DNA of 64,000 bases from an uncultured virus (IMG/VR IMGVR_UViG_3300035660_000549) (taxonomy: Duplodnaviria; Heunggongvirae; Uroviricota; Caudoviricetes), in the IMG/VR virus record IMGVR_UViG_3300035660_000549. One strand, 5' to 3'. The position numbers and the translations under genes were made by a program. How positions within the stretch are numbered: position 1 is the stretch's first letter; the number at the start of each line of letters is the position of its first letter. The notes beneath the pieces were generated by a model, which saw nothing but the letters and a program-made list of their open reading frames with translations, had not been told where the DNA came from and searched no databases. Below, in pieces: positions 1-64,000 of this stretch.

Positions 1-206
1 TCTCCCTTGAACGCTTCTAGAGAATCAGCTCCTCTCAAGAATGATATAGTGACATAAGAAGCTAGTGGAAGGGAAGTATCAACCCCCTGGAACTGGAACT
101 TAGCATTATCCCAGCCATCGAGTACTCTGTCAGTATTACAGTTGTAAGGTGGATATGTACTTCCTCCAGACACTATCTTTACTGTACCCTTACTAAGCTC
201 AGGCAT
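1..206 (-). CDS. Tail protein downstream of tape measure (partial, runs off the window)
   Basis: Not in the ORF track. ATG at 206 overlaps the tape-measure end; open frame MPELSKGTVKIVSGGSTYPPYNCNTDRVLDGWDNAKF... to base 1. Call is from position only. Confidence 0.55.
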   Translation of the reverse strand, partial: MPELSKGTVKIVSGGSTYPPYNCNTDRVLDGWDNAKFQFQGVDTSLPLASYVTISFLRGADSLEAFKG

Positions 207-2751
207 ATACTCTTCCTCCCTGGGAATAATAGTTTCTCTGGAATATATTATCTATCTCCGTAGCTATCTTAGGAATATCTGCTTCTTCCCTAATAGTTAA
301 GTTTGGAAAAGAGACATTGATCATCATCCCCTGTCTCCCTCCTGTAATATAGACAGGAGAAGGGGTTCCTCCCTGTGCTGTTCTAATTCCAACTGTTGTT
401 TCCTGTACTCTTCTCTGTATTGCTTCTTGCTTCCTAACTGTCACATTTTGTACACTAGGTTCTAGTCTAGGAATATCTATTCCAATGAGCTTCTGGATAA
501 TTTCTTGTTCCATAGGAGCTAGTGGCTCTATCTGTACTGGATTCAATACTTGTTTAATATTTTGATTTGTATCCATGACTCTGGGAATATTAGCTTCTAT
601 TAATTTCTGAAGAATATTCTGGTGAGTATTTTCTACTCCAGGAACTCTGGTTCCTAATAATCTCTGAAGGATGTTTTGTCTTTGATCTCTAATAATTGGA
701 ACATTAACACTAGAAAGAGACTGTGTAATTCTCTGTCTCTGATCATGGATTACAGGAATATCTACTTCTCTAAGATTCTGGTCTATATTCTGTACTTGAC
801 TACCCACTTCTAGTATTTCCAGGCCATTTAAAACCTGGTTCACTATCTGGGTCTGATCTCTAGTTTCTGGTATTTTTGTTTCTAAAAATCTCTGGTTAAT
901 ATTCTGTATCATGCTAGGAGTTGCAGGAATATTTGCTCTTAACAGACTTTGGAATATATTCTGTTTCTGGTCATCAACCAAAGGGATGTTTGCTTCTTTT
1001 AGAGACTGTAAAATACTCTGGTTGATATTCTCTGGAGTCTTGATAGGTACTTCGTACAGTCTCTGTGAGATAGACTGGACTAGATCTGGAGGAACTTCAA
1101 CATTTGCTTTCTCTAATAGTTCTCTAATTTGTACTTCCTGGTCTTCATGAGGAGGAATCTTAGCTGGATAATACTCTTCTGCTATGTTTCTCTTCTCAGT
1201 GACTTCTAGTCTAGGAGTAAGAGAGACCTTGGATGATTTGATCAACTCTGCATTGGTATTACGCAAAGTTTCTAGAAGAAGGAGATAGCTCCCTCTAAGA
1301 GAATGTGGCCCTAGATTCTTTTCTAGGTCCTGTGATGCCCCTGTAGTTTCATCTATTATCTTCCCAGACTCACCCAGATCCTCATTGGCCCTTCTAATAG
1401 TTATAATATAGTGAGACATAATATTGTCTAAGTTTCCAATCTCTCCAGCTAGTTTATCAGCACTACTATAGAAGCTATCAGCCTTCTCAGTTGCCTGGGC
1501 CATCTGGTCATTTACCTGAGCAGTAATTACTGCCTGGACTATCATAGCTGATCCTACTGCTAGTAGAGCTCCTATACCAAAAGTTAGAACTCCAACTAGG
1601 ATAGTGTGTGCTAGAGCATAACTTGTAGTAGCTTCTGTTGCTGCTTTAGTTATTGTGATATTCAAGATCTTTGCTCCTGTCTCCTCTCCTTCAATATTTG
1701 TAAGACTAGCGACAGCAGTTCCAAGTATACCAGTAGTTACAGCACCCTCAACTTTAGCTCCTGTACTAATTCCTTCAGAAAGAGCTAGTTTGTAGTTTTG
1801 TATTTCTCCTGCTTCTTGGAACCCATGATACATAGACATAAGAGTTAGAGCTAGTCTAAGAACATTCATCCCTATTGGAACTGCTCCTAGATAGAATGAT
1901 GCCCAGGCCATCTTTTCCTGGATAAGCATGTCTCTTACAGACTCAGTTGATCTTCTCTGGGCTTCCTGGGCATCTATCAGATCCATAGCTGAGTTCTTTG
2001 CCTCTTCGGATCCAGCACCATATTCTACAATTGACTGATGTAGATTCTCTTGTGCATCTCTCAGGGACCTCATCGATCTTGCTAGTGATCCAATCCCAGC
2101 ATCTACTCTATCCTGTACAGTAGATAGTCTATAATAGGACATAGCTACAAACATAATACCAATACCCAACCAGTACGCCTGCATAGACAGTTGTTGCATA
2201 AAGTAACCAGTAGGTCCCAGGGCCATTTGGTATTCTCTTATAACTGCTCTTAGCTCTCTCCATCTCCCTGTATTCTGGAATATTGGATCCTGTGATCTTG
2301 CTATTTGAGCTGCTGCTCTTTCTGATTCATTAGCAGCCTGGGTGGTCCCTCTAGCCATATCAGCCATAGATTTGATATATTCACTTCTTAGAGAAGATAT
2401 TTCTGCTTTAGACATGCCAAAAGATTCTAGAACAGCACTCATGTCATAATACTTAGGAGAGAACTTAGGAACCTGGGCCAGTTTCTGTAAAGCTTCATTA
2501 AAATATGCTACTCCTGACTCTGTGAGACCTAGATGCTCTTGAAGGGCAGTAAGATTCTCCTGGAAAGATTTAAACCCTGAAGAAGCAGCCTGGAGACCTG
2601 TTGTATCTGTTTCTATTTTTATCTGTGCTGGAGGAGGGATTGTTCTTAGCTGGGACACTTTCTGGATCATGGCATCTAGCATATCATTAGCTTTCTGTAG
2701 TTGATCAGTAACTACCTGGAATCCAATAGTTAGAGTTACAGCTTCAGACAT
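199..2751 (-). CDS. Tail tape measure protein
   Basis: 850 aa, Ala/Gln-rich helical protein with hydrophobic segments; directly follows tail tube and frameshifted chaperones; C-terminal 'INVSFPNLTIREEADI' resembles typical TMP ends. Confidence 0.85.
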   Translation of the reverse strand: MSEAVTLTIGFQVVTDQLQKANDMLDAMIQKVSQLRTIPPPAQIKIETDTTGLQAASSGFKSFQENLTALQEHLGLTESGVAYFNEALQKLAQVPKFSPKYYDMSAVLESFGMSKAEISSLRSEYIKSMADMARGTTQAANESERAAAQIARSQDPIFQNTGRWRELRAVIREYQMALGPTGYFMQQLSMQAYWLGIGIMFVAMSYYRLSTVQDRVDAGIGSLARSMRSLRDAQENLHQSIVEYGAGSEEAKNSAMDLIDAQEAQRRSTESVRDMLIQEKMAWASFYLGAVPIGMNVLRLALTLMSMYHGFQEAGEIQNYKLALSEGISTGAKVEGAVTTGILGTAVASLTNIEGEETGAKILNITITKAATEATTSYALAHTILVGVLTFGIGALLAVGSAMIVQAVITAQVNDQMAQATEKADSFYSSADKLAGEIGNLDNIMSHYIITIRRANEDLGESGKIIDETTGASQDLEKNLGPHSLRGSYLLLLETLRNTNAELIKSSKVSLTPRLEVTEKRNIAEEYYPAKIPPHEDQEVQIRELLEKANVEVPPDLVQSISQRLYEVPIKTPENINQSILQSLKEANIPLVDDQKQNIFQSLLRANIPATPSMIQNINQRFLETKIPETRDQTQIVNQVLNGLEILEVGSQVQNIDQNLREVDIPVIHDQRQRITQSLSSVNVPIIRDQRQNILQRLLGTRVPGVENTHQNILQKLIEANIPRVMDTNQNIKQVLNPVQIEPLAPMEQEIIQKLIGIDIPRLEPSVQNVTVRKQEAIQRRVQETTVGIRTAQGGTPSPVYITGGRQGMMINVSFPNLTIREEADIPKIATEIDNIFQRNYYSQGGRVYA
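442..1161 (-). repeat. About 12-13 degenerate 19-aa repeats in the tape measure C-terminal region
   Basis: Consecutive units NIPLVDDQKQNIFQSLLRA / NIPATPSMIQNINQRFLET / KIPETRDQTQIVNQVLNGL / DIPVIHDQRQRITQSLSSV. Confidence 0.85.
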
Positions 2752-2755
2752 TGGT

Positions 2756-2998
2756 TCACCCCTGGTTTAGGTTAAAAGATTTGATTGTCTGGAACCCTGG
2801 AGACTGAAGATTAGAAGAAGGAGGAGACTCATTCTCAGCCATATAGTTGATCCATCCTACCTGTAGATCAGTTAGACTATAGAAGACATTCATAGCTTCC
2901 TCCCAGTTGTAGTTATTCTCTTTAAGGAGGAAGTAGAATGTCTTCATCATAGCTATTTCTTCTTTCCTTCTTTCTGTGGATTCATTACTTCTAAAAAA
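2756..2998 (-). CDS. Tail assembly chaperone, C-terminal (gpT-like) frame reached by -1 frameshift
   Basis: The -1 frame is open from the slippery site (2998) into track ORF 2756..2950; lies between chaperone G and TMP. Confidence 0.8.
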   Translation of the reverse strand, partial: FFRSNESTERRKEEIAMMKTFYFLLKENNYNWEEAMNVFYSLTDLQVGWINYMAENESPPSSNLQSPGFQTIKSFNLNQG

Positions 2999-3363
2999 TA
3001 ATCTATTAGGTCTTTTCTTTTATCATTTAGTATCTTCAGCTTAGTAGCATACCATAGTGATACTGTGTCTAGTATTATATTGATCTTCCCATCTGGACAT
3101 TCTAGATAATCGTTTAAGGTCATATGAGGTTCTACTATCATCTTCATAGCCAGAAGTTTAGACTCTTCTAGTTTCTTATCATCATCTGTTAGAGTATCAA
3201 AAAAGGGAAGCTTCTTTACTTCTTCCCTAACACTAAGCTTCTCTTTGATAGTTGGAAGTCTAACCTTCCCTTCCCATAGTCCTGGAATCTTAAGATCCTC
3301 TGGAGTATTTTCTGTTACCTGTTCTAGACTAAAGATCTTGTCTTTCTCCACCAATGTCACCAT
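2953..3363 (-). CDS. Tail assembly chaperone (gpG-like)
   Basis: 136 aa between tail tube and TMP, with a slippery heptamer near its 3' end. Confidence 0.8.
   Translation of the reverse strand: MVTLVEKDKIFSLEQVTENTPEDLKIPGLWEGKVRLPTIKEKLSVREEVKKLPFFDTLTDDDKKLEESKLLAMKMIVEPHMTLNDYLECPDGKINIILDTVSLWYATKLKILNDKRKDLIDYFLEVMNPQKEGKKK
2992..2998 (-). other. -1 programmed ribosomal frameshift heptamer U-UUU-UUA
   Basis: Minus strand TAT TTT TTA GAA in the gpG frame; X-XXY-YYZ pattern; -1 frame reads FRSNESTERRKEEIAMMKTF. Confidence 0.85.
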
Positions 3364-4181
3364 TCAGTAGTATTACCTATAACTGCTTTAACAGCATCTG
3401 ATGTTACTCCTGGATATCCTTTGAATGATATTTCTGTCTCTGGAAGATCGAAACCAGTTACTCTTGGAGGCATCTCTGTAAACTTACAATTTCCTATTGT
3501 TAGAGTACCAATTGTACCCATAACTATATCCATAGACCCTTCAGTAGCCCATTGGTAATACTTAGGAGCTCTTATTCTTCCTGTTACTGATAGACCTGAT
3601 TCTCTAAGTTGTGTTGGAATAGAAGAAGTACCAAATACTGTAGCAATAGCATTAGATATCTGTACATTTAACCTAGTCCACAATGTGTTAGGAGTTCCAC
3701 CAATGTTCAAGGTTACTTTATCTGGAGTTTGTGGCATATTGTTAAAGTCTGGAGAGAAAGAAGCTCCTGCTTCTGCTCCTATAGTCTTTCCTATAACAGT
3801 AAATTCTGCTCTAACTGGATTTCCTTCTTCTACAGTAATCTGCCATGAATCAACTTTAGCATCATGTATACTCATAGTACCATCATCTGTAAGGACCCTA
3901 AAAGTTATAGTTGGAACAGTAGAAGCTACAGAAATAGTAAAAGGAGCAACAGTACCAGCAAGAGATCCCATAGCATATTGAAGGAATCTAAGACCATTTA
4001 AATCATAAGTAACTGTAAGTTGAGGAGTAATCCTAGTTAGACCATAAGCTAACTTGTCTCTTCCTCCACCTAGAATGAAGTCTTCAAAGTATTCTATTCT
4101 CTTACTAAAGTCAGCCCTAGTAGGGAAGTCAAAGTAAATAGTACTTGGGACTGTACCATCTAAATATCTTGGCATTATCAA
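3357..4181 (-). CDS. Major tail tube protein
   Basis: 274 aa, beta-rich and T/G-rich; canonical position upstream of the chaperones. Confidence 0.75.
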   Translation of the reverse strand: MIMPRYLDGTVPSTIYFDFPTRADFSKRIEYFEDFILGGGRDKLAYGLTRITPQLTVTYDLNGLRFLQYAMGSLAGTVAPFTISVASTVPTITFRVLTDDGTMSIHDAKVDSWQITVEEGNPVRAEFTVIGKTIGAEAGASFSPDFNNMPQTPDKVTLNIGGTPNTLWTRLNVQISNAIATVFGTSSIPTQLRESGLSVTGRIRAPKYYQWATEGSMDIVMGTIGTLTIGNCKFTEMPPRVTGFDLPETEISFKGYPGVTSDAVKAVIGNTTEW

Positions 4182-4210
4182 TCACCTATTTACAGTTTAT
4201 ATTCTACGTG

Positions 4211-4218
4211 TATTTAAA
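4211..4218 (-). promoter_or_regulatory. Archaeal TATA box upstream of the tail tube gene
   Basis: TTTAAATA on the minus strand ~35 nt before the start, followed by a GGTGA SD. Confidence 0.5.
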
Positions 4219-4224
4219 TCTTTA

Positions 4225-5013
4225 CTACTCCCTTGATATAAATATTCTATAGTAAAAAGATACTTCTCTAAAGAATATCTCTGGAGATATAAAAGATAAG
4301 GGTCTAAGTATTACTGGAGAAACTTTGAAGATATCTGTACCGAAGTTCTTTCTATTTAGAACTAGACCTCTTTCTATTCCATAACATAATCTATCTACTT
4401 CATCTGTATATCTACTATAGACCTCCATATTGACTTCTATATCTTCTATCATCATATCTCCAGAAATATATTTGTCTCTAACTGAAGGTCTACTAGTAAT
4501 ATCTATAGCTATTAGAGGAAGAGAATTCATCTTCATAGTAGAAGACATTGGATATTCTTTGAATACAAAATCATTTACTCCTATAGAAAATGCTAAGATT
4601 CCACCAGTAGATAGAGTACCATAGAAATAGGAGATAGAAGAGCCAGTACCTAGTTTGTAGTCATTAGAAGCATCTACTCCTCCATGAACACTTAGAGTAT
4701 GGATATTTCTAGAAACTATATCACCCTGGTTAAGAGAGAGAGTATTCCATCCAGTTGATAGAGACACTGTAGAAGAAGTAATGGTGTTGCTCTTGGATAG
4801 AATGTCTATAGTTACAGGACCAGGAGTTCCTACTTTAGAAGATAGGTAAACTAGTCCAGTAGAGAATGAGGTACTGAAAGGATAGAAGGCCTGGTTTATA
4901 GTTCCCTCTGTATATAGAGAAATAGAAGAGGACACAGAGGTCTGCCTAGGATATAGATATGTACGAAGTGAATTCATTGTATTTGTTTTAAGCTGGTTTA
5001 GATCTAATATCAT
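4225..5013 (-). CDS. Putative tail terminator/completion protein with an extra beta domain
   Basis: Synteny; C-terminal 'LPLIAIDI...VNMEVYSR...EVDRL' resembles tail terminators. Confidence 0.5.
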   Translation of the reverse strand: MILDLNQLKTNTMNSLRTYLYPRQTSVSSSISLYTEGTINQAFYPFSTSFSTGLVYLSSKVGTPGPVTIDILSKSNTITSSTVSLSTGWNTLSLNQGDIVSRNIHTLSVHGGVDASNDYKLGTGSSISYFYGTLSTGGILAFSIGVNDFVFKEYPMSSTMKMNSLPLIAIDITSRPSVRDKYISGDMMIEDIEVNMEVYSRYTDEVDRLCYGIERGLVLNRKNFGTDIFKVSPVILRPLSFISPEIFFREVSFYYRIFISRE

Positions 5014-5021
5014 GTTACTTC

Positions 5022-5447
5022 CTACCTGGTACTATTTCTAATATATTCAGCTACTCTGTCCTTAATATTCTTTAGGATATTAGCCTTCTCTTCTTCCCAG
5101 TACTTTTTAATATAGTCTAGACCTTCATATTCTGGAGATATTTCTCCTCCATAGTATTTCCTAATAGGGCAAGTATATTCTTTATACTTAAGAAGACCAA
5201 ACCTCAACCACTTCATCTTAGATGGAAGAAACACTCCAAAGAATACATATCCAGTACCTGGAGACACAGAAAGGAAGAGAGCATCCTTATAATCCTGGGG
5301 AATCTTTGGATCTTGTCGTATCCTTTTAATTAGTATATCTAACTCTTCTGCTATTATTTCACTTACTTCACTCCTTAAAACATCTTTATCAATCCTAACT
5401 GACAGGAAGGCTAGATCCACTAGTCCTGATACAGTTATAATCAACAT
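5022..5447 (-). CDS. Putative neck/tail-completion protein (HK97 gp10-like position)
   Basis: Synteny and size (141 aa). Confidence 0.45.
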   Translation of the reverse strand: MLIITVSGLVDLAFLSVRIDKDVLRSEVSEIIAEELDILIKRIRQDPKIPQDYKDALFLSVSPGTGYVFFGVFLPSKMKWLRFGLLKYKEYTCPIRKYYGGEISPEYEGLDYIKKYWEEEKANILKNIKDRVAEYIRNSTR

Positions 5448-5453
5448 ATTAAA

Positions 5454-5807
5454 TTACTCTTTAAGACGTAATAGGACTTCAATATAATCATCCTTCTCTC
5501 CAGTCCTTCTAGTAATCTTGGTCTGTACCTCATACCATCCATCTGTTATATACAATAGATCTCCTTCTTCTACTAAAGTTCCTGGTAAGAAGGTACCTAT
5601 ATAATCAGCATTCAGAGACAGACCCCATCCAGACATTGCTTCGTCAGTAGGAGTAATCTGGGAGAAGTGACCTCTAATAGGTTCTTCTACACTATAAGTA
5701 TAGTATACTTCTTCTCCATCTACATTCCTGGTCCTCTTCTTCCTCTGTACAGTCTGGCCATAGTATCTAATCATCTTCTTCAGAATTATCTTCTGGACAC
5801 TAGACAT
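5454..5807 (-). CDS. Head closure (stopper) protein
   Basis: 117 aa, 'VEEGDLL...WYEV' beta pattern typical of SPP1 gp16-like proteins; synteny. Confidence 0.6.
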   Translation of the reverse strand: MSSVQKIILKKMIRYYGQTVQRKKRTRNVDGEEVYYTYSVEEPIRGHFSQITPTDEAMSGWGLSLNADYIGTFLPGTLVEEGDLLYITDGWYEVQTKITRRTGEKDDYIEVLLRLKE

Positions 5808-6441
5808 CTTGATCCCTCAGGAATGTTACATTATCTGGAGTTACCTTCCTATGTTCTCTACCTAGTAAAATATCTAAGTTTCTATAATACTCAATTAGTA
5901 TATCCTCTGCTGGAGTACCTTTGATAAACCTATATGACCCATGCATCCACTGTCTAGGAAGGAGTAACACTTCACTTCTAATGTAATGATATCCAGCTAG
6001 AAGAGATGTTACCATAGGAAGTCTATCTAGGATTAGTTGCCTAGGGAAGGAGTAGTATGTAGCTGTTACTACATCTATAGTAGACTCTGGAGCAGATTGC
6101 AATATAATAATTCCTTTGTCTGGATATATAGTAGAGACTGATACAGTTTCCTTAGTATCCATTGATCCGTAGTGACCCCACTTGTATACTTCAACATCTA
6201 GAGTATCTACAACTAGATCAAAGTTTCTATCAGCTATAGGAACATAAGAAGTATTAAAGGTAGTATTAATTCCATCTAAGTTTCCTACTAGCTTGTCTTC
6301 ATATTCATATATACAAAGCTGGTCTAATAGTTCCTTCTGTGCTTTTCCTATATAGTAACTTAGGTCCTCATCAGTTACATCATCTACTGATAGACCTATT
6401 GCTTTTCTAACCTCATTAGGACTAGTCCACATAGTATTCAC
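5800..6441 (-). CDS. Head-tail adaptor protein
   Basis: 'WTSPNEVRKAIG...DEDLSYYIGKA' adaptor-like N-terminus immediately after MCP; true start probably ATG at 6432 after a GGTGA SD. Confidence 0.65.
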   Translation of the reverse strand: MNTMWTSPNEVRKAIGLSVDDVTDEDLSYYIGKAQKELLDQLCIYEYEDKLVGNLDGINTTFNTSYVPIADRNFDLVVDTLDVEVYKWGHYGSMDTKETVSVSTIYPDKGIIILQSAPESTIDVVTATYYSFPRQLILDRLPMVTSLLAGYHYIRSEVLLLPRQWMHGSYRFIKGTPAEDILIEYYRNLDILLGREHRKVTPDNVTFLRDQDV

Positions 6442-6459
6442 CTATACAGAAATAGATAG

Positions 6460-6473
6460 AAGAGATATATAAA
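6460..6473 (-). promoter_or_regulatory. Conserved viral promoter motif TTTAWATATCTCTT
   Basis: TTTATATATCTCTT, one mismatch to the identical copies at 21207-21220 and 50229-50242. Confidence 0.6.
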
Positions 6474-6550
6474 TAAATGCTTTATAAAAAAGATATATAG
6501 AGACATACAAGATGTCTCTAAATTCTATATTATAGATTCTAGGTTCTAGT

Positions 6551-7642
6551 TTAGTTTACTGTTAGAGTTGCTAGAGAGTAAGTAGCAGGACCCATTGCTA
6601 TAGCTCCATATGCCTGGGCATTGACCACACCATAGTTAAGTTCTGCAAAGCCCCAGAAGTATAGTTCATCCTTGTTGAGACCAGTATAATCATCTCTAAC
6701 CATATTCAAAGGCTTCCTCCAGACTTCATATCCTAGATGTCCACTATCAATAGCTATGATACCATACTTTGGTACTTTGTTAGAAACAATGACCTTCATG
6801 CCCCATATCTGTCCTAGTTCACCAGTGTAGACTGGTCCTTGCCCTTCATAAGCAGACTTCTCTAGGAACTTTACTGTAGTGTCATATAGGATCTCTGTTA
6901 AGCGATCTGGATGCATAAGTAGAATATCTGGAGCCATTGTTGCTCCTATGATCTTAGATCTCAGTGTTAGAATATCTTTAGCTGTAAAAGAGTTAGCCTG
7001 AGCAGCTAGAGTCTGGCATCCAATAGTATCTCCTTCAGCAGCAGTAGCTGGGATATACCAGTATGTTAGGGTACATGCACCAGTTGTGATTATAGAGTTT
7101 CCAGTTGTTCCAGCCAATATAATAGAACCAGAAGTACTTGAAAGTGCTTTAAGACCTATGAACAATGAAGCTGCTACAGTAGCCCCACCAGAGTTGCTAG
7201 AAGTAACTGTTGGGAACATCTTCTCCAGAGCCAATACATCTAGAGTATCAGCCCACACTTCTCCTGCTTCAGCTATACCATCTGCAATGACATCTCTGTT
7301 AGCCTGTCTAATAGCTTCACCGTTGAAGGCTAGACCAAGTCCACCCTTCCCAACTGTAATAGTAACAGCAGCATAACTCATACTTGAGGAAGATAGAGTT
7401 ACACCAGAAGTAGATGTAGAGAATGTAGCTGTAATACCAGATCCTTTCTTAGGAAACTCTACTGCTTTTCCACCAGAGTTCTGTAGGTCTTTGTTCGTCT
7501 TATAGAACTGACCAAATATTCTTCTATACCTGGCTATTTCTTCAATAGTATCTGCAATCACTTGTGGAGTAATAACAGTGACATCTGCTGTACCTAAACC
7601 TAGTTCTTGTATATATTCTTTCATTATTGACCACCTTAACAT
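6551..7642 (-). CDS. Major capsid protein (HK97 fold)
   Basis: 'ITPQVIADTIEE', 'AVEFPK', 'LLMHPD', 'GELGQIWGMKVIVSNKVP' are HK97-MCP-like motifs; follows protease/scaffold. Probable start ATG at 7624. Confidence 0.85.
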   Translation of the reverse strand: MLRWSIMKEYIQELGLGTADVTVITPQVIADTIEEIARYRRIFGQFYKTNKDLQNSGGKAVEFPKKGSGITATFSTSTSGVTLSSSSMSYAAVTITVGKGGLGLAFNGEAIRQANRDVIADGIAEAGEVWADTLDVLALEKMFPTVTSSNSGGATVAASLFIGLKALSSTSGSIILAGTTGNSIITTGACTLTYWYIPATAAEGDTIGCQTLAAQANSFTAKDILTLRSKIIGATMAPDILLMHPDRLTEILYDTTVKFLEKSAYEGQGPVYTGELGQIWGMKVIVSNKVPKYGIIAIDSGHLGYEVWRKPLNMVRDDYTGLNKDELYFWGFAELNYGVVNAQAYGAIAMGPATYSLATLTVN

Positions 7643-7671
7643 AGAATAGAAAAAGGAGTATATAAATATAT

Positions 7672-7938
7672 TTATTTCATAAGATAGGGAACATGTTCAG
7701 AATATCTTAGAATGAGTTCTACTGCTTTCTTGATCTTGTCTTTGGTATCTTCAGATAGTTCCTGTTCTCTAGGGACTATTCCTATATCAGACAAAGAAGG
7801 AGAACGAGAAGATGTAGAAGAACTAGACTTCCTTTCTAGGTCTTCTATTTTAGTATTCTGGTCCTTTACTGTCTGTTTGACTTCTTCCAGTTCAGTAAGT
7901 ATCTTCTTAAGAATATCTTCTAAGTTTCCTGTACTCAT
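7672..7938 (-). CDS. Small coiled-coil protein, possible scaffold
   Basis: 88 aa with heptad pattern, between protease and MCP. Confidence 0.45.
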   Translation of the reverse strand: MSTGNLEDILKKILTELEEVKQTVKDQNTKIEDLERKSSSSTSSRSPSLSDIGIVPREQELSEDTKDKIKKAVELILRYSEHVPYLMK

Positions 7939-9290
7939 TCTTTCTTCTCTTCTTTACAGGACTCTAGAAGGAGTTCAGCAGCGACCTTTGGTTCTCTCTT
8001 GACCTTGGCTAACTTCTCTTTGAGGGTAGGTTCTTTAGCTGGAATAGCTGGAGTAATAGGAGCTGGAGGAACTTCTTCACTTAGGGCTAGGACCTTCTTG
8101 AAGGAGTCTTTTAGTTCTTTCTTAGTTATAAGATCTCTAGCTAGCTTCTTAGCATGTTTATACTTTCCATATTTATCTTTGTGCTCCTTAGTCCAGTGTG
8201 CTTTAAACTCTTCTAGGTTCTTACCCTTCCAATCACATGCTGGACATTTAATCTCAGCTAGTTCTATAGGTTCTTCATATTCATCTTCTACTGATAGAGA
8301 CTGTTGAGACTTATACTCTTTAGCACATGCCTTCATATCTTTACCTTCCTTCATGCACTTCTTCATAAAGTCTCTATAGCTTCCTTCCAGGAGAATATCA
8401 ACTGCTTCATCTTCTTCTAGACCCTTCTTTACCTTTCCATACTTAGCTGGATAATAACCATAAGCAGGATACTTAGGATATCCTTTTCCCTGTACCTTCC
8501 TTCCTTTCAGTACCTTCTTACTTCTCTTGCCAGTAGGAGGATAATAACCATAGTAATCTGCTTTCTGTTTAGCTAGTTCTATAAACTCAGACTCTGGAAC
8601 TATCTTGAACTCAAACTCTGAGTAGTCTTCTAGACCTTCAAAGTTGTCTGGTAGTACTAGGACCATGTCTTCTGTGAACTCTATTTCTTCTAAATTAGGA
8701 CTTGACATATTTAATTCACCTAATGAAAGATTACCTTCTTTCTCCTTTATAATCTTTGTGTTTAGGTTAATGTTCTTAGAAAGCTCTTCCACATTAAAGA
8801 TTATGCAGTTGTCACATGCTGGAGAACCAGTTAGACTCCACTCTATAGGAGAATAGTCTATTCCCTTTGGAGGAGTAATAGAAGTGTCTAGTTGCTTGAA
8901 TCCTCCCTTAATAGAAACAGCATCGAAGACCTTGTCCTTTATCTTACTTATAGCATCTGGATCTGTTACTTCTGCTTCGAAGGTAATAGCTTTCAATATA
9001 TCATCTTTTCCTAGTTTGGTCAAATGACCTATTACTTTGTCTTTAAACTCATCTGTCTTACCATGCATTACTAGACCTTGGAGATGTTCGAACTTAGGTA
9101 ATGCTGGTATGAGTTGATCTTTGTATGAATATAGAACTCCCTTCCAGACTCCTTCAGATATTAGAACACCAGAGATCTTTAGAGGAGATACTGATAGGAG
9201 ATAGAACTTATATGAAGTGGATTCTTCACTAAGTTTCTGTCTAAGTTTTATATTCTCATTAAGAAGTTCTTCCATAATAGATTCAGACAT
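7935..9290 (-). CDS. Prohead maturation protease fused to a scaffold-like region with a C2H2 zinc finger
   Basis: N-terminal 'ISGVLISEG', 'MHG', 'IGH', 'DAVSI', 'EWSLTGSPAC' fit a caudoviral serine protease; C-terminal CPAC...HWTKEH. Confidence 0.75.
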   Translation of the reverse strand: MSESIMEELLNENIKLRQKLSEESTSYKFYLLSVSPLKISGVLISEGVWKGVLYSYKDQLIPALPKFEHLQGLVMHGKTDEFKDKVIGHLTKLGKDDILKAITFEAEVTDPDAISKIKDKVFDAVSIKGGFKQLDTSITPPKGIDYSPIEWSLTGSPACDNCIIFNVEELSKNINLNTKIIKEKEGNLSLGELNMSSPNLEEIEFTEDMVLVLPDNFEGLEDYSEFEFKIVPESEFIELAKQKADYYGYYPPTGKRSKKVLKGRKVQGKGYPKYPAYGYYPAKYGKVKKGLEEDEAVDILLEGSYRDFMKKCMKEGKDMKACAKEYKSQQSLSVEDEYEEPIELAEIKCPACDWKGKNLEEFKAHWTKEHKDKYGKYKHAKKLARDLITKKELKDSFKKVLALSEEVPPAPITPAIPAKEPTLKEKLAKVKREPKVAAELLLESCKEEKKE

Positions 9291-9335
9291 ATTTCTCCAA
9301 CTCCATATTTCCTAAATGTTTAGGCATTTATAAAT

Positions 9336-12300
9336 CTATGCCCTGATCAATTCTCCATTCCAGTTCTGTAGATTGTTCTTCCTGGTCCATTCTTCTGCTT
9401 TCTTATAATCCCACTTCTCCTTATCAAACTGTACTAGAGCTACTCTAGCTCCATGTATCTTTCCTATCCTAGGATATAGACCAATATAAATAGTAACTCC
9501 AGAAGGAACATCCAAACCAGGAAGATATACCTTTGCTTTAGAAGGAGATTCTGTCCTGGTGAATTCTCTAATATCAAATAGGAACATGTTGAAGTAAGGC
9601 CATCCCTTCTTCTCTTCTATTAGGAAATCTTTGAAAGGACCAGAGTTTGGATCTCCACCAGATAATGGTCTTGCAATGTGTGATTTACTAAAGACCCATC
9701 CTCCATCTTCTCTCTTAGCAATGTAGAGACCTTTAAGTTCATTACCTTTAAGTTCATATGAGATGAAGTCTGGATTCTCTTCTATTACTAACATGTCTCC
9801 TTTGTCTATAGGTTCTACATAAGTCTGTAGAGGACCTACCATCTTCATTTCTCTATGGTCTATATGCATCCATGAAGGATCATCACAGGTCTTCTTAACT
9901 GCTCTAGCTGGTTCTGATCTTATATCACTATAAAGATTGAACTCCTCTATAATATTACTTCCTTCCTTCTGGTATCTAATATCATAATGGAACCTGTCTC
10001 CTATGATATGCTTCTGGTAAACAAACTTAGCATTCTCTCCTCCTAGAGACAGACCAGCTTTTTCAAATGTGAAAGTATCAGATCCTTTCTCTTCCTGTAT
10101 TAGACCCCAGTTTCCTTTAAGTATACCAGAAGGAAACTTAAGAGAATATCCTTCTACTTCTACATCCTTCATGTCTTCCATATCTACACTTCCCTTACTT
10201 AGTATCTTCATTTCTCCAACTAGAGATCTGTTAGGATTGAATCTACTGTTAGGTCTAGTCTTCCCTTCTAAGTCCATATATTTCCTAGATTCTCTTCCCT
10301 CATCGAACATAGCTACTTCTCCTTCCATTACTGGGAAGGAATCTGTACTGAATACTCTAACACTTCCAGTTCCCTTATCATCTAGGAATAGATACCATGT
10401 ATTCCTCCAGCTTCCTCTAACATGTACTGGTCCTTTGTATGAATGCTGTGAGAATGTATATTTGATATTAGATAGAGACTTAGATCCCATATACTCCTTC
10501 CATTTCTCATAGTCTTTAGGAAACTTCTCTCTAGCCCATTCCTCTGGGAAGGGTACTGGATTACTCTTAGGAGGTTTCCAGTTCTCTTGTCTAGCTCTTT
10601 TATCAATAGCATATGGACATTGGTTTACAGGTAACATAATTCTCCACATTTCCTCTTTATGTTTACCCTTCTCTTTAGTGGTAGGTTCTATCTTTTGCAC
10701 CTGGAGTAACCTAACTATTATCCTAGTCCAGTCTTTAAAGTATTTAGGATCTTTAAGGAAGTACTCATGGTAATAAGATTTTTGTGAACCCCATATAACT
10801 TTACCACTAGTCCATATCTTCATTTCTCCTCCAGCCTCTACTCCTCCTCCAACTGTTCCTGGTTTAAGTTCTCCATGTACATGAATCCACTCGAGGGGCT
10901 GTCTAGCCTTCTCTTCTGCTCTAAATCCCTGACCAGGATTCTTTATCAGAGTATCTGGAGTATGAGGATTCTCTCTATTAGCTCCTACAATAGACCATCC
11001 GACTAGGTATCCATCTACCTTCATTCTCCAGTCCATATGCTCAGAATCTCCTATGAAGTGGCCTTGCATTACAAAATCATGTTCTCCTTTAGGAGATTCC
11101 ATATACTTCTGCAGCATTATTATCCTAGGATAGTTTGGAAGGGAGACTATATCAATAAAGTCACTTAGAGAAGAAGAATACTTGTCTACTGGAGTTATCT
11201 TATAATAGTAATCTTTGATGTATCTACACTTATAATATTTAGCTAGAGGACACATAACTGGGAATCTTAGTATTTCTTCTTCTACTCTAACTTTAGATAG
11301 ATGAATTGGCCTAAGGAATCTCTTCTTTAGAGGACAGATATCTTCATCATTCCAGTATTTACATTTATCAAGAAGGATAGTAACTACTTCTTCCCTAGAT
11401 AGATCATCTTCTAATGCTTTAGTTGGAGGACCAGTTCCTATCTTTGCTAGTCTCTCTACTGTAGTTAAAGTGTCTGCTTCATGTTTCTCCTTCTTCTCTT
11501 CCTTGAAGAAAGGAAACATCCATGTATAGTATATTCCTCCCTTCTCTTCATATTGTCTAATCCTAATAGGCATTATAGTAACAATAGATCCAACTGATAC
11601 CTTCTGTGATGTACCATATGCTTTTCCTATGATCTGGTAGTGCTTTCCATTATATTCCTTAACTCTAGAAGGAGAAAACTTAGATACTTCATTCTCTGGA
11701 AGAAGATAACCACACACATAGATCCAGGTGGACAAAGCCTTACCTGCTACTGTCTTCTTCTGTATAGCATCCAGGACTATAACTTCTATCTCTTTAAGGT
11801 TCTTCAGTTTGGCCCATTCCCTGGTCCTATTCTCTCCACTATACTTTATTGGATATGGAGAAGTTGGATCTTTACATACAACTCCTTCAGAACCATTGAG
11901 ACTCCTATATTTCTGAACCAGTCTAAAGAAGTCCTTCATATTAGAAGCAATCTCTCCTCTAACAGGGTCTATAAACTGGAGGTTGCTAGGAATAACATTT
12001 AGTATTTGTTTGTATCTTTCACTATATCCTTTAGAAGTAATATTTGGATCTGAAGGTAAGTACATTATATCATAGATAACGTAGACTAGAAGCTTCCTAA
12101 AATCATCTGAAGGAGTTCCTACTGTTATTACGGCAGTGTCTTCTCTAGGCATGAGATCTCCAAGTTCTCTTTTCCTCCTAGCAGACCCTTTGACTTCCTT
12201 ACCCTGGAAGTCATATGCTAGGAACTCTCCATCCAGGATTAGATCTTTCTCTTTAAGTTTCTTAATCTCATCTACTATCTCTGGGAATTCTTTAGCCCTA

Positions 12301-14177
12301 TCCCTCTGGGTATCTTCTGTTATAAGTTTTACATTGTCTCCTTCTTTATGGCATTGTATTCTTCTTCCGTCTACCTTCTCCTGTACAACTATTCCTTTAT
12401 CTATGAAACTAGAAGCCCATTTGGTCCATAGTTCTTGAGGATCCCAGAATTCATTCTTTCCAAACCCACTCATTGGTTTCAGGCCAATTATATATCTTCC
12501 TACTTTGACTTCTTCTAGACTGTAAGGGTTGAATCCTCTCTTCATAAATTCTTTAGGAAGAGGATTCAAACTATAGCCATGTATTGGAACTGAGTACCCT
12601 ATTCCAGCTGCTCCCTTATCAAAGAAAGGATGAAGTCTTTTAGCTAGCCATGTAGGTTTGATCTTTATCAAAGCTTCTATTAGTCTAGGATCTGGATCCT
12701 GTCTAATAGCAAGATCAATATCATGTCCTTTAGGTATCTTCCCTTCGTTTACTATCCTTCCAGTTAGATAAGAAGCAAAAGGATATCCTTTAACTATTAT
12801 ATTTCCTACTTCCTGGAAGCCTTGTAAAGCCTCTTCTAGAGTAATTTCTCCCTTCTCTATTTCCATCTCTAAAGGATTACTAGGAATGCCATACTCTTGC
12901 CAGGTCATCCTAGATTCAGAATCTAGCTTGTCTTTATCTTTATAATCAGTATCTATAATTCCTCTCTTCCATCTCTCTGTCTGTATAAAAACATTAGCAT
13001 TTAGAAATCCTTCTGTTACTCTATCTGGTCCTTCCTGGTCCAACCATTTCTTGTGTAACCAGACCCAGAGTTCTTCTAGGTCTTTGTCTGATAGATTATT
13101 GACAAATGGTACATCAATATCTTCTACATTAAAGTTATGAGGTAGGTCTACTAGTTCCTTAGGATGCCATCCTCTCTTCTTCATTTCTTCTACAATATCT
13201 TCAGCTAGCTTCTTAATTACCTTAAGCTGTTCTTCTAGAGTCATACCTTTGAATTGCCTACTTTCAAAAGGCTTCCTAGTTGATTCTAGTGTCTTCAGCC
13301 ATGCTATGGTAATCCTGTGGTCATCTAAGAGAACCTTATCAGGAATCTTAGAAGGATCATAAGTCTTCCAGGATTTTATTAATTCAAATGGTCTATCACA
13401 AGGCCTTAGACCAAAATGATCTAAGTTTCTATCTAGCATCTCTTCCACTATATCTGAGTGGAGTCTACACCAGGGGTCTGCATACTCTAGATTATGTACA
13501 TGTGATAGAGTATGGAAGTACTCTAGTTCCTCATTAGACATTTCTCTAGGGTTCTCAAATTTAAGATTAGAAGAGGAAACAAACACTTGTACACCCTGTG
13601 GTACTTTAACTGGTTGAGGTTTATCTAGTTTAGTAAATGTAAACTCATATCCATATAGAGGAAACTCCCACTTCCAGTCCTTGACCTCTTCATTAGATAT
13701 CTTGTGTTTACTTCTAAGACTATCAAACTCTTCTTTGGTCTTGATCTCATATGGTTCTTTAAGTACTATAGTTCCATAGCATAGAGAATCAGATAGGAGA
13801 TATAGATCTTCATTTAGATGTGCTTCGAACTTCTTGTGCTTCACTATCAATGTCTTGGATCCATCATATATTAGTTTACCATGAGGTTCAGTTAGATATA
13901 GACCAGTCTGAGGACCAGCAAACACTCTAGGAGTGATAGCTTCTACATCCTGGTTATCAATAGAATATTCTAGATTAGAAGAAGGTTTGGTCTCATCCCA
14001 ACCCTTCTTATTGATAGTAGCAAAGAAGACAGACCATCCTTTCTCATGCATACAGAACTTAGATCCATCCTTCATATCTCTACATACATTCTCTCCAGTC
14101 TGGTAATCCTTCTGTTCCTTTAGTGAATCTAGAAAATGCTTCCATGAGTTATCAATTGGCATATGATCATCACCCAA
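9336..14177 (-). CDS. Giant multidomain protein: ASCH/PUA-like + minimal nucleotidyltransferase + ATP-dependent DNA ligase + LigD-type 3'-phosphoesterase-like domains
   Basis: Ligase motifs QEKVDG, ILDGE, VIYDI, EGVVCK, WAKLK; MNT 'YLTGR...HDIDLAI'; ASCH-like 'GLYLTEPHGKLIYDGSKTLIVK'; PE-like 'FVMQGH..HMDWRM' and 'FVYQKH..HYDIRY'. Confidence 0.8.
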   Translation of the reverse strand: MGDDHMPIDNSWKHFLDSLKEQKDYQTGENVCRDMKDGSKFCMHEKGWSVFFATINKKGWDETKPSSNLEYSIDNQDVEAITPRVFAGPQTGLYLTEPHGKLIYDGSKTLIVKHKKFEAHLNEDLYLLSDSLCYGTIVLKEPYEIKTKEEFDSLRSKHKISNEEVKDWKWEFPLYGYEFTFTKLDKPQPVKVPQGVQVFVSSSNLKFENPREMSNEELEYFHTLSHVHNLEYADPWCRLHSDIVEEMLDRNLDHFGLRPCDRPFELIKSWKTYDPSKIPDKVLLDDHRITIAWLKTLESTRKPFESRQFKGMTLEEQLKVIKKLAEDIVEEMKKRGWHPKELVDLPHNFNVEDIDVPFVNNLSDKDLEELWVWLHKKWLDQEGPDRVTEGFLNANVFIQTERWKRGIIDTDYKDKDKLDSESRMTWQEYGIPSNPLEMEIEKGEITLEEALQGFQEVGNIIVKGYPFASYLTGRIVNEGKIPKGHDIDLAIRQDPDPRLIEALIKIKPTWLAKRLHPFFDKGAAGIGYSVPIHGYSLNPLPKEFMKRGFNPYSLEEVKVGRYIIGLKPMSGFGKNEFWDPQELWTKWASSFIDKGIVVQEKVDGRRIQCHKEGDNVKLITEDTQRDRAKEFPEIVDEIKKLKEKDLILDGEFLAYDFQGKEVKGSARRKRELGDLMPREDTAVITVGTPSDDFRKLLVYVIYDIMYLPSDPNITSKGYSERYKQILNVIPSNLQFIDPVRGEIASNMKDFFRLVQKYRSLNGSEGVVCKDPTSPYPIKYSGENRTREWAKLKNLKEIEVIVLDAIQKKTVAGKALSTWIYVCGYLLPENEVSKFSPSRVKEYNGKHYQIIGKAYGTSQKVSVGSIVTIMPIRIRQYEEKGGIYYTWMFPFFKEEKKEKHEADTLTTVERLAKIGTGPPTKALEDDLSREEVVTILLDKCKYWNDEDICPLKKRFLRPIHLSKVRVEEEILRFPVMCPLAKYYKCRYIKDYYYKITPVDKYSSSLSDFIDIVSLPNYPRIIMLQKYMESPKGEHDFVMQGHFIGDSEHMDWRMKVDGYLVGWSIVGANRENPHTPDTLIKNPGQGFRAEEKARQPLEWIHVHGELKPGTVGGGVEAGGEMKIWTSGKVIWGSQKSYYHEYFLKDPKYFKDWTRIIVRLLQVQKIEPTTKEKGKHKEEMWRIMLPVNQCPYAIDKRARQENWKPPKSNPVPFPEEWAREKFPKDYEKWKEYMGSKSLSNIKYTFSQHSYKGPVHVRGSWRNTWYLFLDDKGTGSVRVFSTDSFPVMEGEVAMFDEGRESRKYMDLEGKTRPNSRFNPNRSLVGEMKILSKGSVDMEDMKDVEVEGYSLKFPSGILKGNWGLIQEEKGSDTFTFEKAGLSLGGENAKFVYQKHIIGDRFHYDIRYQKEGSNIIEEFNLYSDIRSEPARAVKKTCDDPSWMHIDHREMKMVGPLQTYVEPIDKGDMLVIEENPDFISYELKGNELKGLYIAKREDGGWVFSKSHIARPLSGGDPNSGPFKDFLIEEKKGWPYFNMFLFDIREFTRTESPSKAKVYLPGLDVPSGVTIYIGLYPRIGKIHGARVALVQFDKEKWDYKKAEEWTRKNNLQNWNGELIRA

Positions 14178-14499
14178 GTTCTCCTATTACTATAAAGATA
14201 TCTCCAACCCAGGTAATCCTCTGTACTCCTTCAAACACTTCTATTTCTGTAGAATATGTACCTTCAGCTGGGAATGTTGCTAGACACCTACAGAACCCTA
14301 GTGTATTAGCTGGAGAAGAAAGAGTACTCATTATTACACTAATAGTATTAATAGTCTCTCCATATTCTCTCATCCTGAAGACAATACTATTAGCAGTACT
14401 TAGATCATAATAGCTGATAGAACCACTAGTAAGATCTTTCTCCTTCAAGTATACAGAAATGTATTGTATATCATTAGTAGTAACAGTATGTTCATTCAA
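14170..14499 (-). CDS. BppU-N-like virion structural protein
   Basis: 109 aa, 'YDLSTANSIVFRM...G...GTYSTEIEV' pattern typical of BppU N-terminal domains. Confidence 0.5.
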   Translation of the reverse strand: MNEHTVTTNDIQYISVYLKEKDLTSGSISYYDLSTANSIVFRMREYGETINTISVIMSTLSSPANTLGFCRCLATFPAEGTYSTEIEVFEGVQRITWVGDIFIVIGELG

Positions 14500-14533
14500 C
14501 TTAGACCACCTATGGAATATTATATCAATGAGT

Positions 14534-17500
14534 TTATATAGTTTTTCTTTTCTTAACTATTTTCTCTTTTATACTTCTAGCCTTCTCTCTGATTAAAGAT
14601 CCTATATTTCTGGGTCTTATTAAAGATCCTATATTTTTGGATCTGATTAAAGATCCTATATTTTTGGGTCTGATTAGATTTAGTTTAGTATTTATAATAG
14701 TTAATGCTAGGACTATTTCTAGATATATAACCCCTCCAATAGAATGGAGAAAACTAAAGACCTTTTGTATAATTCCAATCATAGAATATACAGATCTAAA
14801 TATTTTAGATATTGAAACTTTAAGGTTATACTTTAAAGAAATATATTTAGTAAGTTCAGTTAATTGATTATAGATACCTGTTAATATTGAAGAGATAAAA
14901 GATTTAATCCCATAAGAAGTCCTAAGAATAGCATAAATAAATCCTTGTAAATTATATTTTAATATGCTAAGTTTCTGAACTAGAGTTCTCCCTAGATAGA
15001 CTACATTGATCTTTTTCATAACTGAAGAAAGTAAATTATATATTCCTCTAGTATATCTTAGAACAATAGATCTAGTCGAATATATTGAAGATATCAGTTT
15101 GTAAATAAATCCTGTTATAGAATACTTAAAAACTAGATATCTTTCTCCTAGTATTCTTGAAGTGTATATATTTCTAAAGCTTCTGAATATTGCTAGAACT
15201 ATATTGTAGACTCCTGAAATACTCTTTGAGACTATAGATCTAATAGAATATTTAGAAGAAAGGGTCTTAAAAGCTATAAGACCTAGATTGTAAACTGAAG
15301 TAAATATCCTAGAAGCTATTCCTATAATAGAATGTAATATATACATACTTCTAGAGATTAATGTTCTAATTAAGTACTTCAGACTTACAGTTTTGAATAA
15401 TCTGGTTAATAATGAATGAAGCATATTTATAATCCTAGCGATTTGTACTCTTAAGTTCCACTTGATAGAGAATGATCTAATGGCTTGACTTAGGTTCTTC
15501 CAAACTAGACTCAATCCTTTGCTAATTAGATTTCTAATATTAAATAGGCTGGTTATTCTATTTGTAATTGTACTTCTTAGATTATAGATAAGAGACATTA
15601 ATCTAGTTGTAAGACCAGATAGGTTATGTTGGATTAGGAATAATCTATTTACTATTCCGATTGTAATTATATTATATAAAGATCTAAATAGATTAGTTAT
15701 AATATTCCTAATAGAATATAGACTAGTAAGCAATCTTGAAGAAAGAATTTTAATATTATAGAGGCTCTTCAATGTTTGATTAAGATTAACTCTTATTCTA
15801 TACAATGAAGAAGAAGTTTGTATTATTAAGTTCTTCAAACTATAGAGAGAAGAAACTATCTTAGAAATAAATATCTTAAGATTATATAATGACCTGAAAG
15901 CTTTACTAATATTTTCCCTAAGACTGTATAATGGAGTTAAAGGTCTACTAACTCTTTCCAGTAAAGAATGAATTCCTTTAATGACCCTAGAAACTAGATC
16001 TACAATATAGAATTTATCTAAGTTGGAAGTGAAATCAGAAACAATACTTTTACCTAGCCTATGAACTACGCCTAATATTCTATAAACAGATACTGCAGCA
16101 TAATTAAATATTGAAGATATACTTTTGGAGATAGTTTGTAATCCTGCTGAAAGAGAGTATAAATTAATGAAGAACCTTTCAATTTTAGTTTTAACAGAAG
16201 AAATAGAGGATAATATTTTAAAAGAAATACTTCGTATATTAGATAGTAAAGATAATATTTTAGAAACTAAATTCTTTAAATTATAAGATAAGCTAGAAAT
16301 TCTAAAAGTTAAACCTTTTAAGAGAAACAGAGATGATATCTTACTATAAACTAAACTTTGTAGTTTAAAGATTGACGATAATATGTTCGAAACTATTCCA
16401 GATAATTTAAACTTAAGTATTAAGAGAGAATTAATAATTGTAAGAGCAACTATCTGATATAGAATACTAGATGTTTTAGCAATCCCTAGGAGAATATTAT
16501 ATTTTGAAATAATAGATCTGAAAGTTGAAAAAAGAATATTAAACTTGTTAGTCATGTACATTGATGTACTTGAGAATAACTTGCTTACTGATGAAACTGT
16601 ATTGTATACATATACTATTAATGGAAGATTATCATAGTAAACGTTGTAGGCTGAGCCTGTGTAATGCGTCCAAATCAGTTCTATCTTGTTGCCTGCACCG
16701 TCAACTTTACAGCTGGGATAGTTTTCGTTCGCCGTTGTGGTGAATTGGGTTTCGCTGCCCCATGAACCACCTGAACGCTTAAGATAGTAAATATTACTAC
16801 TATAAGTAAGGAATAAATAATAATCACCGTTCGCTTGGTTAATCGCCATGGAACCGAAATCACGTAAAACACCGATGGAAAGACCAGTTACGGAAATGTC
16901 AGTCTGCGTATCCGAACTGTCAATGGTATAAATATCTATGTATGTGACGCCAATACTTGAGGGAATTATACCAAACACGATTTTTCCATTTAGACTATCA
17001 TAATCTGTAAATGGGTATCCATTGTCAGTTTTAATTGTACTTGGTGTGCCCCATGACCAATTTGGAGAAGACCATGTTGCTTTAACTTTCATAAAATCCT
17101 CGCCCGCCGCAGGCGAGTCATGGAAACAATACATATCATATTGTCCTGTTCCAGAATTTGTTCTCTCAACAATTGTTGGAATACGAATAATAAATTGTGT
17201 CGTCCAATCGGCGCTTATCGTGTTTACGCTGCTTGCGGTTCCAGCAGCATTCTTGTAAGTCGGCGGACTGCCAAAGACTACACGGCAAAACTTGACGACG
17301 CTGTGTTTTGCACCCGCTGATTTTTCATCTGCCCAGACAGCGGCAACTTCGCCGTTATGCAACATCCATAACGAAGGATTATGAGTATTCACATAAGCAG
17401 GTGCAATAGACAAAACGCTTCCAGCAGTGTATCCAGTAATGTTGTTACTTGCATCTCTCGTAAATGTTATCTGCGCCACTTTAAGGTTTAAACTTCCAAC

Positions 17501-18412
17501 CCAACCAACCATAAGCCTATCATTAGTGCTGTCATAGGCAGCAGCCACACCAAAAGCTTCGCCCTCATCAACAGCATAAGTTGCACCTAGGTCATTATCA
17601 ACCCATCCTGAAGTTGGAGGGTCATTATTGCAGTAGCCAAGCCGAACATTAGCATTCTTGTATACAGCGATATATTTGCCATAAGCATCTCTGAAAAGCT
17701 TACGACTGTTTCCAAGAGCAGTAGCATACTGACCTACTGCTGTGCTGACTGTAGTCGGGTCAACAGTATAAAGTGTTCCAGCTTTAAGGTTTCCAAGTTC
17801 AACATAGTAGTTGTATTTGAAGTTGGTTAGGTCAAACTGTTCGGACTGAGTTAAACTTGCTGAAACATCACTATAATCAAAATCCAATACCATTCCAATA
17901 TAAGATGGTAGAACAAAATGAACTTTCTTAGCGTTAGGTTTCGAGTAGTTAATGTATGTGTTTGTGTTACCGTCTTGAAGCCCACTAACCTCAAACCACA
18001 ATTTGTAAGAAGCAGTTTTGGTTGGAGTGTAACTTAACGAGAATTTCAAAGCTCCATCATTTGGCAAGGAATACTTAATCGTGAAAGTTGAACCATCACT
18101 GAGAACTCCTTGTCTTATTACATAGCAACCGTTCACATCTTCACTTACTGTCATGTTCATGCTTGAAGGATTAACTTCTACCCATGATGCTCCAACTTTT
18201 TGTGTTAAATGCCAAATCCAGTTCAAGAAATTGTAAGACGAAAGATAATCAATAGCATTCACCCCATCCCAAATAATATCGATAGATATTAATGCGTTGT
18301 AAAGCCTGAAACCATTTACGTTGGAAGGATAAACCTGCACATTGAGAAGTACACCATTAATTATAGGAATAGAATAACTTTTTCCTGGACATGTACTAAG
18401 TGTAATTGGCAT
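14534..18412 (-). CDS. Large fibre/adhesin-like virion protein: N-terminal beta-rich (propeller-like) head plus C-terminal 15-aa basic repeats
   Basis: 1292 aa. First ~600 aa are W/Y/G/T-rich beta strands; the rest repeats with 15-aa period (e.g. SLYNLKIFISKIVS / SLYSLKNLIIQTSS). Confidence 0.6.
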   Translation of the reverse strand: MPITLSTCPGKSYSIPIINGVLLNVQVYPSNVNGFRLYNALISIDIIWDGVNAIDYLSSYNFLNWIWHLTQKVGASWVEVNPSSMNMTVSEDVNGCYVIRQGVLSDGSTFTIKYSLPNDGALKFSLSYTPTKTASYKLWFEVSGLQDGNTNTYINYSKPNAKKVHFVLPSYIGMVLDFDYSDVSASLTQSEQFDLTNFKYNYYVELGNLKAGTLYTVDPTTVSTAVGQYATALGNSRKLFRDAYGKYIAVYKNANVRLGYCNNDPPTSGWVDNDLGATYAVDEGEAFGVAAAYDSTNDRLMVGWVGSLNLKVAQITFTRDASNNITGYTAGSVLSIAPAYVNTHNPSLWMLHNGEVAAVWADEKSAGAKHSVVKFCRVVFGSPPTYKNAAGTASSVNTISADWTTQFIIRIPTIVERTNSGTGQYDMYCFHDSPAAGEDFMKVKATWSSPNWSWGTPSTIKTDNGYPFTDYDSLNGKIVFGIIPSSIGVTYIDIYTIDSSDTQTDISVTGLSIGVLRDFGSMAINQANGDYYLFLTYSSNIYYLKRSGGSWGSETQFTTTANENYPSCKVDGAGNKIELIWTHYTGSAYNVYYDNLPLIVYVYNTVSSVSKLFSSTSMYMTNKFNILFSTFRSIISKYNILLGIAKTSSILYQIVALTIINSLLILKFKLSGIVSNILSSIFKLQSLVYSKISSLFLLKGLTFRISSLSYNLKNLVSKILSLLSNIRSISFKILSSISSVKTKIERFFINLYSLSAGLQTISKSISSIFNYAAVSVYRILGVVHRLGKSIVSDFTSNLDKFYIVDLVSRVIKGIHSLLERVSRPLTPLYSLRENISKAFRSLYNLKIFISKIVSSLYSLKNLIIQTSSSLYRIRVNLNQTLKSLYNIKILSSRLLTSLYSIRNIITNLFRSLYNIITIGIVNRLFLIQHNLSGLTTRLMSLIYNLRSTITNRITSLFNIRNLISKGLSLVWKNLSQAIRSFSIKWNLRVQIARIINMLHSLLTRLFKTVSLKYLIRTLISRSMYILHSIIGIASRIFTSVYNLGLIAFKTLSSKYSIRSIVSKSISGVYNIVLAIFRSFRNIYTSRILGERYLVFKYSITGFIYKLISSIYSTRSIVLRYTRGIYNLLSSVMKKINVVYLGRTLVQKLSILKYNLQGFIYAILRTSYGIKSFISSILTGIYNQLTELTKYISLKYNLKVSISKIFRSVYSMIGIIQKVFSFLHSIGGVIYLEIVLALTIINTKLNLIRPKNIGSLIRSKNIGSLIRPRNIGSLIREKARSIKEKIVKKRKTI
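14588..14676. repeat. 27-bp tandem repeat, 3 copies (encodes LIRPKNIGS)
   Basis: gattaaagatcctatatttctgggtct / tattaaagatcctatatttttggatct / gattaaagatcctatatttttgggtct. Confidence 0.9.
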
Positions 18413-18705
18413 TACTTGATCACCTCAACCCATCTGAACCCATATTTTAAAGTTTGCCAATGACTAGTTGGAAAATCAGCACACATCGTAGGTTTTGGAT
18501 TAACAGTACAAATAGCCATTATTGATCCATTTATTCCTGTCTCTATAAACTCTTCACCTGCTTTGAGATCTCTATTCACTTTCCATCTTAGGAACTTACA
18601 ATAAAGATCACAACATCTACCACAACGATTACATTCTCCGATCCTTTTATATTTTTTATGAGGATCAAATTTATCCATACTTCGTGACCTCCGCTTTAAT
18701 ATCAT
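18412..18705 (-). CDS. Small CxxCxxCC (YkgJ-like) metal-binding protein
   Basis: CNRCGRCC...C...KPTMCADFP. Confidence 0.65.
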   Translation of the reverse strand: MILKRRSRSMDKFDPHKKYKRIGECNRCGRCCDLYCKFLRWKVNRDLKAGEEFIETGINGSIMAICTVNPKPTMCADFPTSHWQTLKYGFRWVEVIK

Positions 18706-20023
18706 AATAACCTAATAAAAATGTTTCAGTAGGGTCCAAATCATAAGTAGCATTATATTCCTTGGAAGCTTCTTTTGTAACAGTACCATTGTAAGGACCA
18801 TAAATATTACTAGTCTCATCCCTAACCCAGAATTCACATTTATAATATGAAGAAGCTAGATCTGCTTCATCATGCCAATCACATCTCAATTGAGTAGTCT
18901 CCGCACCAGTCCTTATCACTTTAATTGGATCTGCTGTTACTGATACAATATTGAACCCTATAAAAGAATAGATGATAGATAAGATTCTAGATATTATAGT
19001 ACCAATACCAAATTTAGAAGATAGAATTCTACTAATAGATACTTTAGTAGAATATTTGATCCCAATTAGTTTAGGCACTAAAATCCTAATATTAAATATT
19101 GATAGAAATATCTTAGTAATTCTATTTAATAAATTAAACTTAATAGAAAATACTTTAGACAGTCTTGCTATGGAGCTATAAAGTCCTATCAATGTTTTAA
19201 TAACTATTAAACCAATATTATGTTTAATTGAAAATGCTCTAGTAATTCTTCCTATCAAACTATAAAGAGAACTGAAAATCTTAGATACTAACTTTAGAAT
19301 AGAACATTTACTTATTTGGAGTTTAGTAATTAAAGTCTTTAAGAAATATTTTGAAGTAAATATCTGAATTATTTGGCCTAGTATGTTATAAACTGATGAT
19401 AATCCTTTAGAAACATATGTTGCTTCTTGCAAGTCTAAATTTTCAACGTCGCAATCCATAATATAAGCACCACCATCATTGTAAGTTTGGCTTGCATAAA
19501 CATACCGAAAGCTAACCGTGCCATGCAAAGTTAAACTTAACGTCGCTAAAAGGATTGTTCTTGCTGAATCACTATACACTTTGCAAGTGAGTGCTGTGCC
19601 AGCACGCTTAATAGTTAAATAGTACATAGTGCCAGCAGTAACTTGATAATATGCGCTTGTATATTCAGTTCCCACATAAAGTTCTCTGAGGTAAAGCTGG
19701 AAGACTGTGGCTGAAGATGCATATATTAAAACGCAAAGTTCATCACCGTTTGCGACATCAATTCCAACGTAATCATCAACCAAATTAGCTAACGCCCAAA
19801 CCTGCGGATTCCCATAAGCGGTTGATGATGATACTGCTTTAACGTCTATTTTATGTTCAAAATCACCGCTAAAATGGTTAACGCCCTTGTCTTTGTAGAG
19901 GTAAGCATCTTCGTTGCGGTAAGCGTTAAAATCAACATGATTAGTTCCCACTAAACCAATGTGAAAGTTTGGGTCAACTTTAGTGTAAGTAGTGAAGTCT
20001 TCTAAAGGCATTTTATCTTTCAC
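18671..20023 (-). CDS. Second fibre-like protein: lectin-like N-domain, 15-aa repeats, C-terminal Ig-like domain
   Basis: Same S-x-Y/F-x-I 15-aa basic repeat as 14534..18412, flanked by beta-rich domains. Confidence 0.55.
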   Translation of the reverse strand: MKDKMPLEDFTTYTKVDPNFHIGLVGTNHVDFNAYRNEDAYLYKDKGVNHFSGDFEHKIDVKAVSSSTAYGNPQVWALANLVDDYVGIDVANGDELCVLIYASSATVFQLYLRELYVGTEYTSAYYQVTAGTMYYLTIKRAGTALTCKVYSDSARTILLATLSLTLHGTVSFRYVYASQTYNDGGAYIMDCDVENLDLQEATYVSKGLSSVYNILGQIIQIFTSKYFLKTLITKLQISKCSILKLVSKIFSSLYSLIGRITRAFSIKHNIGLIVIKTLIGLYSSIARLSKVFSIKFNLLNRITKIFLSIFNIRILVPKLIGIKYSTKVSISRILSSKFGIGTIISRILSIIYSFIGFNIVSVTADPIKVIRTGAETTQLRCDWHDEADLASSYYKCEFWVRDETSNIYGPYNGTVTKEASKEYNATYDLDPTETFLLGYYDIKAEVTKYG

Positions 20024-20244
20024 CTTCCCAATAAATTATCTTTATAAGATATTTTAATATGCTCCATTTATAAAAATATATACTTCTAACCTTCGACAAA
20101 GTTAATTCTAATCTATTATTTTTTTTCCTTAGTATTATTTTAAGCCGTGGACTAGGCTTCTTGATAAACCTATTTCTAAATTTTAAGTTCATTAGAGCAT
20201 CCTCTTTTATTACTTGAAAACATCTAAATAAAAATATTTCTGCT

Positions 20245-20550
20245 TTAAAACTTTAACCAGCTACATGGTAAAGATCTATCTAAGTTTTCTATTGCTTCAA
20301 AACATTTACCACATTTAGAAAATCCAATACAGTCTCCTTTTCTTAGATAGCATTTACTATTTGGAAATATAATGACTCTGGGTCCACGATTTAAAGAATA
20401 AATAAGAACAGGTTCGTAGTGCTTACCATAGACACAGTGGGTACACTTCTGTAAGATCCCGTAGGAGAGTCCTGGTCTGTGTCTACTAAAGAAACTTAGG
20501 AGATTATTGAAGAACTGAGATAGCACTAGATTTATTTCCATTGAACTCAA
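20245..20550 (-). CDS. Cys-rich hypothetical protein
   Basis: ORF track; CTHC and CGKC motifs; true start uncertain. Confidence 0.35.
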   Translation of the reverse strand: MSSMEINLVLSQFFNNLLSFFSRHRPGLSYGILQKCTHCVYGKHYEPVLIYSLNRGPRVIIFPNSKCYLRKGDCIGFSKCGKCFEAIENLDRSLPCSWLKF

Positions 20551-21178
20551 TCACATATGTCTTCTGTACTGTTACAGTGTATGGACTAGCGGTCGTTTCA
20601 CACTGTATCTTGAGTGTACAGGCCCTGTTAGAATAAGCTGAAGCACCAGCTGGTACTACTCTTCTCAACCATATACCGAAGTAACTCTGAGCAGCTAGAG
20701 TAGTTGGTCCCATGCTAGTTGCAAATGTAGTAGCTAGACTTGCAGATGTGAATCCAATTGTGTTAGAAGCCAATGTTCCAGAAGTAGCATTCTCTACAAC
20801 CCAGATTATGCTTCCAGCAGTCTCGTTAGGAGCTGTACTTTCATCTGTACATACTCCCATAGTATTGCTTCCTAGAGCAAATGTACTTGAAGCAATAGAA
20901 ATAGTATCTGCTACAGAAGCAGATCTTAAATATCCATCTATCCAGAACTTAGTATTAATCATTGTATAGGTTGCATTAGTATCCTTAACATATATTCCTC
21001 TATACTCAGTGTCTCCAGCACTAGACTCGTCTCCAGTAACATCATCAAAGATATTGTTAGCTAGAGCATCTGTGATAGTAGTTCCTGATATTGTTCCTCC
21101 TAGAGATAGAGTGTTGTTAGTAGGTCCTGAAGCTGCATCACTATAATAGAATACTATATTTAAACTACTTAATGGCAT
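20504..21178 (-). CDS. Ser/Thr/Ala-rich virion structural protein
   Basis: 'SLGG', 'NNIFDDVTGDESSAGDTEYRGIYV', 'GIWLRRVVPAGA' recall a recurrent phage virion-protein family; has its own promoter and GGTGA SD. Confidence 0.55.
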   Translation of the reverse strand: MPLSSLNIVFYYSDAASGPTNNTLSLGGTISGTTITDALANNIFDDVTGDESSAGDTEYRGIYVKDTNATYTMINTKFWIDGYLRSASVADTISIASSTFALGSNTMGVCTDESTAPNETAGSIIWVVENATSGTLASNTIGFTSASLATTFATSMGPTTLAAQSYFGIWLRRVVPAGASAYSNRACTLKIQCETTASPYTVTVQKTYVIEFNGNKSSAISVLQ

Positions 21179-21206
21179 TATTATTCACCTAAATAGTATT
21201 CTTGAG

Positions 21207-21220
21207 AAGAGATATTTAAA
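21207..21220 (-). promoter_or_regulatory. Conserved viral promoter motif TTTAAATATCTCTT
   Basis: Exact 14-mer match to 50229-50242; TATA box ~35 nt upstream of the ATG at 21178. Confidence 0.6.
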
Positions 21221-22964
21221 CCTTCTCTACATCAATATATTTACGATCATGGAACTCCTGTACTTTTCCTATGTTAAACTTCTCCAAAGGTCTATAGTAT
21301 CCTACTACCCTACTGAATATTTCTGTTTCTCCTTTACATAAAGGACATTTATACTTGATACCTCTAAATGTCTTCTTCTCTTCTTTGCAGATTGAAAAGG
21401 TGTTTGTTAGATCAAAGTATGGAATCTTGGTACCTGAAATCTTCTTGATTAGTTCTAGTATTATATTGGTATCAACCTCTTTCTCTCCTGTAAATACTCT
21501 GAAGATAGTTCCGCCAGTAAACAAGGGAAGTATCTTCTCTTCAAGTTTCAATCTTTCAAAAAGATCAATGTCAGAAGATGCTGGTATCAGTAGAGAAGTA
21601 TAGTATGGAGCAGACTTTGTTCCTAGAGTAATTATTCCTGGATTTAGTTTTCTATCGACATAAGCAAGTCTGTATGCGGATCCTTCTCCAGGTATCATTT
21701 CTATATTAATTAATTGTTTAGTTTCTATTTGTTTCTCTTTAACCCATCTCCTAAGGAACTTCATGACCTTCTCTATGAATGGAATATTCTGGGTTATATC
21801 AGTCCCAATATAATTCAAACACATCTCATTAAATCCTATTACTCCAATAGTAATAAAATAATTCTTCATGGACCAAGCATTCAATAAATTAAATGGCATC
21901 ATTTTGTTCTGGTATTTCCCTATTCTCTCCTTCCTAAAGTTTAGAATGAATAGAGCCATTTCTAGTCTTTCACTAAGTTTCTCAAAGAATATATCCTCTT
22001 CTTTTCCTTTACAATCAAAACCCAGTCTAGGGAAGTTAATAGTTACTACACCAAGACTTCCTGTCCCTTCGGCAGTATTCCAAAGACCTGAAGGACCAGA
22101 TAGTTCTCTCATATCAATATTTAATCTACAACATAGACTTCTAATACTATCTTCATCTATTCCGCTACCTAGGTAGGACATCCAGTAATAAGATCCGACC
22201 TTGTTAGCATTCTCAGCCATCAGTCTAGATGCTTCTGAATTCCAGTCAAACTTCTTAGTCAAATTAATTGTCAATATAGGAAATGTGAATGGTATTCCAT
22301 TTGGGTCTTTATCCATCATTAATTCACTTATTGCTCTATCAACCATAGATATTTCATCTAGACAATCTGAGTACTTGAAGCCAGTAGAATCGCCTCCGAC
22401 TACAGCTTCTTCATCTTCTAGAAATCTAGGAACACAATAGTTTAAAGATAAATTAGTGAAAGGCGTTTGTGAACTTGCCCTCATAGTGTAATTCAGATTA
22501 AATATTAACTTCTGCATTTGCTGTTTGACATCTGAGTATGATAGATGATCTTTCTTAATGAAGGGAGCAATAAGTGTATCTGCATCATTGAATGCTTGTG
22601 CTCCTGCCATTTCCATTTGACTACAATATAACCAATTCATTATTTGATCTGTTAAACTGTTCAAATGTTTTGCTGGTCTAGAACTTACTGTAAAAGTCTT
22701 CATTCCATTCATAATCAATAATTTAAGAGAGTGACCAGCACAATAAGGTACGTAACCTCCAGATTCTAGATTATGAATATGGATTATTGCATCTTGATGG
22801 GCCTTTCTATATTTATATGGTAGGGAAGATAGAAAATCATTAGCTAGAATGTTACTAGCAATAAAGTTCTGCATATTGGAGAAACTCTCATTAGTATTAG
22901 CATTCTCTCTGATCCTCCAACTGGATTTAGATAGATATTTCTGTATTAAATTATTATATTCCAT
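21216..22964 (-). CDS. nrdD: Anaerobic (class III) ribonucleoside-triphosphate reductase
   Basis: 'ENAN', 'HIHNL', 'PYCAG', 'FTFPI', 'SLCCRL', C-terminal CPLC and glycyl-radical motif 'SRVVGYYRP'. Confidence 0.95.
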   Translation of the reverse strand: MEYNNLIQKYLSKSSWRIRENANTNESFSNMQNFIASNILANDFLSSLPYKYRKAHQDAIIHIHNLESGGYVPYCAGHSLKLLIMNGMKTFTVSSRPAKHLNSLTDQIMNWLYCSQMEMAGAQAFNDADTLIAPFIKKDHLSYSDVKQQMQKLIFNLNYTMRASSQTPFTNLSLNYCVPRFLEDEEAVVGGDSTGFKYSDCLDEISMVDRAISELMMDKDPNGIPFTFPILTINLTKKFDWNSEASRLMAENANKVGSYYWMSYLGSGIDEDSIRSLCCRLNIDMRELSGPSGLWNTAEGTGSLGVVTINFPRLGFDCKGKEEDIFFEKLSERLEMALFILNFRKERIGKYQNKMMPFNLLNAWSMKNYFITIGVIGFNEMCLNYIGTDITQNIPFIEKVMKFLRRWVKEKQIETKQLINIEMIPGEGSAYRLAYVDRKLNPGIITLGTKSAPYYTSLLIPASSDIDLFERLKLEEKILPLFTGGTIFRVFTGEKEVDTNIILELIKKISGTKIPYFDLTNTFSICKEEKKTFRGIKYKCPLCKGETEIFSRVVGYYRPLEKFNIGKVQEFHDRKYIDVEKV

Positions 22965-23040
22965 TCTATTTCACCAGATAAGTAAAATAATAAAAGAGGA
23001 GAAGAAACTTATAAATTAATACTCCCAGTTTAGAATTCTA

Positions 23041-23697
23041 TCACTGTTGAGACAATATATCACAGGCCTCTAGATAATCCTTGTAAGTATTAATAGTGAT
23101 CCATTTCCCTTTTAGTCTTTCTGCTTTCAGTATCCTTCTCTCTGCTAGGTTAGGAAGTACTAGTTCTTCTAAGTTTCCTATATCTGGGAAGTATGTATCA
23201 ACTATATGTTTCTTCATTACATAATGGCCCACTGACACGTAGAAATCTAGGATTGGTTTCTCTCTAAACCCTAGTACTAGATCTTGCCTAAGTTCTACTC
23301 TACCATATCCTATCCTAGGTTTACTAACCAGGATCTTGGCTTCATAGTCTCCTATAAGCATTAACCTAGGATTGTATCCTAGAATAATATCATCAACATT
23401 ACAAAGGTAGAAGTTCTTGGACTTCAATAGATCTGAAGCTATTAGGACAGCTCCTCCAGTTCCTCTATGGTTCCCTATACTCCATTCTACATATGGATCT
23501 AGAGAAGGCCTAATGTCATACTTCTGATCAGAAGCAATTATTATATGGTCAAACTTATGCTGTAGTAACCATCTAATCTGGTATTCTAGAAGACTCAGAT
23601 TGTTTAGTTTGAGCATTGGTTTGGGTATTATAGTATCCTGTTTCAGTCTCCATCCTTCTCCTCCACATAGGAGGATCGCTTCGTTAGTTTCTTCCAA
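23041..23697 (-). CDS. Sugar-phosphate nucleotidyltransferase
   Basis: 'AILLCGGEGWRL...PKPM', 'GTGGA', 'NVDD', 'FREKP'. Confidence 0.9.
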   Translation of the reverse strand: MEETNEAILLCGGEGWRLKQDTIIPKPMLKLNNLSLLEYQIRWLLQHKFDHIIIASDQKYDIRPSLDPYVEWSIGNHRGTGGAVLIASDLLKSKNFYLCNVDDIILGYNPRLMLIGDYEAKILVSKPRIGYGRVELRQDLVLGFREKPILDFYVSVGHYVMKKHIVDTYFPDIGNLEELVLPNLAERRILKAERLKGKWITINTYKDYLEACDILSQQ

Positions 23698-24982
23698 TTC
23701 TTAATCTCTCCTTTACTTTATTTAATTTAGTTATTCTTGAAGGTTCTCTCTCCATACATAATTCACAAGCAGTTCGACTGGCTAGATTCTCGAGTATAGA
23801 TAGGGTCTGGCTATTTATAGGTGTCATGTTTATACTCCTCTGGTTGTAATTGAATTCTCTCCAGTTTACTTTATCAGGAAGGATATTTTTCTCTTTACAC
23901 CAGTTCCATAGTTCAGTACCAGGGAAGGGAGTAGTCCTTGCTGCTCCTAGACCACCATCTATATTATGTTCCTTCATGAAGTTTATAGTAGTAAAAATCT
24001 CTTCAGTGGTCTCTGTAGGATTACCAATCATAAAGCTCCCCTGTACTATTACTCCATGTTTGTTACAAAGGTCAATAGCATTTACTGAATCTTCTACTTT
24101 AATCTTCTTTCTTAATATATCCAAGATCCTCTGTACTGCACTCTCAAAGCCAAATGCTAGTTGTACGAGACCTGTGTTCTTACACATTTCTAGAGTGTCT
24201 TCTGTTACATCTGTGACCCTACTGTTTGCAGACCAATACATTTTAATCTTTTCTGATTCTAGGAGACTGCAGATCTTTTCTAGTCTTTTCTTGTTTACTA
24301 GGAAATCATCATCATGGAAGTGGATAGTCTGTACTTTATATTTATTAATTAATAATTTAACCTCTTCGATTATCTTCTCAGCAGATCTATATCTAACTGG
24401 AGCATCCTTAAACGAATTATAGCAAAAGGTACAGTTGAAAGGACATCCTCTAGAGTGAAGAGTTGCAAATAGTCTATCACATGGATCAGCATATGTTAAG
24501 ATAGAATCCCACACTTTCCTTCTTACTCTAGTGTAGTGCTCCATATCTATTAAATGATAAGCTGGTAAAGGAAGTTTGTCTAAATCTAGAAATGGTTCTC
24601 CCTTTATAATTCCCTTCTCCCTAGATTCAATTAAATGAGCAAGGGTCTTCTCTCCTTCTCCTACAACAACTGCATCTACAAACCTTATAGCTTCTTCTGG
24701 TAAAGCACTTGGATGTCTTCCTCCTAATACAGTATAACATCCATAGGCTTTAGAAATACTAGCACATTCTATTGCATCATTAATACCTGGAGTTATAGCT
24801 GATATTCCAACTACGTCTGGCTTGAAGGCTTTTAGTACTTCCTGGAAGTTATCCCATAGACTCCTATCAACTATATCAACAGTATGCCCTAGTTCTTCTA
24901 GGTAGGAAGCAATATTTAACATTCCATAATGTGGCATCTCTGGGAATCCTCCTGCATCTGATATTACTAGGAGTACTTTCAT
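23684..24982 (-). CDS. Cobalamin-binding radical SAM enzyme (class B methyltransferase-like)
   Basis: B12-binding N-domain 'PDVVGIS...VLGGRHPS...VVVGEGE' plus 'SRGCPFNCTFC'. Confidence 0.92.
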   Translation of the reverse strand: MKVLLVISDAGGFPEMPHYGMLNIASYLEELGHTVDIVDRSLWDNFQEVLKAFKPDVVGISAITPGINDAIECASISKAYGCYTVLGGRHPSALPEEAIRFVDAVVVGEGEKTLAHLIESREKGIIKGEPFLDLDKLPLPAYHLIDMEHYTRVRRKVWDSILTYADPCDRLFATLHSRGCPFNCTFCYNSFKDAPVRYRSAEKIIEEVKLLINKYKVQTIHFHDDDFLVNKKRLEKICSLLESEKIKMYWSANSRVTDVTEDTLEMCKNTGLVQLAFGFESAVQRILDILRKKIKVEDSVNAIDLCNKHGVIVQGSFMIGNPTETTEEIFTTINFMKEHNIDGGLGAARTTPFPGTELWNWCKEKNILPDKVNWREFNYNQRSINMTPINSQTLSILENLASRTACELCMEREPSRITKLNKVKERLRIGRN

Positions 24983-25668
24983 TCTAGTTCCTCTTTTGCT
25001 TCTACCAGATCATTTTGTGTATTTATATTAAAATATTTATTACAGACCCTATACCCTTCAACTAGACATCTTTCCCTAATAGCATAGTCTATGGCTTCTA
25101 CAAAGTTCTCTTCCCTAGAAGAAACCATTTTCTCTAGTAACTTCTTCCCTATAATACAGTATCCTGTACCTTTTAGATTGGTAACTACTTCTTTAGGCTT
25201 CTCAACTAGTTTCTTTATAAAATGATCTTGAGAAATAATATTGTAAGTTTTCTTAATCTCTTCATGGTTCTTTTCCTCTAAATATCCTAATAGACCGTCT
25301 AGGTAAGGACTTCCATTATAATAAATTAACATTTCCCTGGTCCTTCCTCCAACTAATATCTCATCTCCTAGCATTAGGAAGAAAGGAGGCTTCCTTCCTC
25401 TCATTCCAGTCTTTATAGCATCCATTGTACCTGTAGGTTTGTCTTGGATCTCATAATCAATAGAGATATTTTTATATTGATCACCAAATAGATTATGAAG
25501 TTCAAAATATCCTAGTCTAGAAGTAACTATGATAATCTTCTCAGGTTTGAGAGGTACTGCACTATCTAGTGAATATTGTATGATTGGTTTGTCCTTAACT
25601 AGTATAGTACATTTATATTTATTGTTAAGTCTCTCTCCCTTACCAGCTGCTAGTATCAGAACTATCAT
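24979..25668 (-). CDS. Sugar-phosphate nucleotidyltransferase (RmlA-like)
   Basis: 'LILAAGKGERL', 'QDKPTGT', 'LGDE', 'LVEKP'. Confidence 0.9.
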   Translation of the reverse strand: MIVLILAAGKGERLNNKYKCTILVKDKPIIQYSLDSAVPLKPEKIIIVTSRLGYFELHNLFGDQYKNISIDYEIQDKPTGTMDAIKTGMRGRKPPFFLMLGDEILVGGRTREMLIYYNGSPYLDGLLGYLEEKNHEEIKKTYNIISQDHFIKKLVEKPKEVVTNLKGTGYCIIGKKLLEKMVSSREENFVEAIDYAIRERCLVEGYRVCNKYFNINTQNDLVEAKEELE

Positions 25669-26690
25669 ACTATTCCTCTAAATAGTTCTAGGTTATTCTT
25701 AATCCATCCAGTAGTTTCTAGGAGACCTTCACTAGGTTTTACAGATGGTCTCCAGTCTAGATTTTTACTAGCTTTAGAAATATCAGATACAAAATAGTAT
25801 AGGTCTCCAAACCTTTCCTTCTCCAACTTAATGTATGGTTCTTTCCCTAGGAGAATAGAAACATATCCTATTACTTCCTTCAAAGATATTGCACATTCTG
25901 GTCCTCCCCCTACTATATACAATCCTGGCTTCTGGTTTTCATAGTACTTCAAGAATACTCTAGAAGCATCTGTACAATATAGGATATCTCTAACCTGTTT
26001 ATCGGTACCATAGATAGAGATCGGAAGATCTTTTAGGATCCTTATAATAAAGTTAGAGACCCATCCATGATGCATACCAGCAAACTGTCTAGGGCCGTAC
26101 ATCCCAGTCAGTCTCATTATACCTACTTTGAGACCATATGTATCTATAAAAGCCTGACCATATATTTCAGTACTTGCTTTAGAAGCATGTAAAGGAGATA
26201 TCTCTCCATTTAATATTCTATTATCTTCGTTTAGTGATTCTGGGATACATTTGAACCTTGTTTCTTCTTCTATTAGGTTCTTGTTAATATCATTTCCAAA
26301 TACATGAACGGAAGAGCATATTGATACTGGTACGTCTAGTTTCCTTCCTAGCTCTAGGATATTAAATGTAGCAACAATATTGTTCATTAGGTCATATCTA
26401 GGGTTAGATATCGACAAGGTCATAGTAGGCTGAGCAGCAGTATGGATAATATAGTCTACTTTAATATCTCTAAGTTTCTCATAGTTTACTAGATCCTGTA
26501 CTAGGGTTTGAATCCCCATCTTCTTTAGGAGATTATAAGTATAGTATCTAGTACTAGGTTTGTATCCACTTCTCTTCATCTCAAAGGTAGTTAGATTATC
26601 TATACCTATTACTTCCCATCCTAGACCTTTGAATAGTTCACAGACATGAGATCCTAAGAATCCACAACTGCCTGTTACTAATACTCTCAT
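25665..26690 (-). CDS. NAD-dependent nucleotide-sugar epimerase (CDP-paratose 2-epimerase-like)
   Basis: 'VTGSCGFLGSH', 'HTAAQP', 'MYGPRQF...GWV', 'KQVRDIL'; catalytic YxxxK appears as LHASK. Confidence 0.88.
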   Translation of the reverse strand: MRVLVTGSCGFLGSHVCELFKGLGWEVIGIDNLTTFEMKRSGYKPSTRYYTYNLLKKMGIQTLVQDLVNYEKLRDIKVDYIIHTAAQPTMTLSISNPRYDLMNNIVATFNILELGRKLDVPVSICSSVHVFGNDINKNLIEEETRFKCIPESLNEDNRILNGEISPLHASKASTEIYGQAFIDTYGLKVGIMRLTGMYGPRQFAGMHHGWVSNFIIRILKDLPISIYGTDKQVRDILYCTDASRVFLKYYENQKPGLYIVGGGPECAISLKEVIGYVSILLGKEPYIKLEKERFGDLYYFVSDISKASKNLDWRPSVKPSEGLLETTGWIKNNLELFRGIV

Positions 26691-27727
26691 TTCTTTACCT
26701 CCAGAAGTATTTTCTCTATCCTTCCACTATACTTCTCCCATGATAGATTATCCTTAACATAGAGGGAAGCTTTCTCTCTTGTCTTATTATACTTCTCTGG
26801 GTTCTTGCTAATATCAATAATAGGTTCTTCTAGGTTATCAGGATTACAAACTATTCCTATCTTGTTTTCTTCTATTATTTCACTTGGATTGGCCTCTGGA
26901 GAGATTATTACTAGAAGACCTGAAGCCATTGCATCAAAAGGACTTAACCATCCTCCCTGGTCTTTTATAGGATGCACTAGTAGATCTACTGAATGGTACA
27001 GATCTCTAAGATCTTTTCTACCTAAGTTTCCTACATATTGAAATTGATCTTCTAATTTGTTATCCTGGATAAATTTGTATATCATATTGAAGTAGTTCTG
27101 GTCCACTATTAAACCAGCAAATAGAAGTTTAATATTTGGTATTTGATCTTTCAACTTTAGTAGACCTAGTACAGAAGCACTCTGGTTCTTCCTAGGATGT
27201 ATCATTCCTACCTGGAGAATACTAAACCTTCCTTCTGTTTCAAATAGAAACTTGTTTTCCTTTCCAGAAGACCAGAATTCATAATCAACTCCATATGGTA
27301 CTATATCTGGGTCTATACTATAGAAGTCTTTGAATCTCTTAGCATTTCTCTTATCTGCAACTATAAACCTAGAAATAGTCTTTGTAACCTGGTCTTTCTC
27401 TTCATTTGGAAGAATTCTTTTATCTAATACTGAGTCTGGAGGTTCATTACAGTACCAGACAGAAGGATATTTCTCTGGAAGGAGAAGTTCTACTGGGTGA
27501 TTATGGAAGTTGATAACATCATAGTTCTTGTAGATATCTTTGAACTCTTCAAAGTTTCTAGTGAAGACAATCTTACTTTTGATATCATCTTTAACTTCTG
27601 GAATCATCATTGATGTTAGAATGTCTACTTCATGTCCTTTGTCTACTAGATAATTACTAAGTTTCTCTATACACAATTCTGCTCCTCCATAACAATAGAA
27701 GGCTGGGTGTACTATTAAGATCTTCAT
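26687..27727 (-). CDS. Glycosyltransferase, GT-B/GT4 family
   Basis: 'GGAE', 'VPYGVD', 'VGMIHPRKNQ', 'SPFDAMASG'. Confidence 0.88.
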   Translation of the reverse strand: MKILIVHPAFYCYGGAELCIEKLSNYLVDKGHEVDILTSMMIPEVKDDIKSKIVFTRNFEEFKDIYKNYDVINFHNHPVELLLPEKYPSVWYCNEPPDSVLDKRILPNEEKDQVTKTISRFIVADKRNAKRFKDFYSIDPDIVPYGVDYEFWSSGKENKFLFETEGRFSILQVGMIHPRKNQSASVLGLLKLKDQIPNIKLLFAGLIVDQNYFNMIYKFIQDNKLEDQFQYVGNLGRKDLRDLYHSVDLLVHPIKDQGGWLSPFDAMASGLLVIISPEANPSEIIEENKIGIVCNPDNLEEPIIDISKNPEKYNKTREKASLYVKDNLSWEKYSGRIEKILLEVKK

Positions 27728-29640
27728 GATCTCACCCTAACATTGAATAGAGGACATCTTCTACAGACCTCATGTATCTGACCAGTATAAAGCATCTTCC
27801 TAAGTCTCCTAAACTCATTTCCATACCATATGTCTTTGAAAGGAGTCTTAAAGACATTACCCATAGACCATTCCTTCTGGTAATCTCTTTCATTCCCTTC
27901 ATTAGTAGCACAGCATGGTACTACTTCTCCAGTGACAAATATGAAGGGTTGTACATATGCTGTACACTGGTATAGAGGAGGTTTCACTAGAGGAGTATTA
28001 GCATTGAACCTTACTTCTAAACCTAGCTTCTTGGCTCTAGTGAATATCTGGTTCCTGGTCTTCTCTGGGACTTCAACAAACATATCTTTCACTTCTGGAT
28101 ATGGATGTAGCATCCTTGAATACTGTACAAACCATGTGTCTACTCCCAGGTCTTTAACTAGGTCCAAATAGTCCAGAACATCGCATAGATTCTGTTTGTT
28201 TATAATATAGTGGAAGCAGAACCTAGGATAGTGTACTCCCTTATCCTTCTTGATCTGATCTAGCTTCTTGATATTGTTCAAAACCTTCTCAAAGTTAGAC
28301 CCTGGTCTCTGGAATGCATAGGTCTCCTCATGAGCAGCATCCATTGAGACATATATCTTATCTAGACCCATATCTACCCACTCATTCAAGACCTTGTCAG
28401 TTGTGTTGTGGAAATGATCAAAGATTTCCATATATACATCAGGATCCTTCTTGACATACTTCTGCATCTCTATGAAGTCCTTGTTCATTAGAGACTCTCC
28501 TATCCCAGTCAGGCCTATCTGTTTGAGATCTGGAAACTGGTCTATTATATTCTTAAACTCTTCCAGGGTCATATTCCTATTAGGTTCTTTCCAGTGTGTT
28601 CTTTCACACATAGGGCAGGATAGATTACAGAAGGTAGAAACTTCTACTTCTACCCATTCTAGGTATGGTTCTAGGTAGTAGTCTATCATTATCTTGAGAG
28701 GATCTGAAGTGAAATAGTAATTATGAAACTTTAGAATATTATATGCCCACTGGAGACTCTTCTCTTTAGCTACTATAGGATCATTTTTAAATATTGTTTC
28801 AGCATCTTCCATGATCTTCTTATCCATTTCGTTCTTCTTGTCTTCTAAATAGTTCTTTAGTCCTGGAGTTAGAGGGCCTGGTTCTCCAGGAGTTATTCTA
28901 ACCTTATTGAAAGCACTATAGAAGATATTATCCCTAGGATATCCTCCAAATCTATAGTTAAGAGGAGAATGCCTAATATTATATTTAGTTAGATCTTCAT
29001 GTCCTACCCTTAGATAAGGAAGGCCAACAGTTCTATATCCTCTTTTATAAGCATTGTAGCATAAAGAAACAGTAGGATATGGATCAACGATCTCTGTATC
29101 TCTAAAGACATCTCCTTTCACTAGCATACATCCCCCAGCAGAACTTATCTCTATAGGTACTATGAGACCAGAACCAGGAGGATATTGTGGATGGAAACAT
29201 CTATTCTCTATTCTAAACTTGAAGGTGTCATAGAAGATATTAGTATTTCTAACATAGATATAGGGAGCTGAGATAGGCTGGTCTACTCTTTGGAGTTCAT
29301 TGATTAGGAAGGGAGGAGCTTCAACAATATCCGAATCTAGAAGTAGGAAGTAGTCCTCACTGAACATCTTCTTCCAGTCATTAAAGATGCTAGAACCCAT
29401 TTCTACACCATATTCCAGGAGGTCTTTAGAATATGGTTCCTTGTATACTTCAATATTGAGTTTGCTGGAATCTTTGAATTCTTTTATAGCCTTCAATGCT
29501 CCTTTGTCTACTGTATCCTTCACAGAATAAACTATTCTGAGGTCTTCTTTATTATAACTAAGATTTCTAAGGAGACTAAAATGGTCTTTAAGCCAGGGTC
29601 TGTCTCCTTCTATTCTAACTCCTACAAAGACTCTACTCAA
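27724..29640 (-). CDS. Fusion: GT-A glycosyltransferase-like domain + radical SAM/SPASM domain
   Basis: N-terminal 'YFLLLDSDIV' (DxD) and 'SAGGCMLV'; C-terminal 'CNLSCPMC', 'GEVVPCC', 'CRRC'. Confidence 0.85.
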   Translation of the reverse strand: MSRVFVGVRIEGDRPWLKDHFSLLRNLSYNKEDLRIVYSVKDTVDKGALKAIKEFKDSSKLNIEVYKEPYSKDLLEYGVEMGSSIFNDWKKMFSEDYFLLLDSDIVEAPPFLINELQRVDQPISAPYIYVRNTNIFYDTFKFRIENRCFHPQYPPGSGLIVPIEISSAGGCMLVKGDVFRDTEIVDPYPTVSLCYNAYKRGYRTVGLPYLRVGHEDLTKYNIRHSPLNYRFGGYPRDNIFYSAFNKVRITPGEPGPLTPGLKNYLEDKKNEMDKKIMEDAETIFKNDPIVAKEKSLQWAYNILKFHNYYFTSDPLKIMIDYYLEPYLEWVEVEVSTFCNLSCPMCERTHWKEPNRNMTLEEFKNIIDQFPDLKQIGLTGIGESLMNKDFIEMQKYVKKDPDVYMEIFDHFHNTTDKVLNEWVDMGLDKIYVSMDAAHEETYAFQRPGSNFEKVLNNIKKLDQIKKDKGVHYPRFCFHYIINKQNLCDVLDYLDLVKDLGVDTWFVQYSRMLHPYPEVKDMFVEVPEKTRNQIFTRAKKLGLEVRFNANTPLVKPPLYQCTAYVQPFIFVTGEVVPCCATNEGNERDYQKEWSMGNVFKTPFKDIWYGNEFRRLRKMLYTGQIHEVCRRCPLFNVRVRS

Positions 29641-31500
29641 CTAGAGAATTCTCCTTTCCTGGTATGGTGACTCTCCTAGTTCTAGAGACCCCAGAAATGG
29701 GATCCATTTGTTTGTTATTATATCATCCCAGTTGTAGTTGATAGCAAACTCTCTAGATGCCTTAGAGAACTTAGTTCTCTCATCAGTATTGAAGTATGCT
29801 CTCTTCAGTTTGTCTGCAAGATCATAGTTATCTGGCTCTCCTGTCTCAGCATTTAAGGGAGTAGTCATATAGTTGATACCAGTACCCATACTCTTTACTA
29901 GCCATCCTCTTCCCTTGACCAGTTCTACAGGAGAAGAGAAGTTGTGTACTATGTTGGGAATAGAACAGGCCATACTCTCTATTATTGGTATTCCAAAACC
30001 TTCTCTCTTAGAGCATAGTAGATGTACATCCATAGCATTGTATAGGATAGACATCTCTTCTTCAGACAATCCAGTATCAAATATTCCTGGGTCTAGGAAT
30101 CTTACAATATTGTCTAGTTTGTGTTTGTGTACTATATTGGATAGAGGCATTCCCCTAGGGTCTATAGGGTTACTATGGTATAGCCAGACTACATCTTTTA
30201 CATCTGGATTCTCTTCTAGGAAGTATTGCATAGCTTTGATCATTCCAGCATGATTTTTTCTGTCCTCTTTATCGGAGTTGGCCGCTACTGTACCGAATAC
30301 AAATTTGTCTTCTAGACCTAGCTTGAGTCTCTTCCTACACTCCTGTTTGTCCTGGGGTTTGTAGATAGAAATGTCTACTCCATGAGGTATAACTGTAGAA
30401 TCTATTCCTTTCTTCTGGAGTTCTCCCTTCTGCCAGTCACATAGAGATATAATCTTCTTGTACTTCCTAGTGAAGGATAATATCTCTTCTGGATAGTCCT
30501 GATGATCCATAGGACTGTAGATGCATGGAAAAGGCATTATATCTGGGAACTGAGAGAAGGCCCACCAATCGGTATTACCACTGATTACAATCTTACTTGA
30601 CCTTCTAGTTAGTATCAGACCAGAAGGTACTTTTAGAGAATATATAAAACCTTTGTATTCTTTGAAACCATCTCTTCCCAGACCATATTTAGGTCTTATT
30701 TCAGTATCTTTACGTTTTTTAATACTAACAATAAATTGGTCTCTATCTTTATGGATATCACTGGAGAATCCTGCTTTGATAGCTATCTCTTGATATTTAT
30801 CTGCTAAGTTTCTATTCTTTGTACTTATATTCCTAGTAATAGAATTCGAACAAGTCCATCCCTTCTTGTTTAGTATTTTACTAAGTTCTCTTTTGTTCTT
30901 TAACATTAAAGATTTATCTTTCCAGGTCGATATTTTAAGATATTTTCTTCTCTTTCCTAAAACTTCAGAAGGAAGTTCTATTCCATAATTATTCTTCTTT
31001 GCCGAATCTCTTTTCTTAACATATAATCTATGGTTAGGAGAAACACATAAACTCAAATCTCTAGATTCTACATAGTACATTTTGCCTTCATATGGAACTA
31101 CAAAATATTTTTCTGGTTTCACATATTCTAAATATTTTTCTTTTTCATTATACTGAACAACTTCTTCTGAACCAACTAGGTCTCTAAACAACTTCCAACC
31201 TTTATTAGTTAAGATTTCTGTTTGATCATCATAGCAATGTAGGATCTGTATATCTGTCTTGAACTGTCTAGCAAACTTAGCAGCAGAATTCACTCCAAAG
31301 GGACCATCCTTAGAAGCTAGTACTATTACCCCATTGTAGTTTATTACTCCTCCAGGCTCACATCCATAGTAGGCAGATACTATCATTCTGTATCCATACT
31401 TTGTAAGTAAGCTGGTCACATATCTTGTTACCTTGCCATATCCGCTAGAGATCCATGGAGCAACTGAGTGAAAAAGGATCGTCATTTTAGGTTCAGACAT
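29641..31500 (-). CDS. GT4 glycosyltransferase interrupted by an intein
   Basis: 'SGYG', 'IPHGVD', 'RKN', 'EGFGIPIIESMAC'; internal intein. Confidence 0.88.
   Translation of the reverse strand: MSEPKMTILFHSVAPWISSGYGKVTRYVTSLLTKYGYRMIVSAYYGCEPGGVINYNGVIVLASKDGPFGVNSAAKFARQFKTDIQILHCYDDQTEILTNKGWKLFRDLVGSEEVVQYNEKEKYLEYVKPEKYFVVPYEGKMYYVESRDLSLCVSPNHRLYVKKRDSAKKNNYGIELPSEVLGKRRKYLKISTWKDKSLMLKNKRELSKILNKKGWTCSNSITRNISTKNRNLADKYQEIAIKAGFSSDIHKDRDQFIVSIKKRKDTEIRPKYGLGRDGFKEYKGFIYSLKVPSGLILTRRSSKIVISGNTDWWAFSQFPDIMPFPCIYSPMDHQDYPEEILSFTRKYKKIISLCDWQKGELQKKGIDSTVIPHGVDISIYKPQDKQECRKRLKLGLEDKFVFGTVAANSDKEDRKNHAGMIKAMQYFLEENPDVKDVVWLYHSNPIDPRGMPLSNIVHKHKLDNIVRFLDPGIFDTGLSEEEMSILYNAMDVHLLCSKREGFGIPIIESMACSIPNIVHNFSSPVELVKGRGWLVKSMGTGINYMTTPLNAETGEPDNYDLADKLKRAYFNTDERTKFSKASREFAINYNWDDIITNKWIPFLGSLELGESPYQERRIL
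30574..31236 (-). mobile_element. Intein (221 aa, degenerate endonuclease remnant)
   Basis: Block A 'H|CYDDQTEILTNKGW', block B 'VSPNHRL', C-terminus 'YSLKVPSG...ISGN|T' (Asn then Thr+1); AT-richer than flanks. Confidence 0.9.
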
Positions 31501-31502
31501 AT

Positions 31503-32654
31503 TTATACCTTCTCGATCTCTTTTAGATGTTTAAGTAAGAAATTACCATAGTATACTAAATTCTTGTATTCCAATCCTACTTCATGGTCTTCCATATCTT
31601 CTATTTCTGGATCTGGCCTTATAGGAATAGCAGATACTTCATTGTTGTTATATAGATATAGAATTCCTCCAGAAGGTCTATTGGACAGAGTATACTCCCA
31701 CTTCTGGAAGCCTCCAGTTACATCCCAGGCTACATCATTGAATAGGAGAGATACACACAGCCAGTGGGTATGAGATGTACAGATCCTTTCTACATTAATG
31801 TTCATTGATCTATATTTAGCTACAGAGTCCAGACAATCTCTCTGTAGTTTAGGAGGTACTGGGCAACTATCAGAGTATGAGAGACCATGAGTAAATAGGA
31901 CATTGTACTCTCCTATTGGATCTGCTATGTTTACTACTCCTTCATGAGATAGATATCTAGCTTTTGATCCTAGAAGTCTCTTTAGATACAATATAAAATT
32001 ATTGTCTAAGTTTTCATGAGTACCTCTTATCATATATATTCTATCTATCTTTCTACCAGCTGTTTCTTCTATGTCTTCGAATACCTTCTTTAGAATATAC
32101 TCACATAGGAAGACCTGCCAGTGACCTCTAGATAGAAGGTTCCTAAGTTCCTGGAATTTGTATACATTCCTTCCAGCTACAAGATCACCGTTCAATTCAA
32201 TATATAGTCCTTTAATAATATAGTTTTTCTTAATGTATTTAATGACCTCTTGAGCATTCTTGATAGTGGACCAGAAGGTGTCTGGGAGATGATTAGCATC
32301 TCCTATATGGAAGTCTGATAGGACTAGTGTAATAGTACAGTCTTTATTATCATTTAATCTTATAGGTACCAGTATATGGGATCTTCTAATCTTCTTAATC
32401 TCTCTCTGTTTAATAGACATCTTGTTTAAAGTATCTTCTAGGATTGATTTAGCATCTTCTATTCTTTCTTCTTTTAATAGTTCAGACTTAATATATGCTG
32501 CTTCTGCTACAGTCCTTCTAGGGATATTATACTTCTCTAGAAGGTGTTCTACTTGGCCTTTAGTTAGTTTTAGAAAAGTAGATATTTCTCTAATTGATTT
32601 TCTCTTAGTCCAATAAAGATCTTCTAGTTCATCTTTAGATATGGATTCACTCAT
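31503..32654 (-). CDS. HTH + calcineurin-like metallophosphoesterase
   Basis: 'LSDFHIG', 'NGDLV', 'GTHE', 'THG', 'SHTH'; N-terminal HTH 'LEDLYW..KSIREIS'. Confidence 0.8.
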   Translation of the reverse strand: MSESISKDELEDLYWTKRKSIREISTFLKLTKGQVEHLLEKYNIPRRTVAEAAYIKSELLKEERIEDAKSILEDTLNKMSIKQREIKKIRRSHILVPIRLNDNKDCTITLVLSDFHIGDANHLPDTFWSTIKNAQEVIKYIKKNYIIKGLYIELNGDLVAGRNVYKFQELRNLLSRGHWQVFLCEYILKKVFEDIEETAGRKIDRIYMIRGTHENLDNNFILYLKRLLGSKARYLSHEGVVNIADPIGEYNVLFTHGLSYSDSCPVPPKLQRDCLDSVAKYRSMNINVERICTSHTHWLCVSLLFNDVAWDVTGGFQKWEYTLSNRPSGGILYLYNNNEVSAIPIRPDPEIEDMEDHEVGLEYKNLVYYGNFLLKHLKEIEKV

Positions 32655-33119
32655 TTATTCAGATCGGTCTCCATAAACAACTATACTTATAGAAGGACAT
32701 AACTCCCTTAAAAACCTAACGACCTGGGGAGTGTCTTCAAAATAGATATCAATCTGCTCCTCTTTTAGAATCTTAGCTTTTAATTCTGCCATTCTCTTAA
32801 ACCATTCTGTTAGACTACCTCCAATATAGTTACCAGGAGGTAGATGAGCAAATATTATTTTGTTGTAAGGAATATTATGTTTCTTCAGCCAGGTATAAGT
32901 GATCTCTTTAATAGGTTCATCTCTACTTGTTATTATTATAATTTCATCTTCTGGTAAGGCTAGTAAACTGGGATCGAACTGTACTTTGCAAGTCTTGTAA
33001 TACCATGATTCCAGTTCTTTTCTGGTCTCTTCTCTAGTTTCAAAGTCTATAGATCTAAGTTTGAATAGATCTATCTCAGCTATAACACCATCCAAATCTA
33101 TACCAATTCGAATGTCTAT
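32655..33119 (-). CDS. HAD-family 5'(3')-nucleotidase-like phosphatase (non-AUG start)
   Basis: The track start cuts HAD motif I; the upstream frame reads IDIRIGIDLDGV, bounded by TAG with no ATG/GTG/TTG. Start ATA 33119 or ATT 33113. Also 'ITSR' and 'YFEDTP'. Confidence 0.8.
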   Translation of the reverse strand: MDIRIGIDLDGVIAEIDLFKLRSIDFETREETRKELESWYYKTCKVQFDPSLLALPEDEIIIITSRDEPIKEITYTWLKKHNIPYNKIIFAHLPPGNYIGGSLTEWFKRMAELKAKILKEEQIDIYFEDTPQVVRFLRELCPSISIVVYGDRSE

Positions 33120-33268
33120 CTCTCTCCAATTTTTAATTTTCTAACTTCTATAGCTGGGAAAGAATAGTGACAACTTGGTTCTATAGTATTTTTTCCTGGA
33201 TCGAAGCAACAATATTGTTCTTCCCTATAAAAACAATTTCTACATATTTCTAAAGCATCTTTAGACAT
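33116..33268 (-). CDS. Small Cys-rich protein (50 aa)
   Basis: GAGGTGA SD; MSKDALEICRNCFY...CCF...CHY...GER*. Confidence 0.55.
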   Translation of the reverse strand: MSKDALEICRNCFYREEQYCCFDPGKNTIEPSCHYSFPAIEVRKLKIGER

Positions 33269-33280
33269 TTCATTCACCTC

Positions 33281-33397
33281 TCAAACATCTACTCCATGTT
33301 CATTCCTAAGATGTTCCTTAAGGTCCCAAATACTATCGAATATCTTCTCACACTTCTTCCTCCCATCTCTACAGTCACACTGGTACTTCTCTGTCAT
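33281..33397 (-). CDS. Small C2H2 zinc-finger protein (38 aa)
   Basis: MTEKYQCDCRDGRKKCEKIFDSIWDLKEHLRNEHGVDV; ATGA overlap with the upstream gene. Confidence 0.7.
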   Translation of the reverse strand: MTEKYQCDCRDGRKKCEKIFDSIWDLKEHLRNEHGVDV

Positions 33398-33756
33398 TTA
33401 AAAATCGACCTTAACTGATCCAAGAGATCTTGGTTTATATTAGTTCTAGGACATTTCCTCTTCACCAATTCTAGTGCTTCCTCCCATTCATAGTCACACT
33501 GTAGTCCTAGGATAGTAGCTGCTATAGCTGGAGATCTAGAGATACCAGCCTGGCACTGTAGAATTAGTCTAATATTTCTCTCCCTAGCTATAGTATAGAA
33601 AGCTACTGCATTCTTTATAGTATTCACTAGAGGAGTAATATCGTTTGTACCATCTTTGAGACTTCTAAGATCAAATATAATAGATCCATATTCTTCTTCT
33701 GTTAGACCTTCATCTACTGCTTTAATGCCTAAGATTCTATTAATCCAGTAAACTAT
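33394..33756 (-). CDS. Dual-specificity (CX5R) phosphatase (ATA start)
   Basis: 'QCQAGISRS' P-loop; frame extends 43 codons upstream of the track start to ATA 33756 after AAGGGA (MVYWINRILG...LKDG). Confidence 0.8.
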   Translation of the reverse strand: MVYWINRILGIKAVDEGLTEEEYGSIIFDLRSLKDGTNDITPLVNTIKNAVAFYTIARERNIRLILQCQAGISRSPAIAATILGLQCDYEWEEALELVKRKCPRTNINQDLLDQLRSIFK

Positions 33757-33770
33757 CTCTAATCCCTTCT

Positions 33771-33977
33771 TTAGACATATTTAGTTGTAGGAGTGTAAGT
33801 CCATGTCCAGGTTATAGTATAAGGAGGATAATAAGGATATACTGGATATGGATATATTGGGTACCATCCATTATCAGATACTTCTACCCAACCTCTTCCA
33901 AAACATCCATTGCATATATCACCATTAGGAAGCTTTCCTTTACCCATACAGACTGGACATATTTGTGCATGTGCCAT
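33771..33977 (-). CDS. Small DnaJ-type zinc-finger protein with Pro/Tyr-rich tail
   Basis: CPVCMGKG...CNGCFGRG. Confidence 0.7.
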   Translation of the reverse strand: MAHAQICPVCMGKGKLPNGDICNGCFGRGWVEVSDNGWYPIYPYPVYPYYPPYTITWTWTYTPTTKYV

Positions 33978-33978
33978 T

Positions 33979-34593
33979 CTACTTCACCTCTTTTAATATA
34001 TTCAAAGCTATCTTTATAGCTTTCTTATAATCTATAGAAGCTGGAAGACTTCTATATTCAAAACCATGAGACTTCAATTCATATTCTCCAGGTATCCTAT
34101 TAGATAGAAGGATATCTTCCTTATATTTATTATCTAAGTTTCTAACTATACTTTCTATAGGAAGTTCCCTCTGGAGACATTTGGTACCAAATATCCTCCT
34201 AGAAGAGAAGTGGATGTGTAGACCAGCAGTTGCTAGGTTATTACTGAATCCAGTATGATGAGATTCTTTAGATCCATATATGTTCCTAGTCTGGTCTGGT
34301 AACATTGAATGTCTATACTTCTCTGATATATAGTCCTGGAACTCCTTAGATACTTCTACTGAAGGAGACCTTCTAACTATAAATCCCATTTCTCCAGCTT
34401 TACAGATATTAATTCTCATTAAAGTTTCCATACTATCTGTTATATCCTGGTAGTTGTCTGAATGTTCACTTCTAATCTCTATAAGGAAACCCATCTCATC
34501 AGAAGGGAATCCATATTTGATTGGTTCTAGAATATTATTATCTTTATCTAGGAGGAATAGTTCTAGTTCTGCTCCTACTTCATTTAATATCAT
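33979..34593 (-). CDS. COOH-NH2 ligase type 2 (phiEco32-like), copy 2
   Basis: 'GAELELFL', 'DEMGFLIEIR', 'AGLHIHFS', 'KSHGFEYRSLP'. Confidence 0.75.
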   Translation of the reverse strand: MILNEVGAELELFLLDKDNNILEPIKYGFPSDEMGFLIEIRSEHSDNYQDITDSMETLMRINICKAGEMGFIVRRSPSVEVSKEFQDYISEKYRHSMLPDQTRNIYGSKESHHTGFSNNLATAGLHIHFSSRRIFGTKCLQRELPIESIVRNLDNKYKEDILLSNRIPGEYELKSHGFEYRSLPASIDYKKAIKIALNILKEVK

Positions 34594-34970
34594 TTTTTCT
34601 CACTCTTATATTCTACCAGTTCAGGTCTTCCATATTGGAAGTTCCTTTGTTTGTTCTTCTTAAGTTTATCCATGAATACCTTATCTGGTACTTCTAGTGG
34701 AATGTCTCTTTGAAGAAGACCATAGAGATCTAGTAAATAGAAGATAGAGTCTATCAGTTCCTCTTGAACTTCTTCCCTAGCATGTTTAGATACCTTAAGA
34801 GTTTCTACTCCATGTTTCTTAATAATCTCCATCGCTTCAGACAACTCCATTATAGCAAAAAGACCTTTACCGAACAATACCTTATCTGTACACTCATCTT
34901 CAAAACCCTTCTCTTTTACCAGGTCTCTAATATACTGGACACATTCATATAGGTTTACCATTTTATTCAC
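34590..34970 (-). CDS. MazG-like NTP pyrophosphohydrolase
   Basis: 'ELSEAME...EELID...Y...KLKKN' pattern. Confidence 0.8.
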   Translation of the reverse strand: MNKMVNLYECVQYIRDLVKEKGFEDECTDKVLFGKGLFAIMELSEAMEIIKKHGVETLKVSKHAREEVQEELIDSIFYLLDLYGLLQRDIPLEVPDKVFMDKLKKNKQRNFQYGRPELVEYKSEKK

Positions 34971-35101
34971 CTATTAATATTTTATTCATTTCATTTATTA
35001 TCTCTATAACTGTTTCCTTCTTAAATATTTTATACCAATCAGAAAAGTCTCCTTCTATAACAGTAACTCCATCGATATTTAAAATCTTATACTTAGGCAT
35101 T

Positions 35102-36515
35102 TTATACATATCCTAATATACTATTATCTAATCTGTTCTTTATCATATTTATATATTTCTCTGAAATCTCTATTCCAATATAATCTAGACCTAGTTTCTT
35201 GGCTACTAATAAAGTAGTTCCTGATCCAGCAAAAGGATCTAAAACCAGACCCTTAGACCACACAATATCTTTACATTTACACTGGGGTATCCATCCCTGG
35301 AACTCCTTCTTCTTAAGCATAGAGTTTACAATCCTTCTCTTGATAGAAGAGGGGTCATTAGTCTCTGTATCCTTATTACTAGTTCCAGAGTACTTCCCCT
35401 CCCTATCAGTACCATATCTCCTTCTAATAAACTCTTGCTCATCTTCTGGAAGGTCTTCCCATTTCCTGGTTATTATCTTAAAGACCTGCTTCTTGGGTTT
35501 ACCACATCTAGAACATACTTCTCTAGGACATCCAGCCTTGATACATCTTTCAACTAGTTCCTCTGGAAATACTGCAAAGTGACTTCCTTTGAAGTTAGAA
35601 GTCTTTATCTCCCAGACATCTCCTGGATTTTTACCTCTAGGGTTGTATCCAACTCCCCTAAAACCAGAAGGCCCTTCTAGAGATTTGCCAGTCATGTGAG
35701 GTACCCTAGAAAACTTAGATCTTTTGTCTCTATCAGCCCAGATAGACTTCTCCCTAACCTTGTCTAGATCGAAGAAGTATCTGTTAGACTTTACAAACAT
35801 GAAGATATACTCATGAGCAGATACAAACCTATCCTGGACTGGATGTGGCATAAATCCAATTTTAGACCAGATAATATCATTTCTACAGATCCATCCTTCA
35901 TCCATCATTGCTATTGCTAGTCTATGAGGAATAAGCATTAGTTGCTTAGGTACTAGCCACTTCTCTTTCCCTACACAAGACATTGAAGGAGGCTGGAAGT
36001 GACCAGAAGGATGAATATCCATACTAGTACTCTGGAAGCCAGTAGAATGTATCTCTTTGATACCATAAGCAGACATTGATCCACAGTACTTGTCTCCTAT
36101 GTTCAAGAAGAAGACACCAGAAGGCTTCAGTACTCTCTTGACTTCATTGAAGATATCTACCAGATGTTTGATATATAACATAGGAGTAGGTTCTTCTCCT
36201 AACTGGCCCCAGAAAGCATTGCACTTCTTACAGAAGGCCTGGTGGTGTTCTTTGATCCAGGCTTTGTTATACTCTCCCTTTACTCCATATACACCTGGAC
36301 CAGGAGTACCCCAACAATTAGAAGGAACTGTATAGTAATCCCATTCATGAGTGCAATTAGGATCCCCATCAAAAATAGTTTGAGATCCTGGATAGAAGCG
36401 TTGGCTGAAAGTATGGAGGACTTGTAATAACACAATCCACTATATTATCAGGCAACTTCTTAAGTACTTCCAGAGCATTGCCTTCTAGGATTTTGTTACG
36501 ATATTCCACTCTCAT
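35102..36515 (-). CDS. Beta-class N4-C/N6-A DNA methyltransferase split by a +1 frameshift at ~36408
   Basis: 5' frame (36515/36509 to stop at 36369) encodes 'NKILEGNALEVLKKLPDNIVDCVITSPPYF'; the rest (NIGD, HFAVFP, LDPFAGSGTT) is in the +1 frame. Confidence 0.85.
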
Positions 36516-37170
36516 CACCTCCAATTAGGTCTCTATAAATATTTGATTTACTATGAACCCATAAATGACATTCCCTACATAATAAAATAAGATTGTTTAA
36601 ATCAAAAATGTGATCTTTAAAGTAAAAAGGTATTATATGATGAATATGGAAATCTTTATAATTTCTCCATCCTGCTTTTTTGTTACATCTTTGGCAAGTT
36701 CTTTTATCCCTGATCCATACTTCCTGACAAATTGTTTTCCATCTGGGAGAATGATATAATTCTTGTCTAAGAGGAGTTATGCCTCCCTTCCAGCTTGGAC
36801 ATAAAGCACCTCTCTTTCCATACATTGGATTTGTTTCTCCAAACATTCTATCTGTTCTAAGATTTCTTGCTTGAATTTTGTCTCTTCTTTTTATCTTATG
36901 TTTTCCTAGAAAATAAATGATATTATTTCGAGTACAATTTTCTTCATGTGCAATAACTCCAGAACTCTTCTTTTTAGTAACATATTCATCATATAACCAT
37001 TCCTTACTCCAGTATTTCTTAGGACTTCTCCAATGCCTACCATTTTTAAATTCAGTTTCTGTATTATAATGAATTCCTTTAATAAATCTTCCCTTATTGT
37101 CTCTTGGAAGATCTTCTTCTAAAGCCGATCCCTGGAGGACCTTGTTAAGATAGTTCTCCTTTTTCAACAT
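36496..37170 (-). CDS. HNH homing endonuclease with HTH/NUMOD3-like DNA-binding regions
   Basis: 'RDKRTCQRC', 'HIHHIIPF', 'NLILLCRECH', 'NPMYGKRG..PSWKGG'. Confidence 0.88.
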   Translation of the reverse strand: MLKKENYLNKVLQGSALEEDLPRDNKGRFIKGIHYNTETEFKNGRHWRSPKKYWSKEWLYDEYVTKKKSSGVIAHEENCTRNNIIYFLGKHKIKRRDKIQARNLRTDRMFGETNPMYGKRGALCPSWKGGITPLRQELYHSPRWKTICQEVWIRDKRTCQRCNKKAGWRNYKDFHIHHIIPFYFKDHIFDLNNLILLCRECHLWVHSKSNIYRDLIGGDESGIS

Positions 37171-38485
37171 CTATTTCTGGTCCTTCAATACCTTCCTGAG
37201 TTTTGATATTCTTCTTCTTCCACTCATCCAGTTGTTGTTCAACAAAGGAGGTTGGGAGTCCTTCCTGTTTTCTAATCTGGAGTTCTAGTTCAGGATCCCA
37301 TCTTAGGAGTCCTCTCCTTGCTAGGGTAGATAGAATCCTAGACTTCAATGTCTTAGTAGAAGGCTCAGAAGTTGTCAGTACATATCTAAGTTCTTTATCT
37401 GACACTCCCCAGAGCTTCTTGAGATATGAAGTGACTTGGCTATTGAACTGGTAGCAGAAGAACTCCTGGTATATAGATATCCTATTCTCGAAGTCTATCA
37501 GTTTAGTAGCCAGGTCTTTTACACCAGGCATTTTCTGTAAGGTCATAAGTAATTCCAGAGGAGGACCTATTCCTAGGGCTTCTTCGTCAGCTAGATATAG
37601 GATCATATCATATACCTCTTTAACATCTGGAGAAGGAATAGTACCAAGTTTCCATTTGTCTGATAGAAGGAAGATATTCTTTCTAGTTATAGATTTAAGG
37701 TCTTTGGAGAAGGCATCTATTACTTCCTGGGGAGGCTGACCAGTGTAGTATGCCACTATTCCTCCTCCTCTAAATGCTGCTTCTCCAACCATGTCTGATA
37801 TGTTTGACCTTATAATAGCTGATCTGTAGATAGGTTCTATTAAACTAATTCCTATAAGAGAATCTCCATATCCTTCTAGAATAAACCAAGCAAAATGGTC
37901 TCTAAGATCTTCTCCCTTCTTAGCCTTTAATATTACATCATCTTTCTGTACCACTTTGTCAGCATAGACCTTCCTAGTAACATTGTTTCTATTAATTACA
38001 AACCCCAGAGGCCTATTCAGATCATCTAGGATTACTTTGTTCTCCTTGTCTCTTATAAAATCTATTTCATTTATCTTGTAGAACTTAAACGAGTGGATAC
38101 CATCTTTGGCCTTGGTAGATAACATCTCTACGAAGCAAGTACCATCTAGAACAGCATTCTTCAGTATATATTTGTTTATAAATTTGAGACCTATCAGAGA
38201 AGACCATGCTTCTGCTTCTTTGACTAGATCAGGATCTCCTTCCCAGTATCCCTGTTGTGACCCTATCTTTCCTATTACATAATTAATTAGACTAAATGTA
38301 AGACCATCTTTTTCGTATAGTTTCCTATATTTAGTAGTACCACTCTTGCTCCTAGTCTCTTCTATTGTCTGGAGTTCCTCTTCGGACATAGAAGTCAATT
38401 CCATGACCTTTGGAGGAAGATCTGGAGTTGAAGGAGGAGGAGGAGAACCAAATATCCTATCTCTTATATAATTTCTAATACTCAT
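37145..38485 (-). CDS. Portal protein
   Basis: 446 aa; 'YRKLYEKDG', 'LDGTCFVE', 'GISLIEP', 'IGPPLELL' match the portal layout. Confidence 0.7.
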   Translation of the reverse strand: MSIRNYIRDRIFGSPPPPSTPDLPPKVMELTSMSEEELQTIEETRSKSGTTKYRKLYEKDGLTFSLINYVIGKIGSQQGYWEGDPDLVKEAEAWSSLIGLKFINKYILKNAVLDGTCFVEMLSTKAKDGIHSFKFYKINEIDFIRDKENKVILDDLNRPLGFVINRNNVTRKVYADKVVQKDDVILKAKKGEDLRDHFAWFILEGYGDSLIGISLIEPIYRSAIIRSNISDMVGEAAFRGGGIVAYYTGQPPQEVIDAFSKDLKSITRKNIFLLSDKWKLGTIPSPDVKEVYDMILYLADEEALGIGPPLELLMTLQKMPGVKDLATKLIDFENRISIYQEFFCYQFNSQVTSYLKKLWGVSDKELRYVLTTSEPSTKTLKSRILSTLARRGLLRWDPELELQIRKQEGLPTSFVEQQLDEWKKKNIKTQEGIEGPEIDVEKGELS

Positions 38486-38691
38486 TTATTCTCACCTATT
38501 ATATCTCCAATTAGTAGAATTATCCACCCACTTATTATTAAGCATGTTCCCACCCAGAAACCATGAAGTCGTAGAGGACTGGATATCCTTTCACATTCTA
38601 GCCAGAAGTCATGAACACACAATCCTAGACCAAAGAACTGGAGAGCAGTTCCTAAAAGATTATTAAAACTCCTCTGTAGAAACTTAGACAT
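38482..38691 (-). CDS. Small two-TM membrane protein (holin-like?)
   Basis: 69 aa with two hydrophobic segments. Confidence 0.45.
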   Translation of the reverse strand: MSKFLQRSFNNLLGTALQFFGLGLCVHDFWLECERISSPLRLHGFWVGTCLIISGWIILLIGDIIGENK

Positions 38692-38693
38692 TT

Positions 38694-39464
38694 TTATTCT
38701 CTTCTAGGATTTATATAATTAAATCTTCCTTTTCTCTTTAATAGGGACACAAAGAAGTTCAATATTCTACATATTCCTCTTCCTATTATACAAGGACTAG
38801 GATTGGGAGGAGTTGGTTGAGGAGGGATCTCTCCATCTGGTTCCAGCTGGTACATACACGAGTCTATTTCACTGTCTCCATACTTGACCCAGGCATTTCC
38901 TTCCATTCCCCAGTCTGTACCCCAGCTATTTCTAACTAGCCATGCTCCTAGATCATCATCATAACCAACTATACCTATACAGTGACCTCCTAGGATAGGA
39001 TCACCTAGACCCAGACTATGATAAACCCCAGACTTATAGTTTATGAAAGACTGGTGTACCATCATTGTACTCACTAGAGGAGTAGAATTGAGTAGAGATT
39101 TCATCTCTTCCCTATTTCGTACTTCTCTCCAGGATTTAAGTTTCTTACCAGTTGTCCACCAGTTGTCACATCTTCCCTCTCCACAACTATGGTCTACTCC
39201 ATTATATGGACAACACTCTTCAAGACAGACACCAGGATCTACTGTATAATTCAAAGCAGAATCCATATAACTTCCAGATGAACAGGATCCTCCTGCACAG
39301 AAGAAAAGATCACGTTCACTTATATCAATTGGATCGTTTATAATATTCTCTTTAATTCTTATACAACCTTCCCATGCTCCTATAATCCCATGAGCAACAC
39401 AAGAACCACATTGGCCCTGGTCCCTAATAGAACTTAACCAATTTCTAAGATCACTTTTTGTCAT
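38694..39464 (-). CDS. Papain-family (C1A) cysteine peptidase
   Basis: 'DQGQCGSCVAH', 'GGHCIGIVGY', 'RNSWGTDWG'. Confidence 0.93.
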   Translation of the reverse strand: MTKSDLRNWLSSIRDQGQCGSCVAHGIIGAWEGCIRIKENIINDPIDISERDLFFCAGGSCSSGSYMDSALNYTVDPGVCLEECCPYNGVDHSCGEGRCDNWWTTGKKLKSWREVRNREEMKSLLNSTPLVSTMMVHQSFINYKSGVYHSLGLGDPILGGHCIGIVGYDDDLGAWLVRNSWGTDWGMEGNAWVKYGDSEIDSCMYQLEPDGEIPPQPTPPNPSPCIIGRGICRILNFFVSLLKRKGRFNYINPRRE

Positions 39465-39768
39465 TCTTTACTCCACCAGATATTCTCTTTTGTATACTAG
39501 GTAAAAGTTTACTTGGTCTTGTTTGTCCTAGCTCAAAGTCCCCAGATAATTCAACCACATCTACTGGAATCCCTTCAATCTCGTCTGGAAGAATATCTTC
39601 ATTCTTTAATTGACTAAGTTTCTTCTTCTTAGAAACATAAACAACTATTGCCTGTTTTCCTGTCTTAGTTCCTTCTGATACTTCTTCACCAATATTAACA
39701 TTTAGTACATTCACATATCTTCTTAGATATTCAAATGATTCTTCTAAGATTTTTTCTATCTTATTCAT
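39451..39768 (-). CDS. Stand-alone protease prodomain-like protein (Nal1-N-like)
   Basis: 'NVLNVNIG...GTKTG..AIVVYVSKK...ILPDEIEGIPVDVVE' resembles the N-terminal domain of Nal1-like trypsin proteases. Confidence 0.6.
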   Translation of the reverse strand: MNKIEKILEESFEYLRRYVNVLNVNIGEEVSEGTKTGKQAIVVYVSKKKKLSQLKNEDILPDEIEGIPVDVVELSGDFELGQTRPSKLLPSIQKRISGGVKNDKK

Positions 39769-40070
39769 AACTTATCAAGACCATATTTTACTAAGAAGCC
39801 TACTATAGTAAAAGCAAGACCTATTGATGTCCATTTCCATTTATCTCTTTGAACTTTCTTTTCAGTCTGGTTATCTTTAATATCTGAAATATCATTCTTC
39901 ATATCATTAAAATCCTTAACGATACCACCTTTCATATCTTCTCCTATGAGAGCTTTTTTAATCATTGCAATGTCTTCTAGTAATGGCAACATAGTAGCTG
40001 TACATTCAACATGAGTAACGAAACCTGGGTTATCCTTCTTCTCAGACATTATAATTTCACCGATAGTCAA
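39765..40070 (-). CDS. Coiled-coil protein with C-terminal TM anchor
   Basis: Heptad region followed by 'WTSIGLAFTIVGFLV'. Confidence 0.5.
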   Translation of the reverse strand: MTIGEIIMSEKKDNPGFVTHVECTATMLPLLEDIAMIKKALIGEDMKGGIVKDFNDMKNDISDIKDNQTEKKVQRDKWKWTSIGLAFTIVGFLVKYGLDKL

Positions 40071-42441
40071 ATAAACTTCTCTGTTTATAACGTTTACTCT
40101 TTATGGCATCTAGGTACTTCTGTACTGGAGATGTTACAGTGTATTCTATTGTCTTAGGATAGTCTATTTCAAACTCCTTTGGTAGATCTTCTATCCTTTT
40201 CAGACCTATAATATTAACGAAGATATTTACTTCTTTCTTTTCCTTACCAATACCAATAGTAACTTTCATTGTCTTCTTTGGTACTATATGGAAAAGGAAG
40301 AACCTGTTTCCCTTCTTGATCTTCTCTTTGGTATACTCTTCACATATCTTTACTGCTTTGTAGTTCCTAGTTAGTGTTTTATATTCATCCTTGGTACATC
40401 TAGGTCTAATAGCAATGTCTTCAAGAGGGATCTTTTTATTAATGATATCTCTTTTAATAGATTCTGTATATCTTCCTATATCATCTTCTTTGTAGTTTAG
40501 AATTAGATTACCAATAGCTTTCTCCACTATACTAGTTATAGGAGCACTCTCCATCCTAACTACTTCTATTCCTTTTACTACTTCTTCTCCTTCTATAGTT
40601 ACTCCCTGGTATCTCTTCTTAGTTATTATTATAACTCTCTTCAGGATATATTCTATCGAGATCTTAAGTTTAGAAGGGACATGGTAATTATCTTCTATAA
40701 ACTTATCAATATGGTCCTGTATTTTCTCTAAGATTTCTTTACTTTCTTTCTCATGGTCTTCTGTCTTCAACTGTACAAATAAACTATCAGTGTCTCCATA
40801 CACCATTTCATATTCTATTTCTTTAACGTACCTGGATACTTCATTGAAGATGATCCTTTCCATTAGAGTAATAGCAGCAGCTACATTAGGTTCATACAAC
40901 CTAGAACCAAAGTACCCATTCTTAGACTGGTATCCATATATTCCATAGCTACAAGCATTTATAATAGATTTCAGAGCATCTGATAGTCTCTTGAATTTGT
41001 CTCTAGTTTCTTTGTCTATAGACTCTCTGACCCACTTCTTTACAAGTTGTCTCCTTTCCCTAAGAGGTCTAACTAGCCTATTAGACTGGCCTTCTTCCCT
41101 AGATGAAAAGAATAGATTTTCTCCTAGCTTGATATCTCCCATCAGTTTAGTATAGGTATCCCAACTAATATGGAAGGTCTCCATTAGAGAAGGATACAGT
41201 TCGGACCAGTCCATCACTAGGATGTAATCATAGATCCCTGGAGATGCTATCACTAGAGCTCCCTTGTACCCTGAAGCTTTAATGTATGAGTAAGACTTCC
41301 AGACTTCTCTACCAGAAGAATCTCTAAGATATAGTATATCTGCTATTTTGTTAGATCCCAAACAATCTGAGAAGGGTAGACCAGTTATCTCCCAAATAGG
41401 AATGATATAGTCTCTAATGAAGTGAAGTTTCTCTTCTAGATCCTTTAGAAGCTTTACATCTCTTAGATTATATTCTAGAACTGCCTTCTTGTTTATCTTC
41501 CAGGTTTTGTATATTTTGTCTTCTAGTATTATCTTTCCATATCCAAGTTCTTTCTTTGCTATGTAGTCTAGAGTATGCCAGACCTGTTCCTTGACTACCT
41601 TCCTATATAGAAGAGCGTAATCCAAAACATCTAGGCAGTGGAAGTGAGGACCTCTGGTAACTACTCCTATAGGAGATAGAAAACTATAGTTCATTCCTAG
41701 GATCTTTAGTCTATTTAAAATATATCCCATATCAAAGGGAGAGAAGGTAACTACTACATCTGGAGATATTTCAGACCATTTCTCTGATAATTTAATATAT
41801 AGATCCTCTTCGTCTTTACAGGGAATTAAGACATATTTACATGCTGGATCTTCTTTAAAGATCTCTATATTTTCTCCTATATAAAACTGGTAATAAGTAT
41901 TCGAAACAGGATCATATAATCCAATAATAATAATTTTATATTTATAAGTTTCATCTTTCCACTCCTCTTCTCCTTCTACTTCGATATCTAGGTAAATCTT
42001 ACGATGCTTAGATTCTATTTCTACTGGTTCTAGTTTATCATTTATTCCAGTATATAGTTTCTTGTCTATTAGAAACCTCTTAGTAAATAATATATTGGAC
42101 TCGTGAAGATGGAAGTACTTACCAGTTCTCTTCTGGAAGGGAGTAGTTAGATTAGTTATCTCTTTAACAGTATACGGATATCGTACATAGACCTTTACTA
42201 GGGGGAAACTCTGTGTAGATTTGTATCCTCTCTCTTCCTTCAGGATACTATCTCTTAGGACTGGGTTCTGTTTAATAAAAGAGTACCACATATTCTGTTG
42301 GTACTCAGGATAATAAAAATATGGAGTGTAAGGGATTAGGATAGGATCCACCCTCTTACCATCTATATCCCTTATAGATAGGACCACTTTAGTTTCTAGG
42401 TCCTCTGTAGAGTAGGAAATACCACAAATACAAAAATCTAT
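40057..42441 (-). CDS. polB: Family B DNA polymerase (probable ATA start)
   Basis: Exo 'YLDIE', 'FD', 'YNLRD'; pol 'DWSELYPS', 'KSIINACSYG', 'YGDTDS', 'KKRY'. Frame extends to ATA 42441 overlapping the ParB TAG, after GGAG. Confidence 0.95.
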   Translation of the reverse strand: MDFCICGISYSTEDLETKVVLSIRDIDGKRVDPILIPYTPYFYYPEYQQNMWYSFIKQNPVLRDSILKEERGYKSTQSFPLVKVYVRYPYTVKEITNLTTPFQKRTGKYFHLHESNILFTKRFLIDKKLYTGINDKLEPVEIESKHRKIYLDIEVEGEEEWKDETYKYKIIIIGLYDPVSNTYYQFYIGENIEIFKEDPACKYVLIPCKDEEDLYIKLSEKWSEISPDVVVTFSPFDMGYILNRLKILGMNYSFLSPIGVVTRGPHFHCLDVLDYALLYRKVVKEQVWHTLDYIAKKELGYGKIILEDKIYKTWKINKKAVLEYNLRDVKLLKDLEEKLHFIRDYIIPIWEITGLPFSDCLGSNKIADILYLRDSSGREVWKSYSYIKASGYKGALVIASPGIYDYILVMDWSELYPSLMETFHISWDTYTKLMGDIKLGENLFFSSREEGQSNRLVRPLRERRQLVKKWVRESIDKETRDKFKRLSDALKSIINACSYGIYGYQSKNGYFGSRLYEPNVAAAITLMERIIFNEVSRYVKEIEYEMVYGDTDSLFVQLKTEDHEKESKEILEKIQDHIDKFIEDNYHVPSKLKISIEYILKRVIIITKKRYQGVTIEGEEVVKGIEVVRMESAPITSIVEKAIGNLILNYKEDDIGRYTESIKRDIINKKIPLEDIAIRPRCTKDEYKTLTRNYKAVKICEEYTKEKIKKGNRFFLFHIVPKKTMKVTIGIGKEKKEVNIFVNIIGLKRIEDLPKEFEIDYPKTIEYTVTSPVQKYLDAIKSKRYKQRSLFDYR

Positions 42442-43247
42442 AGGATTGTTTCTCCATTTACAAACTTCTGTATTAGGTCTGTGGTTGCTTTAGTGAAGTC
42501 TAGGTTTAGTTCTTTGAGTTTCTTTCTGTATAGGATATCCAACTTCCTGGGGATCTTTATTTCTAGAGTCGATGTTTCAACATTTATCAAATACTTCCTG
42601 TAGTCTACATCTACATTTAGACCTGACTGGGAATCTTTAGATATTCCTTCTAGGACTGATAGAGGAGCATCCTGGCCTAGGTCTATCAACTGGGTTGCCT
42701 TCTTGAAATCATTCTTGAAGACTCCTTTGGATAATGCTACTTGGAGAGCTTTCTTCTTCTTTGCTGGAGCTTCCAGGAGCAACTGCTTATGTTTAGGAGA
42801 TGAAGCTATTATCTCTGGATAGTCTTCAAACTTACTCCAGTTCCTAATAGTATATTCTGTCTTCCCTATGCTATGAGCTATCTGGTCAAAAGTCATATTG
42901 TCTTCTTTTACACACTTCTTAACAAAATGGTACTTGGCTCTCTGGGAAATAGGATGGTGTAGATCATCTTGTAGGAAGCATGTGATCCTCTCTTCATATT
43001 TATCTTTGAACTCTGTTAGAATACATGGGATACTTTGTAGATCATTTGCTATGGCAGCAGACCATCTCAAGGCCCCAGATACTATTTCATTGTCTTTGTT
43101 TATTATTATAGGTTCTTTGATCCCTTCTGTCATTACACTAAGCTTCATTATCTCTTTCTCTTCATCTGTAATAGGATCCATTCTCACATTTGTAGGAGCT
43201 ACTTTGAGATCTTTGGGATCCTTCCAGACAATCTTTAGGTTATTCAA
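42438..43247 (-). CDS. ParB/Srx-like protein with HTH
   Basis: 'NVR', 'GIKEPIII', 'IVSGALRW', 'QIAHSIGKT'. Confidence 0.8.
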   Translation of the reverse strand: MNNLKIVWKDPKDLKVAPTNVRMDPITDEEKEIMKLSVMTEGIKEPIIINKDNEIVSGALRWSAAIANDLQSIPCILTEFKDKYEERITCFLQDDLHHPISQRAKYHFVKKCVKEDNMTFDQIAHSIGKTEYTIRNWSKFEDYPEIIASSPKHKQLLLEAPAKKKKALQVALSKGVFKNDFKKATQLIDLGQDAPLSVLEGISKDSQSGLNVDVDYRKYLINVETSTLEIKIPRKLDILYRKKLKELNLDFTKATTDLIQKFVNGETIL

Positions 43248-44229
43248 CTTCAGTCAGTCCTAAAGGGAGATACCCTCTCACTTCTATGCCATACTTGTTT
43301 GTTCTAGAACTCTTCCATAGCTTACCAAACACTAGAAGGGACTCCCAGATCTTGAATACTATAGGAATATTAACTGATATATTACATCTAAGTTTGTTCT
43401 TAGCTTCTCCTGATTCTTCATCTATGATAGTAAAGGACCTTCTGTTGTCTTTAGGTTCTAGGAAGGTCTGGGCTACCATTCCTTCTACTATTGTTATATA
43501 TTGAGAATTAGGTTTCTTGTCATATTTGTCTCTGTACAATCTTCCCAGGATGCTATCTGAGACCTCTAGAGATTCTATCTTGTTACCTAGTTCTACTGGA
43601 GTCAATTTAGTATCAAATGGTCTGAACTTTGTACCTGCTCCAATATAGATATTTATTATATTAGTATCTGCTCTAGTCTTTCCTACTGTTCCTCTAAAGG
43701 CATACCAGTTGAAACACTGTACTCCTTCTAGTATAGCAGAATCTTCTCCAGACCCTACAATCTTTGCTACTCTAACTACTTCAAAGTTTGGATCTGAAGA
43801 CACTATAGCCATTAGATCTCTCTCTAGTTCTGTCCCTTCTAATGGAAGACCACACTTAGGGTTGTCTTGACCGAACCTAGTCTTCTTCCTATAGTCTAGG
43901 ACAGTACCGTCTTCTGTTACTCTTCCAGCATCTATAACCTTCTGTCTAGTATCTAAGTTTTCATATTGTCTCAATGCTCCCTGTCTCATATTGTCTATCC
44001 TATCGTAAAGACCTGAGTCTCCTATAATGTACCCATAGAATGGAGTTGCATTAGATAGGAGAGACCCATGCTCATCTGATATCTCTGTCCTAAGCTTCTT
44101 GTATGCTACTACTTCACTACCAGTCTCTTTTACATATTCATTGAACCTGGTTACTAGTTCTTCTTCTTTGAACCCTACCTTCTTAGCCCACTCTAGTATT
44201 CTATCTATGTATTTTTCATTCTTATTCAT
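43240..44229 (-). CDS. Putative OB-fold ssDNA-binding protein
   Basis: Adjacent to RadA; OB-like strands 'ITIVEGMV...FTIIDE...LLVFGKL'. Confidence 0.45.
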   Translation of the reverse strand: MNKNEKYIDRILEWAKKVGFKEEELVTRFNEYVKETGSEVVAYKKLRTEISDEHGSLLSNATPFYGYIIGDSGLYDRIDNMRQGALRQYENLDTRQKVIDAGRVTEDGTVLDYRKKTRFGQDNPKCGLPLEGTELERDLMAIVSSDPNFEVVRVAKIVGSGEDSAILEGVQCFNWYAFRGTVGKTRADTNIINIYIGAGTKFRPFDTKLTPVELGNKIESLEVSDSILGRLYRDKYDKKPNSQYITIVEGMVAQTFLEPKDNRRSFTIIDEESGEAKNKLRCNISVNIPIVFKIWESLLVFGKLWKSSRTNKYGIEVRGYLPLGLTEVE

Positions 44230-44257
44230 TTTCTTTCCTCCTTTAAACTTATTACTT

Positions 44258-45250
44258 TTATTTAATTATGTCTCTGACCCCTTGGGAGACAATTCTAAAC
44301 CTACATTTTGCTTTGGGTCTATCTGGAGAGTCGGCCAGTACAGCCTCCCATTCCCCTTCTGCTTTAGAAGCCATCTGGTCCAGGCTTAATATATAGGTAC
44401 ACCAATGGAATAGAATATCTCCTCCATAAGCTACCTTAGTATGACCTGTCTTCACTCTTTCTGCTAGTTGCCCTCCAGGATCTGGAATACCCATGACCTG
44501 GCCTGTTAGGATTACTGCTATGTTATACTTAGCAGATATGTTATCCAGGTATCCTAGGTGCCTAGCTTCCTCTCTTGCTCTGTCTGGTAACATTTCTCTT
44601 CCAGAATAGAACTCTCTAAATGCAGCATTGAAGGAGTCTACTACTATTAATCCAACATCCATTTTCTTCTCTAGCATTACCTGTATAGCTCTCTGGTATG
44701 ATAGGTATTGCATATATGGAGTAGATGATCCTGTTGAAGGGATAAATATGAAATCCTTGTCTCCATCTATAGTTACTCCCACTGCTTTGGCCATCTGTTC
44801 AAACCTATCTGGAGAGAAGGTACCCGTCTCAGTTTCTATCCAGATGATCTTTCTTTTAAGATATTTTAGAACATTGATAGCTGCCTGCATTGCTAGCTGG
44901 GTTTTCCCTGATGCATATTCGCCTTTTAATAGATGTAAAGATTCTGTCCTCCATCCTCCTCCTAGGATTTCATCTAGGGCTGTAGATCCCGTAGGTATTC
45001 TCTGGACTACTTCTTTGATATGTCTCTTCTGTTCATTGAAGGTCCTAACTGGGATCACCCTAGGAAGGGCCTTGTCCTTAGCATCATTACAGATGTCCTT
45101 CGCTGCCTTCTTTGTTATGGAGAGCTCAGAAGCAAGTTCTTCAGGTCGCATAGTTGCTAGTTTGTCTACATCTATTTCTAGTTCTCTAAGTTTCTGTGCT
45201 GTTACAGGACCAATTCCCTTTATGTCTTCAAGTTTTAATTCTTCACTCAT
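44258..45250 (-). CDS. radA: Archaeal RadA/Rad51 recombinase
   Basis: N-terminal HhH 'IKGIGPVTAQKL', 'IPTGSTALDEILGGG', Walker A 'GEYASGKTQ', 'ETGTFSPDR', 'IVVDS', 'DSPDRP'. Confidence 0.95.
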   Translation of the reverse strand: MSEELKLEDIKGIGPVTAQKLRELEIDVDKLATMRPEELASELSITKKAAKDICNDAKDKALPRVIPVRTFNEQKRHIKEVVQRIPTGSTALDEILGGGWRTESLHLLKGEYASGKTQLAMQAAINVLKYLKRKIIWIETETGTFSPDRFEQMAKAVGVTIDGDKDFIFIPSTGSSTPYMQYLSYQRAIQVMLEKKMDVGLIVVDSFNAAFREFYSGREMLPDRAREEARHLGYLDNISAKYNIAVILTGQVMGIPDPGGQLAERVKTGHTKVAYGGDILFHWCTYILSLDQMASKAEGEWEAVLADSPDRPKAKCRFRIVSQGVRDIIK

Positions 45251-45456
45251 TCTTTCTTCACTTCAAATAATTTCTTCTTTAATTTATTACATTTATCTTT
45301 TACAGGGCATGATAAACAGAATTCACTCCATTCATTCACACTTAAGTCTTCACAAGATAGGTTCCAGAAGGAAACCACTCTAATATCTTCTTCAGATAAA
45401 TCTACTTTCATTCCACTACTCCTTTGAGAATGCAGATCTTTCCATCTATCCCACAC
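45247..45456 (-). CDS. Small Cys-rich hypothetical protein
   Basis: C..CLSCPVKDKC; real start probably the internal ATG (MKVDLSEED). Confidence 0.45.
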   Translation of the reverse strand: MWDRWKDLHSQRSSGMKVDLSEEDIRVVSFWNLSCEDLSVNEWSEFCLSCPVKDKCNKLKKKLFEVKKE

Positions 45457-45529
45457 ATCTGGTCTTTCATCATCCAGTTACATGGGAGATATACAATGTA
45501 TCCATGTCTACAGAGACCTTTTATTCTTT

Positions 45530-46057
45530 TCATATAATTGACCTCTCTAAATATCTATAAACTTCTTTATAGTTCTTTTCATCTACTTCAACTACTTTTA
45601 ATCCTAGGTCGCTTAGAAACTTATATTTCTTTTTATCAGAAGCTCTTCTATTCCAGAGACTATGCCAGATTTTAGGGGAGCACTCCAATATCAGATCTTC
45701 CCTAGGAAGATAGAAGTCTACAAAGTAAATAGATTTGCAGTTCTTAAATAGACAGTTATGTATGAAATCTTTACCTATTTTGTATCCAGCTCCTAGGAGA
45801 ATATCCCTAACCTTAGCTTCTAGTGGAGTATAGTAACTCTGGGACCTATTAGGGTGAGAAGCAATCTTAGAACAGAACTTCCTAAAGTTCTTAGAAACTT
45901 TATTAGAAGTCTGGTATAGACCATGTTCTTTACATTCCATCATAGATATTCCAGTCTTAGTGACCATATATGGTTCTGTATAGGTACCGCATATAGGGCA
46001 AGGGAACCTAGTTCTCCTAGTCTCTATAATATCTTGAAATGGTAATATATTTTCCAA
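45530..46057 (-). CDS. Zn-ribbon + DUF559/Vsr-like PD-(D/E)xK endonuclease
   Basis: CPICG...CKEHG; 'TPLE', 'YFVDFY', 'ILEC..IWH', 'D..K..L..LGLKV'. Confidence 0.75.
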   Translation of the reverse strand: MENILPFQDIIETRRTRFPCPICGTYTEPYMVTKTGISMMECKEHGLYQTSNKVSKNFRKFCSKIASHPNRSQSYYTPLEAKVRDILLGAGYKIGKDFIHNCLFKNCKSIYFVDFYLPREDLILECSPKIWHSLWNRRASDKKKYKFLSDLGLKVVEVDEKNYKEVYRYLERSII

Positions 46058-46209
46058 TTATACTTCATCTCCACACTTACAATAAATTCTCCCTATACCA
46101 GGTTCTGGATGCCATATTCCAATATTATCTCTAAATCCTCCAAAGAAGGTTAGGTGCCATCTTATTAAATGAAATATTAGAACATTATTTCTTATTCCTA
46201 TCCATAACT

Positions 46210-46464
46210 TCATTTTATTATTCCTTTTCTTTTTAATAACTTTTCTAGTTCTCCTAAACTACTAAAAGGATATAATATATTATCTATTTCTATTATAGGC
46301 ACACTCATAAATCCATGAATGTGTAACCTTCTTGCATCTTGTTCTTCAAATAGTATATTCTTCTCTTCTAGATACTTCCTTACTAAAGTACATTTAGGGC
46401 AGGGATCTAAACTATAAATCTTTATCATTTCAATCCCTAGGATATGGATATGGATATAATTCAC
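46210..46464 (-). CDS. Glutaredoxin/NrdH-like protein
   Basis: 'IYSLDPCPKC', 'GFMSVPII'; true start at the internal ATG (MIKIYS). Confidence 0.85.
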   Translation of the reverse strand: MNYIHIHILGIEMIKIYSLDPCPKCTLVRKYLEEKNILFEEQDARRLHIHGFMSVPIIEIDNILYPFSSLGELEKLLKRKGIIK

Positions 46465-46990
46465 TAAGTTTTACTTCTTTGACTATCTTTCCTTCTAGAT
46501 CTATTTCTGTCACTAGAAGATCTGGATTTCTGGTAAACTCCCAGAGTATTTGACGGCAATGACCACATGCAAATGTTAATCTCCTAATATCACTATCTGA
46601 GAATGAGATAACTATTCCTTCTATAGGATCTATAGAAGCAGTCCTATGTGATAGAAGATAATTAATCATCGCTATCTCTTCAGCATGATAACTCTTGTGA
46701 CAATAGTTCTGGATATTGAAACCAGTATAGAAATCTCCAGTCTTTGTATAGACACAAGCTCCTACTTTAGTATGGGAAGACCTGATTAGTATGGCATTGT
46801 TCCTAGCTTCTAAAGCAAATAATATTGCTTTTTCTTTATAAATATTATTGACAGAAGGAATCTTAGATTCTTTTCTTTCTGGATCGGTTCTATATAGTAC
46901 AAATAAAATATATCGACTACAAATATTACATGGAAGTGGAAATTTAGGAATTGTACATTCTTTTTTATCAACTGGGCAAATCTTGTTCAA
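46430..46990 (-). CDS. cdd: Cytidine deaminase
   Basis: 'KVGAC', 'YTGFNI', 'HAEE', 'ACGHCRQILWEF', 'ELYPYP'. Confidence 0.88.
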   Translation of the reverse strand: MNKICPVDKKECTIPKFPLPCNICSRYILFVLYRTDPERKESKIPSVNNIYKEKAILFALEARNNAILIRSSHTKVGACVYTKTGDFYTGFNIQNYCHKSYHAEEIAMINYLLSHRTASIDPIEGIVISFSDSDIRRLTFACGHCRQILWEFTRNPDLLVTEIDLEGKIVKEVKLSELYPYPYPRD

Positions 46991-47217
46991 TCTATTTCAA
47001 ACTCCTTCTTTCCAGTAGCTAGGAACTCTAGGACCATTCGAATATGTTTGCATGGCCTATGATAGATACTATTGTATGGGCATGCACACACAAAAGAAGA
47101 GATATTATATTCTGTAGGATTATCCATTCCTATCTTAATTCCCACAAAGTATTCTGTTCCATCTTCCTTTTCTACTATCCATGTTCTATATGAAGTCTGT
47201 AATATACTATATTTTAT
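46987..47217 (-). CDS. SWIM zinc-finger protein (probable ATA start)
   Basis: Not in the track. MKYSILQTSYRTWIVEKEDGTEYFV...CACP...RPCKHI; frame bounded by TGA two codons above ATA 47217; AGGA 7 nt upstream. Confidence 0.75.
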   Translation of the reverse strand: MKYSILQTSYRTWIVEKEDGTEYFVGIKIGMDNPTEYNISSFVCACPYNSIYHRPCKHIRMVLEFLATGKKEFEID

Positions 47218-47422
47218 ATATCATTCCTTCTTCTATTCTAATCCATTTCTTTTCTAGTGCCTGGCCAATAGCTATGTCTGGAGAGATCTTTAAAACTTCT
47301 AAGATTTCTTTCATAGCTTCTATCTTCACTCTTCCTCCAATATAGTCTAGAATATTTATTAATATTCTTTCAGGGAGTGGTATATTATAATCCTCCAATT
47401 CTTTATCTTTTAATATCTCCAC
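47207..47422 (-). CDS. Small winged-helix-like protein
   Basis: 'ERILINIL...ALEKKWIRIEEG'. Confidence 0.4.
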   Translation of the reverse strand: MEILKDKELEDYNIPLPERILINILDYIGGRVKIEAMKEILEVLKISPDIAIGQALEKKWIRIEEGMIYKI

Positions 47423-47541
47423 ACTTTGTATAGATGAATTCTATTACTTCTATAACTACTTCTGAAGAATTAAATGGTAAAGTTCCTGGAGGATTTTTAT
47501 ATGTTAAAGTCTTTCTAGGAATATAATTATGATTACACATC

Positions 47542-48477
47542 CTAAAGGCCTCTTATTATATTCAAAAACTCTTCAATCTTATCAGGATCACAATAGGAGG
47601 CACAGAAACCAGGATGGCCACCAGACTTGAAGCCAGCATTATTCAGTTTAGTAGCTACATATTTAGCTAGTACTCCTCTTAGAGAAACTTTACCAGATTT
47701 CTCGTTTATCACAATTATTGTCTTCCCAGCATTCTCTCCAGATACCTTGGAAGCTATATATGAAGAGATGTTCACATTACTAGTTGGATGGATCTTTATT
47801 ACTAGATATCTATTCTTTATAGTTTCTACAATAGGCTTACTCTTGTAAATATTGTCTTCTTCCATCCTAAACTTCTCCTGGGCATCTCTTACTTCTATGT
47901 TGTCTAGGATATCCAGTGGAGTCTTAGATATGTTCACTATCTCTAGAGCCTGTAGTGGAAAGCCTAGTCTAGACACAGCATTTATTCCAGAGGATAGGAA
48001 GTAGAAGAGAGGGAATGCACTAGTATACAGCTTATACTGGCCTTTTCCTAGGATTCCTCTCTCTTCTAGGAGTATTGGGAACATCTCCCATATCTCATCT
48101 GGTACTCTCTCTGCTTGACCATCTCCTACCAAAGATCCTACTATTTTCCAGATGGATTCTTTAGGTATGTGGTCCTTAAGTTCATTAAAGAGTATCAGAC
48201 CAGTTGGGACCTGGTCACAGTACAGTTTATATTTTCTATCCTTTGGATGGTCTGGATGGTGGTCTATACAAACTCCAGCCCAGTTCTTGTTAGTAGGGAA
48301 GCCTAGGTCTATTGCTACATCTGTATTGTACTCATTGAATGGAGGAGAAGTAGTCTTAGAAACTTTGAAGATATCCATTAGAATACTAGCACTATATATT
48401 CCGTCACTATCTCCATGAAATGAAAGAGTAAATGGTTCGATGGCCTTTAGTTCTGAATAGAGATCTTTCTGATTCAA
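47542..48477 (-). CDS. DHH-family (RecJ-like) phosphoesterase/exonuclease
   Basis: 'HGDSDG', 'IDLG', 'IDHH', 'SLRG', 'GGH'. Confidence 0.85.
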   Translation of the reverse strand: MNQKDLYSELKAIEPFTLSFHGDSDGIYSASILMDIFKVSKTTSPPFNEYNTDVAIDLGFPTNKNWAGVCIDHHPDHPKDRKYKLYCDQVPTGLILFNELKDHIPKESIWKIVGSLVGDGQAERVPDEIWEMFPILLEERGILGKGQYKLYTSAFPLFYFLSSGINAVSRLGFPLQALEIVNISKTPLDILDNIEVRDAQEKFRMEEDNIYKSKPIVETIKNRYLVIKIHPTSNVNISSYIASKVSGENAGKTIIVINEKSGKVSLRGVLAKYVATKLNNAGFKSGGHPGFCASYCDPDKIEEFLNIIRGL

Positions 48478-48554
48478 ATTCTATTTTCCTCTTTAATTAT
48501 TTTTAATATCATATTTTTCTCCTGTAAAAAACTATTGGAGATTAGTTAAAGATT

Positions 48555-50204
48555 TTATTCTTCTCTATATTTTTCTCTTATCCATTTATCAAATAGTTCT
48601 AGTGCTTCTATATAGCAACTATTACACAAATTAAAGATCCTATAATTTGTATAACTTATAGATCCTGGTACATGTCCCTCAAAAGAAACTTTACAATCTT
48701 CTGGAGCAACTTGATAACCTGGTGAAATATAACCTTTATCTACACTGGTACCTATTTCTTTTCCACACTTATCACAGAATACTTTATGCATTTACAATCC
48801 TTCCTTTTCTAGCAATACTCTTAGGATTAGTTCTACTCCTTTTTCTATGAAAAGAATATTATCTCCTACTGGACGATGTTTCCAGTTTTTTAATAAAGAA
48901 ACTATTTCCTTTCTTGTTTCTTCTTTCACTAATATCTTCCTTCCTTTCCATGACGAATGCCATGCTTGAAGGCATCTATATATAGGTTCTTAGTTTCCTG
49001 CAATAGCAACATGATCACTCTCTCCGTATATGCCCAGTGCTGTTCTGCTATTATCTGGAGTCTCTCTTCTTCTGTCAATGGAGGTCTTTCTGGAATACTA
49101 TTTTTTACTTTCTCTATATTCTCACTCATCTAATATATTCCTCCTTTTTATAGAATATTCTATCTTTAAAGATCAACCATCCACATTCTGGACAGTGATA
49201 TTCAACCATCAAATAAATACTGGATCCTTCTACGTTTTTCCACTTCTGTATCTTTAAATCTTTAATTGACCTAATGAGGTGTCTACAATTAAGACATAGG
49301 ATATCAAATTTCTTCCATCTATCCCTTCTATAGGAGGAATCCAGGTTTCCTTTGTCTATCCTAGGATCCATTCTATATCTTAATCTGTATCTATTTATTT
49401 CTTTCATTTCTTCAATTCCTCTCTTACCTTCTTAAAGAGATCAAATGCTTCGACAGCATTCCATCCTTTAACAACTATCTGCCTAGACCCAGCTAGTCCT
49501 TCTACTGTTCCTATTTCTATATCTGTTACCATTCTAGATGTTTTGATTATTTCTTTCTGAGATCTTTTCCAGAATTTCCAGTTCATTATTTATCACCAAG
49601 CCACTTCTTTTGCCAAATTTCAACTTCAATAGCAAATTTTACTGCTGAAACTAAACTGTTAGAAGTATCCAAAATGGGAAATTCTTTTTTAACCTCTTCA
49701 ACTAGATCTAACAGTTCTATCCTTCTACTATCAGCAATATTCATTTTTGGATCTAAAATAGGAAACATTTCTTTGATCTTTCTTCTAAGTTTTCCTTCAC
49801 TCACTTATTCACCATTCTTTATAATTATCTAATAATCCAGAAATCGTAATTAGAATAAACCCTATTATAAATGCAACCACTCCATTTTCTTGAGGTATCC
49901 TAGTCTGGTCAGTTGCGTTGATTAAAAATCCCAGAGTAACAAAACAAACTCCCCATAAGCCACATATGGTTCTTAAAGCTCTTATCATTCTTCAAACCCT
50001 CTATCCTTCAACTACTCCCATACCATCTAAGGTGATATTAGTTTGCTTTCCCTCTTCTTCAAATCCTCTAATAGAGAAGACATTACATCCTTTCTCTATT
50101 CCTTCTTCTATTGATTTCAATAAAGTTTCTGAAGAGATATTTTGTTTATAGATCAAACTCTTCTTTTCAGAAGGATGCTTAAAACCAACTATGATCCATT
50201 TCAT
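48555..50204 (-). CDS. Run of small hypothetical ORFs, several with Zn ribbons (48555-48791, 48929-49129, 49126-49407, 49404-49586, 49586-49804, 50001-50204)
   Basis: Tightly packed or overlapping minus-strand ORFs with CxxC motifs. Confidence 0.55.
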
Positions 50205-50228
50205 TATTCTCTACTAAAGAGATATCCA

Positions 50229-50242
50229 AAGAGATATTTAAA
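50229..50242 (-). promoter_or_regulatory. Conserved viral promoter motif TTTAAATATCTCTT
   Basis: Exact match to 21207-21220; ~30 nt upstream of ATG 50204. Confidence 0.6.
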
Positions 50243-50263
50243 TGTTTGTTAATTCCTAGTGTT

Positions 50264-50920
50264 TTAACCCAGGATAGAAACTTCTTTACATCTCTTTAGA
50301 AGGATATTTCTGAATTCTTCTAGGGTTTCCCTATTGTATGGTTCAAGATTTCTAAATGAAGGATCTATAATATTATCAGAAGGAGTAAACTGTTGGAGTA
50401 CATATTTATCATTCTTCATTAGGCCAGAAATGACTTTGATCAGATCCTCATCAACTGTCCCTGGTACTACAGTAGTTCTGAAATGATGGTCTATCCCAGT
50501 GTCTTGTATAAGCATTATACTTTCAAGGATGTCTTTCTTTATTGGGAGTTCTTTAATATCCATAGCTATATAATCCAGATATGGAATTAGTTTCTTTAGT
50601 AACCTAGGATTAGTTCCATTAGTATCAAGTTTGACCTTAGCTTCTAATCCTAGATTCAGAAACTTTACAAAAGATAAGAGATCTCTCTGTATTGTTGGTT
50701 CTCCTCCAGTTATACAGATATACTTAGAGAACTCCCTAGCCCGTCTAGCCAGACTAGAAAAGACCATACCCATAGGCATTGGTTTAGGAAACTTAGACAA
50801 AATTACTAAATCAGAATTATAACACCATTTGCATCTTAGATTACAACCTATACAGTAAAGAATAGAACAGATATGGTTTGGATAGTCTATTAAAGAAGTA
50901 GAAATCTTAGCGATTTTCAT
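50264..50920 (-). CDS. nrdG: Anaerobic RNR activating radical SAM enzyme
   Basis: 'SLIDYP', 'GCNLRCKWCYN', 'ITGGEPT', 'KLDTNG', 'AMDIK', 'FRTTVVP'. Confidence 0.92.
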   Translation of the reverse strand: MKIAKISTSLIDYPNHICSILYCIGCNLRCKWCYNSDLVILSKFPKPMPMGMVFSSLARRAREFSKYICITGGEPTIQRDLLSFVKFLNLGLEAKVKLDTNGTNPRLLKKLIPYLDYIAMDIKELPIKKDILESIMLIQDTGIDHHFRTTVVPGTVDEDLIKVISGLMKNDKYVLQQFTPSDNIIDPSFRNLEPYNRETLEEFRNILLKRCKEVSILG

Positions 50921-51290
50921 ACTGTTCTAATTTCTTTTTATATCTATTACATTTTCTATTAAGTAGATAAGACCCTACAATAATAGGTAAAGAACTAAGA
51001 ACATTAATACCCATCAGAGCATCGTACCAGAACCCAGTTGTAAACATTCCTGGTGGAAACAATTCTGCATTAATAGTAAAGTAATTACTTGATGCCCATG
51101 TATTGAATCCATCATTAATTAGACCCTGGTAGAATCCTATATTTTCTAATGCTCCTCCCCACATTCTACCCACAAACATTATATCCAGTTGCCACACAGT
51201 AAATCCCAGAGTAATAATACCAATTCCTATTAGAATCAATGGAAAGGAATCTATTATTTTACATTTAATCAACTTCAATATACTTATCAT
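50907..51290 (-). CDS. Membrane protein
   Basis: Two hydrophobic segments. Confidence 0.5.
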   Translation of the reverse strand: MISILKLIKCKIIDSFPLILIGIGIITLGFTVWQLDIMFVGRMWGGALENIGFYQGLINDGFNTWASSNYFTINAELFPPGMFTTGFWYDALMGINVLSSLPIIVGSYLLNRKCNRYKKKLEQYENR

Positions 51291-51529
51291 ATTTTAGAAT
51301 ATCTTCCTTTTCTTTCCTGTTTGTTATCTCTTTTGGTATCTAGAAGGAATTCTCTGGTGTATTTTCTTCTATTAGATACCCTAGGGATCTTGCTCTTTCT
51401 TTTATTTCTTAGAATGTAACCAGATTTAGATTTTCTTCCTAATGGATCCCATATCATAGGTTGTCGAAATCTAGTCTGACCACTTTTACTAAGAGATCCA
51501 TGTGAACCCTTCCCAGCTTTCTTAGGCAT
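51287..51529 (-). CDS. rps30e: Ribosomal protein eS30 (S30e) homolog
   Basis: 'SHGSLSKSGQTR..P' and 'KSKIPRVSNRRKY' match the archaeal eS30 pattern SHGSLTKAGKVR.QTP...PR..NR..Y; 80 aa, very basic. Confidence 0.85.
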   Translation of the reverse strand: MPKKAGKGSHGSLSKSGQTRFRQPMIWDPLGRKSKSGYILRNKRKSKIPRVSNRRKYTREFLLDTKRDNKQERKGRYSKI

Positions 51530-51614
51530 ATTTTTCCACTGACTTCTTTTATGTTGTTCTAATTTATAAGTTTATAGGCTCTCCGAAGAATGAAACTCTC
51601 AAGATCTAAAAAAA

Positions 51615-52221
51615 TTATGGATCTAGAGTCTTTAATAAAACCAGAATAGAATATTCATCAAGTTTCTTAAGACCAATTTTATCTAGGATATCATGGAAGC
51701 CAATATGTTTGTGTTCTAGTGCTGTTAAATTTTCTATCACTTCATGATTAATTGCATCAATTAGTTTAGGAATATCTTTATGAAGTTCGCATAATCTCAT
51801 AACTGGTAGAAAGAAGTAGATATTTTGGGTAAGTGGAAACTCTAAAGCTAAAGGAAGATGATCATGAATATTTATCCAGTTGGTAATTCCATCTCTATCA
51901 GGAGAATGTTCTATATCCTTTTTCTTACTTAGAAAATAATACTCCATGCTATTCTTCCTCAATTCTAGTAACATGATAATTGGGGAAATAGACTCTCTTC
52001 TTTATTCCTTCATTTCTTTCATTATGTTTAGAAATAGATATTCTAATATTACCACATCTATTACATTCTCTCTTATTAACATCATATATAGACCCTGGCG
52101 ATCCATGTTTGAAATCATCATGTAATCCTAAGAAACATAAAATCCTTAGAAGTCTATCTCTTCTAGATTTCTTCTTCTTCCTTTCCTTACGAGAGAAAGA
52201 TACTTTAAAAGAACTAGACAT
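51615..52221 (-). CDS. Two hypothetical ORFs (51615-51974; 51949-52221 with C-H...CxxC Zn ribbon)
   Basis: ORF track; 'CFLGLH...CNRCG'. Confidence 0.5.
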
Positions 52222-53062
52222 TCTTTTTCTCTACTTCTCTTTCTTTATATCGCTTCCTTCCTAATATGAAATTCTTACTATCTAGATTATACTGTTTCAG
52301 ATCTTCTTCATAGTTCTTCCAGATATTAATAATACTAAGTTTCTCATTCCATGTCCTCTTGAGATCTATCATCTTAAATAGGAAGTCTATCTCCTCCTGG
52401 AAATCTTTGTACATTTTCATATTATGGATCCTAGTGAAGATATCTTTTAGATATTTATTGAAGAATTCAAGATCTCCTTCAGCATGACGGTCTCTTACAA
52501 TATCTCTATCCTCTTCTTCAGATTCTATCATAGAAATATCCTTAAGTTCTTCATTTATGTCTATTTCATTCTCTATAGTAAAGGCTAGACATAGAGTTCC
52601 TCTACAGATGAATGGATCCACTAGCCAACTTGGAGGTACTCTAAACTCCCATCCATGACGATTACTTCTAGCATCTCCTAGATCTCCATATTCTTCTCTT
52701 CTTTCAGAATTGAATGGATATTCTTCTATAAACAGATATGGAATAGAGAAATAGTAATCAAAGTACTTACAATGATCTTGTTTACCATCTAGATGAATAT
52801 GCCCTCCTAAAAAATTTCCATTCATTCCTCCACTGGATCCAGCTTTCACTTGGTAACCATTATATTTCTGGTCAATCTTTAGAATCAGTTTCCTAATATT
52901 ATCAAAATGCTTTAGAGGATCTACAGTAGCGATAGGTCTTAGTTCTCCTACATAATTACAGCCATCATGACCTATCCTTACAGCATTCTTCACAAGATCA
53001 TAAGCATATTCTACTTCTCCATCCTTTACAAATAGAAACTCTGGATCTGATCCTATTTTCAT
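52214..53062 (-). CDS. COOH-NH2 ligase type 2 (phiEco32-like amidoligase)
   Basis: 'IGSDPEFLF', 'IGHDG', 'GELRP', 'GGHIH', 'YG..GD.R...HGWEFRVPPSWL'. Confidence 0.88.
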   Translation of the reverse strand: MKIGSDPEFLFVKDGEVEYAYDLVKNAVRIGHDGCNYVGELRPIATVDPLKHFDNIRKLILKIDQKYNGYQVKAGSSGGMNGNFLGGHIHLDGKQDHCKYFDYYFSIPYLFIEEYPFNSERREEYGDLGDARSNRHGWEFRVPPSWLVDPFICRGTLCLAFTIENEIDINEELKDISMIESEEEDRDIVRDRHAEGDLEFFNKYLKDIFTRIHNMKMYKDFQEEIDFLFKMIDLKRTWNEKLSIINIWKNYEEDLKQYNLDSKNFILGRKRYKEREVEKKNV

Positions 53063-53231
53063 ATTTATTTCCTAGGTTGGTTATCCCAACTATCCAGGAT
53101 CCTATCATTTGAGATAGGAAATATTTAATCCTCATACTTCTTTAATAGTTTACATACTTCACATTCTTCACTAGGAACAATTTCATAGGTTATTCCTCTG
53201 GGCAATATAGATTTATGTTCTATACATACTT

Positions 53232-53996
53232 TCATATTTTATCTCCAATATCTCCTGTGTAATATCTTCTAATATATCTATCAAGAGAAATTTGAATACT
53301 TGATTTATGGTAAGGAATTAGATCGTCTTTCAAATTAATTAGTATTATTTGTAAATGGTTTAATTCGTTTAAACAATCATTTTGTAATTTAGATGAAGAA
53401 TCTTTATAGTTAATATAATTATCTAGCAATTCTTTACAGAACAAAGTTTCTATATATTCTAACTGTTTAGGAATATTATAGATTACTTCCTTATGGAGAC
53501 CTAATATAATTCCTTCCATCAATATTTTATAAGATTGTAATAGTAATTTATCCATTCCATATCTTTTAAGTCTAGTTTCATTACTCATATCTTTGACCAG
53601 AGATTGGTAATAACCTAAACAATGATCCAAATATCCAGAATGAATATTCTCTAGAACTATATTTTGTAGTTCCTTTACTAATTTAGAATTTTCATAAAGT
53701 TTCTCTTCAAATAGATTATCTAGTGAATTACCATTTCCTGAAGCTAATAGTCTAAGATAATGATTAATAGGGTATTCAGTAACATCTATCCTGGAAGATT
53801 TCTCTTGATATTCTTTTGGTCTAGGTTGAAAGAATGGAGAAACCATCTGTTGTAAAGCTGGGAAATATACCCTCCTGATATCCAGATCACTATCTTGTCT
53901 AGACCATCCATAAGCATAAGAACCAGAGATAGCAATGAATAGAGAATTCTGTATACCAGAATTATCTATCCAGTATTCAAATCCTTTATACTTCAC
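53232..53996 (-). CDS. Pol-beta superfamily nucleotidyltransferase (RlaP/YcgL-like)
   Basis: 'SGSYAYGWSRQDSDLDIR', 'GNGNSLD'. Confidence 0.82.
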   Translation of the reverse strand: MKYKGFEYWIDNSGIQNSLFIAISGSYAYGWSRQDSDLDIRRVYFPALQQMVSPFFQPRPKEYQEKSSRIDVTEYPINHYLRLLASGNGNSLDNLFEEKLYENSKLVKELQNIVLENIHSGYLDHCLGYYQSLVKDMSNETRLKRYGMDKLLLQSYKILMEGIILGLHKEVIYNIPKQLEYIETLFCKELLDNYINYKDSSSKLQNDCLNELNHLQIILINLKDDLIPYHKSSIQISLDRYIRRYYTGDIGDKI

Positions 53997-54649
53997 GAGT
54001 TTAGAACCTCCCTAATCTTCTTACTCTTTACTCCTATCTTTCTATTATTGACTAGAATATTACTTATCTCTTCTTCATTTAGATCCATTAACTTCCTAAA
54101 AGGAATCTTAGATAATTCTTCTGCAGTAGTTCTCCCTACCTGAGGAACACAGGTCCACATATTAGACTTGATAGATAAAATATCCTCTTCCTTCTTGACT
54201 AGGACTGGAGCTTTACTCTCCTTCTTACCAGAATAGTTCCATATCTTTTCTAGAGTCTTTATGAATTCTTTATTGGTCTTCACTTGTTTGAACCCTAGAT
54301 TATAAGATAAATATGATATTAGTTCTATAGAAGAAATAGCATTAGTAAAGTAAAGATACTTCTCTTTGGTAATAGGTCTCCTAGTAGAGTAATCATATGT
54401 TGGTATGTCTCCAACTACTATTAGAAGTCCTCTCATACCAGATAGCTTCATACTATATAGTTGATTCCAGAGTCTTCCTTGTCTAAGAGAATTGAAGAGA
54501 TCCTTGATCTCCTTCCTTTCTATCAGAATATCTCCTAGAACATAGTCTCCAGTCTTTAGACGTTGTACTTCTACAGGTATTCCTAGTTCCTTAAGCATTG
54601 TCAATAGAGTTCTAGGTTCTCTATCGTCAATAAGTATATTGTTAGCCAA
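53993..54649 (-). CDS. ERCC4/XPF-type structure-specific endonuclease (short form with HhH)
   Basis: 'IDDRE', 'LKTGDY', 'IERKEIKDL', 'GRL..Q', HhH 'VPQVG'. Confidence 0.92.
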   Translation of the reverse strand: MANNILIDDREPRTLLTMLKELGIPVEVQRLKTGDYVLGDILIERKEIKDLFNSLRQGRLWNQLYSMKLSGMRGLLIVVGDIPTYDYSTRRPITKEKYLYFTNAISSIELISYLSYNLGFKQVKTNKEFIKTLEKIWNYSGKKESKAPVLVKKEEDILSIKSNMWTCVPQVGRTTAEELSKIPFRKLMDLNEEEISNILVNNRKIGVKSKKIREVLNS

Positions 54650-54924
54650 TTTAGAACTTCTCTAGTTCTTCATATTCAACAAGATCTCTAATCAAGAGAC
54701 CAGATATTTTATTTCAGTATTCTCCTTCACCATGTAATTCATGTACCCTAAGGATTTCTTCTATTATTATTTCTCTATATGTCTTTTGCATATTTATTCC
54801 TCTATTAAATTCTCTATCTTAATAATTAATGTTAATGCTCTACATGGAATCTTAGTTAAAGAATCCCCAGCATCATAGAAACATCCTTTATTATAGTAGA
54901 AGCACTTCTTGCAAATTACTCTAA

Positions 54925-55446
54925 CTATTTTTTCTTGTCTTTCTTCCACTTCCCATACTCCTTGAGGATCTCGTTTATTGTAATAGGAAAAAAATTCCAT
55001 TGATCTACGCCCACATTGCAACAGTCATAAGAAAACTCATAGAACTTAATAGTAGTATAACGCCAGAGATCATGTGCGTGTCCACATAATACTAAATAAT
55101 ACCCTGGTCCAGCTTCTTCTGCCCTGTGAGTAAGTAATATATCTTTCCCACCATAATAGATCCTCATATCTTTAATTATAGACTTCATATTATTGGAACT
55201 ATCATGGTTCCCAGCAACTAATATTATTTGCCCATTCAATCTGTCTAGAATATTCTTAATCTCATTTTTACTAAGTTTGAATGCGAAGTCTCCTAGATGG
55301 AAAACTGTGTCCTCTGGTTTTACCCTGGAGTTCCAGTTCTTTATTAGGGTCTCATCCATATGATAGATATTCTTGAAGGGTCTATGAGAATATTTAATTA
55401 TTTTCTCATGGCCCCAATGGGTATCTCCAGTGAAGTAGTAATTCAA
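54925..55446 (-). CDS. Calcineurin-like metallophosphoesterase
   Basis: 'GDTHWGH', 'HLGDF', 'GNHD', 'GHAH', 'NVGVD'. Confidence 0.9.
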   Translation of the reverse strand: MNYYFTGDTHWGHEKIIKYSHRPFKNIYHMDETLIKNWNSRVKPEDTVFHLGDFAFKLSKNEIKNILDRLNGQIILVAGNHDSSNNMKSIIKDMRIYYGGKDILLTHRAEEAGPGYYLVLCGHAHDLWRYTTIKFYEFSYDCCNVGVDQWNFFPITINEILKEYGKWKKDKKK

Positions 55447-55517
55447 ATATATTCACTTCCTTATATTCTGATCCGATCTAGGTTTCCATTTCAGAAAACT
55501 TAGCAATTTTTTAATAA

Positions 55518-55552
55518 ACAAAAAGGGGATTTAGGAAGATATTTTTCTTCCT
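55518..55552 (-). terminator. Possible terminator (hairpin followed by a U-rich tract)
   Basis: AGGAAGA/TCTTCCT inverted repeat followed on the minus strand by CCCCTTTTTGTTT, in an intergenic gap. Confidence 0.35.
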
Positions 55553-55736
55553 CTTTTATCTTAGAAACTAGATTTATTGAACTAGTTTCTCTTTGATCTT
55601 AGAAGCTATGGAGGTAATAGCTGTAATGGCTATATATCCAACTCCAACTATACCTGTTAATTCTATACTTAGAACAGCCCACTCCATTAGCTTTTCTAGA
55701 AAATCACTTAGCACTTCTTTTCACCTCTATTTAGGT

Positions 55737-56444
55737 TTATTCTATTACTGAATGATGCCCTTCTTTCAGTAATGTCTTTAGGTCCAAGACATCTCTTAAA
55801 TAGTTTTCCTTGACCAGTGGAAGAGAGATTAGGCCAGATACTCCTTTAGATATAAAAATAGAATATCTCTTAAGTTCTGGTCTTTCATCTCTCTCCTTAT
55901 AGATATCTTCTAGAAAGTCTAGGAAATCTTGACCAATGAACCTCTTTAGAACAGACCTATCATATGGATTGAGTGAACTATCCTTTATAATGATTCCATC
56001 AATAGTGGTCCTCAATTCAACTGGGACCGAGTGAAATCTGTGAAGTGATATTAGACTTAGAATGTATCCATTAGATAGATTGTACCTTTGTTTGAAGAGA
56101 TGTCTTATCCTAAAGTACCTCATCAGAGTTTCCTTCTCTAAAGGTCTTAGTGTTACATTGTCAGCAAATAGAATGTTTACCAGCACTGGCTTTAGACCCC
56201 ATCTTAGAAGAAGATCCAGGTCTCCATTCTCTGATACTGCACAGTTTACATTGTCTTTACCATACTTCTTGTTAGCATAGTATCCTAGAGCATTTACAGT
56301 AGTTGTTTTACCAGATCCCTGATATCCAAAGATTATGAAGTTCTTAAAGATAATATTGTTGCTTTCATAGTTTATGTCTGGTTTCCTTTCTATTATCTTC
56401 TTATTTGGGAATAGCATCTTGAAGAAATCTTCATTTACCAGCAT
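55737..56444 (-). CDS. P-loop NTPase of unknown function
   Basis: Walker A 'GYQGSGKTT', Walker B-like 'ILFADN'. Confidence 0.7.
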   Translation of the reverse strand: MLVNEDFFKMLFPNKKIIERKPDINYESNNIIFKNFIIFGYQGSGKTTTVNALGYYANKKYGKDNVNCAVSENGDLDLLLRWGLKPVLVNILFADNVTLRPLEKETLMRYFRIRHLFKQRYNLSNGYILSLISLHRFHSVPVELRTTIDGIIIKDSSLNPYDRSVLKRFIGQDFLDFLEDIYKERDERPELKRYSIFISKGVSGLISLPLVKENYLRDVLDLKTLLKEGHHSVIE

Positions 56445-56654
56445 ATTACAAAGCTCTTATTAGTATTAACTTCCTACCTTGCTGTTGGATAGAAGTATAT
56501 TCCATTGTTAGGAGACAGTCTTCTGGTATCGATACATAAGCTGGTTCTCCCTTTACTAGTTTTAGAATTTTCATATTTTAGTATTGACCTTTATTGAAAC
56601 TCTAAACATATAGTATCCTTTGGAGAATATAAGTCTTTGTTTTTCTCTAGTGTT

Positions 56655-56975
56655 TTAGAATATATAGGAATCCTCTTCCCTATTCTCCAGGTCTGGGTTT
56701 CTCTTTAGTAAATTCTCTCCTAGTGTCCCTATTACTGATATTGCTGTTTGAGGGTTGAAATGGTCTTCTATTACCTTGTCTATAATCTTAGCAAATATTT
56801 TTATTCTCTTGTTTGTTTCTTTCTGTGACCTAGGAGTTTTAAACTCACTATCTATAAGACTGAAGATCAAATACATCATATCTTCAGAAGAGAATTTCTC
56901 TTTACTTATTCCTTCTACAATTCCTTCTATTCTTTTCTTCTCTTCATCTTTTAAATCAGATATTTTATTTCCTAT
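56655..56975 (-). CDS. Hypothetical protein (ATA start)
   Basis: AAGGAGG, 8-nt spacer, ATA at 56975, in frame with the track ORF and two codons below an in-frame TAA. Confidence 0.65.
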   Translation of the reverse strand: MGNKISDLKDEEKKRIEGIVEGISKEKFSSEDMMYLIFSLIDSEFKTPRSQKETNKRIKIFAKIIDKVIEDHFNPQTAISVIGTLGENLLKRNPDLENREEDSYIF

Positions 56976-56988
56976 ATTTTATTCCTCC

Positions 56989-57789
56989 TTATTCTCTATT
57001 TCTAACTTCAACTATTAATCTTTCAACTTCTATGGAATGAATTCCTTCATATTCACATACACCGATTGCTAGTTGTATGAAATTATAAATTCTATCTGTT
57101 TCACTAGATGGTATGAAACCAATAAAAATTCCTCCTTCATTAATTATAGTACATCCATGAAATAGACTATGTAGGTTGGAAGGAAGAGATCCTAAAACTT
57201 CATCTGTAAAATAACAATTTAGAAAGATCGAATTATGGAAATCAAAGTCTGGATTTCTAAAAACTTCATTGTAGTATATAATATCATATTCCTGTATTTC
57301 TCTTAGAGCTTCTGAAATATTGTTTGGTCTGGATGTAGTTTGAATTGTTATTTCATGAGGTCCTGAAACACTATCCCAATGGATTCCACTATTATCTTGA
57401 ATAAAAGACTGTCTAGGAGCTTCTGTTGGAGTTCCTAGAATCTCAGGAGGAGTTGGTACTTCATCTCTTTCTAAATCTATCCCTTGATCTATATCATCTA
57501 CTATTCTCTGGTAACTTCTGATAGCGGTAGATAGATAATCATGGATCTCATTTAATAGTTTCTTTTTCTTCTTAGTATTCCACTTCTCTACTACAACAGA
57601 ATGTGAACCCAGACTTAGTATCCTAACTTCATAGTCTCCTATAGTACACTTTTCTATTATCTTTCCTTTAGGATAGAAGTATTCATTTTCCCTAGTACAC
57701 TTCCAACACCTCCAGGTTCCAGTAGAATCTATATAACCTTCATTAGATCGATGTTTGGGACACTTGAATTCCATCTTCTTTTTCTTCAT
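56989..57789 (-). CDS. Hypothetical protein with N-terminal Zn ribbon
   Basis: CPKH...CWKC. Confidence 0.55.
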   Translation of the reverse strand: MKKKKMEFKCPKHRSNEGYIDSTGTWRCWKCTRENEYFYPKGKIIEKCTIGDYEVRILSLGSHSVVVEKWNTKKKKKLLNEIHDYLSTAIRSYQRIVDDIDQGIDLERDEVPTPPEILGTPTEAPRQSFIQDNSGIHWDSVSGPHEITIQTTSRPNNISEALREIQEYDIIYYNEVFRNPDFDFHNSIFLNCYFTDEVLGSLPSNLHSLFHGCTIINEGGIFIGFIPSSETDRIYNFIQLAIGVCEYEGIHSIEVERLIVEVRNRE

Positions 57790-58251
57790 TTATTTTCCTT
57801 CTTTTATTTTAACCATTTTGATCTTTATAATCTCATCATAAGAAGTATTCTTCTTCTTGATATGGGACCAGTATAGAGTTATTAATCCAGCAGAATTTAG
57901 ATTTCCTAGAGCTCCTATATACTTATGAGGAAGGCTTAGGATAGCCACTGGATATTTTATGTATCTAAGGAAGTTGTATAAAGTCCTTTCAGTTAAAGAA
58001 AGACTTTTCTTTTCTTTAGTACTCTCTTCTTTTTCTATATTCTTTCCAGAAAATATAGGATTAAAGAATGGACAGATTGTTATAACACTAGGATCATGTA
58101 GCATTGGGTTAAACATTAGGCCAGTGTCTGGGCAATACCACTCTTGTGAATTATTAATCTTCAGAGGATATGGTTTAGTACAATCCATACAGTTATTAGT
58201 TATAAATACTCCCTGCCTATCATTCTTGATTCTCTTATTCTTCTTCTTCAA
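57790..58251 (-). CDS. Hypothetical protein (Cys cluster plus possible wHTH)
   Basis: CMDC...CP...CP; 'LSLTERTLYNFL'. Confidence 0.5.
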   Translation of the reverse strand: MKKKNKRIKNDRQGVFITNNCMDCTKPYPLKINNSQEWYCPDTGLMFNPMLHDPSVITICPFFNPIFSGKNIEKEESTKEKKSLSLTERTLYNFLRYIKYPVAILSLPHKYIGALGNLNSAGLITLYWSHIKKKNTSYDEIIKIKMVKIKEGK

Positions 58252-59149
58252 CTACCCAACCTTCCTCACTATTTAGTTTCTGGAAGAATATAGAAGACAT
58301 TTTCTGATGGTATGTTTTAGAATCTAGGAAATACTTTAATGAATTCATTCTGGTAGGATCTATATCTAATAGATAGAAAGTAGAATCTTTGATAAATAGA
58401 TCTACTACTCCATTCCCTAGCATTATTTTATTAACTAGGAGTTTAGCTATTCCTTCTAGGTCTTTTCTATTGACTTCTAATTCTTTAGATAGTTCTATGA
58501 TTTCTTTCTTTTCTTCTTTTGAAGGTTCTTCATATTTAATTGTTCTAGTATATTGACTTGTAATTCTAATGGCTTCCTTATATCGTGATCCTTCTGGGCA
58601 GTATAGAATAGTCTTATCATACTTATAGAATTTATATAGACTTCCAACTACCTCTCCTAGGAATGTATAAATTTCTATTGTTGGAAACCATGTTTTATCT
58701 AGATCTACTTCTAAAGGAGATAGCAAATGGTTCTTCTGCCATTCTGCTATTTTAGTAGAATCTAGGATTGGAAGTTCTTTATCTGTATCATAATCTACTA
58801 GATATTTAGTATTAGGAATAGTGGAGGAAAAGAATGGTAAAGTATCTATTTCATTCCCTAGAGTAATAAAAAGAGAAGGCTTGTCTTTTACTAGTTCTAA
58901 AGTAGAAGGATATGAATCTAGAAGATATCCTTTCCCTTTTAGAAACTGTAAGTTTCCAGGATTATATTCTGGTCTAAAAATAATACAGGTCTCTGGGTAA
59001 CATGCTATATTTGAAGCAGAGAAGAAAGTATTATGCCACTTTACTGATTGTGCATAGATAGGAACTTTATCCAGATCAGTAAATAGTTTGACCAGATATT
59101 CCCTGTCCTCATCCAGAGTACTATATACTAGCAATACTAAGTCTTTCAA
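58235..59149 (-). CDS. Divergent RimK-like ATP-grasp protein
   Basis: 'LVKDK', 'LGNGVVDLF...FYLLDID' correspond to RimK DK and G.D...Y.LE.N motifs, with ExN changed to DID. Confidence 0.55.
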   Translation of the reverse strand: MKDLVLLVYSTLDEDREYLVKLFTDLDKVPIYAQSVKWHNTFFSASNIACYPETCIIFRPEYNPGNLQFLKGKGYLLDSYPSTLELVKDKPSLFITLGNEIDTLPFFSSTIPNTKYLVDYDTDKELPILDSTKIAEWQKNHLLSPLEVDLDKTWFPTIEIYTFLGEVVGSLYKFYKYDKTILYCPEGSRYKEAIRITSQYTRTIKYEEPSKEEKKEIIELSKELEVNRKDLEGIAKLLVNKIMLGNGVVDLFIKDSTFYLLDIDPTRMNSLKYFLDSKTYHQKMSSIFFQKLNSEEGWVVEEEE

Positions 59150-59154
59150 TACTC

Positions 59155-60306
59155 TTAACTCCTATAGCCCTTCAGACCATCCTGTTCATGACCTAAAAAA
59201 TAAACTAGGTCAAAGTCTGGATCTTTGTTGTTCTCACTACAACCATGAGTATTGATACACTTTTCACAGTAGAACTTCTTACACCTAGAACAGAATATAG
59301 AAGTCTTCATGTCTACAACTACTTTACACTCTCTACATATACATTTCTCATTCTTTTCAGTCTTCTCTTCTTCCTTGGTTTCCTTCTCTTCTTCTTCTTT
59401 AGTTGCTTTCGGATTTAGATCCTCATAATGTGTTGTAGTCTTATTCTTATGGTAACATTCTATACAACGATCTTTCTCTAAGTTTCCTATCTTTACTTTC
59501 TCACATGGAAGATGATTAGTACCACAGAAATCACAGGATATAATTCTATTGAAGACCCATCCTCCTTCTTTTACTTTAGCTTCATTCCATTCACCATATA
59601 GTTCTGCTTTGGTCTCTCCTTTCTCTCTCCATATCTTAACTAAGGAAGAAGATTCCTCTGGAATATACAATGTCATACTAGAATCTTTAAAATTGGGAGA
59701 CTTTAAGAATTCTCTTACTCCATCGAATTCAGAAGCAATAATAAAGCTTCTGTCTATCTTAACTAGAACAAATGAAGATTCAGGTATTCCATACAGAGTA
59801 CCATCTTTGAATAGAATAATCATGTTTCCATCTGATAGTGGGTAGAACTTCTCTATTGCTTTTTCCCTAGGATATTTCTTAAGAAGTTCTTCTAGAATAT
59901 GTACAAAGATTTCTGTATCTGCTCCAGATTCTCTATTATGCCCTAAAGAATCTAGGAGTTTTCCTACATATTTATAACTGGTAAAGGTACCGTTGTGGAC
60001 TAGTGCAAAGTTTCCATTCTCACTTAGAAATGGATGTGCTTCCTTATCTTCTTCCCTATCTACTATATTAGTACTGGCCGATCTGTTATGCCCAATAGAA
60101 ATATCAGAATCTACTTTAGATAGATCTCTGGTTACTTCCATTCTAAACTTAAGGGGAGGAATAGCTTTCTTTAGAACAATTATCTTTCCAGATTCTATAT
60201 AAGCTACTCCAGAAGCATCTGTCCCTCTAGACTGTTGTGCTACTATTATATCTAGTATCTTCAGAGGAGCATTCTTTATTCCATATAGACAACATATTCC
60301 ACACAT
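59155..60306 (-). CDS. Class II (Ntn) glutamine amidotransferase with C-terminal Cys-rich domains
   Basis: 'MCGI', 'SRGTDASG', 'GHNRSAS', 'AHPF', 'VHNG', 'DTE'. Confidence 0.93.
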   Translation of the reverse strand: MCGICCLYGIKNAPLKILDIIVAQQSRGTDASGVAYIESGKIIVLKKAIPPLKFRMEVTRDLSKVDSDISIGHNRSASTNIVDREEDKEAHPFLSENGNFALVHNGTFTSYKYVGKLLDSLGHNRESGADTEIFVHILEELLKKYPREKAIEKFYPLSDGNMIILFKDGTLYGIPESSFVLVKIDRSFIIASEFDGVREFLKSPNFKDSSMTLYIPEESSSLVKIWREKGETKAELYGEWNEAKVKEGGWVFNRIISCDFCGTNHLPCEKVKIGNLEKDRCIECYHKNKTTTHYEDLNPKATKEEEEKETKEEEKTEKNEKCICRECKVVVDMKTSIFCSRCKKFYCEKCINTHGCSENNKDPDFDLVYFLGHEQDGLKGYRS

Positions 60307-60307
60307 T

Positions 60308-61216
60308 CTAAATACATTCTCCTAAATTTAACCAGTCTTCTTTTGTTTTGTAATCATTGTAAATATACTTGCTTTTTATCTTATCATCTTCAAAGAACTC
60401 TTCCCAAGTTATCCTTCCATTAATAAAATCTAGTTCAAATGATTTCCAGTCAAATAGATTATTACAACGGTTACAATAGGAAAATGAAGGGAATGTAAAG
60501 TCTGGAGCTTTAAGAGAACCACACTTTATACATTCAGTATTTTTAGAAGCATATTCCTCAAAATGTTTTAGATCAAATAAAACTTCAATATTCTGACTTC
60601 TGTTAGAGTTATCGGATGAAGAAGATGTAATTATACTTGGATCGAAGTTCTTAAGGAATTCTTTTAGAATATCCACATCTAGGGATGACAAACATGCATC
60701 ACATAGAGGAATATCTCTATATGATTTTTGATTACACCTAGAACATCTATTGTATTTTCTCTCTATATCTATCTCGTGAGAGAATGCTGTTACTAGGAAA
60801 TTAATAAACCTAGTTAGAGTATGTTGATCATACATTATACTAGCATCTGTGTCTATCTCAATAAATATATTAGGATTAGGAAGACATGGAACTATATTTA
60901 GATCAAATTTCTTAGCTAGTAATCCTAGTTCTCTAGTTAATTGTAAACTTGAAGAAGAGACCCGTATTCCTTTTGCATTTAAATAATCCCAGCTTTTAAA
61001 GAAAGAGATATCTTCAGATACTCCTTCCTGTTTGTAATGAAGTGGTCTTCTAGTGAACTTGCGAAGGAGATATGCTGGAATAAATATGTCTATGGATTTA
61101 GGAACATTGATGGCTCTAGATCTAATTTTCCCTGGGAGAGATGGGCTCTGTACATATTCTGGAAATACTTTAACAGCTTCTAATACTCCTTCCTTGATTA
61201 TTTCTTTGTTTATTAT
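60308..61216 (-). CDS. Hypothetical protein with Zn ribbons, 302 aa (ATA start)
   Basis: Frame is open 127 codons upstream of the track ATG with no ATG/GTG/TTG; ATA 61216 overlaps the upstream TAA, with GGAGG 10 nt upstream. Confidence 0.7.
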   Translation of the reverse strand: MINKEIIKEGVLEAVKVFPEYVQSPSLPGKIRSRAINVPKSIDIFIPAYLLRKFTRRPLHYKQEGVSEDISFFKSWDYLNAKGIRVSSSSLQLTRELGLLAKKFDLNIVPCLPNPNIFIEIDTDASIMYDQHTLTRFINFLVTAFSHEIDIERKYNRCSRCNQKSYRDIPLCDACLSSLDVDILKEFLKNFDPSIITSSSSDNSNRSQNIEVLFDLKHFEEYASKNTECIKCGSLKAPDFTFPSFSYCNRCNNLFDWKSFELDFINGRITWEEFFEDDKIKSKYIYNDYKTKEDWLNLGECI

Positions 61217-62559
61217 TGTATAGCATCCTCCAGAAGTTGTAATGCAGATAGAAAATTCTTTGAAGGAATAAGATTGCCAGTAAGTTCATCTTCTTTAACA
61301 ACATCAAGCATCAGAAGTTTATTTACAAGTCTAGAAGAGAAGAGAGACTGTAGAGATCCTTTAGCTTTCTGTATGGCTGTAATAATATTATGAAAATCTT
61401 TCATATGTGGATCAACCAATAAATCCATTAGATCAATAAACCTCTCTGTAGAAGGGAGATCTTCTATTTTTAGATTGTCTATAATGTCTTTAAATTCTTC
61501 TATGGAAATATGATCTTCTAGTTTAGGAAGTATGTCATTACCTGGGTTTGGAAGAGAATTAATTATGGGAACTAGATTATAAGAATCTTTAGTAAGTTTC
61601 TGTACAAAGAACCTATATTCTGATTTGTCTTCAGTTCTATTCCATTGTTCTAGGATCTTATCAGATACAGTATTTCCTTCTGCTACTGTTTCATAGAAAT
61701 CAAAGACCTCTTTCTTCAAAGTAGCAGAAACATCTTCTAAGATTTCTTTTAACCTATCTTTGTTAGAAGTGTAGAAACTCCTCCATAACTCTGTTATTGG
61801 AACATATACTTTCTTAGTCTTAATGCCAGAATATGTGATAGAAGAAGGAAGATATATAGGAATTACTGATCTACTTCCATACATTACTACTCTTTCATAT
61901 ATTTCTTCATTATTGAATACTGGTAAAGATTGATTATCACTATCTTCTAGGAGTAACCTAATAACTCCAGCTATTCCTATTATCTGGAAGAGAGGACTTG
62001 AAGAAGGAATTCTACATTCTAGAGTATCTCCGTTCTCTCCCTTAGCTAGAGCCATCCAGTGATCTCCATTTGAATCTCCAAATTCAGTAAACCTAGACCA
62101 TGAAGAGAATGCTAATCTAACATCTGAAGCTCTGTATACTCCTCCAAATATAGGAGAGTTAGCAGATAGAAGAGCTATTAGAGGTTGAGCATTGAACAAG
62201 ATCTTACTCATCTCTACCCATGATTCTGGAGACATTCCTTTTAGAGAAGTATGGATATGACCAGAACAGAAGTCATCATAGTATGGATAGTTTCCTAGTA
62301 AAGAATATATCCATTTCTCTTCTTCACATATCCCTAGACACTTTTGAATTACATATGCCAGGTGATCAGCTAATTCTCCCAGTGTTGGATATGGATCACT
62401 AGGAAACTCTGGTTTATTATCATCAAAATAGAAGCGACTGAATATATTTCTAAATTCTCCTTCTGCTAATTGATGATCTCCTTCATATCTTATGAATGGA
62501 GACTTCTCTATAGGAATTATATTTCCTTCTAGTTCCACACCTTGCTTATTTACCTTGAT
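61213..62559 (-). CDS. Carboxylate-amine ligase (GCS2/YbdK-like), probable ATC start
   Basis: 'GVELEG', 'SGHIHTS', 'PLIALLSANSP', 'TLECRI'; AGGAGG, 8-nt spacer, ATC 62559 restores the strand before GVELE. Confidence 0.8.
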   Translation of the reverse strand: MKVNKQGVELEGNIIPIEKSPFIRYEGDHQLAEGEFRNIFSRFYFDDNKPEFPSDPYPTLGELADHLAYVIQKCLGICEEEKWIYSLLGNYPYYDDFCSGHIHTSLKGMSPESWVEMSKILFNAQPLIALLSANSPIFGGVYRASDVRLAFSSWSRFTEFGDSNGDHWMALAKGENGDTLECRIPSSSPLFQIIGIAGVIRLLLEDSDNQSLPVFNNEEIYERVVMYGSRSVIPIYLPSSITYSGIKTKKVYVPITELWRSFYTSNKDRLKEILEDVSATLKKEVFDFYETVAEGNTVSDKILEQWNRTEDKSEYRFFVQKLTKDSYNLVPIINSLPNPGNDILPKLEDHISIEEFKDIIDNLKIEDLPSTERFIDLMDLLVDPHMKDFHNIITAIQKAKGSLQSLFSSRLVNKLLMLDVVKEDELTGNLIPSKNFLSALQLLEDAIQ

Positions 62560-62571
62560 ACTTTATTCCTC

Positions 62572-62793
62572 CTATAAGGACTTAATACTATTCTTTTTTG
62601 ATCCCCTGGAATATGGGGAGAGGATCAGAATTACATCTTTACCTTCTAGACCTTTTAATAATCTGATAGTGGTCTTTAGAGTACTTTCTTTATCTTTAGT
62701 GAACAGAATACAGCCTTCTCTATCTGTGGTCATTGTTATTCCAGTAATCTTACAATATATTTCTACTGGTCTTTCTTCAGACAAACTATTCAT
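62572..62793 (-). CDS. Hypothetical protein
   Basis: 73 aa ORF within the ligase operon, overlapping the upstream gene. Confidence 0.45.
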   Translation of the reverse strand: MNSLSEERPVEIYCKITGITMTTDREGCILFTKDKESTLKTTIRLLKGLEGKDVILILSPYSRGSKKNSIKSL

Positions 62794-63655
62794 CTCTTCT
62801 AATTATACATCTAATTCTAATTGGTAAATTAATCTTGTTTATTCCTTCATTTGATCTCAACCAGGGATAGTCTTCTATCTTAGGTTGATCACCTAGGATT
62901 CCTTCTTTGAATAAGAAATCTTTGATAATAAAGGAATATAACTGTCTTCCAAATTTGTTCAAACGTACTGCTGAGTTCGCTTCTAGAATATATGGTACAC
63001 CTTCTTCAGATACTATTACGTCTATTCCTCCAAAGTTTATTCCTAGAACTTTAGAAGCTTTGATACATTCTTCAATTATTTTCTCTTCTAGAGGATAATC
63101 ATGTTCATATATATCTGATAGAATGTATCCATGATCCACATTTCTAATCCAGTATTCTCCTCTAGTTGGTACTTTCTTCTGTATTCTAATAACTTCATTG
63201 TTGAATAAATGAACTCTATATTCTCTAGTAGAATAGATATACTCTACAAAATAGTCTCCATCCACTCCATTTAGCTGGAGTCTATCATCCACTCTAATAA
63301 TGTCTCTTCCCCTACTATGAAATCTTAGTCTGCTCAACACTGGAAATTTATGAGAAGGAATAGTTTCTTTCCTAGTGTAAACTATAGGAGTTCTAATTCC
63401 ATTCTCTAAAAGAAACCTAGAACATCTTAGCTTGTCTTTAACTAGGTTTACTACTTTAGAGTTGTTTAATACTATTTTAAATCTCCATTCTCTTCTAGGA
63501 CTGGAAGATACTCCATATCTAATCAGACAGTCTCCATTCTCTATCCCAGATAGAGTATTGATAGGGGTAAACCCGGAATATTCAGCTAGTTTTCTTCCTG
63601 TAGGCTTAGAGTAAAGACTAGACTCCATAAATGTTAAGAGATAGATATTTGCCAT
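62786..63655 (-). CDS. RimK-like ATP-grasp ligase
   Basis: 'KDK', 'HSRGRDI', 'EYRVH', 'WIRN', 'FGGIDV', 'YILEANSA'. Confidence 0.9.
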   Translation of the reverse strand: MANIYLLTFMESSLYSKPTGRKLAEYSGFTPINTLSGIENGDCLIRYGVSSSPRREWRFKIVLNNSKVVNLVKDKLRCSRFLLENGIRTPIVYTRKETIPSHKFPVLSRLRFHSRGRDIIRVDDRLQLNGVDGDYFVEYIYSTREYRVHLFNNEVIRIQKKVPTRGEYWIRNVDHGYILSDIYEHDYPLEEKIIEECIKASKVLGINFGGIDVIVSEEGVPYILEANSAVRLNKFGRQLYSFIIKDFLFKEGILGDQPKIEDYPWLRSNEGINKINLPIRIRCIIRRDE

Positions 63656-63934
63656 TTAGATCTTCCTTTTCTTTATAGAGACCTCTTTCTTAGTAACAAT
63701 ATCCTCTTGATATGCACAATAATTAGAGAGATAGGAATAACTATCAACTCTTTTCTCTAAGTCTTCTATTTCAGCAGAAGCATTGAATATTCTATCTAGG
63801 AATAGTGGAAATATTTGTGATAGATCTTTCATAGATTCATTTAAAATCTCTACACATACTTCAGGATCATCTTCTAAGATGTCTTGCAAATCATCTAGAA
63901 ATGTTTCAATTAGTAACTTTATTTTCTCATGCAT
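63656..63934 (-). CDS. Acidic hypothetical protein
   Basis: ORF track, 92 aa. Confidence 0.5.
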   Translation of the reverse strand: MHEKIKLLIETFLDDLQDILEDDPEVCVEILNESMKDLSQIFPLFLDRIFNASAEIEDLEKRVDSYSYLSNYCAYQEDIVTKKEVSIKKRKI

Positions 63935-64000
63935 AGTTATTCTTCCTTCTTTCCATTCTTCTTTCCTTCCTTAGGATATATGTACCACTTGTCTTCTATA

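Follow-up and report, generated by a model that had tools for sequence, protein, structure and literature searches.

Protein synthesis from near-cognate start codons is a known mechanism. In Escherichia coli, infC and pcnB start at AUU, and NCBI translation tables 4 (Mollicutes) and 11 list ATA, ATT and ATC as rare starts. In Staphylococcus aureus, infC (AUA), ccpN (AUA), cvfC1 (AUU) and citZ (AUA) are described as having near-cognate starts behind an extended Shine-Dalgarno (SD) sequence, giving about 10 to 30% of the output of AUG (PMC13009471). Gene finders miss such starts. For viruses of archaea, the annotation of fusellovirus SSV10 gives CUG, AUU and AUA starts to ORFs C34, A49 and D60, respectively, the non-canonical codons being assumed, in that description, to keep conserved ORFs (PMC6080066). 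A review of archaeal translation initiation, in its text on start codons, names AUG, GUG and UUG only (PMC7531240).

Here we analyzed a 64-kb stretch of DNA from an uncultured tailed virus (the window), and found seven genes, all on the minus strand, with candidate starts of this kind. They share with the S. aureus and E. coli cases an AUA- or AUU-type codon as the sole start at a conserved N terminus. The bacterial cases, however, are a handful among thousands of genes, with initiation mapped experimentally, whereas here 7 of 81 frames (about 1 in 12), including the gene of the replicative polymerase, are concerned in a probably archaeal system known from sequence alone. This density is unusual. 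The extended SD at proper spacing seen in S. aureus is matched at three of the seven sites and is missing at the other four, and the drop in yield measured there would be expected here. The case of SSV10, as it is reported, is similar in that an archaeal virus is involved, but it concerns three small ORFs whose starts were a judgement of the annotators, whereas the genes described here include those of large enzymes and their candidate start sites are anchored on orthologue starts or on a catalytic motif.

The host of this virus is probably an anaerobic archaeon. Besides phage capsid and tail-tube domains, the window encodes RadA/Rad51 carrying an HhH domain, ERCC4 and PolB. The names of homologues come from archaeal bins, and the nearest RadA clusters are viral or archaeal. 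GGTGA sites number 39 on the coding strand and 9 on the other.

Frames that open far upstream of a canonical codon

We refer to ATA, ATC and ATT collectively as ATH, and to ATG, GTG and TTG as canonical. Counting non-nested frames of 60 codons or more (81 in all), the median distance from the frame opening to the first canonical codon is 3. This codon is ATG in 50 frames, TTG in 17 and GTG in 14, and by the same rule the earlier remark that many genes start at TTG holds. The initial annotation had proposed ATH starts in seven genes, and every one of these codons is present in the sequence, with the context quoted for it. The five largest distances (25, 33, 34, 51 and 150) all belong to these genes, and the codon lists of all seven frames contain no canonical codon between the opening and the first-canonical position, and none at the conserved N terminus or ahead of it. 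With an off-frame stop frequency of 0.108 per codon, the chance of an open stretch is 5e-7 for 127 codons, 0.007 for 43 codons and 0.026 for 32 codons; the shorter stretches, of 7 to 24 codons, do not reach significance by this test alone. ATH-start frames account for 7 of the 53 in the non-structural half and for none of the 28 elsewhere, a concentration that is not significant (Fisher p = 0.09).

Alignments with homologues place the ATH codon at or near the start positions of orthologues in six genes, the seventh (HAD) being placed by its catalytic motif. The agreement is exact for PolB, SWIM, DSP and the GCS2-like gene, within two codons for the gene at 56975, and within one to four codons for the gene at 61216 (four of six homologues). 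All of the checks suggested in the initial annotation that we ran spoke for its proposal.

The initial annotation also held that start-codon selection is relaxed and that gene callers truncate such genes. The second part stands: translation tables 4 and 11 accept ATH starts, but standard callers use ATG, GTG and TTG in practice, and all four published calls examined for the window's own genes are shortened (776 aa for PolB, 441 aa for the GCS2-like protein, 175 aa and 74/73 aa for two others). ATH starts would thus lead gene finders to cut these proteins short. Calls P0002, P0139 and P0122 of close relatives are likewise shortened, as expected if these relatives too have no canonical starts. 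Relaxed selection as a trait of host or virus fared less well. Relatives at 35 to 52% protein identity have ATG, GTG or TTG at these start sites and show no ATH habit. The feature is therefore restricted to a narrow lineage, where it could reflect drift that is tolerated and not regulation.

Candidate start sites of the individual genes

The family B DNA polymerase gene (PolB; 794 codons, 40057..42441, minus strand) would start at ATA 42441-42439. This ATA forms an ATAG overlap with the TAG stop of the gene before it. The column of this codon is Met1 in 11 of 18 homologues, and the first canonical start is aligned with it in six of nine related loci (GTG in L006 and L010, ATG in L009 and L018, TTG in L013 and L014). 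A related strain on another contig from another data set (L008; 88% identity, 87% at the nucleotide level) has the same ATA, but carries GTT where the window has its downstream GTG 42387. Between the two strains dS is 0.51 and dN/dS 0.14, and PolB is under purifying selection. The conservation of the ATA, the absence of the downstream GTG and the low dN/dS argue together against error or decay.

The GCS2-like carboxylate-amine ligase gene (448 codons, 61213..62559, minus strand; weak Pfam GCS2 match) has its putative start at ATC 62559-62557. Among 14 full-length homologues, this column is Met1 in six and an internal M in two, and the other six begin 2 to 6 residues upstream. The first canonical codon, GTG 62538, sits within the conserved, nearly invariant motif KQG[VI]ELE. 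An AGGAGG (62568..62573, minus strand) precedes the ATC by a spacer of 8 nt (aataaagt) and overlaps the TAG stop of an upstream 73-codon ORF.

Immediately downstream lies a gene for a Cys-rich protein with CxxC pairs (302 codons, 60308..61216, minus strand), with a candidate start at ATA 61216-61214 from which ATA 61213, ATA 61201 and ATC 61198 are indistinguishable. The features claimed for this site (a GGAGG, located 10 nt before it, the overlap with the upstream TAA as ATAA, and 127 additional codons ahead of the first ATG) are all present. The first 150 codons of this frame contain no ATG, GTG or TTG. Six stand-alone, full-length homologues have their own Met; by extrapolation from match coordinates, four of them begin at frame positions 25 to 28 and two at 41 to 45, that is, 1 to 4 and 17 to 21 codons after the ATA at position 24.

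The gene at 56975 (106 codons, 56655..56975, minus strand) would begin at ATA 56975-56973, one codon past an in-frame TAA and 32 codons ahead of the first ATG. An AAGGAGG (56984..56990, minus strand) precedes this ATA by a spacer of 8 nt (aataaaat). The called start of cluster member P0135 (at least 90% identity, 107 aa) falls within two codons of this ATA, and the N-terminal 32 residues are conserved in it; the window's own calls are those of 74 and 73 aa. The SWIM zinc-finger gene (76 codons, 46987..47217, minus strand; Pfam SWIM match) has ATA 47217-47215 located 24 codons ahead of its first GTG. At the aligned position, the orthologues in L009, L011 and L019 have an ATG and read MKY where the window reads IKY.

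The last two genes encode putative phosphatases. For the dual-specificity-phosphatase-like (DSP) gene (120 codons, 33394..33756, minus strand), ATA 33756-33754 lies 14 nt after the upstream stop and 43 codons ahead of the first GTG (33627). It aligns with an ATG of the orthologue in one locus, L009 (MVYW there, IVYW in the window), where a GTG four codons further upstream is also a possible start. This ATA had been said to complete a CX5R phosphatase. It does complete the fold, since the Pfam DSPc match starts 15 codons upstream of the GTG, but the CX5R loop itself lies downstream of GTG 33627.

The HAD-type phosphatase gene (154 codons, 32655..33119, minus strand) resembles the 3'-phosphatase domain of phage polynucleotide kinase/phosphatase, and phage Pnkp sequences match it by tblastn from frame position 14 onward. 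Its candidate start, ATA 33119-33117, is indistinguishable from ATT 33113 and ATT 33107, and the evidence for a start in this region is the DxD motif, an orthologue-start alignment being available for the other six genes. The first canonical codon, TTG 33095, is the x of DxD (the middle of D-L-D in IDLDGV), so that starting there would lose the nucleophile Asp. In-frame upstream of it there are solely ATH candidates, in agreement with the proposal that ATA 33119 or ATT 33113 is needed to include the catalytic motif. The ATA overlaps, as ATAG, the TAG stop of a small Cys-rich ORF (50 codons, 33116..33268, minus strand) that has an ATG behind a GGTGA. Another small ORF (38 codons, 33281..33397, minus strand) has an ATG overlapping the DSP stop as ATGA. 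By eye, this 38-codon ORF contains a zinc-finger-like C...C...H...H pattern.

Candidate ribosome-binding sites and probable coupling to the preceding gene

We measured SD strength as the energy of the duplex with the anti-SD and ranked it against 1,737 internal ATH codons. The seven sites have values of -5.3 to -10.0 kcal/mol, compared with -0.9 to -5.8 kcal/mol at the first canonical codons of the six genes scored for these (all but SWIM), and within each of the six the pairing is better at the ATH codon. Three sites have a strong SD: ATA 56975 (-10.0 kcal/mol, vs -0.9 at the first ATG), ATC 62559 (-9.9, vs -4.0 at GTG 62538), both in the top 1% of internal ATH codons, and ATA 61216 (-9.3). 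The other four are average (-5.3 to -6.5; canonical starts have a median of -5.55) and rank in the top 10 to 18%. Combined, the seven ranks give p of about 1e-4 (Fisher), a statistic that is not fully independent because the sites had partly been picked by their SD.

Three of the ATA codons (42441 and 33119 as ATAG, 61216 as ATAA) overlap the upstream stop by 4 nt. Of the others, the one of SWIM lies 11 nt within the upstream gene and three lie 12 to 14 nt past its stop. The 4-nt geometry is that of ATGA-type coupling, which is shared by 16 canonical gene pairs in the window, except that the restart codon is AUG, GUG or UUG there and AUA here.

These observations make it probable, with good confidence on our side, that seven intact and selected genes of the non-structural half initiate at near-cognate codons (AUA, AUC and perhaps AUU) in positions that AUG, GUG or UUG occupies in relatives; the initiation itself we infer from the sequence. 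The ribosome would most likely be positioned by SD pairing, which is strong at three of the sites and average at the other four, probably with help from the very tight coupling of each gene to the one before it. We assume that Met would be inserted by the initiator tRNA, mispaired at the third position of the codon. The yield would then probably be a fraction of that of AUG.

Alternative explanations

One could suppose that translation occurs only from the first downstream canonical codon, giving shorter proteins, or that the genes are decaying pseudogenes whose upstream stretches are relics. These downstream starts are the ones gene callers pick, that of PolB (GTG 42387) has a passable SD (-5.8 kcal/mol), and upstream stretches as short as 7 to 24 codons could be open by chance. 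Yet such starts would delete the HAD nucleophile, remove nearly invariant N-terminal residues from PolB and the GCS2-like ligase, cost the phosphatase fold 43 of its 120 residues, and take from the 61216 gene 127 residues shared with homologues, out of 302. A 5'-partial, 62%-identical homologue of the latter reads through the window's first ATG (codon 150) and has Leu there. The canonical alternatives have SD energies of only -0.9 to -4.0 kcal/mol in five of the six genes scored, and the PolB comparison with L008 speaks against both versions. We thus find this explanation very unlikely.

The frames could also be joined to the preceding gene through programmed frameshifting or readthrough, with no separate start. 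The three overlaps with an upstream stop would fit, as would the frame at 61285, which is open for 23 codons across the end of the GCS2-like gene. But within the length ranges searched, the homologues of either partner are separate proteins with a Met of their own (GCS2-like 440 to 465 aa, Cys-rich 275 to 331 aa, PolB about 780 to 830 aa), and in orthologous loci a separate canonical start is present at this position, which makes fusion highly improbable.

Equally hard to sustain is a deviant code or RNA editing, where ATA would generally mean Met, a stop would be reassigned so that frames extend upstream, or the mRNA would be edited to AUG. Mitochondrial codes do read AUA as Met, and since we deal with DNA, transcripts could bear AUG. 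However, opposite the 43 ATA codons inside PolB the homologues have Ile (44%), Leu (18%) and Val (10%), a profile like that of ATT and ATC in which Met is outside the six commonest residues, so a mitochondrial-type code was rejected. All three stops end long ORFs (TAA 27, TGA 19 and TAG 13 among 59 ORFs of at least 100 codons), and reassigning any one of them lengthens the summed long ORFs by at most about 10%. Table 4, where TGA is Trp, was rejected as well, since TGA is a stop here and reading it as sense barely lengthens the ORFs. We found no tRNA genes in the window, and editing to AUG would leave the ATC unexplained. By these alignments and ORF counts, internal ATA is read as Ile under standard code 11 with all three stops.

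Least credible of all is a sequencing or assembly artefact hiding true ATG codons: six of the seven sites are one G-to-A change from ATG, but the ATC is not, random errors would not hit seven start codons in 64 kb, the independent L008 contig has the same PolB ATA, and a re-assembled 77,017-bp contig (word depth about 181, from a run that possibly represents the source sample and is hence not independent) is identical to the window over the 20 kb of 42640-62639, which cover four sites.

Implications for the virus and its host

If the seven genes initiate at near-cognate codons as we propose, the lowered yield would suit enzymes needed in small amounts. A more far-reaching reading, which we consider unlikely, is that AUA is a regular fourth start codon of this virus-host system. 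Either the start check of the host (aIF1 or the initiator tRNA) would be loose enough for routine AUH initiation, or the virus would loosen it during infection. In the latter case, a class of enzymes including the replicative polymerase would be made only in the infected cell.

Gene content and probable host

In the window, whose G+C content is ~35%, every plausible gene is encoded on the minus strand. ORFs of 100 codons or more number 59 and end in TAA (27), TGA (19) or TAG (13), and the standard code fits the window. The left half (1-32 kb) encodes a phage capsid, a tail tube, an anaerobic ribonucleotide reductase, radical-SAM enzymes, and sugar-nucleotide and glycosyltransferase genes. The right half carries genes for a family B DNA polymerase, a RadA/Rad51 protein with an HhH domain, an ERCC4 nuclease, a ParB-like protein and a DNA methylase, as well as a papain-like protease, phosphatases and a set of ATP-grasp, GCS2-like, COOH-NH2-ligase and amidotransferase genes. 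The named homologues come from archaeal bins, the nearest clusters of RadA are viral or archaeal, and the main ribosome-binding motif is GGTGA (39 copies on the coding strand vs 9 on the other), of which ~17 precede canonical starts by 4-8 nt, chiefly in the structural half. Hence, the virus is probably a tailed one with an anaerobic archaeon as its host. The sequencing runs bearing its DNA are labelled as sediment metagenomes. No tRNA or tmRNA genes and no Rfam families were found within the window.

Two further features of the gene content deserve mention. A minus-strand cluster at 52214-63655 encodes enzymes that form amide or peptide bonds. Its members are a RimK-like ATP-grasp (63655-62786), a 73-codon ORF, the GCS2-like ligase, the CxxC protein rich in Cys, a class-II glutamine amidotransferase (60306-59155) and, at some distance, a phiEco32-like COOH-NH2 ligase (53062-52214). 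The cluster looks like a small-molecule or peptide-tagging system. In the 1,613-codon ORF at 9336-14183 (minus strand), an ATP-dependent DNA/RNA ligase domain is confined to the middle (residues ~593-794), and the remainder of the ORF has no family match.

Seven proposed starts at ATA, ATC or ATT codons

The initial annotation had proposed that seven genes begin at ATA, ATC or ATT (ATH) codons, and every codon and context it quoted is present in the sequence. For 81 non-nested frames of at least 60 codons, we determined how far the first canonical codon (ATG, GTG or TTG) lies from the frame opening. The median distance is 3, and the five largest values (25, 33, 34, 51 and 150) belong to five of these genes, the other two having 8 and 15. 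No canonical codon lies upstream of the ATH site in any of the seven frames, and the sequence observation is confirmed at all seven sites. With off-frame stops at a frequency of 0.108 per codon, the chances that stretches of 127, 43 and 32 codons stay open are 5e-7, 0.007 and 0.026; for the shorter extensions open length alone is insufficient and other evidence is required. ATH-dependent frames are thus 7 of the 81, ~1 in 12, the replicative DNA polymerase among them. Their apparent clustering in the non-structural half (7/53 vs 0/28 frames) is not significant (Fisher p = 0.089).

When every frame of 30 codons or more was screened for upstream ATH codons with a duplex energy of -6 or better, no convincing additional case emerged; ATT 46237, for one, is beaten by an ATG in a 4-nt overlap. 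The metallophosphoesterase gene (minus strand) could start at ATA 55452 (AAGGA + 5 nt) or at TTG 55446 (+ 11 nt), and the former is a possible, ambiguous eighth ATH start.

Homologous N termini

Comparison with homologues agrees with the proposed starts, among them that of the DNA polymerase PolB (ATA 42441). In the protein alignment, the ATA column is Met1 in 11 of 18 homologues; two others have their first residue, called as L, on this column. The start is five residues upstream in another four, and that of the last one (P0002) was called further downstream. At the DNA level, start mapping was obtained for nine related loci. The first canonical start aligns with the ATA in six of them (GTG in L006 and L010, ATG in L009 and L018, TTG in L013 and L014), and in L011 and L019 the start lies nine codons later. 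The ninth, L008, is an 88%-identical copy on a separate contig that has ATA at the same site, and in which the fallback GTG 42387 of the window is GTT. Over 351 codons the two copies differ with dS 0.51 and dN 0.07 (dN/dS 0.14). From this comparison, the gene is under purifying selection, and ATA 42441 is neither an error nor a recent decay. The start of P0002, the closest database relative (83% identity in the alignment), was called by two pipelines at two different downstream codons, as expected if the gene lacks a canonical start. P0002 also carries a LAGLIDADG-type intein of ~300 residues within the polymerase domain, and the window allele (40057-42441) is without it. No DNA matches to deposited phages were found for 40057-44300.

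The GCS2-like alignment includes 15 homologues, one of them 5'-partial, and counts refer to the 14 that are full length. The ATC 62559 column is Met1 in six (MKV[YWN]KQG.ELE or MEV.KQG) and an internal M in two, while the remaining six start 2-6 residues upstream. Only GTG 62538 offers a canonical alternative, and this codon is the V/I position within the nearly invariant KQG[VI]ELE motif. For the Cys-rich gene at ATA 61216, an exhaustive profile-free search gave six stand-alone homologues of 275-331 aa, whose N termini, extrapolated from match coordinates, fall at frame positions 25-28 (4/6) or 41-45 (2/6), the ATA being position 24. The first ATG of this frame is a Leu in a 62%-identical 5'-partial homologue that reads through it, and a 91%-identical relative was called from that ATG only, at 174 aa. 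By homology, ATA 61216, ATA 61213, ATA 61201 and ATC 61198 are inseparable; a GGAGG stands 10 nt before ATA 61216, which overlaps the upstream TAA. The gene of unknown function at ATA 56975 was called in the window at 74 and 73 aa. A member of its cluster (at least 90% identity) has 107 aa (MNINKISDL...), with the N-terminal 32 residues present with conservative changes. The called start of this member is at most two codons from ATA 56975, and an in-frame TAA lies just upstream of the window ATA.

In the SWIM gene, the orthologues of L009, L011 and L019 start ATG-AAA-TAT (MKY...), and the window has ATA-AAA-TAT (IKY...) at 47217. The DSP-like phosphatase starts ATG-GTT-TAT-TGG (MVYW...) in L009 vs ATA-GTT-TAC-TGG (IVYW...) in the window at 33756, and the similarity ends at the aligned ATG/ATA; in L009 the gene could alternatively start at a GTG that lies four codons further upstream. 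In the HAD phosphatase, the first canonical codon, TTG 33095, is the Leu of IDLDGV, so that a start there removes the nucleophile Asp. Upstream of it the frame offers only ATH candidates (ATA 33119 or ATT 33113). Matches (tblastn) to the 3'-phosphatase domain of phage polynucleotide kinase/phosphatase begin at the IDLDGV motif; no PDB sequence matched the HAD frame, and NCBIfam gave nothing above noise for six proteins. Between the phosphatase genes lie two small ORFs rich in Cys (38 and 50 codons; 33116-33397, minus strand). Both begin with ATG, and ATGA and ATAG overlaps link them into a chain. Shorter than the usual ORF cut-off, they fill an apparent gap upstream of HAD. The second starts at ATG 33268 behind GGTGA, and its TAG stop overlaps ATA 33119 as ATAG.

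Ribosome-binding sites, geometry and alternative explanations

Duplex energies were computed against the 16S 3' tail. Three ATH sites reach -9.3 to -10.0 kcal/mol, which places them in the top 1-2% among 1,737 internal ATH codons and in the top 12-16% among 74 canonical starts. The remaining four sites (-5.3 to -6.5 kcal/mol) are close to the canonical median of -5.55. Combined, the seven sites give p ~1e-4, a statistic that is not fully independent because Shine-Dalgarno (SD) motifs were used in choosing the sites. The first canonical codons have only -0.9 to -5.8 kcal/mol in the six genes scored (all but SWIM). ATH starts are served by GGAGG- or GGAG-type sites, not by GGTGA. AGGAGG by itself is unspecific (23 copies on the coding strand vs 25 on the other, mostly intragenic).

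Three ATA starts overlap the upstream stop by 4 nt, a geometry shared by 16 canonical pairs in the window; one of the remaining sites is 11 nt inside the upstream gene and three are 12-14 nt after its stop. Such frames might instead be fused by frameshifting to the preceding gene, but this is unlikely because, in each overlapping pair, the homologues of either partner include stand-alone proteins. A re-assembly of what is possibly the source run (word depth ~181) is identical over 42640-62639, a stretch that covers four of the start sites. Reassignment of TGA, TAG or TAA would add at most ~10% to the summed long-ORF length, all three ending long ORFs, and a reading of ATA as Met is rejected by internal ATA codons, which correspond to Ile. 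The reading of ATH starts is thus supported, initiation itself being what we infer from these sequence comparisons.

Extent of the habit among relatives

Relatives at 35-52% identity have canonical starts at these sites, and in every frame of L009 at most 15 codons precede the first canonical start. Long upstream open stretches in L009-L019 and L001 were considered as further ATH cases; several lead up to a canonical start that follows a GGTGA- or GGAGG-type site (judged by eye), and none is a clear ATH start. Scans of viral contigs for relatives gave distant ones only, or none, and scans of genome contigs gave nothing. Three sequencing runs (X3-X5) contain related strains, mostly 90-99% alike. 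Contigs of related strains from other runs skip or replace 46057-46410 (352 bases), 49599-50003 (403) and 57367-57425 (57), so small genes come and go among strains.

The feature seems common to close relatives (83-91% identity) for PolB and the 61216 gene, and the 56975 gene has a canonical call in one close relative. Given the canonical starts of distant relatives and the apparent sharing among close ones, the habit is of recent origin and restricted to a narrow lineage. The genome is rich in A+T, and a single G-to-A change separates six of the seven codons from ATG. The habit could reflect either tolerated drift or selected down-tuning.

Comparison with known systems and implications

Initiation at AUA, AUU and AUC is known and rare, involving few genes per genome. 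In Staphylococcus aureus, mapped AUA and AUU starts lie behind extended SD motifs and give ~10-30% of the AUG output (PMC13009471). In SSV10, three ORFs are annotated with CUG, AUU and AUA starts (PMC6080066). By a term search of one review of archaeal initiation, AUG, GUG and UUG are the only start codons named there, and "AUA" and "near-cognate" are absent (PMC7531240). We found no reports of dense ATH usage in an archaeal virus in the literature searched, subscription journals being outside its coverage. The mechanism is of a known kind; its density and setting are unusual. Whereas known cases are few per genome, here they concern about one frame in 12, including the replicative polymerase of a virus with archaeal-type replication genes.

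These starts have consequences for annotation. As had been anticipated, gene callers shorten such genes: in this virus and in its close relatives, public calls lack 7 to 127 residues, and that of the HAD phosphatase loses a catalytic residue. Such shortening distorts how folds are predicted, families assigned and proteins clustered. If the initiation machinery of the host, or its manipulation by the virus, underlies the habit, the window would provide seven natural sites with matched AUG/GUG orthologues, making start-codon stringency directly testable.

Follow-up and report, generated by a model that had tools for sequence, protein, structure and literature searches.

A divergent form of the bacteriophage amidoligase cassette in a virus of likely archaeal host

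INTRODUCTION

In 2009, Iyer, Abhiman, Burroughs and Aravind reportedly predicted, on sequence grounds, a gene cassette for amide-bond formation. In phages it combines a COOH-NH2_lig protein (PF14395), an Amidoligase_2 protein (PF12224), a class II glutamine amidotransferase (GATase) and an ATP-grasp, often together with an AIG2/GGCT-like protein. In the phages PA11 and SGF2 (a Kuravirus), the ATP-grasp gene adjoins glutamine amidotransferase and COOH-NH2 ligase/amidoligase genes, and these neighbourhoods in turn adjoin primase/helicase. The gene table given for UFV-P2 has the same gene order (PMC3890496). The idea of a phiEco32-like amidoligase system is not new for archaeal viruses either: an amidoligase and a GATase were noted in 2025 in a Poseidoniales virus, with reference to the 2009 analysis (PMC11706807). 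This virus, Vyasavirus, is an archaeal tailed virus with amidoligase, GATase and metallophosphoesterase genes, which were read by analogy with phiEco32; the parts of that report describing them give an annotation of auxiliary genes and, unlike what is described below, neither an anatomy of the cassette nor any accessory proteins or pair of ATP-grasps (PMC11706807). Here we analyse a stretch of 64,000 nucleotides (the window) of an uncultured tailed virus (IMG/VR IMGVR_UViG_3300035660_000549), in which region 58235-63655 is a divergent form of the amidoligase cassette long known from bacteriophages.

RESULTS AND DISCUSSION

Layout of the cassette

A preliminary description of this DNA had named a run of five genes, coding for a RimK-like ATP-grasp, a GCS2-like ligase, a zinc-ribbon protein, an Ntn glutaminase and a second, degenerate ATP-grasp. 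The run is real, with all five open reading frames in place and correctly named, but a sixth conserved gene of 73 codons (62572-62793) had been overlooked. All the cassette genes are on the minus strand, as are the genes for Cys-rich proteins and additional ligases discussed below, and the six form one tightly packed run whose junctions are overlaps or spacers of 0-12 nt. Two of them begin at non-canonical codons sited at the stop of the preceding gene: an ATAA junction and a stop-proximal ATC junction are common to the window and the related contig L001, and the ATAA is also present in L002. Given this tight packing and the two starts sited at stops, the run is probably one coupled translation unit and its products probably cooperate; that it is an operon is probable from gene spacing and coupling only. 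The RimK-type ATP-grasp, the YbdK/GCS2-type ligase and the PurF/GlmS-type Ntn glutaminase look catalytically competent by prediction, whereas a non-catalytic role looks likely for the 73-aa protein, for the 302-aa protein, which has two zinc ribbons, and for the second ATP-grasp fold, whose motifs have decayed. That the enzymes belong to the amide-bond-forming superfamilies first proposed is borne out by Pfam and PHROG matches, AlphaFold models and conserved motifs.

Predicted enzymes

The first gene (62786-63655) codes for a RimK-type ATP-grasp amide ligase of 289 aa, recognized by Pfam RimK (E 1.2e-6, 28.7 bits, cut-off 21) and by PHROG 2599 (E 3.2e-31). It has the ATP-grasp motifs and best family matches in common with the alpha-L-glutamate-type ligases RimK, LysX, ArgX and MptN; however, all NCBIfam scores (rimK_fam 4.7e-13, MptN 5.9e-10) are far under the family cut-offs, e.g. 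49 versus 143 bits for rimK_fam, the N-terminal domain is short, and there is no S6 or LysW-like acidic-tail partner in the window. The EYR, DFGxD and LExN motifs are retained in the family alignment, E145-Y-R147, D212 and E225-x-N227 being invariant in 12 sequences, and on these sequence grounds the enzyme is predicted to be probably active.

The second gene (61213-62559) specifies a YbdK/GCS2-fold carboxylate-amine ligase with a C-terminal winged helix, of 441 aa if begun at GTG 62538 or 448 aa from ATC 62559, the latter being most likely the true start. Pfam GCS2 matches the 441-aa form with an E-value of 0.0029 and 17.4 bits, under the gathering cut-off of 21. Its AlphaFold model (pLDDT 87.9) retrieves the YbdK-type ligase 1tt4 with Foldseek (E 5.6e-9); residues 1-317 superimpose on 1tt4 with Z 29.0 (rmsd 2.5 Å, 293 aligned residues), on plant glutamate-cysteine ligase with Z 25.4 and on Dop/PafA with Z 17.9-19.4. 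This part thus has the fold of YbdK/GCS2 ligases (PDB 1tt4, 1r8g) and of glutamate-cysteine ligases, and, as in YbdK/GCS2, the strands of its active-site funnel bear conserved acidic, His and Arg residues; E2, E4, D39, D40, K42, E44, H94, H96, R141, E174 and R176 are invariant or nearly so in 22 sequences. Identity to YbdK/GCS2 is nevertheless 14-15%, and the viral protein has an additional C-terminal helical region and winged helix (residues 370-441, matching winged-helix proteins with Z 7-8.7).

The fourth gene (59155-60306) codes for a protein of 383 aa made of a class II (Ntn) glutaminase domain and two C-terminal zinc fingers, with matches to Pfam GATase_6 (E 8.3e-11, 42.5 bits, cut-off 27), to the GlmS N-domain of NCBIfam (5.6e-19) and to PurF in the PDB (1.2e-7). 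Its N-terminus is MCGI, and the motifs which align with PurF (MCGI, RGxDAxG, GHxR, HPF, HNG and DxE) are kept in 11 sequences, as are the zinc-finger patterns CDxC...DRCxxC and CxxC-x11-CxxC-x4-C-x2-[CHD]-x3-HxC. The zinc finger of one relative gave a weak match, under cut-off, to Prok-RING_2 (0.0028).

One possible role for such a set of enzymes, which we consider rather doubtful, is a small-molecule pathway. The ligases would make a free gamma-glutamyl compound, which could be a gamma-Glu-X-Y peptide resembling glutathione, the amide of a dipeptide, or an amine or polyamine bearing a gamma-glutamyl group, and the glutaminase would supply ammonia or hydrolyse the gamma-glutamyl group. Glutathione is synthesized in two steps by a GCS2-type ligase and a GshB/RimK-type ATP-grasp, and pathways of amine gamma-glutamylation usually consist of a GS-like ligase and an amidohydrolase; the pairing in the cassette resembles both. 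Moreover, the 441-aa ligase is closest to YbdK and glutamate-cysteine ligases, not to the protein ligases PafA and Dop, the residues binding free glutamine are kept in the glutaminase, and 25 of the best 80 of at least 496 IMG/VR loci have a GGCT-like gene with the cassette. But the window itself has no GGCT-like gene, its neighbouring genes include neither a transporter nor another tailoring enzyme, and the winged helix, the zinc fingers and the zinc-ribbon, pseudo-ATP-grasp and 73-aa proteins would have no obvious role in such a pathway.

Accessory proteins and additional ligases

The 73-aa protein has a single invariant lysine, Lys33. Its gene starts within the end of the ATP-grasp gene, with an overlap of 8 nt, its stop is 12 nt ahead of the ligase ATC, and homologues occupy the same position in 17 of the 22 related contigs reaching that far. 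Pfam gave no family at a meaningful E-value for 13 members, a sequence search of the PDB gave no match, and the Atlas model is of low confidence (pLDDT 0.46), with an OB-like lead only. As in pupylation, a small protein is encoded together with a ligase of GS fold and an enzyme that hydrolyses amides, and the viral ligase has PafA and Dop among its structural matches; yet its matches to YbdK and glutamate-cysteine ligase are much better, the place of a Dop-like GS fold is taken by an Ntn glutaminase, and no C-terminal Gln or Glu is conserved in the 73-aa protein, unlike in the Pup tag.

The zinc-ribbon protein (60308-61216) is of 302 aa if begun at ATA 61216, as suggested by the open frame and by end-to-end alignment with relatives. 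Begun at the canonical ATG 60835 (60308-60835), it would comprise the C-terminal 175 aa only, a part which contains four CxxC pairs and has weak double-zinc-ribbon matches only in Pfam. The 377-bp gap then left between genes 2 and 3 was considered as noncoding, and this was rejected because the frame is open from ATA 61216, and indeed from at least 61240; the ATA overlaps the ligase stop (ATAA). Residues 6-284 of the 302-aa reading align with residues 2-280 of the L004 protein (E 3e-22), the L003 protein aligns as well (E 1e-19), and contigs of two other runs have a frame-preserving 3-nt deletion at 61021. No fold or family was found for the N-terminal half. In contigs L008-L010, the gene in this position lacks CxxC pairs, and zinc ribbons are thus not universal there across the lineage.

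The last gene (58235-59149) codes for a protein of 304 aa for which Pfam gave no family. Its model (pLDDT 87.1) matches RimK, MdnC, PsnB and ArgX/LysX with Foldseek E-values of 3e-9 to 2e-7 (RimK 5zct, 2.9e-9), and residues 1-295 superimpose on RimK 4iwx with Z 13.9 and on ArgX with Z 13.7. The fold of the proposed degenerate ATP-grasp is therefore supported by the model, and the decay by the motifs, ExR being absent and the ExN position variable. Conserved residues lie in the N-terminal half (Y51, P52, K71, D78, Y80, S82 and G165), relatives number only 10 among 1.84 billion representatives, and the protein is a probable pseudoenzyme or adaptor.

Directly downstream are genes for two small Cys-rich proteins of 153 and 266 aa (56989-58251), for which no family was found in Pfam or PHROG. 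The start of the first overlaps the stop of the 304-aa gene by 17 nt, the second follows without spacer, and homologues come after the cassette in L004, L006, L010, L019 and L021; their membership of the cassette is uncertain. A second GS-like ligase, a phiEco32-type COOH-NH2 ligase type 2 of 282 aa (52214-53062; PF14395, E 2.4e-37, 129 bits), is encoded 5 kb downstream; it is of the same family as PA11 gp005 (iterated jackhmmer), and PF14395-like genes adjoin the cassette in L004 and L007. A possible third one, of 204 aa (33979-34593), was retrieved by iterated jackhmmer only, with PA11 gp005 (E 2.6e-24) and the 282-aa ligase (4.4e-6) as seeds, and by itself has no Pfam or PHROG match.

Comparison with the phage cassettes

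The comparison with phiEco32 made in the preliminary description was correct: the ATP-grasp and the glutaminase are of the same families, and in phages the ATP-grasp is found beside GATase and ligase genes. A tblastn search with the 289-aa ATP-grasp retrieved 229 phage records, mostly from Escherichia (92) and Pseudomonas (84) phages and including Kuravirus and PA11-type phages. Iterated jackhmmer placed PA11 gp008 (8.6e-60) and the SGF2 ATP-grasp (5.6e-53) in its family, and a profile seeded with PA11 gp004 retrieved the glutaminase of the window (1.6e-38). At least 496 relatives of the ATP-grasp are present in IMG/VR; within 7 kb of it, the best 80 had an amidoligase in 72 cases, a GATase in 59-63 and a PF14395 ligase in 58, and none of these 80 loci yielded the GCS2-like ligase, the pseudo-ATP-grasp or the zinc-ribbon protein. 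Independent support for linkage, coming from bacterial phages, covers the ATP-grasp, the glutaminase and the PF14395 ligase only. Compared with the phiEco32/LUZ24/PA11 cassette, in which the PF14395 ligase is likewise present, the window has a winged-helix YbdK/GCS2-fold ligase in place, neither Amidoligase_2 (PF12224) nor a GGCT-like gene (by Pfam and iterated jackhmmer), zinc fingers where the phage glutaminases have a long C-terminal part, three lineage-specific accessory proteins, and a host that is probably archaeal.

Both cassettes are sited among early and replication genes, and the location inside the replication/nucleotide-metabolism block of the window, as beside primase/helicase in phages, brings to mind a hypermodification of DNA or nucleotides. 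A base bearing a carboxyl or amine group would receive an amino acid or amide from the ligases, with the winged helix and zinc fingers binding DNA. There are precedents: amidoligase and glutamine-amidotransferase domains are described as co-occurring with thymidine-hypermodification genes in viral contigs (PMC8989533), and an ATP-dependent amide ligase acting on carboxymethylcytosine in DNA is reported as characterised, some of its homologues carrying a glutamine-hydrolysing domain (PMC12783734). We nevertheless regard this as unlikely. The ligase CmoY is an asparagine-synthetase homologue of a different fold, and no enzyme installing a handle (thymidylate-synthase-like hydroxymethylase, TET/JBP, 5-hmdU kinase, aGPT-Pplase, CmoA/CmoX or DpdA) was found in the 64-kb window, which leaves 13.7 kb of the 77.7-kb contig outside, or in the flanks of five related contigs (51 ORFs).

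Conservation and host

Twenty-five divergent metagenome contigs contain the ligase, with identities of 30-47% for most. Where they extend far enough, they retain the gene order, as had been proposed for a conservation check: the ATP-grasp is kept in 16/16, the glutaminase in 13/13, the pseudo-ATP-grasp in 8/8 and the zinc-ribbon protein in 10/13. Since the order is kept in divergent contigs, the cassette is more than a chance arrangement. However, all these contigs may belong to one collinear virus family, the flanking replication genes being syntenic too, and synteny among them then shows retention, not functional linkage. It could even be that the genes are neighbours merely by collinearity of related viruses and that each enzyme works alone. 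This we think very improbable, because the combination of ATP-grasp, GATase and GS-like ligases recurs in unrelated podoviruses of bacteria and in the majority of the best 80 of at least 496 IMG/VR loci, and because the cassette has overlapping start and stop codons and stop-proximal non-canonical starts. Only in this viral lineage did the searches retrieve the GCS2-like ligase (for which IMG/VR and GTDB genomes gave no member), the pseudo-ATP-grasp and the zinc-ribbon protein; the same holds for the 73-aa protein as far as the related contigs, Pfam and the PDB show.

The suggestion of an archaeal virus fares well: the host is likely archaeal, because the window encodes RadA, a family B polymerase and ERCC4, and the RadA relatives with an organism name are archaeal (4/4). 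The preliminary description took it to be probably without peptidoglycan; it may nevertheless have a peptide-containing wall, as pseudomurein-bearing methanogens do.

Proposed function

Our preferred reading, in which we place about even confidence, is that region 58235-63655 is a phage-type cassette of an archaeal virus whose products modify a macromolecular target with an amide of glutamate type; the substrates, the order of the steps, complex formation and the macromolecular nature of the target are what we infer. The ATP-grasp would form an acyl-phosphate on a carboxylate and then add an amino acid, most likely L-glutamate (cf. RimK, LysX and MptN). The GS-fold ligase would phosphorylate a (gamma-)carboxylate and link it to an amine, or to ammonia that the glutaminase frees from glutamine; alternatively, the glutaminase might trim a gamma-glutamyl group. 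Holding the target would fall to the accessory proteins, together with the winged helix and zinc fingers added to the enzymes, although such domains are also compatible with regulation or with small-molecule enzymes. During infection, successive ATP-dependent steps would thus build up a glutamate-type amide modification on a macromolecule.

A variant of the phage amidoligase cassette

The cassette at 58235–63655, on the minus strand, is a new version of a viral system that is known yet uncharacterised, the amidoligase cassette of phages of the phiEco32/LUZ24/PA11 type. In these phages a COOH-NH2 ligase (PF14395), an Amidoligase_2 ligase (PF12224), a glutamine amidotransferase (GATase) and an ATP-grasp protein are combined, often with an AIG2/GGCT-like gene. 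A scan of metagenomes with the family of the cassette's GCS2-like ligase (61213–62559) gave 25 related contigs (L001–L025). Counting the contigs long enough to reach the gene in question, and with thresholds set by ourselves, the ATP-grasp gene (62786–63655) was found in 16 of 16, the gene of a small protein (62572–62793), at the equivalent position, in 17 of 22, that of the zinc-ribbon protein (60308–61216) in 10 of 13, that of the glutaminase (59155–60306) in 13 of 13 and that of the pseudo-ATP-grasp (58235–59149) in 8 of 8; for the zinc-ribbon protein and the pseudo-ATP-grasp, the matches in the more distant contigs required iterated profiles. The neighbourhood, whose conservation the preliminary description had proposed as a check, is therefore kept. 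The three contigs without this zinc-ribbon protein (L008–L010) have in its slot a 274-aa protein lacking CxxC pairs and, where the small protein would be, a different zinc-ribbon protein of 119 aa, and several relatives carry extra glutamine synthetase (GS)-like ligases beside the cassette. Since the flanking replication genes are syntenic too, this conservation of gene order shows retention under selection and not, by itself, functional linkage. Independent support for such a linkage is provided by unrelated viruses, the bacteriophages.

A tblastn search with the ATP-grasp protein matched 229 phage records (INPHARED), mostly from Escherichia (92) and Pseudomonas (84) phages, and relatives are present in at least 496 IMG/VR contigs. 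The window protein is found by the profile of PA11 gp008 (8.6e-60) and by that of the ATP-grasp protein of Kuravirus SGF2 (5.6e-53). The PA11 gp004 profile finds the window glutaminase (1.6e-38), and the SGF2 GATase profile matched nine of the related contigs and not the window protein itself. A COOH-NH2 ligase of type 2 (PF14395) is encoded at 52214–53062 (E = 2.4e-37), 5 kb off and outside the cassette run; a candidate third GS-like ligase may be encoded at 33979–34593. The likeness to phiEco32 noticed at first thus holds for the ATP-grasp protein, for an Ntn glutaminase of the phage clade and for the PF14395 ligase, and because these three are shared, the enzymatic core of the window cassette is that of the phage cassette. 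The first interpretation was right as far as it went, the kind of system being one already known and uncharacterised.

In Pseudomonas phage PA11 the run consists of GATase, aminotransferase, COOH-NH2 ligase, a hypothetical protein, amidoligase and ATP-grasp, followed by primase/helicase; in SGF2 it consists of amidoligase, GATase, two small genes, ATP-grasp and a YtfP/GGCT-like gene, again followed by primase/helicase. The same gene order is given, in the gene table of PMC3890496, for the LUZ24-like phage UFV-P2. For IMG/VR, iterated profiles were run on the neighbourhoods, within 7 kb, of the best 80 of the at least 496 ATP-grasp relatives. They found an Amidoligase_2-type ligase most often (70–72 of the 80 loci), followed by a GATase (59–63), a PF14395 ligase (58), a PA11 gp006-like protein (52), a GGCT-like protein (25) and a metallophosphoesterase (13); for the GCS2-like ligase, the pseudo-ATP-grasp and the zinc-ribbon protein of the window the count was zero.

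Two components of the phage cassette have no counterpart here. None of the cassette proteins has a Pfam match to Amidoligase_2, and with the amidoligase profiles of PA11 (gp007) and SGF2 neither the window nor L001–L025 gave a match, though the same profiles recovered the 70–72 IMG/VR loci. Likewise, the SGF2 YtfP profile found no AIG2/GGCT-like gene in the window or in the 25 contigs, a gene that is facultative in the phage cassette, as its count among the IMG/VR loci indicates. The window cassette differs from the phage cassette in that a different GS-fold ligase takes the position of the Amidoligase_2 ligase and that four of its proteins are found only in this viral lineage.

The enzymes and the pseudo-ATP-grasp

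The 289-aa ATP-grasp protein, described at first as RimK-like, passes the Pfam threshold for RimK (28.7 bits against 21) and matches PHROG 2599 (3.2e-31); its nearest named families are RimK, MptN and LysX. The ExR motif, the Mg-binding Asp and the ExN motif are all present, as E145-x-R147, D212 and E225-x-N227, invariant among 12 family members.

The score of the 441-aa ligase against Pfam GCS2 (PF04107), 17.4 bits, is below the gathering cut-off of 21, a precomputed PF04107 match exists for just one of 22 homologues, and a search of PDB sequences with a profile of the ligase alignment gave chance hits only, the best (0.25) being cofilin. However weak its sequence signal, its predicted model (pLDDT 87.9) superposes on the YbdK-type structure 1tt4 with a Z of 29.0 (rmsd 2.5 Å, 293 residues), on plant glutamate-cysteine ligase 2gwc with a Z of 25.4, on Dop/PafA with 18–19 and on glutamine synthetases with 13–15; the model has a glutamine-synthetase-like catalytic fold. 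The preliminary assignment as GCS2-like is borne out by this model, and what it overlooked is a winged helix formed by residues 370–441 (Z 7–8.7 against F93 of STIV and MarR/PadR proteins). Across 22 sequences there is little or no variation at E2, E4, E44, H94, H96, E174 and R176, which may correspond to active-site residues of YbdK with predicted roles in metal and ATP binding. Profile comparison with the PF14395 ligase gave a probability of 1.3%, the aligned part being the GHIH motif only. In a set of 5.8 billion clustered proteins the family numbers 22, no relative was found in IMG/VR by scans with the single protein or with the ligase alignment, and none was found in GTDB (one genome per species) with the alignment.

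The 383-aa glutaminase starts with MCGI and keeps RGxD, GHNR, HPF, (H/Q)NG and DxE in 11 sequences; the N-terminal Cys nucleophile, RGxD, the N-G oxyanion pair and the Asp for the glutamine amino group are thus all conserved, in agreement with its first assignment as an Ntn glutamine amidotransferase. It aligns with PurF (1.2e-7), with the glutaminase domain of GlmS (5.6e-19) and with PHROG 13807 (E = 4.2e-15); an IMG/VR scan with the single protein gave no relative. No fused synthase (acceptor) domain was found in it: past about residue 230 there are only two conserved zinc-finger modules, the second with cross-brace-like spacing. The zinc module of one relative has a weak, below-cut-off match to Prok-RING_2 (0.0028), which is a lead only.

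The 304-aa protein has no family in Pfam, PHROG or NCBIfam, and a search of 1.84 billion representatives yielded just 10 relatives. Its model (pLDDT 87.1) has the full three-domain ATP-grasp fold: Foldseek matches it to RimK with a probability of 1.00 (E = 2.9e-9), and residues 1–295 superpose on RimK (Z 13.9), ArgX (Z 13.7) and PsnB (Z 13.0). By title or by what is otherwise known of them, the 50 structural matches listed are ATP-grasp proteins. Residues were mapped through this fold match and a weak profile alignment between the two ATP-grasp families (probability 2.2%). On that mapping, the ExR position is unconserved in 11 sequences, 10 of them carry D or N at the E position, the N position differs from sequence to sequence, and the conserved residues sit in the N-terminal half. 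Since the fold is full, ExR is gone and the ExN position varies, the initial label of a second, degenerate ATP-grasp is a fair one, and the protein is presumably catalytically inactive.

Small proteins, gene starts and junctions

The tightly packed run of five genes noted at first is present in full, and a sixth had been missed: the 73-aa ORF at 62572–62793, which overlaps the stop of the ATP-grasp gene and ends 12 nt before the ligase. In most relatives its product is of 60–90 aa. Lys33 and L46 are invariant across 13 aligned sequences. Pfam gave no family and the PDB no solved relative; an Atlas model offers a low-confidence OB-like lead. A search for fused or longer forms found none, which is weak evidence. 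Prediction of a complex with the ligase, run without controls, scored 0.00 and counts neither way. In the clade of L008 and L010 the slot of the small protein is taken by a 119-aa zinc-ribbon protein (L008:1509–1865, L010:739–1095), whose tail is strongly acidic with Glu as its last residue and which has no PDB sequence match.

The zinc-ribbon protein claimed at the outset is also real, in a longer reading. Its frame is open throughout the 377 bases that separate the ligase from the annotated start, and, if begun at the ATA at 61216–61214, which overlaps the ligase stop (ATAA), the protein has 302 residues and aligns end to end with its 330-aa counterparts in L004 (E = 3e-22) and L003 (E = 1e-19). 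A gap of 377 bases between the two genes is ruled out by this open frame and alignment. The junction reads ATGA in L004 and L003, and ATAA in the window, L001 and L002. When contigs from four sediment runs were compared, those of two other runs had a 3-nt deletion at 61021 that leaves the frame intact. Atlas and Pfam gave nothing usable for the full protein.

The frame of the ligase similarly stays open upstream of its GTG at 62538. An ATC (62557–62559), preceded by GGAGG, stands at the position of the homologues' Met, and the N-terminus read from it, I-K-V-N-K-Q-G-V-E-L-E, follows the consensus M-K-V-x-K-Q-G-I-E-L-E. In L001 the window's GTG is replaced by GTA, which leaves the ATC, or else an ATA lying in frame two codons before it, as the only start there that can yield the essential ExE strand. 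Two adjacent genes thus seem to begin non-canonically at or just after the preceding stop, the ligase at ATC and the zinc-ribbon gene at ATA. The ATA junction is kept in three independent assemblies (window, L001 and L002), and the ATC in the two that were checked for it, the window and L001; in more distant relatives ATG stands there instead. These conserved starts, that at the stop codon included, are of small, separate interest for translation initiation in archaeal viruses. With the corrected starts, consecutive genes, from the ATP-grasp gene through a downstream 266-aa gene, either overlap or lie no more than 12 nt apart, an arrangement that would fit termination-reinitiation coupling.

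The P-loop NTPase of 235 aa at 55737–56444 is kept downstream of the cassette in five related contigs (L004, L006, L010, L019 and L021); its match to known families is limited to the Walker A region (SRP54).

The virus and its host

Nearly all long ORFs of the window are on the minus strand, and the sequence is one strand of a tailed virus; the record with the window's proteins is of 77,693 bases. Pfam identifies a tail tube protein (3357–4181), an HK97-type capsid protein (6551–7642), a family B DNA polymerase (40057–42387), a RadA/Rad51 recombinase with an HhH domain (44258–45250), an ERCC4 nuclease and an anaerobic ribonucleotide reductase with its activase. Among 50,697 phage records there was no match to the 5.4-kb cassette DNA (blastn) or to the capsid protein (tblastn), and the stretch was found in sediment metagenomes, with no RNA data set listed for it.

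RadA belongs to a clade of relatives on metagenome contigs (40–77% identity). The four that bear an organism name are all archaeal (Ignisphaera sp., Methanomethylicota, Thermoprotei and Nanoarchaeota), and the Ignisphaera record, a contig of 43,984 bases, also carries a homologue of the cassette ligase. For these reasons the host of the virus is likely archaeal, as had been proposed. A scan of genomes with RadA for a host name gave a single irrelevant match of 29 residues.

Several other genes of this virus deserve mention. The block at 23041–31500 would give the virus a route to an unusual sugar or glycan; it has two nucleotidyltransferases, an NAD-dependent epimerase/dehydratase, two or three glycosyltransferases and two radical SAM enzymes (one B12-binding, the other a radical SAM/SPASM protein whose N-terminus is a fused glycosyltransferase-like part). 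A 1613-aa protein (9336–14177) has an ATP-dependent DNA ligase domain at residues 591–792 only, the remainder being without family. A papain-family cysteine protease (38694–39464, 3.9e-35) adjoins the polymerase block, and the frame of the polymerase itself runs on without a stop for 34 codons ahead of the first canonical start, upstream to about 42489, possibly another non-canonical start. Genes of RNA-repair type surround the cassette (a polynucleotide-kinase-like protein, an RlaP nucleotidyltransferase and a metallophosphoesterase, at 32655–33095, 53232–53996 and 54925–55446), and related contigs have Rnl2-type RNA ligases too, the observation extending to L004, L006 and L021. L021 also encodes an eRF1 domain 1 protein (273–764, 1.6e-10) and a nicotinamide phosphoribosyltransferase (18461–19882, 4.4e-47).

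Possible function of the cassette

The ATP-grasp protein, the GS-fold ligase and the glutaminase look active, and each comes from a family whose enzymes form or cleave amide bonds at carboxylates, as a rule those of glutamate. RimK, MptN and LysX add L-glutamate to a carboxylate, the nearest folds of the ligase activate the gamma-carboxyl of glutamate, and the glutaminase keeps the residues that hold free glutamine or a gamma-glutamyl moiety. A stepwise modification of the glutamate-amide type is the most economical reading. The ATP-grasp protein would contribute one step, a glutamate-type amide bond on a carboxylate, and the glutaminase would feed ammonia to the GS-fold ligase or, alternatively, might trim a gamma-glutamyl group.

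All the additions specific to this lineage, from the winged helix and the zinc fingers to the zinc-ribbon protein, the pseudo-ATP-grasp and the small Lys-bearing protein, resemble macromolecule-binding or adaptor modules, which favours, with moderate confidence, a protein or a nucleic acid as the target over a free metabolite. If the target were DNA, for which modification there is precedent, the cassette could act on its bases; this is possible, but no enzyme installing a reactive base turned up in the window, nor among the 51 flanking ORFs from five related contigs. As for a protein target, the cassette might be a viral protein-tagging or carrier-protein system with chemistry like that of pupylation or LysW, its covalent substrate being the small protein whose gene separates those of the ATP-grasp and the GS-fold ligase. 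In such a system the substrate would be glutamylated at its lysine or at a terminal Glu, the second ligase and the glutaminase would extend or amidate the product and the pseudo-ATP-grasp would present the substrate; in the clade of L008 and L010 the substrate would be the acidic-tailed zinc-ribbon protein. We consider this improbable. A Pup-like tag has a conserved C-terminal Gln/Glu, whereas the 13 small proteins differ at theirs; the LysW carrier has an acidic tail ending in Glu, whereas the C-termini of the window's zinc-ribbon family are unconserved, and only the 119-aa protein of L008 and L010, at the position of the small protein, resembles the LysW layout. If this reading is true, the chemistry would be a virus-invented one with an enzymatic core common to hundreds of bacteriophages.

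In the literature searched we found no experimental function or product for the phage cassette. Genome papers (PMC10580990, PMC11706807) restate what was predicted in 2009, namely that the cassette modifies the cell wall or makes secondary metabolites, the usual guess being a cell-wall modification that blocks superinfection (PMC10580990); amidoligase and GATase genes are already mentioned, in PMC11706807, for a virus of the archaeal Poseidoniales. That a probably archaeal virus has the same core speaks for a target which Bacteria and Archaea share and weakens the peptidoglycan hypothesis, an argument that hinges on the identity of the host, which is likely archaeal. Candidates for a shared target would be DNA or nucleotides, the machinery of translation or of replication, and universal metabolites such as glutamate or polyamines. 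The main value of the archaeal cassette is thus comparative, and its small Lys-bearing protein, zinc-ribbon protein and pseudo-ATP-grasp supply candidate substrates or adaptors for mass spectrometry.
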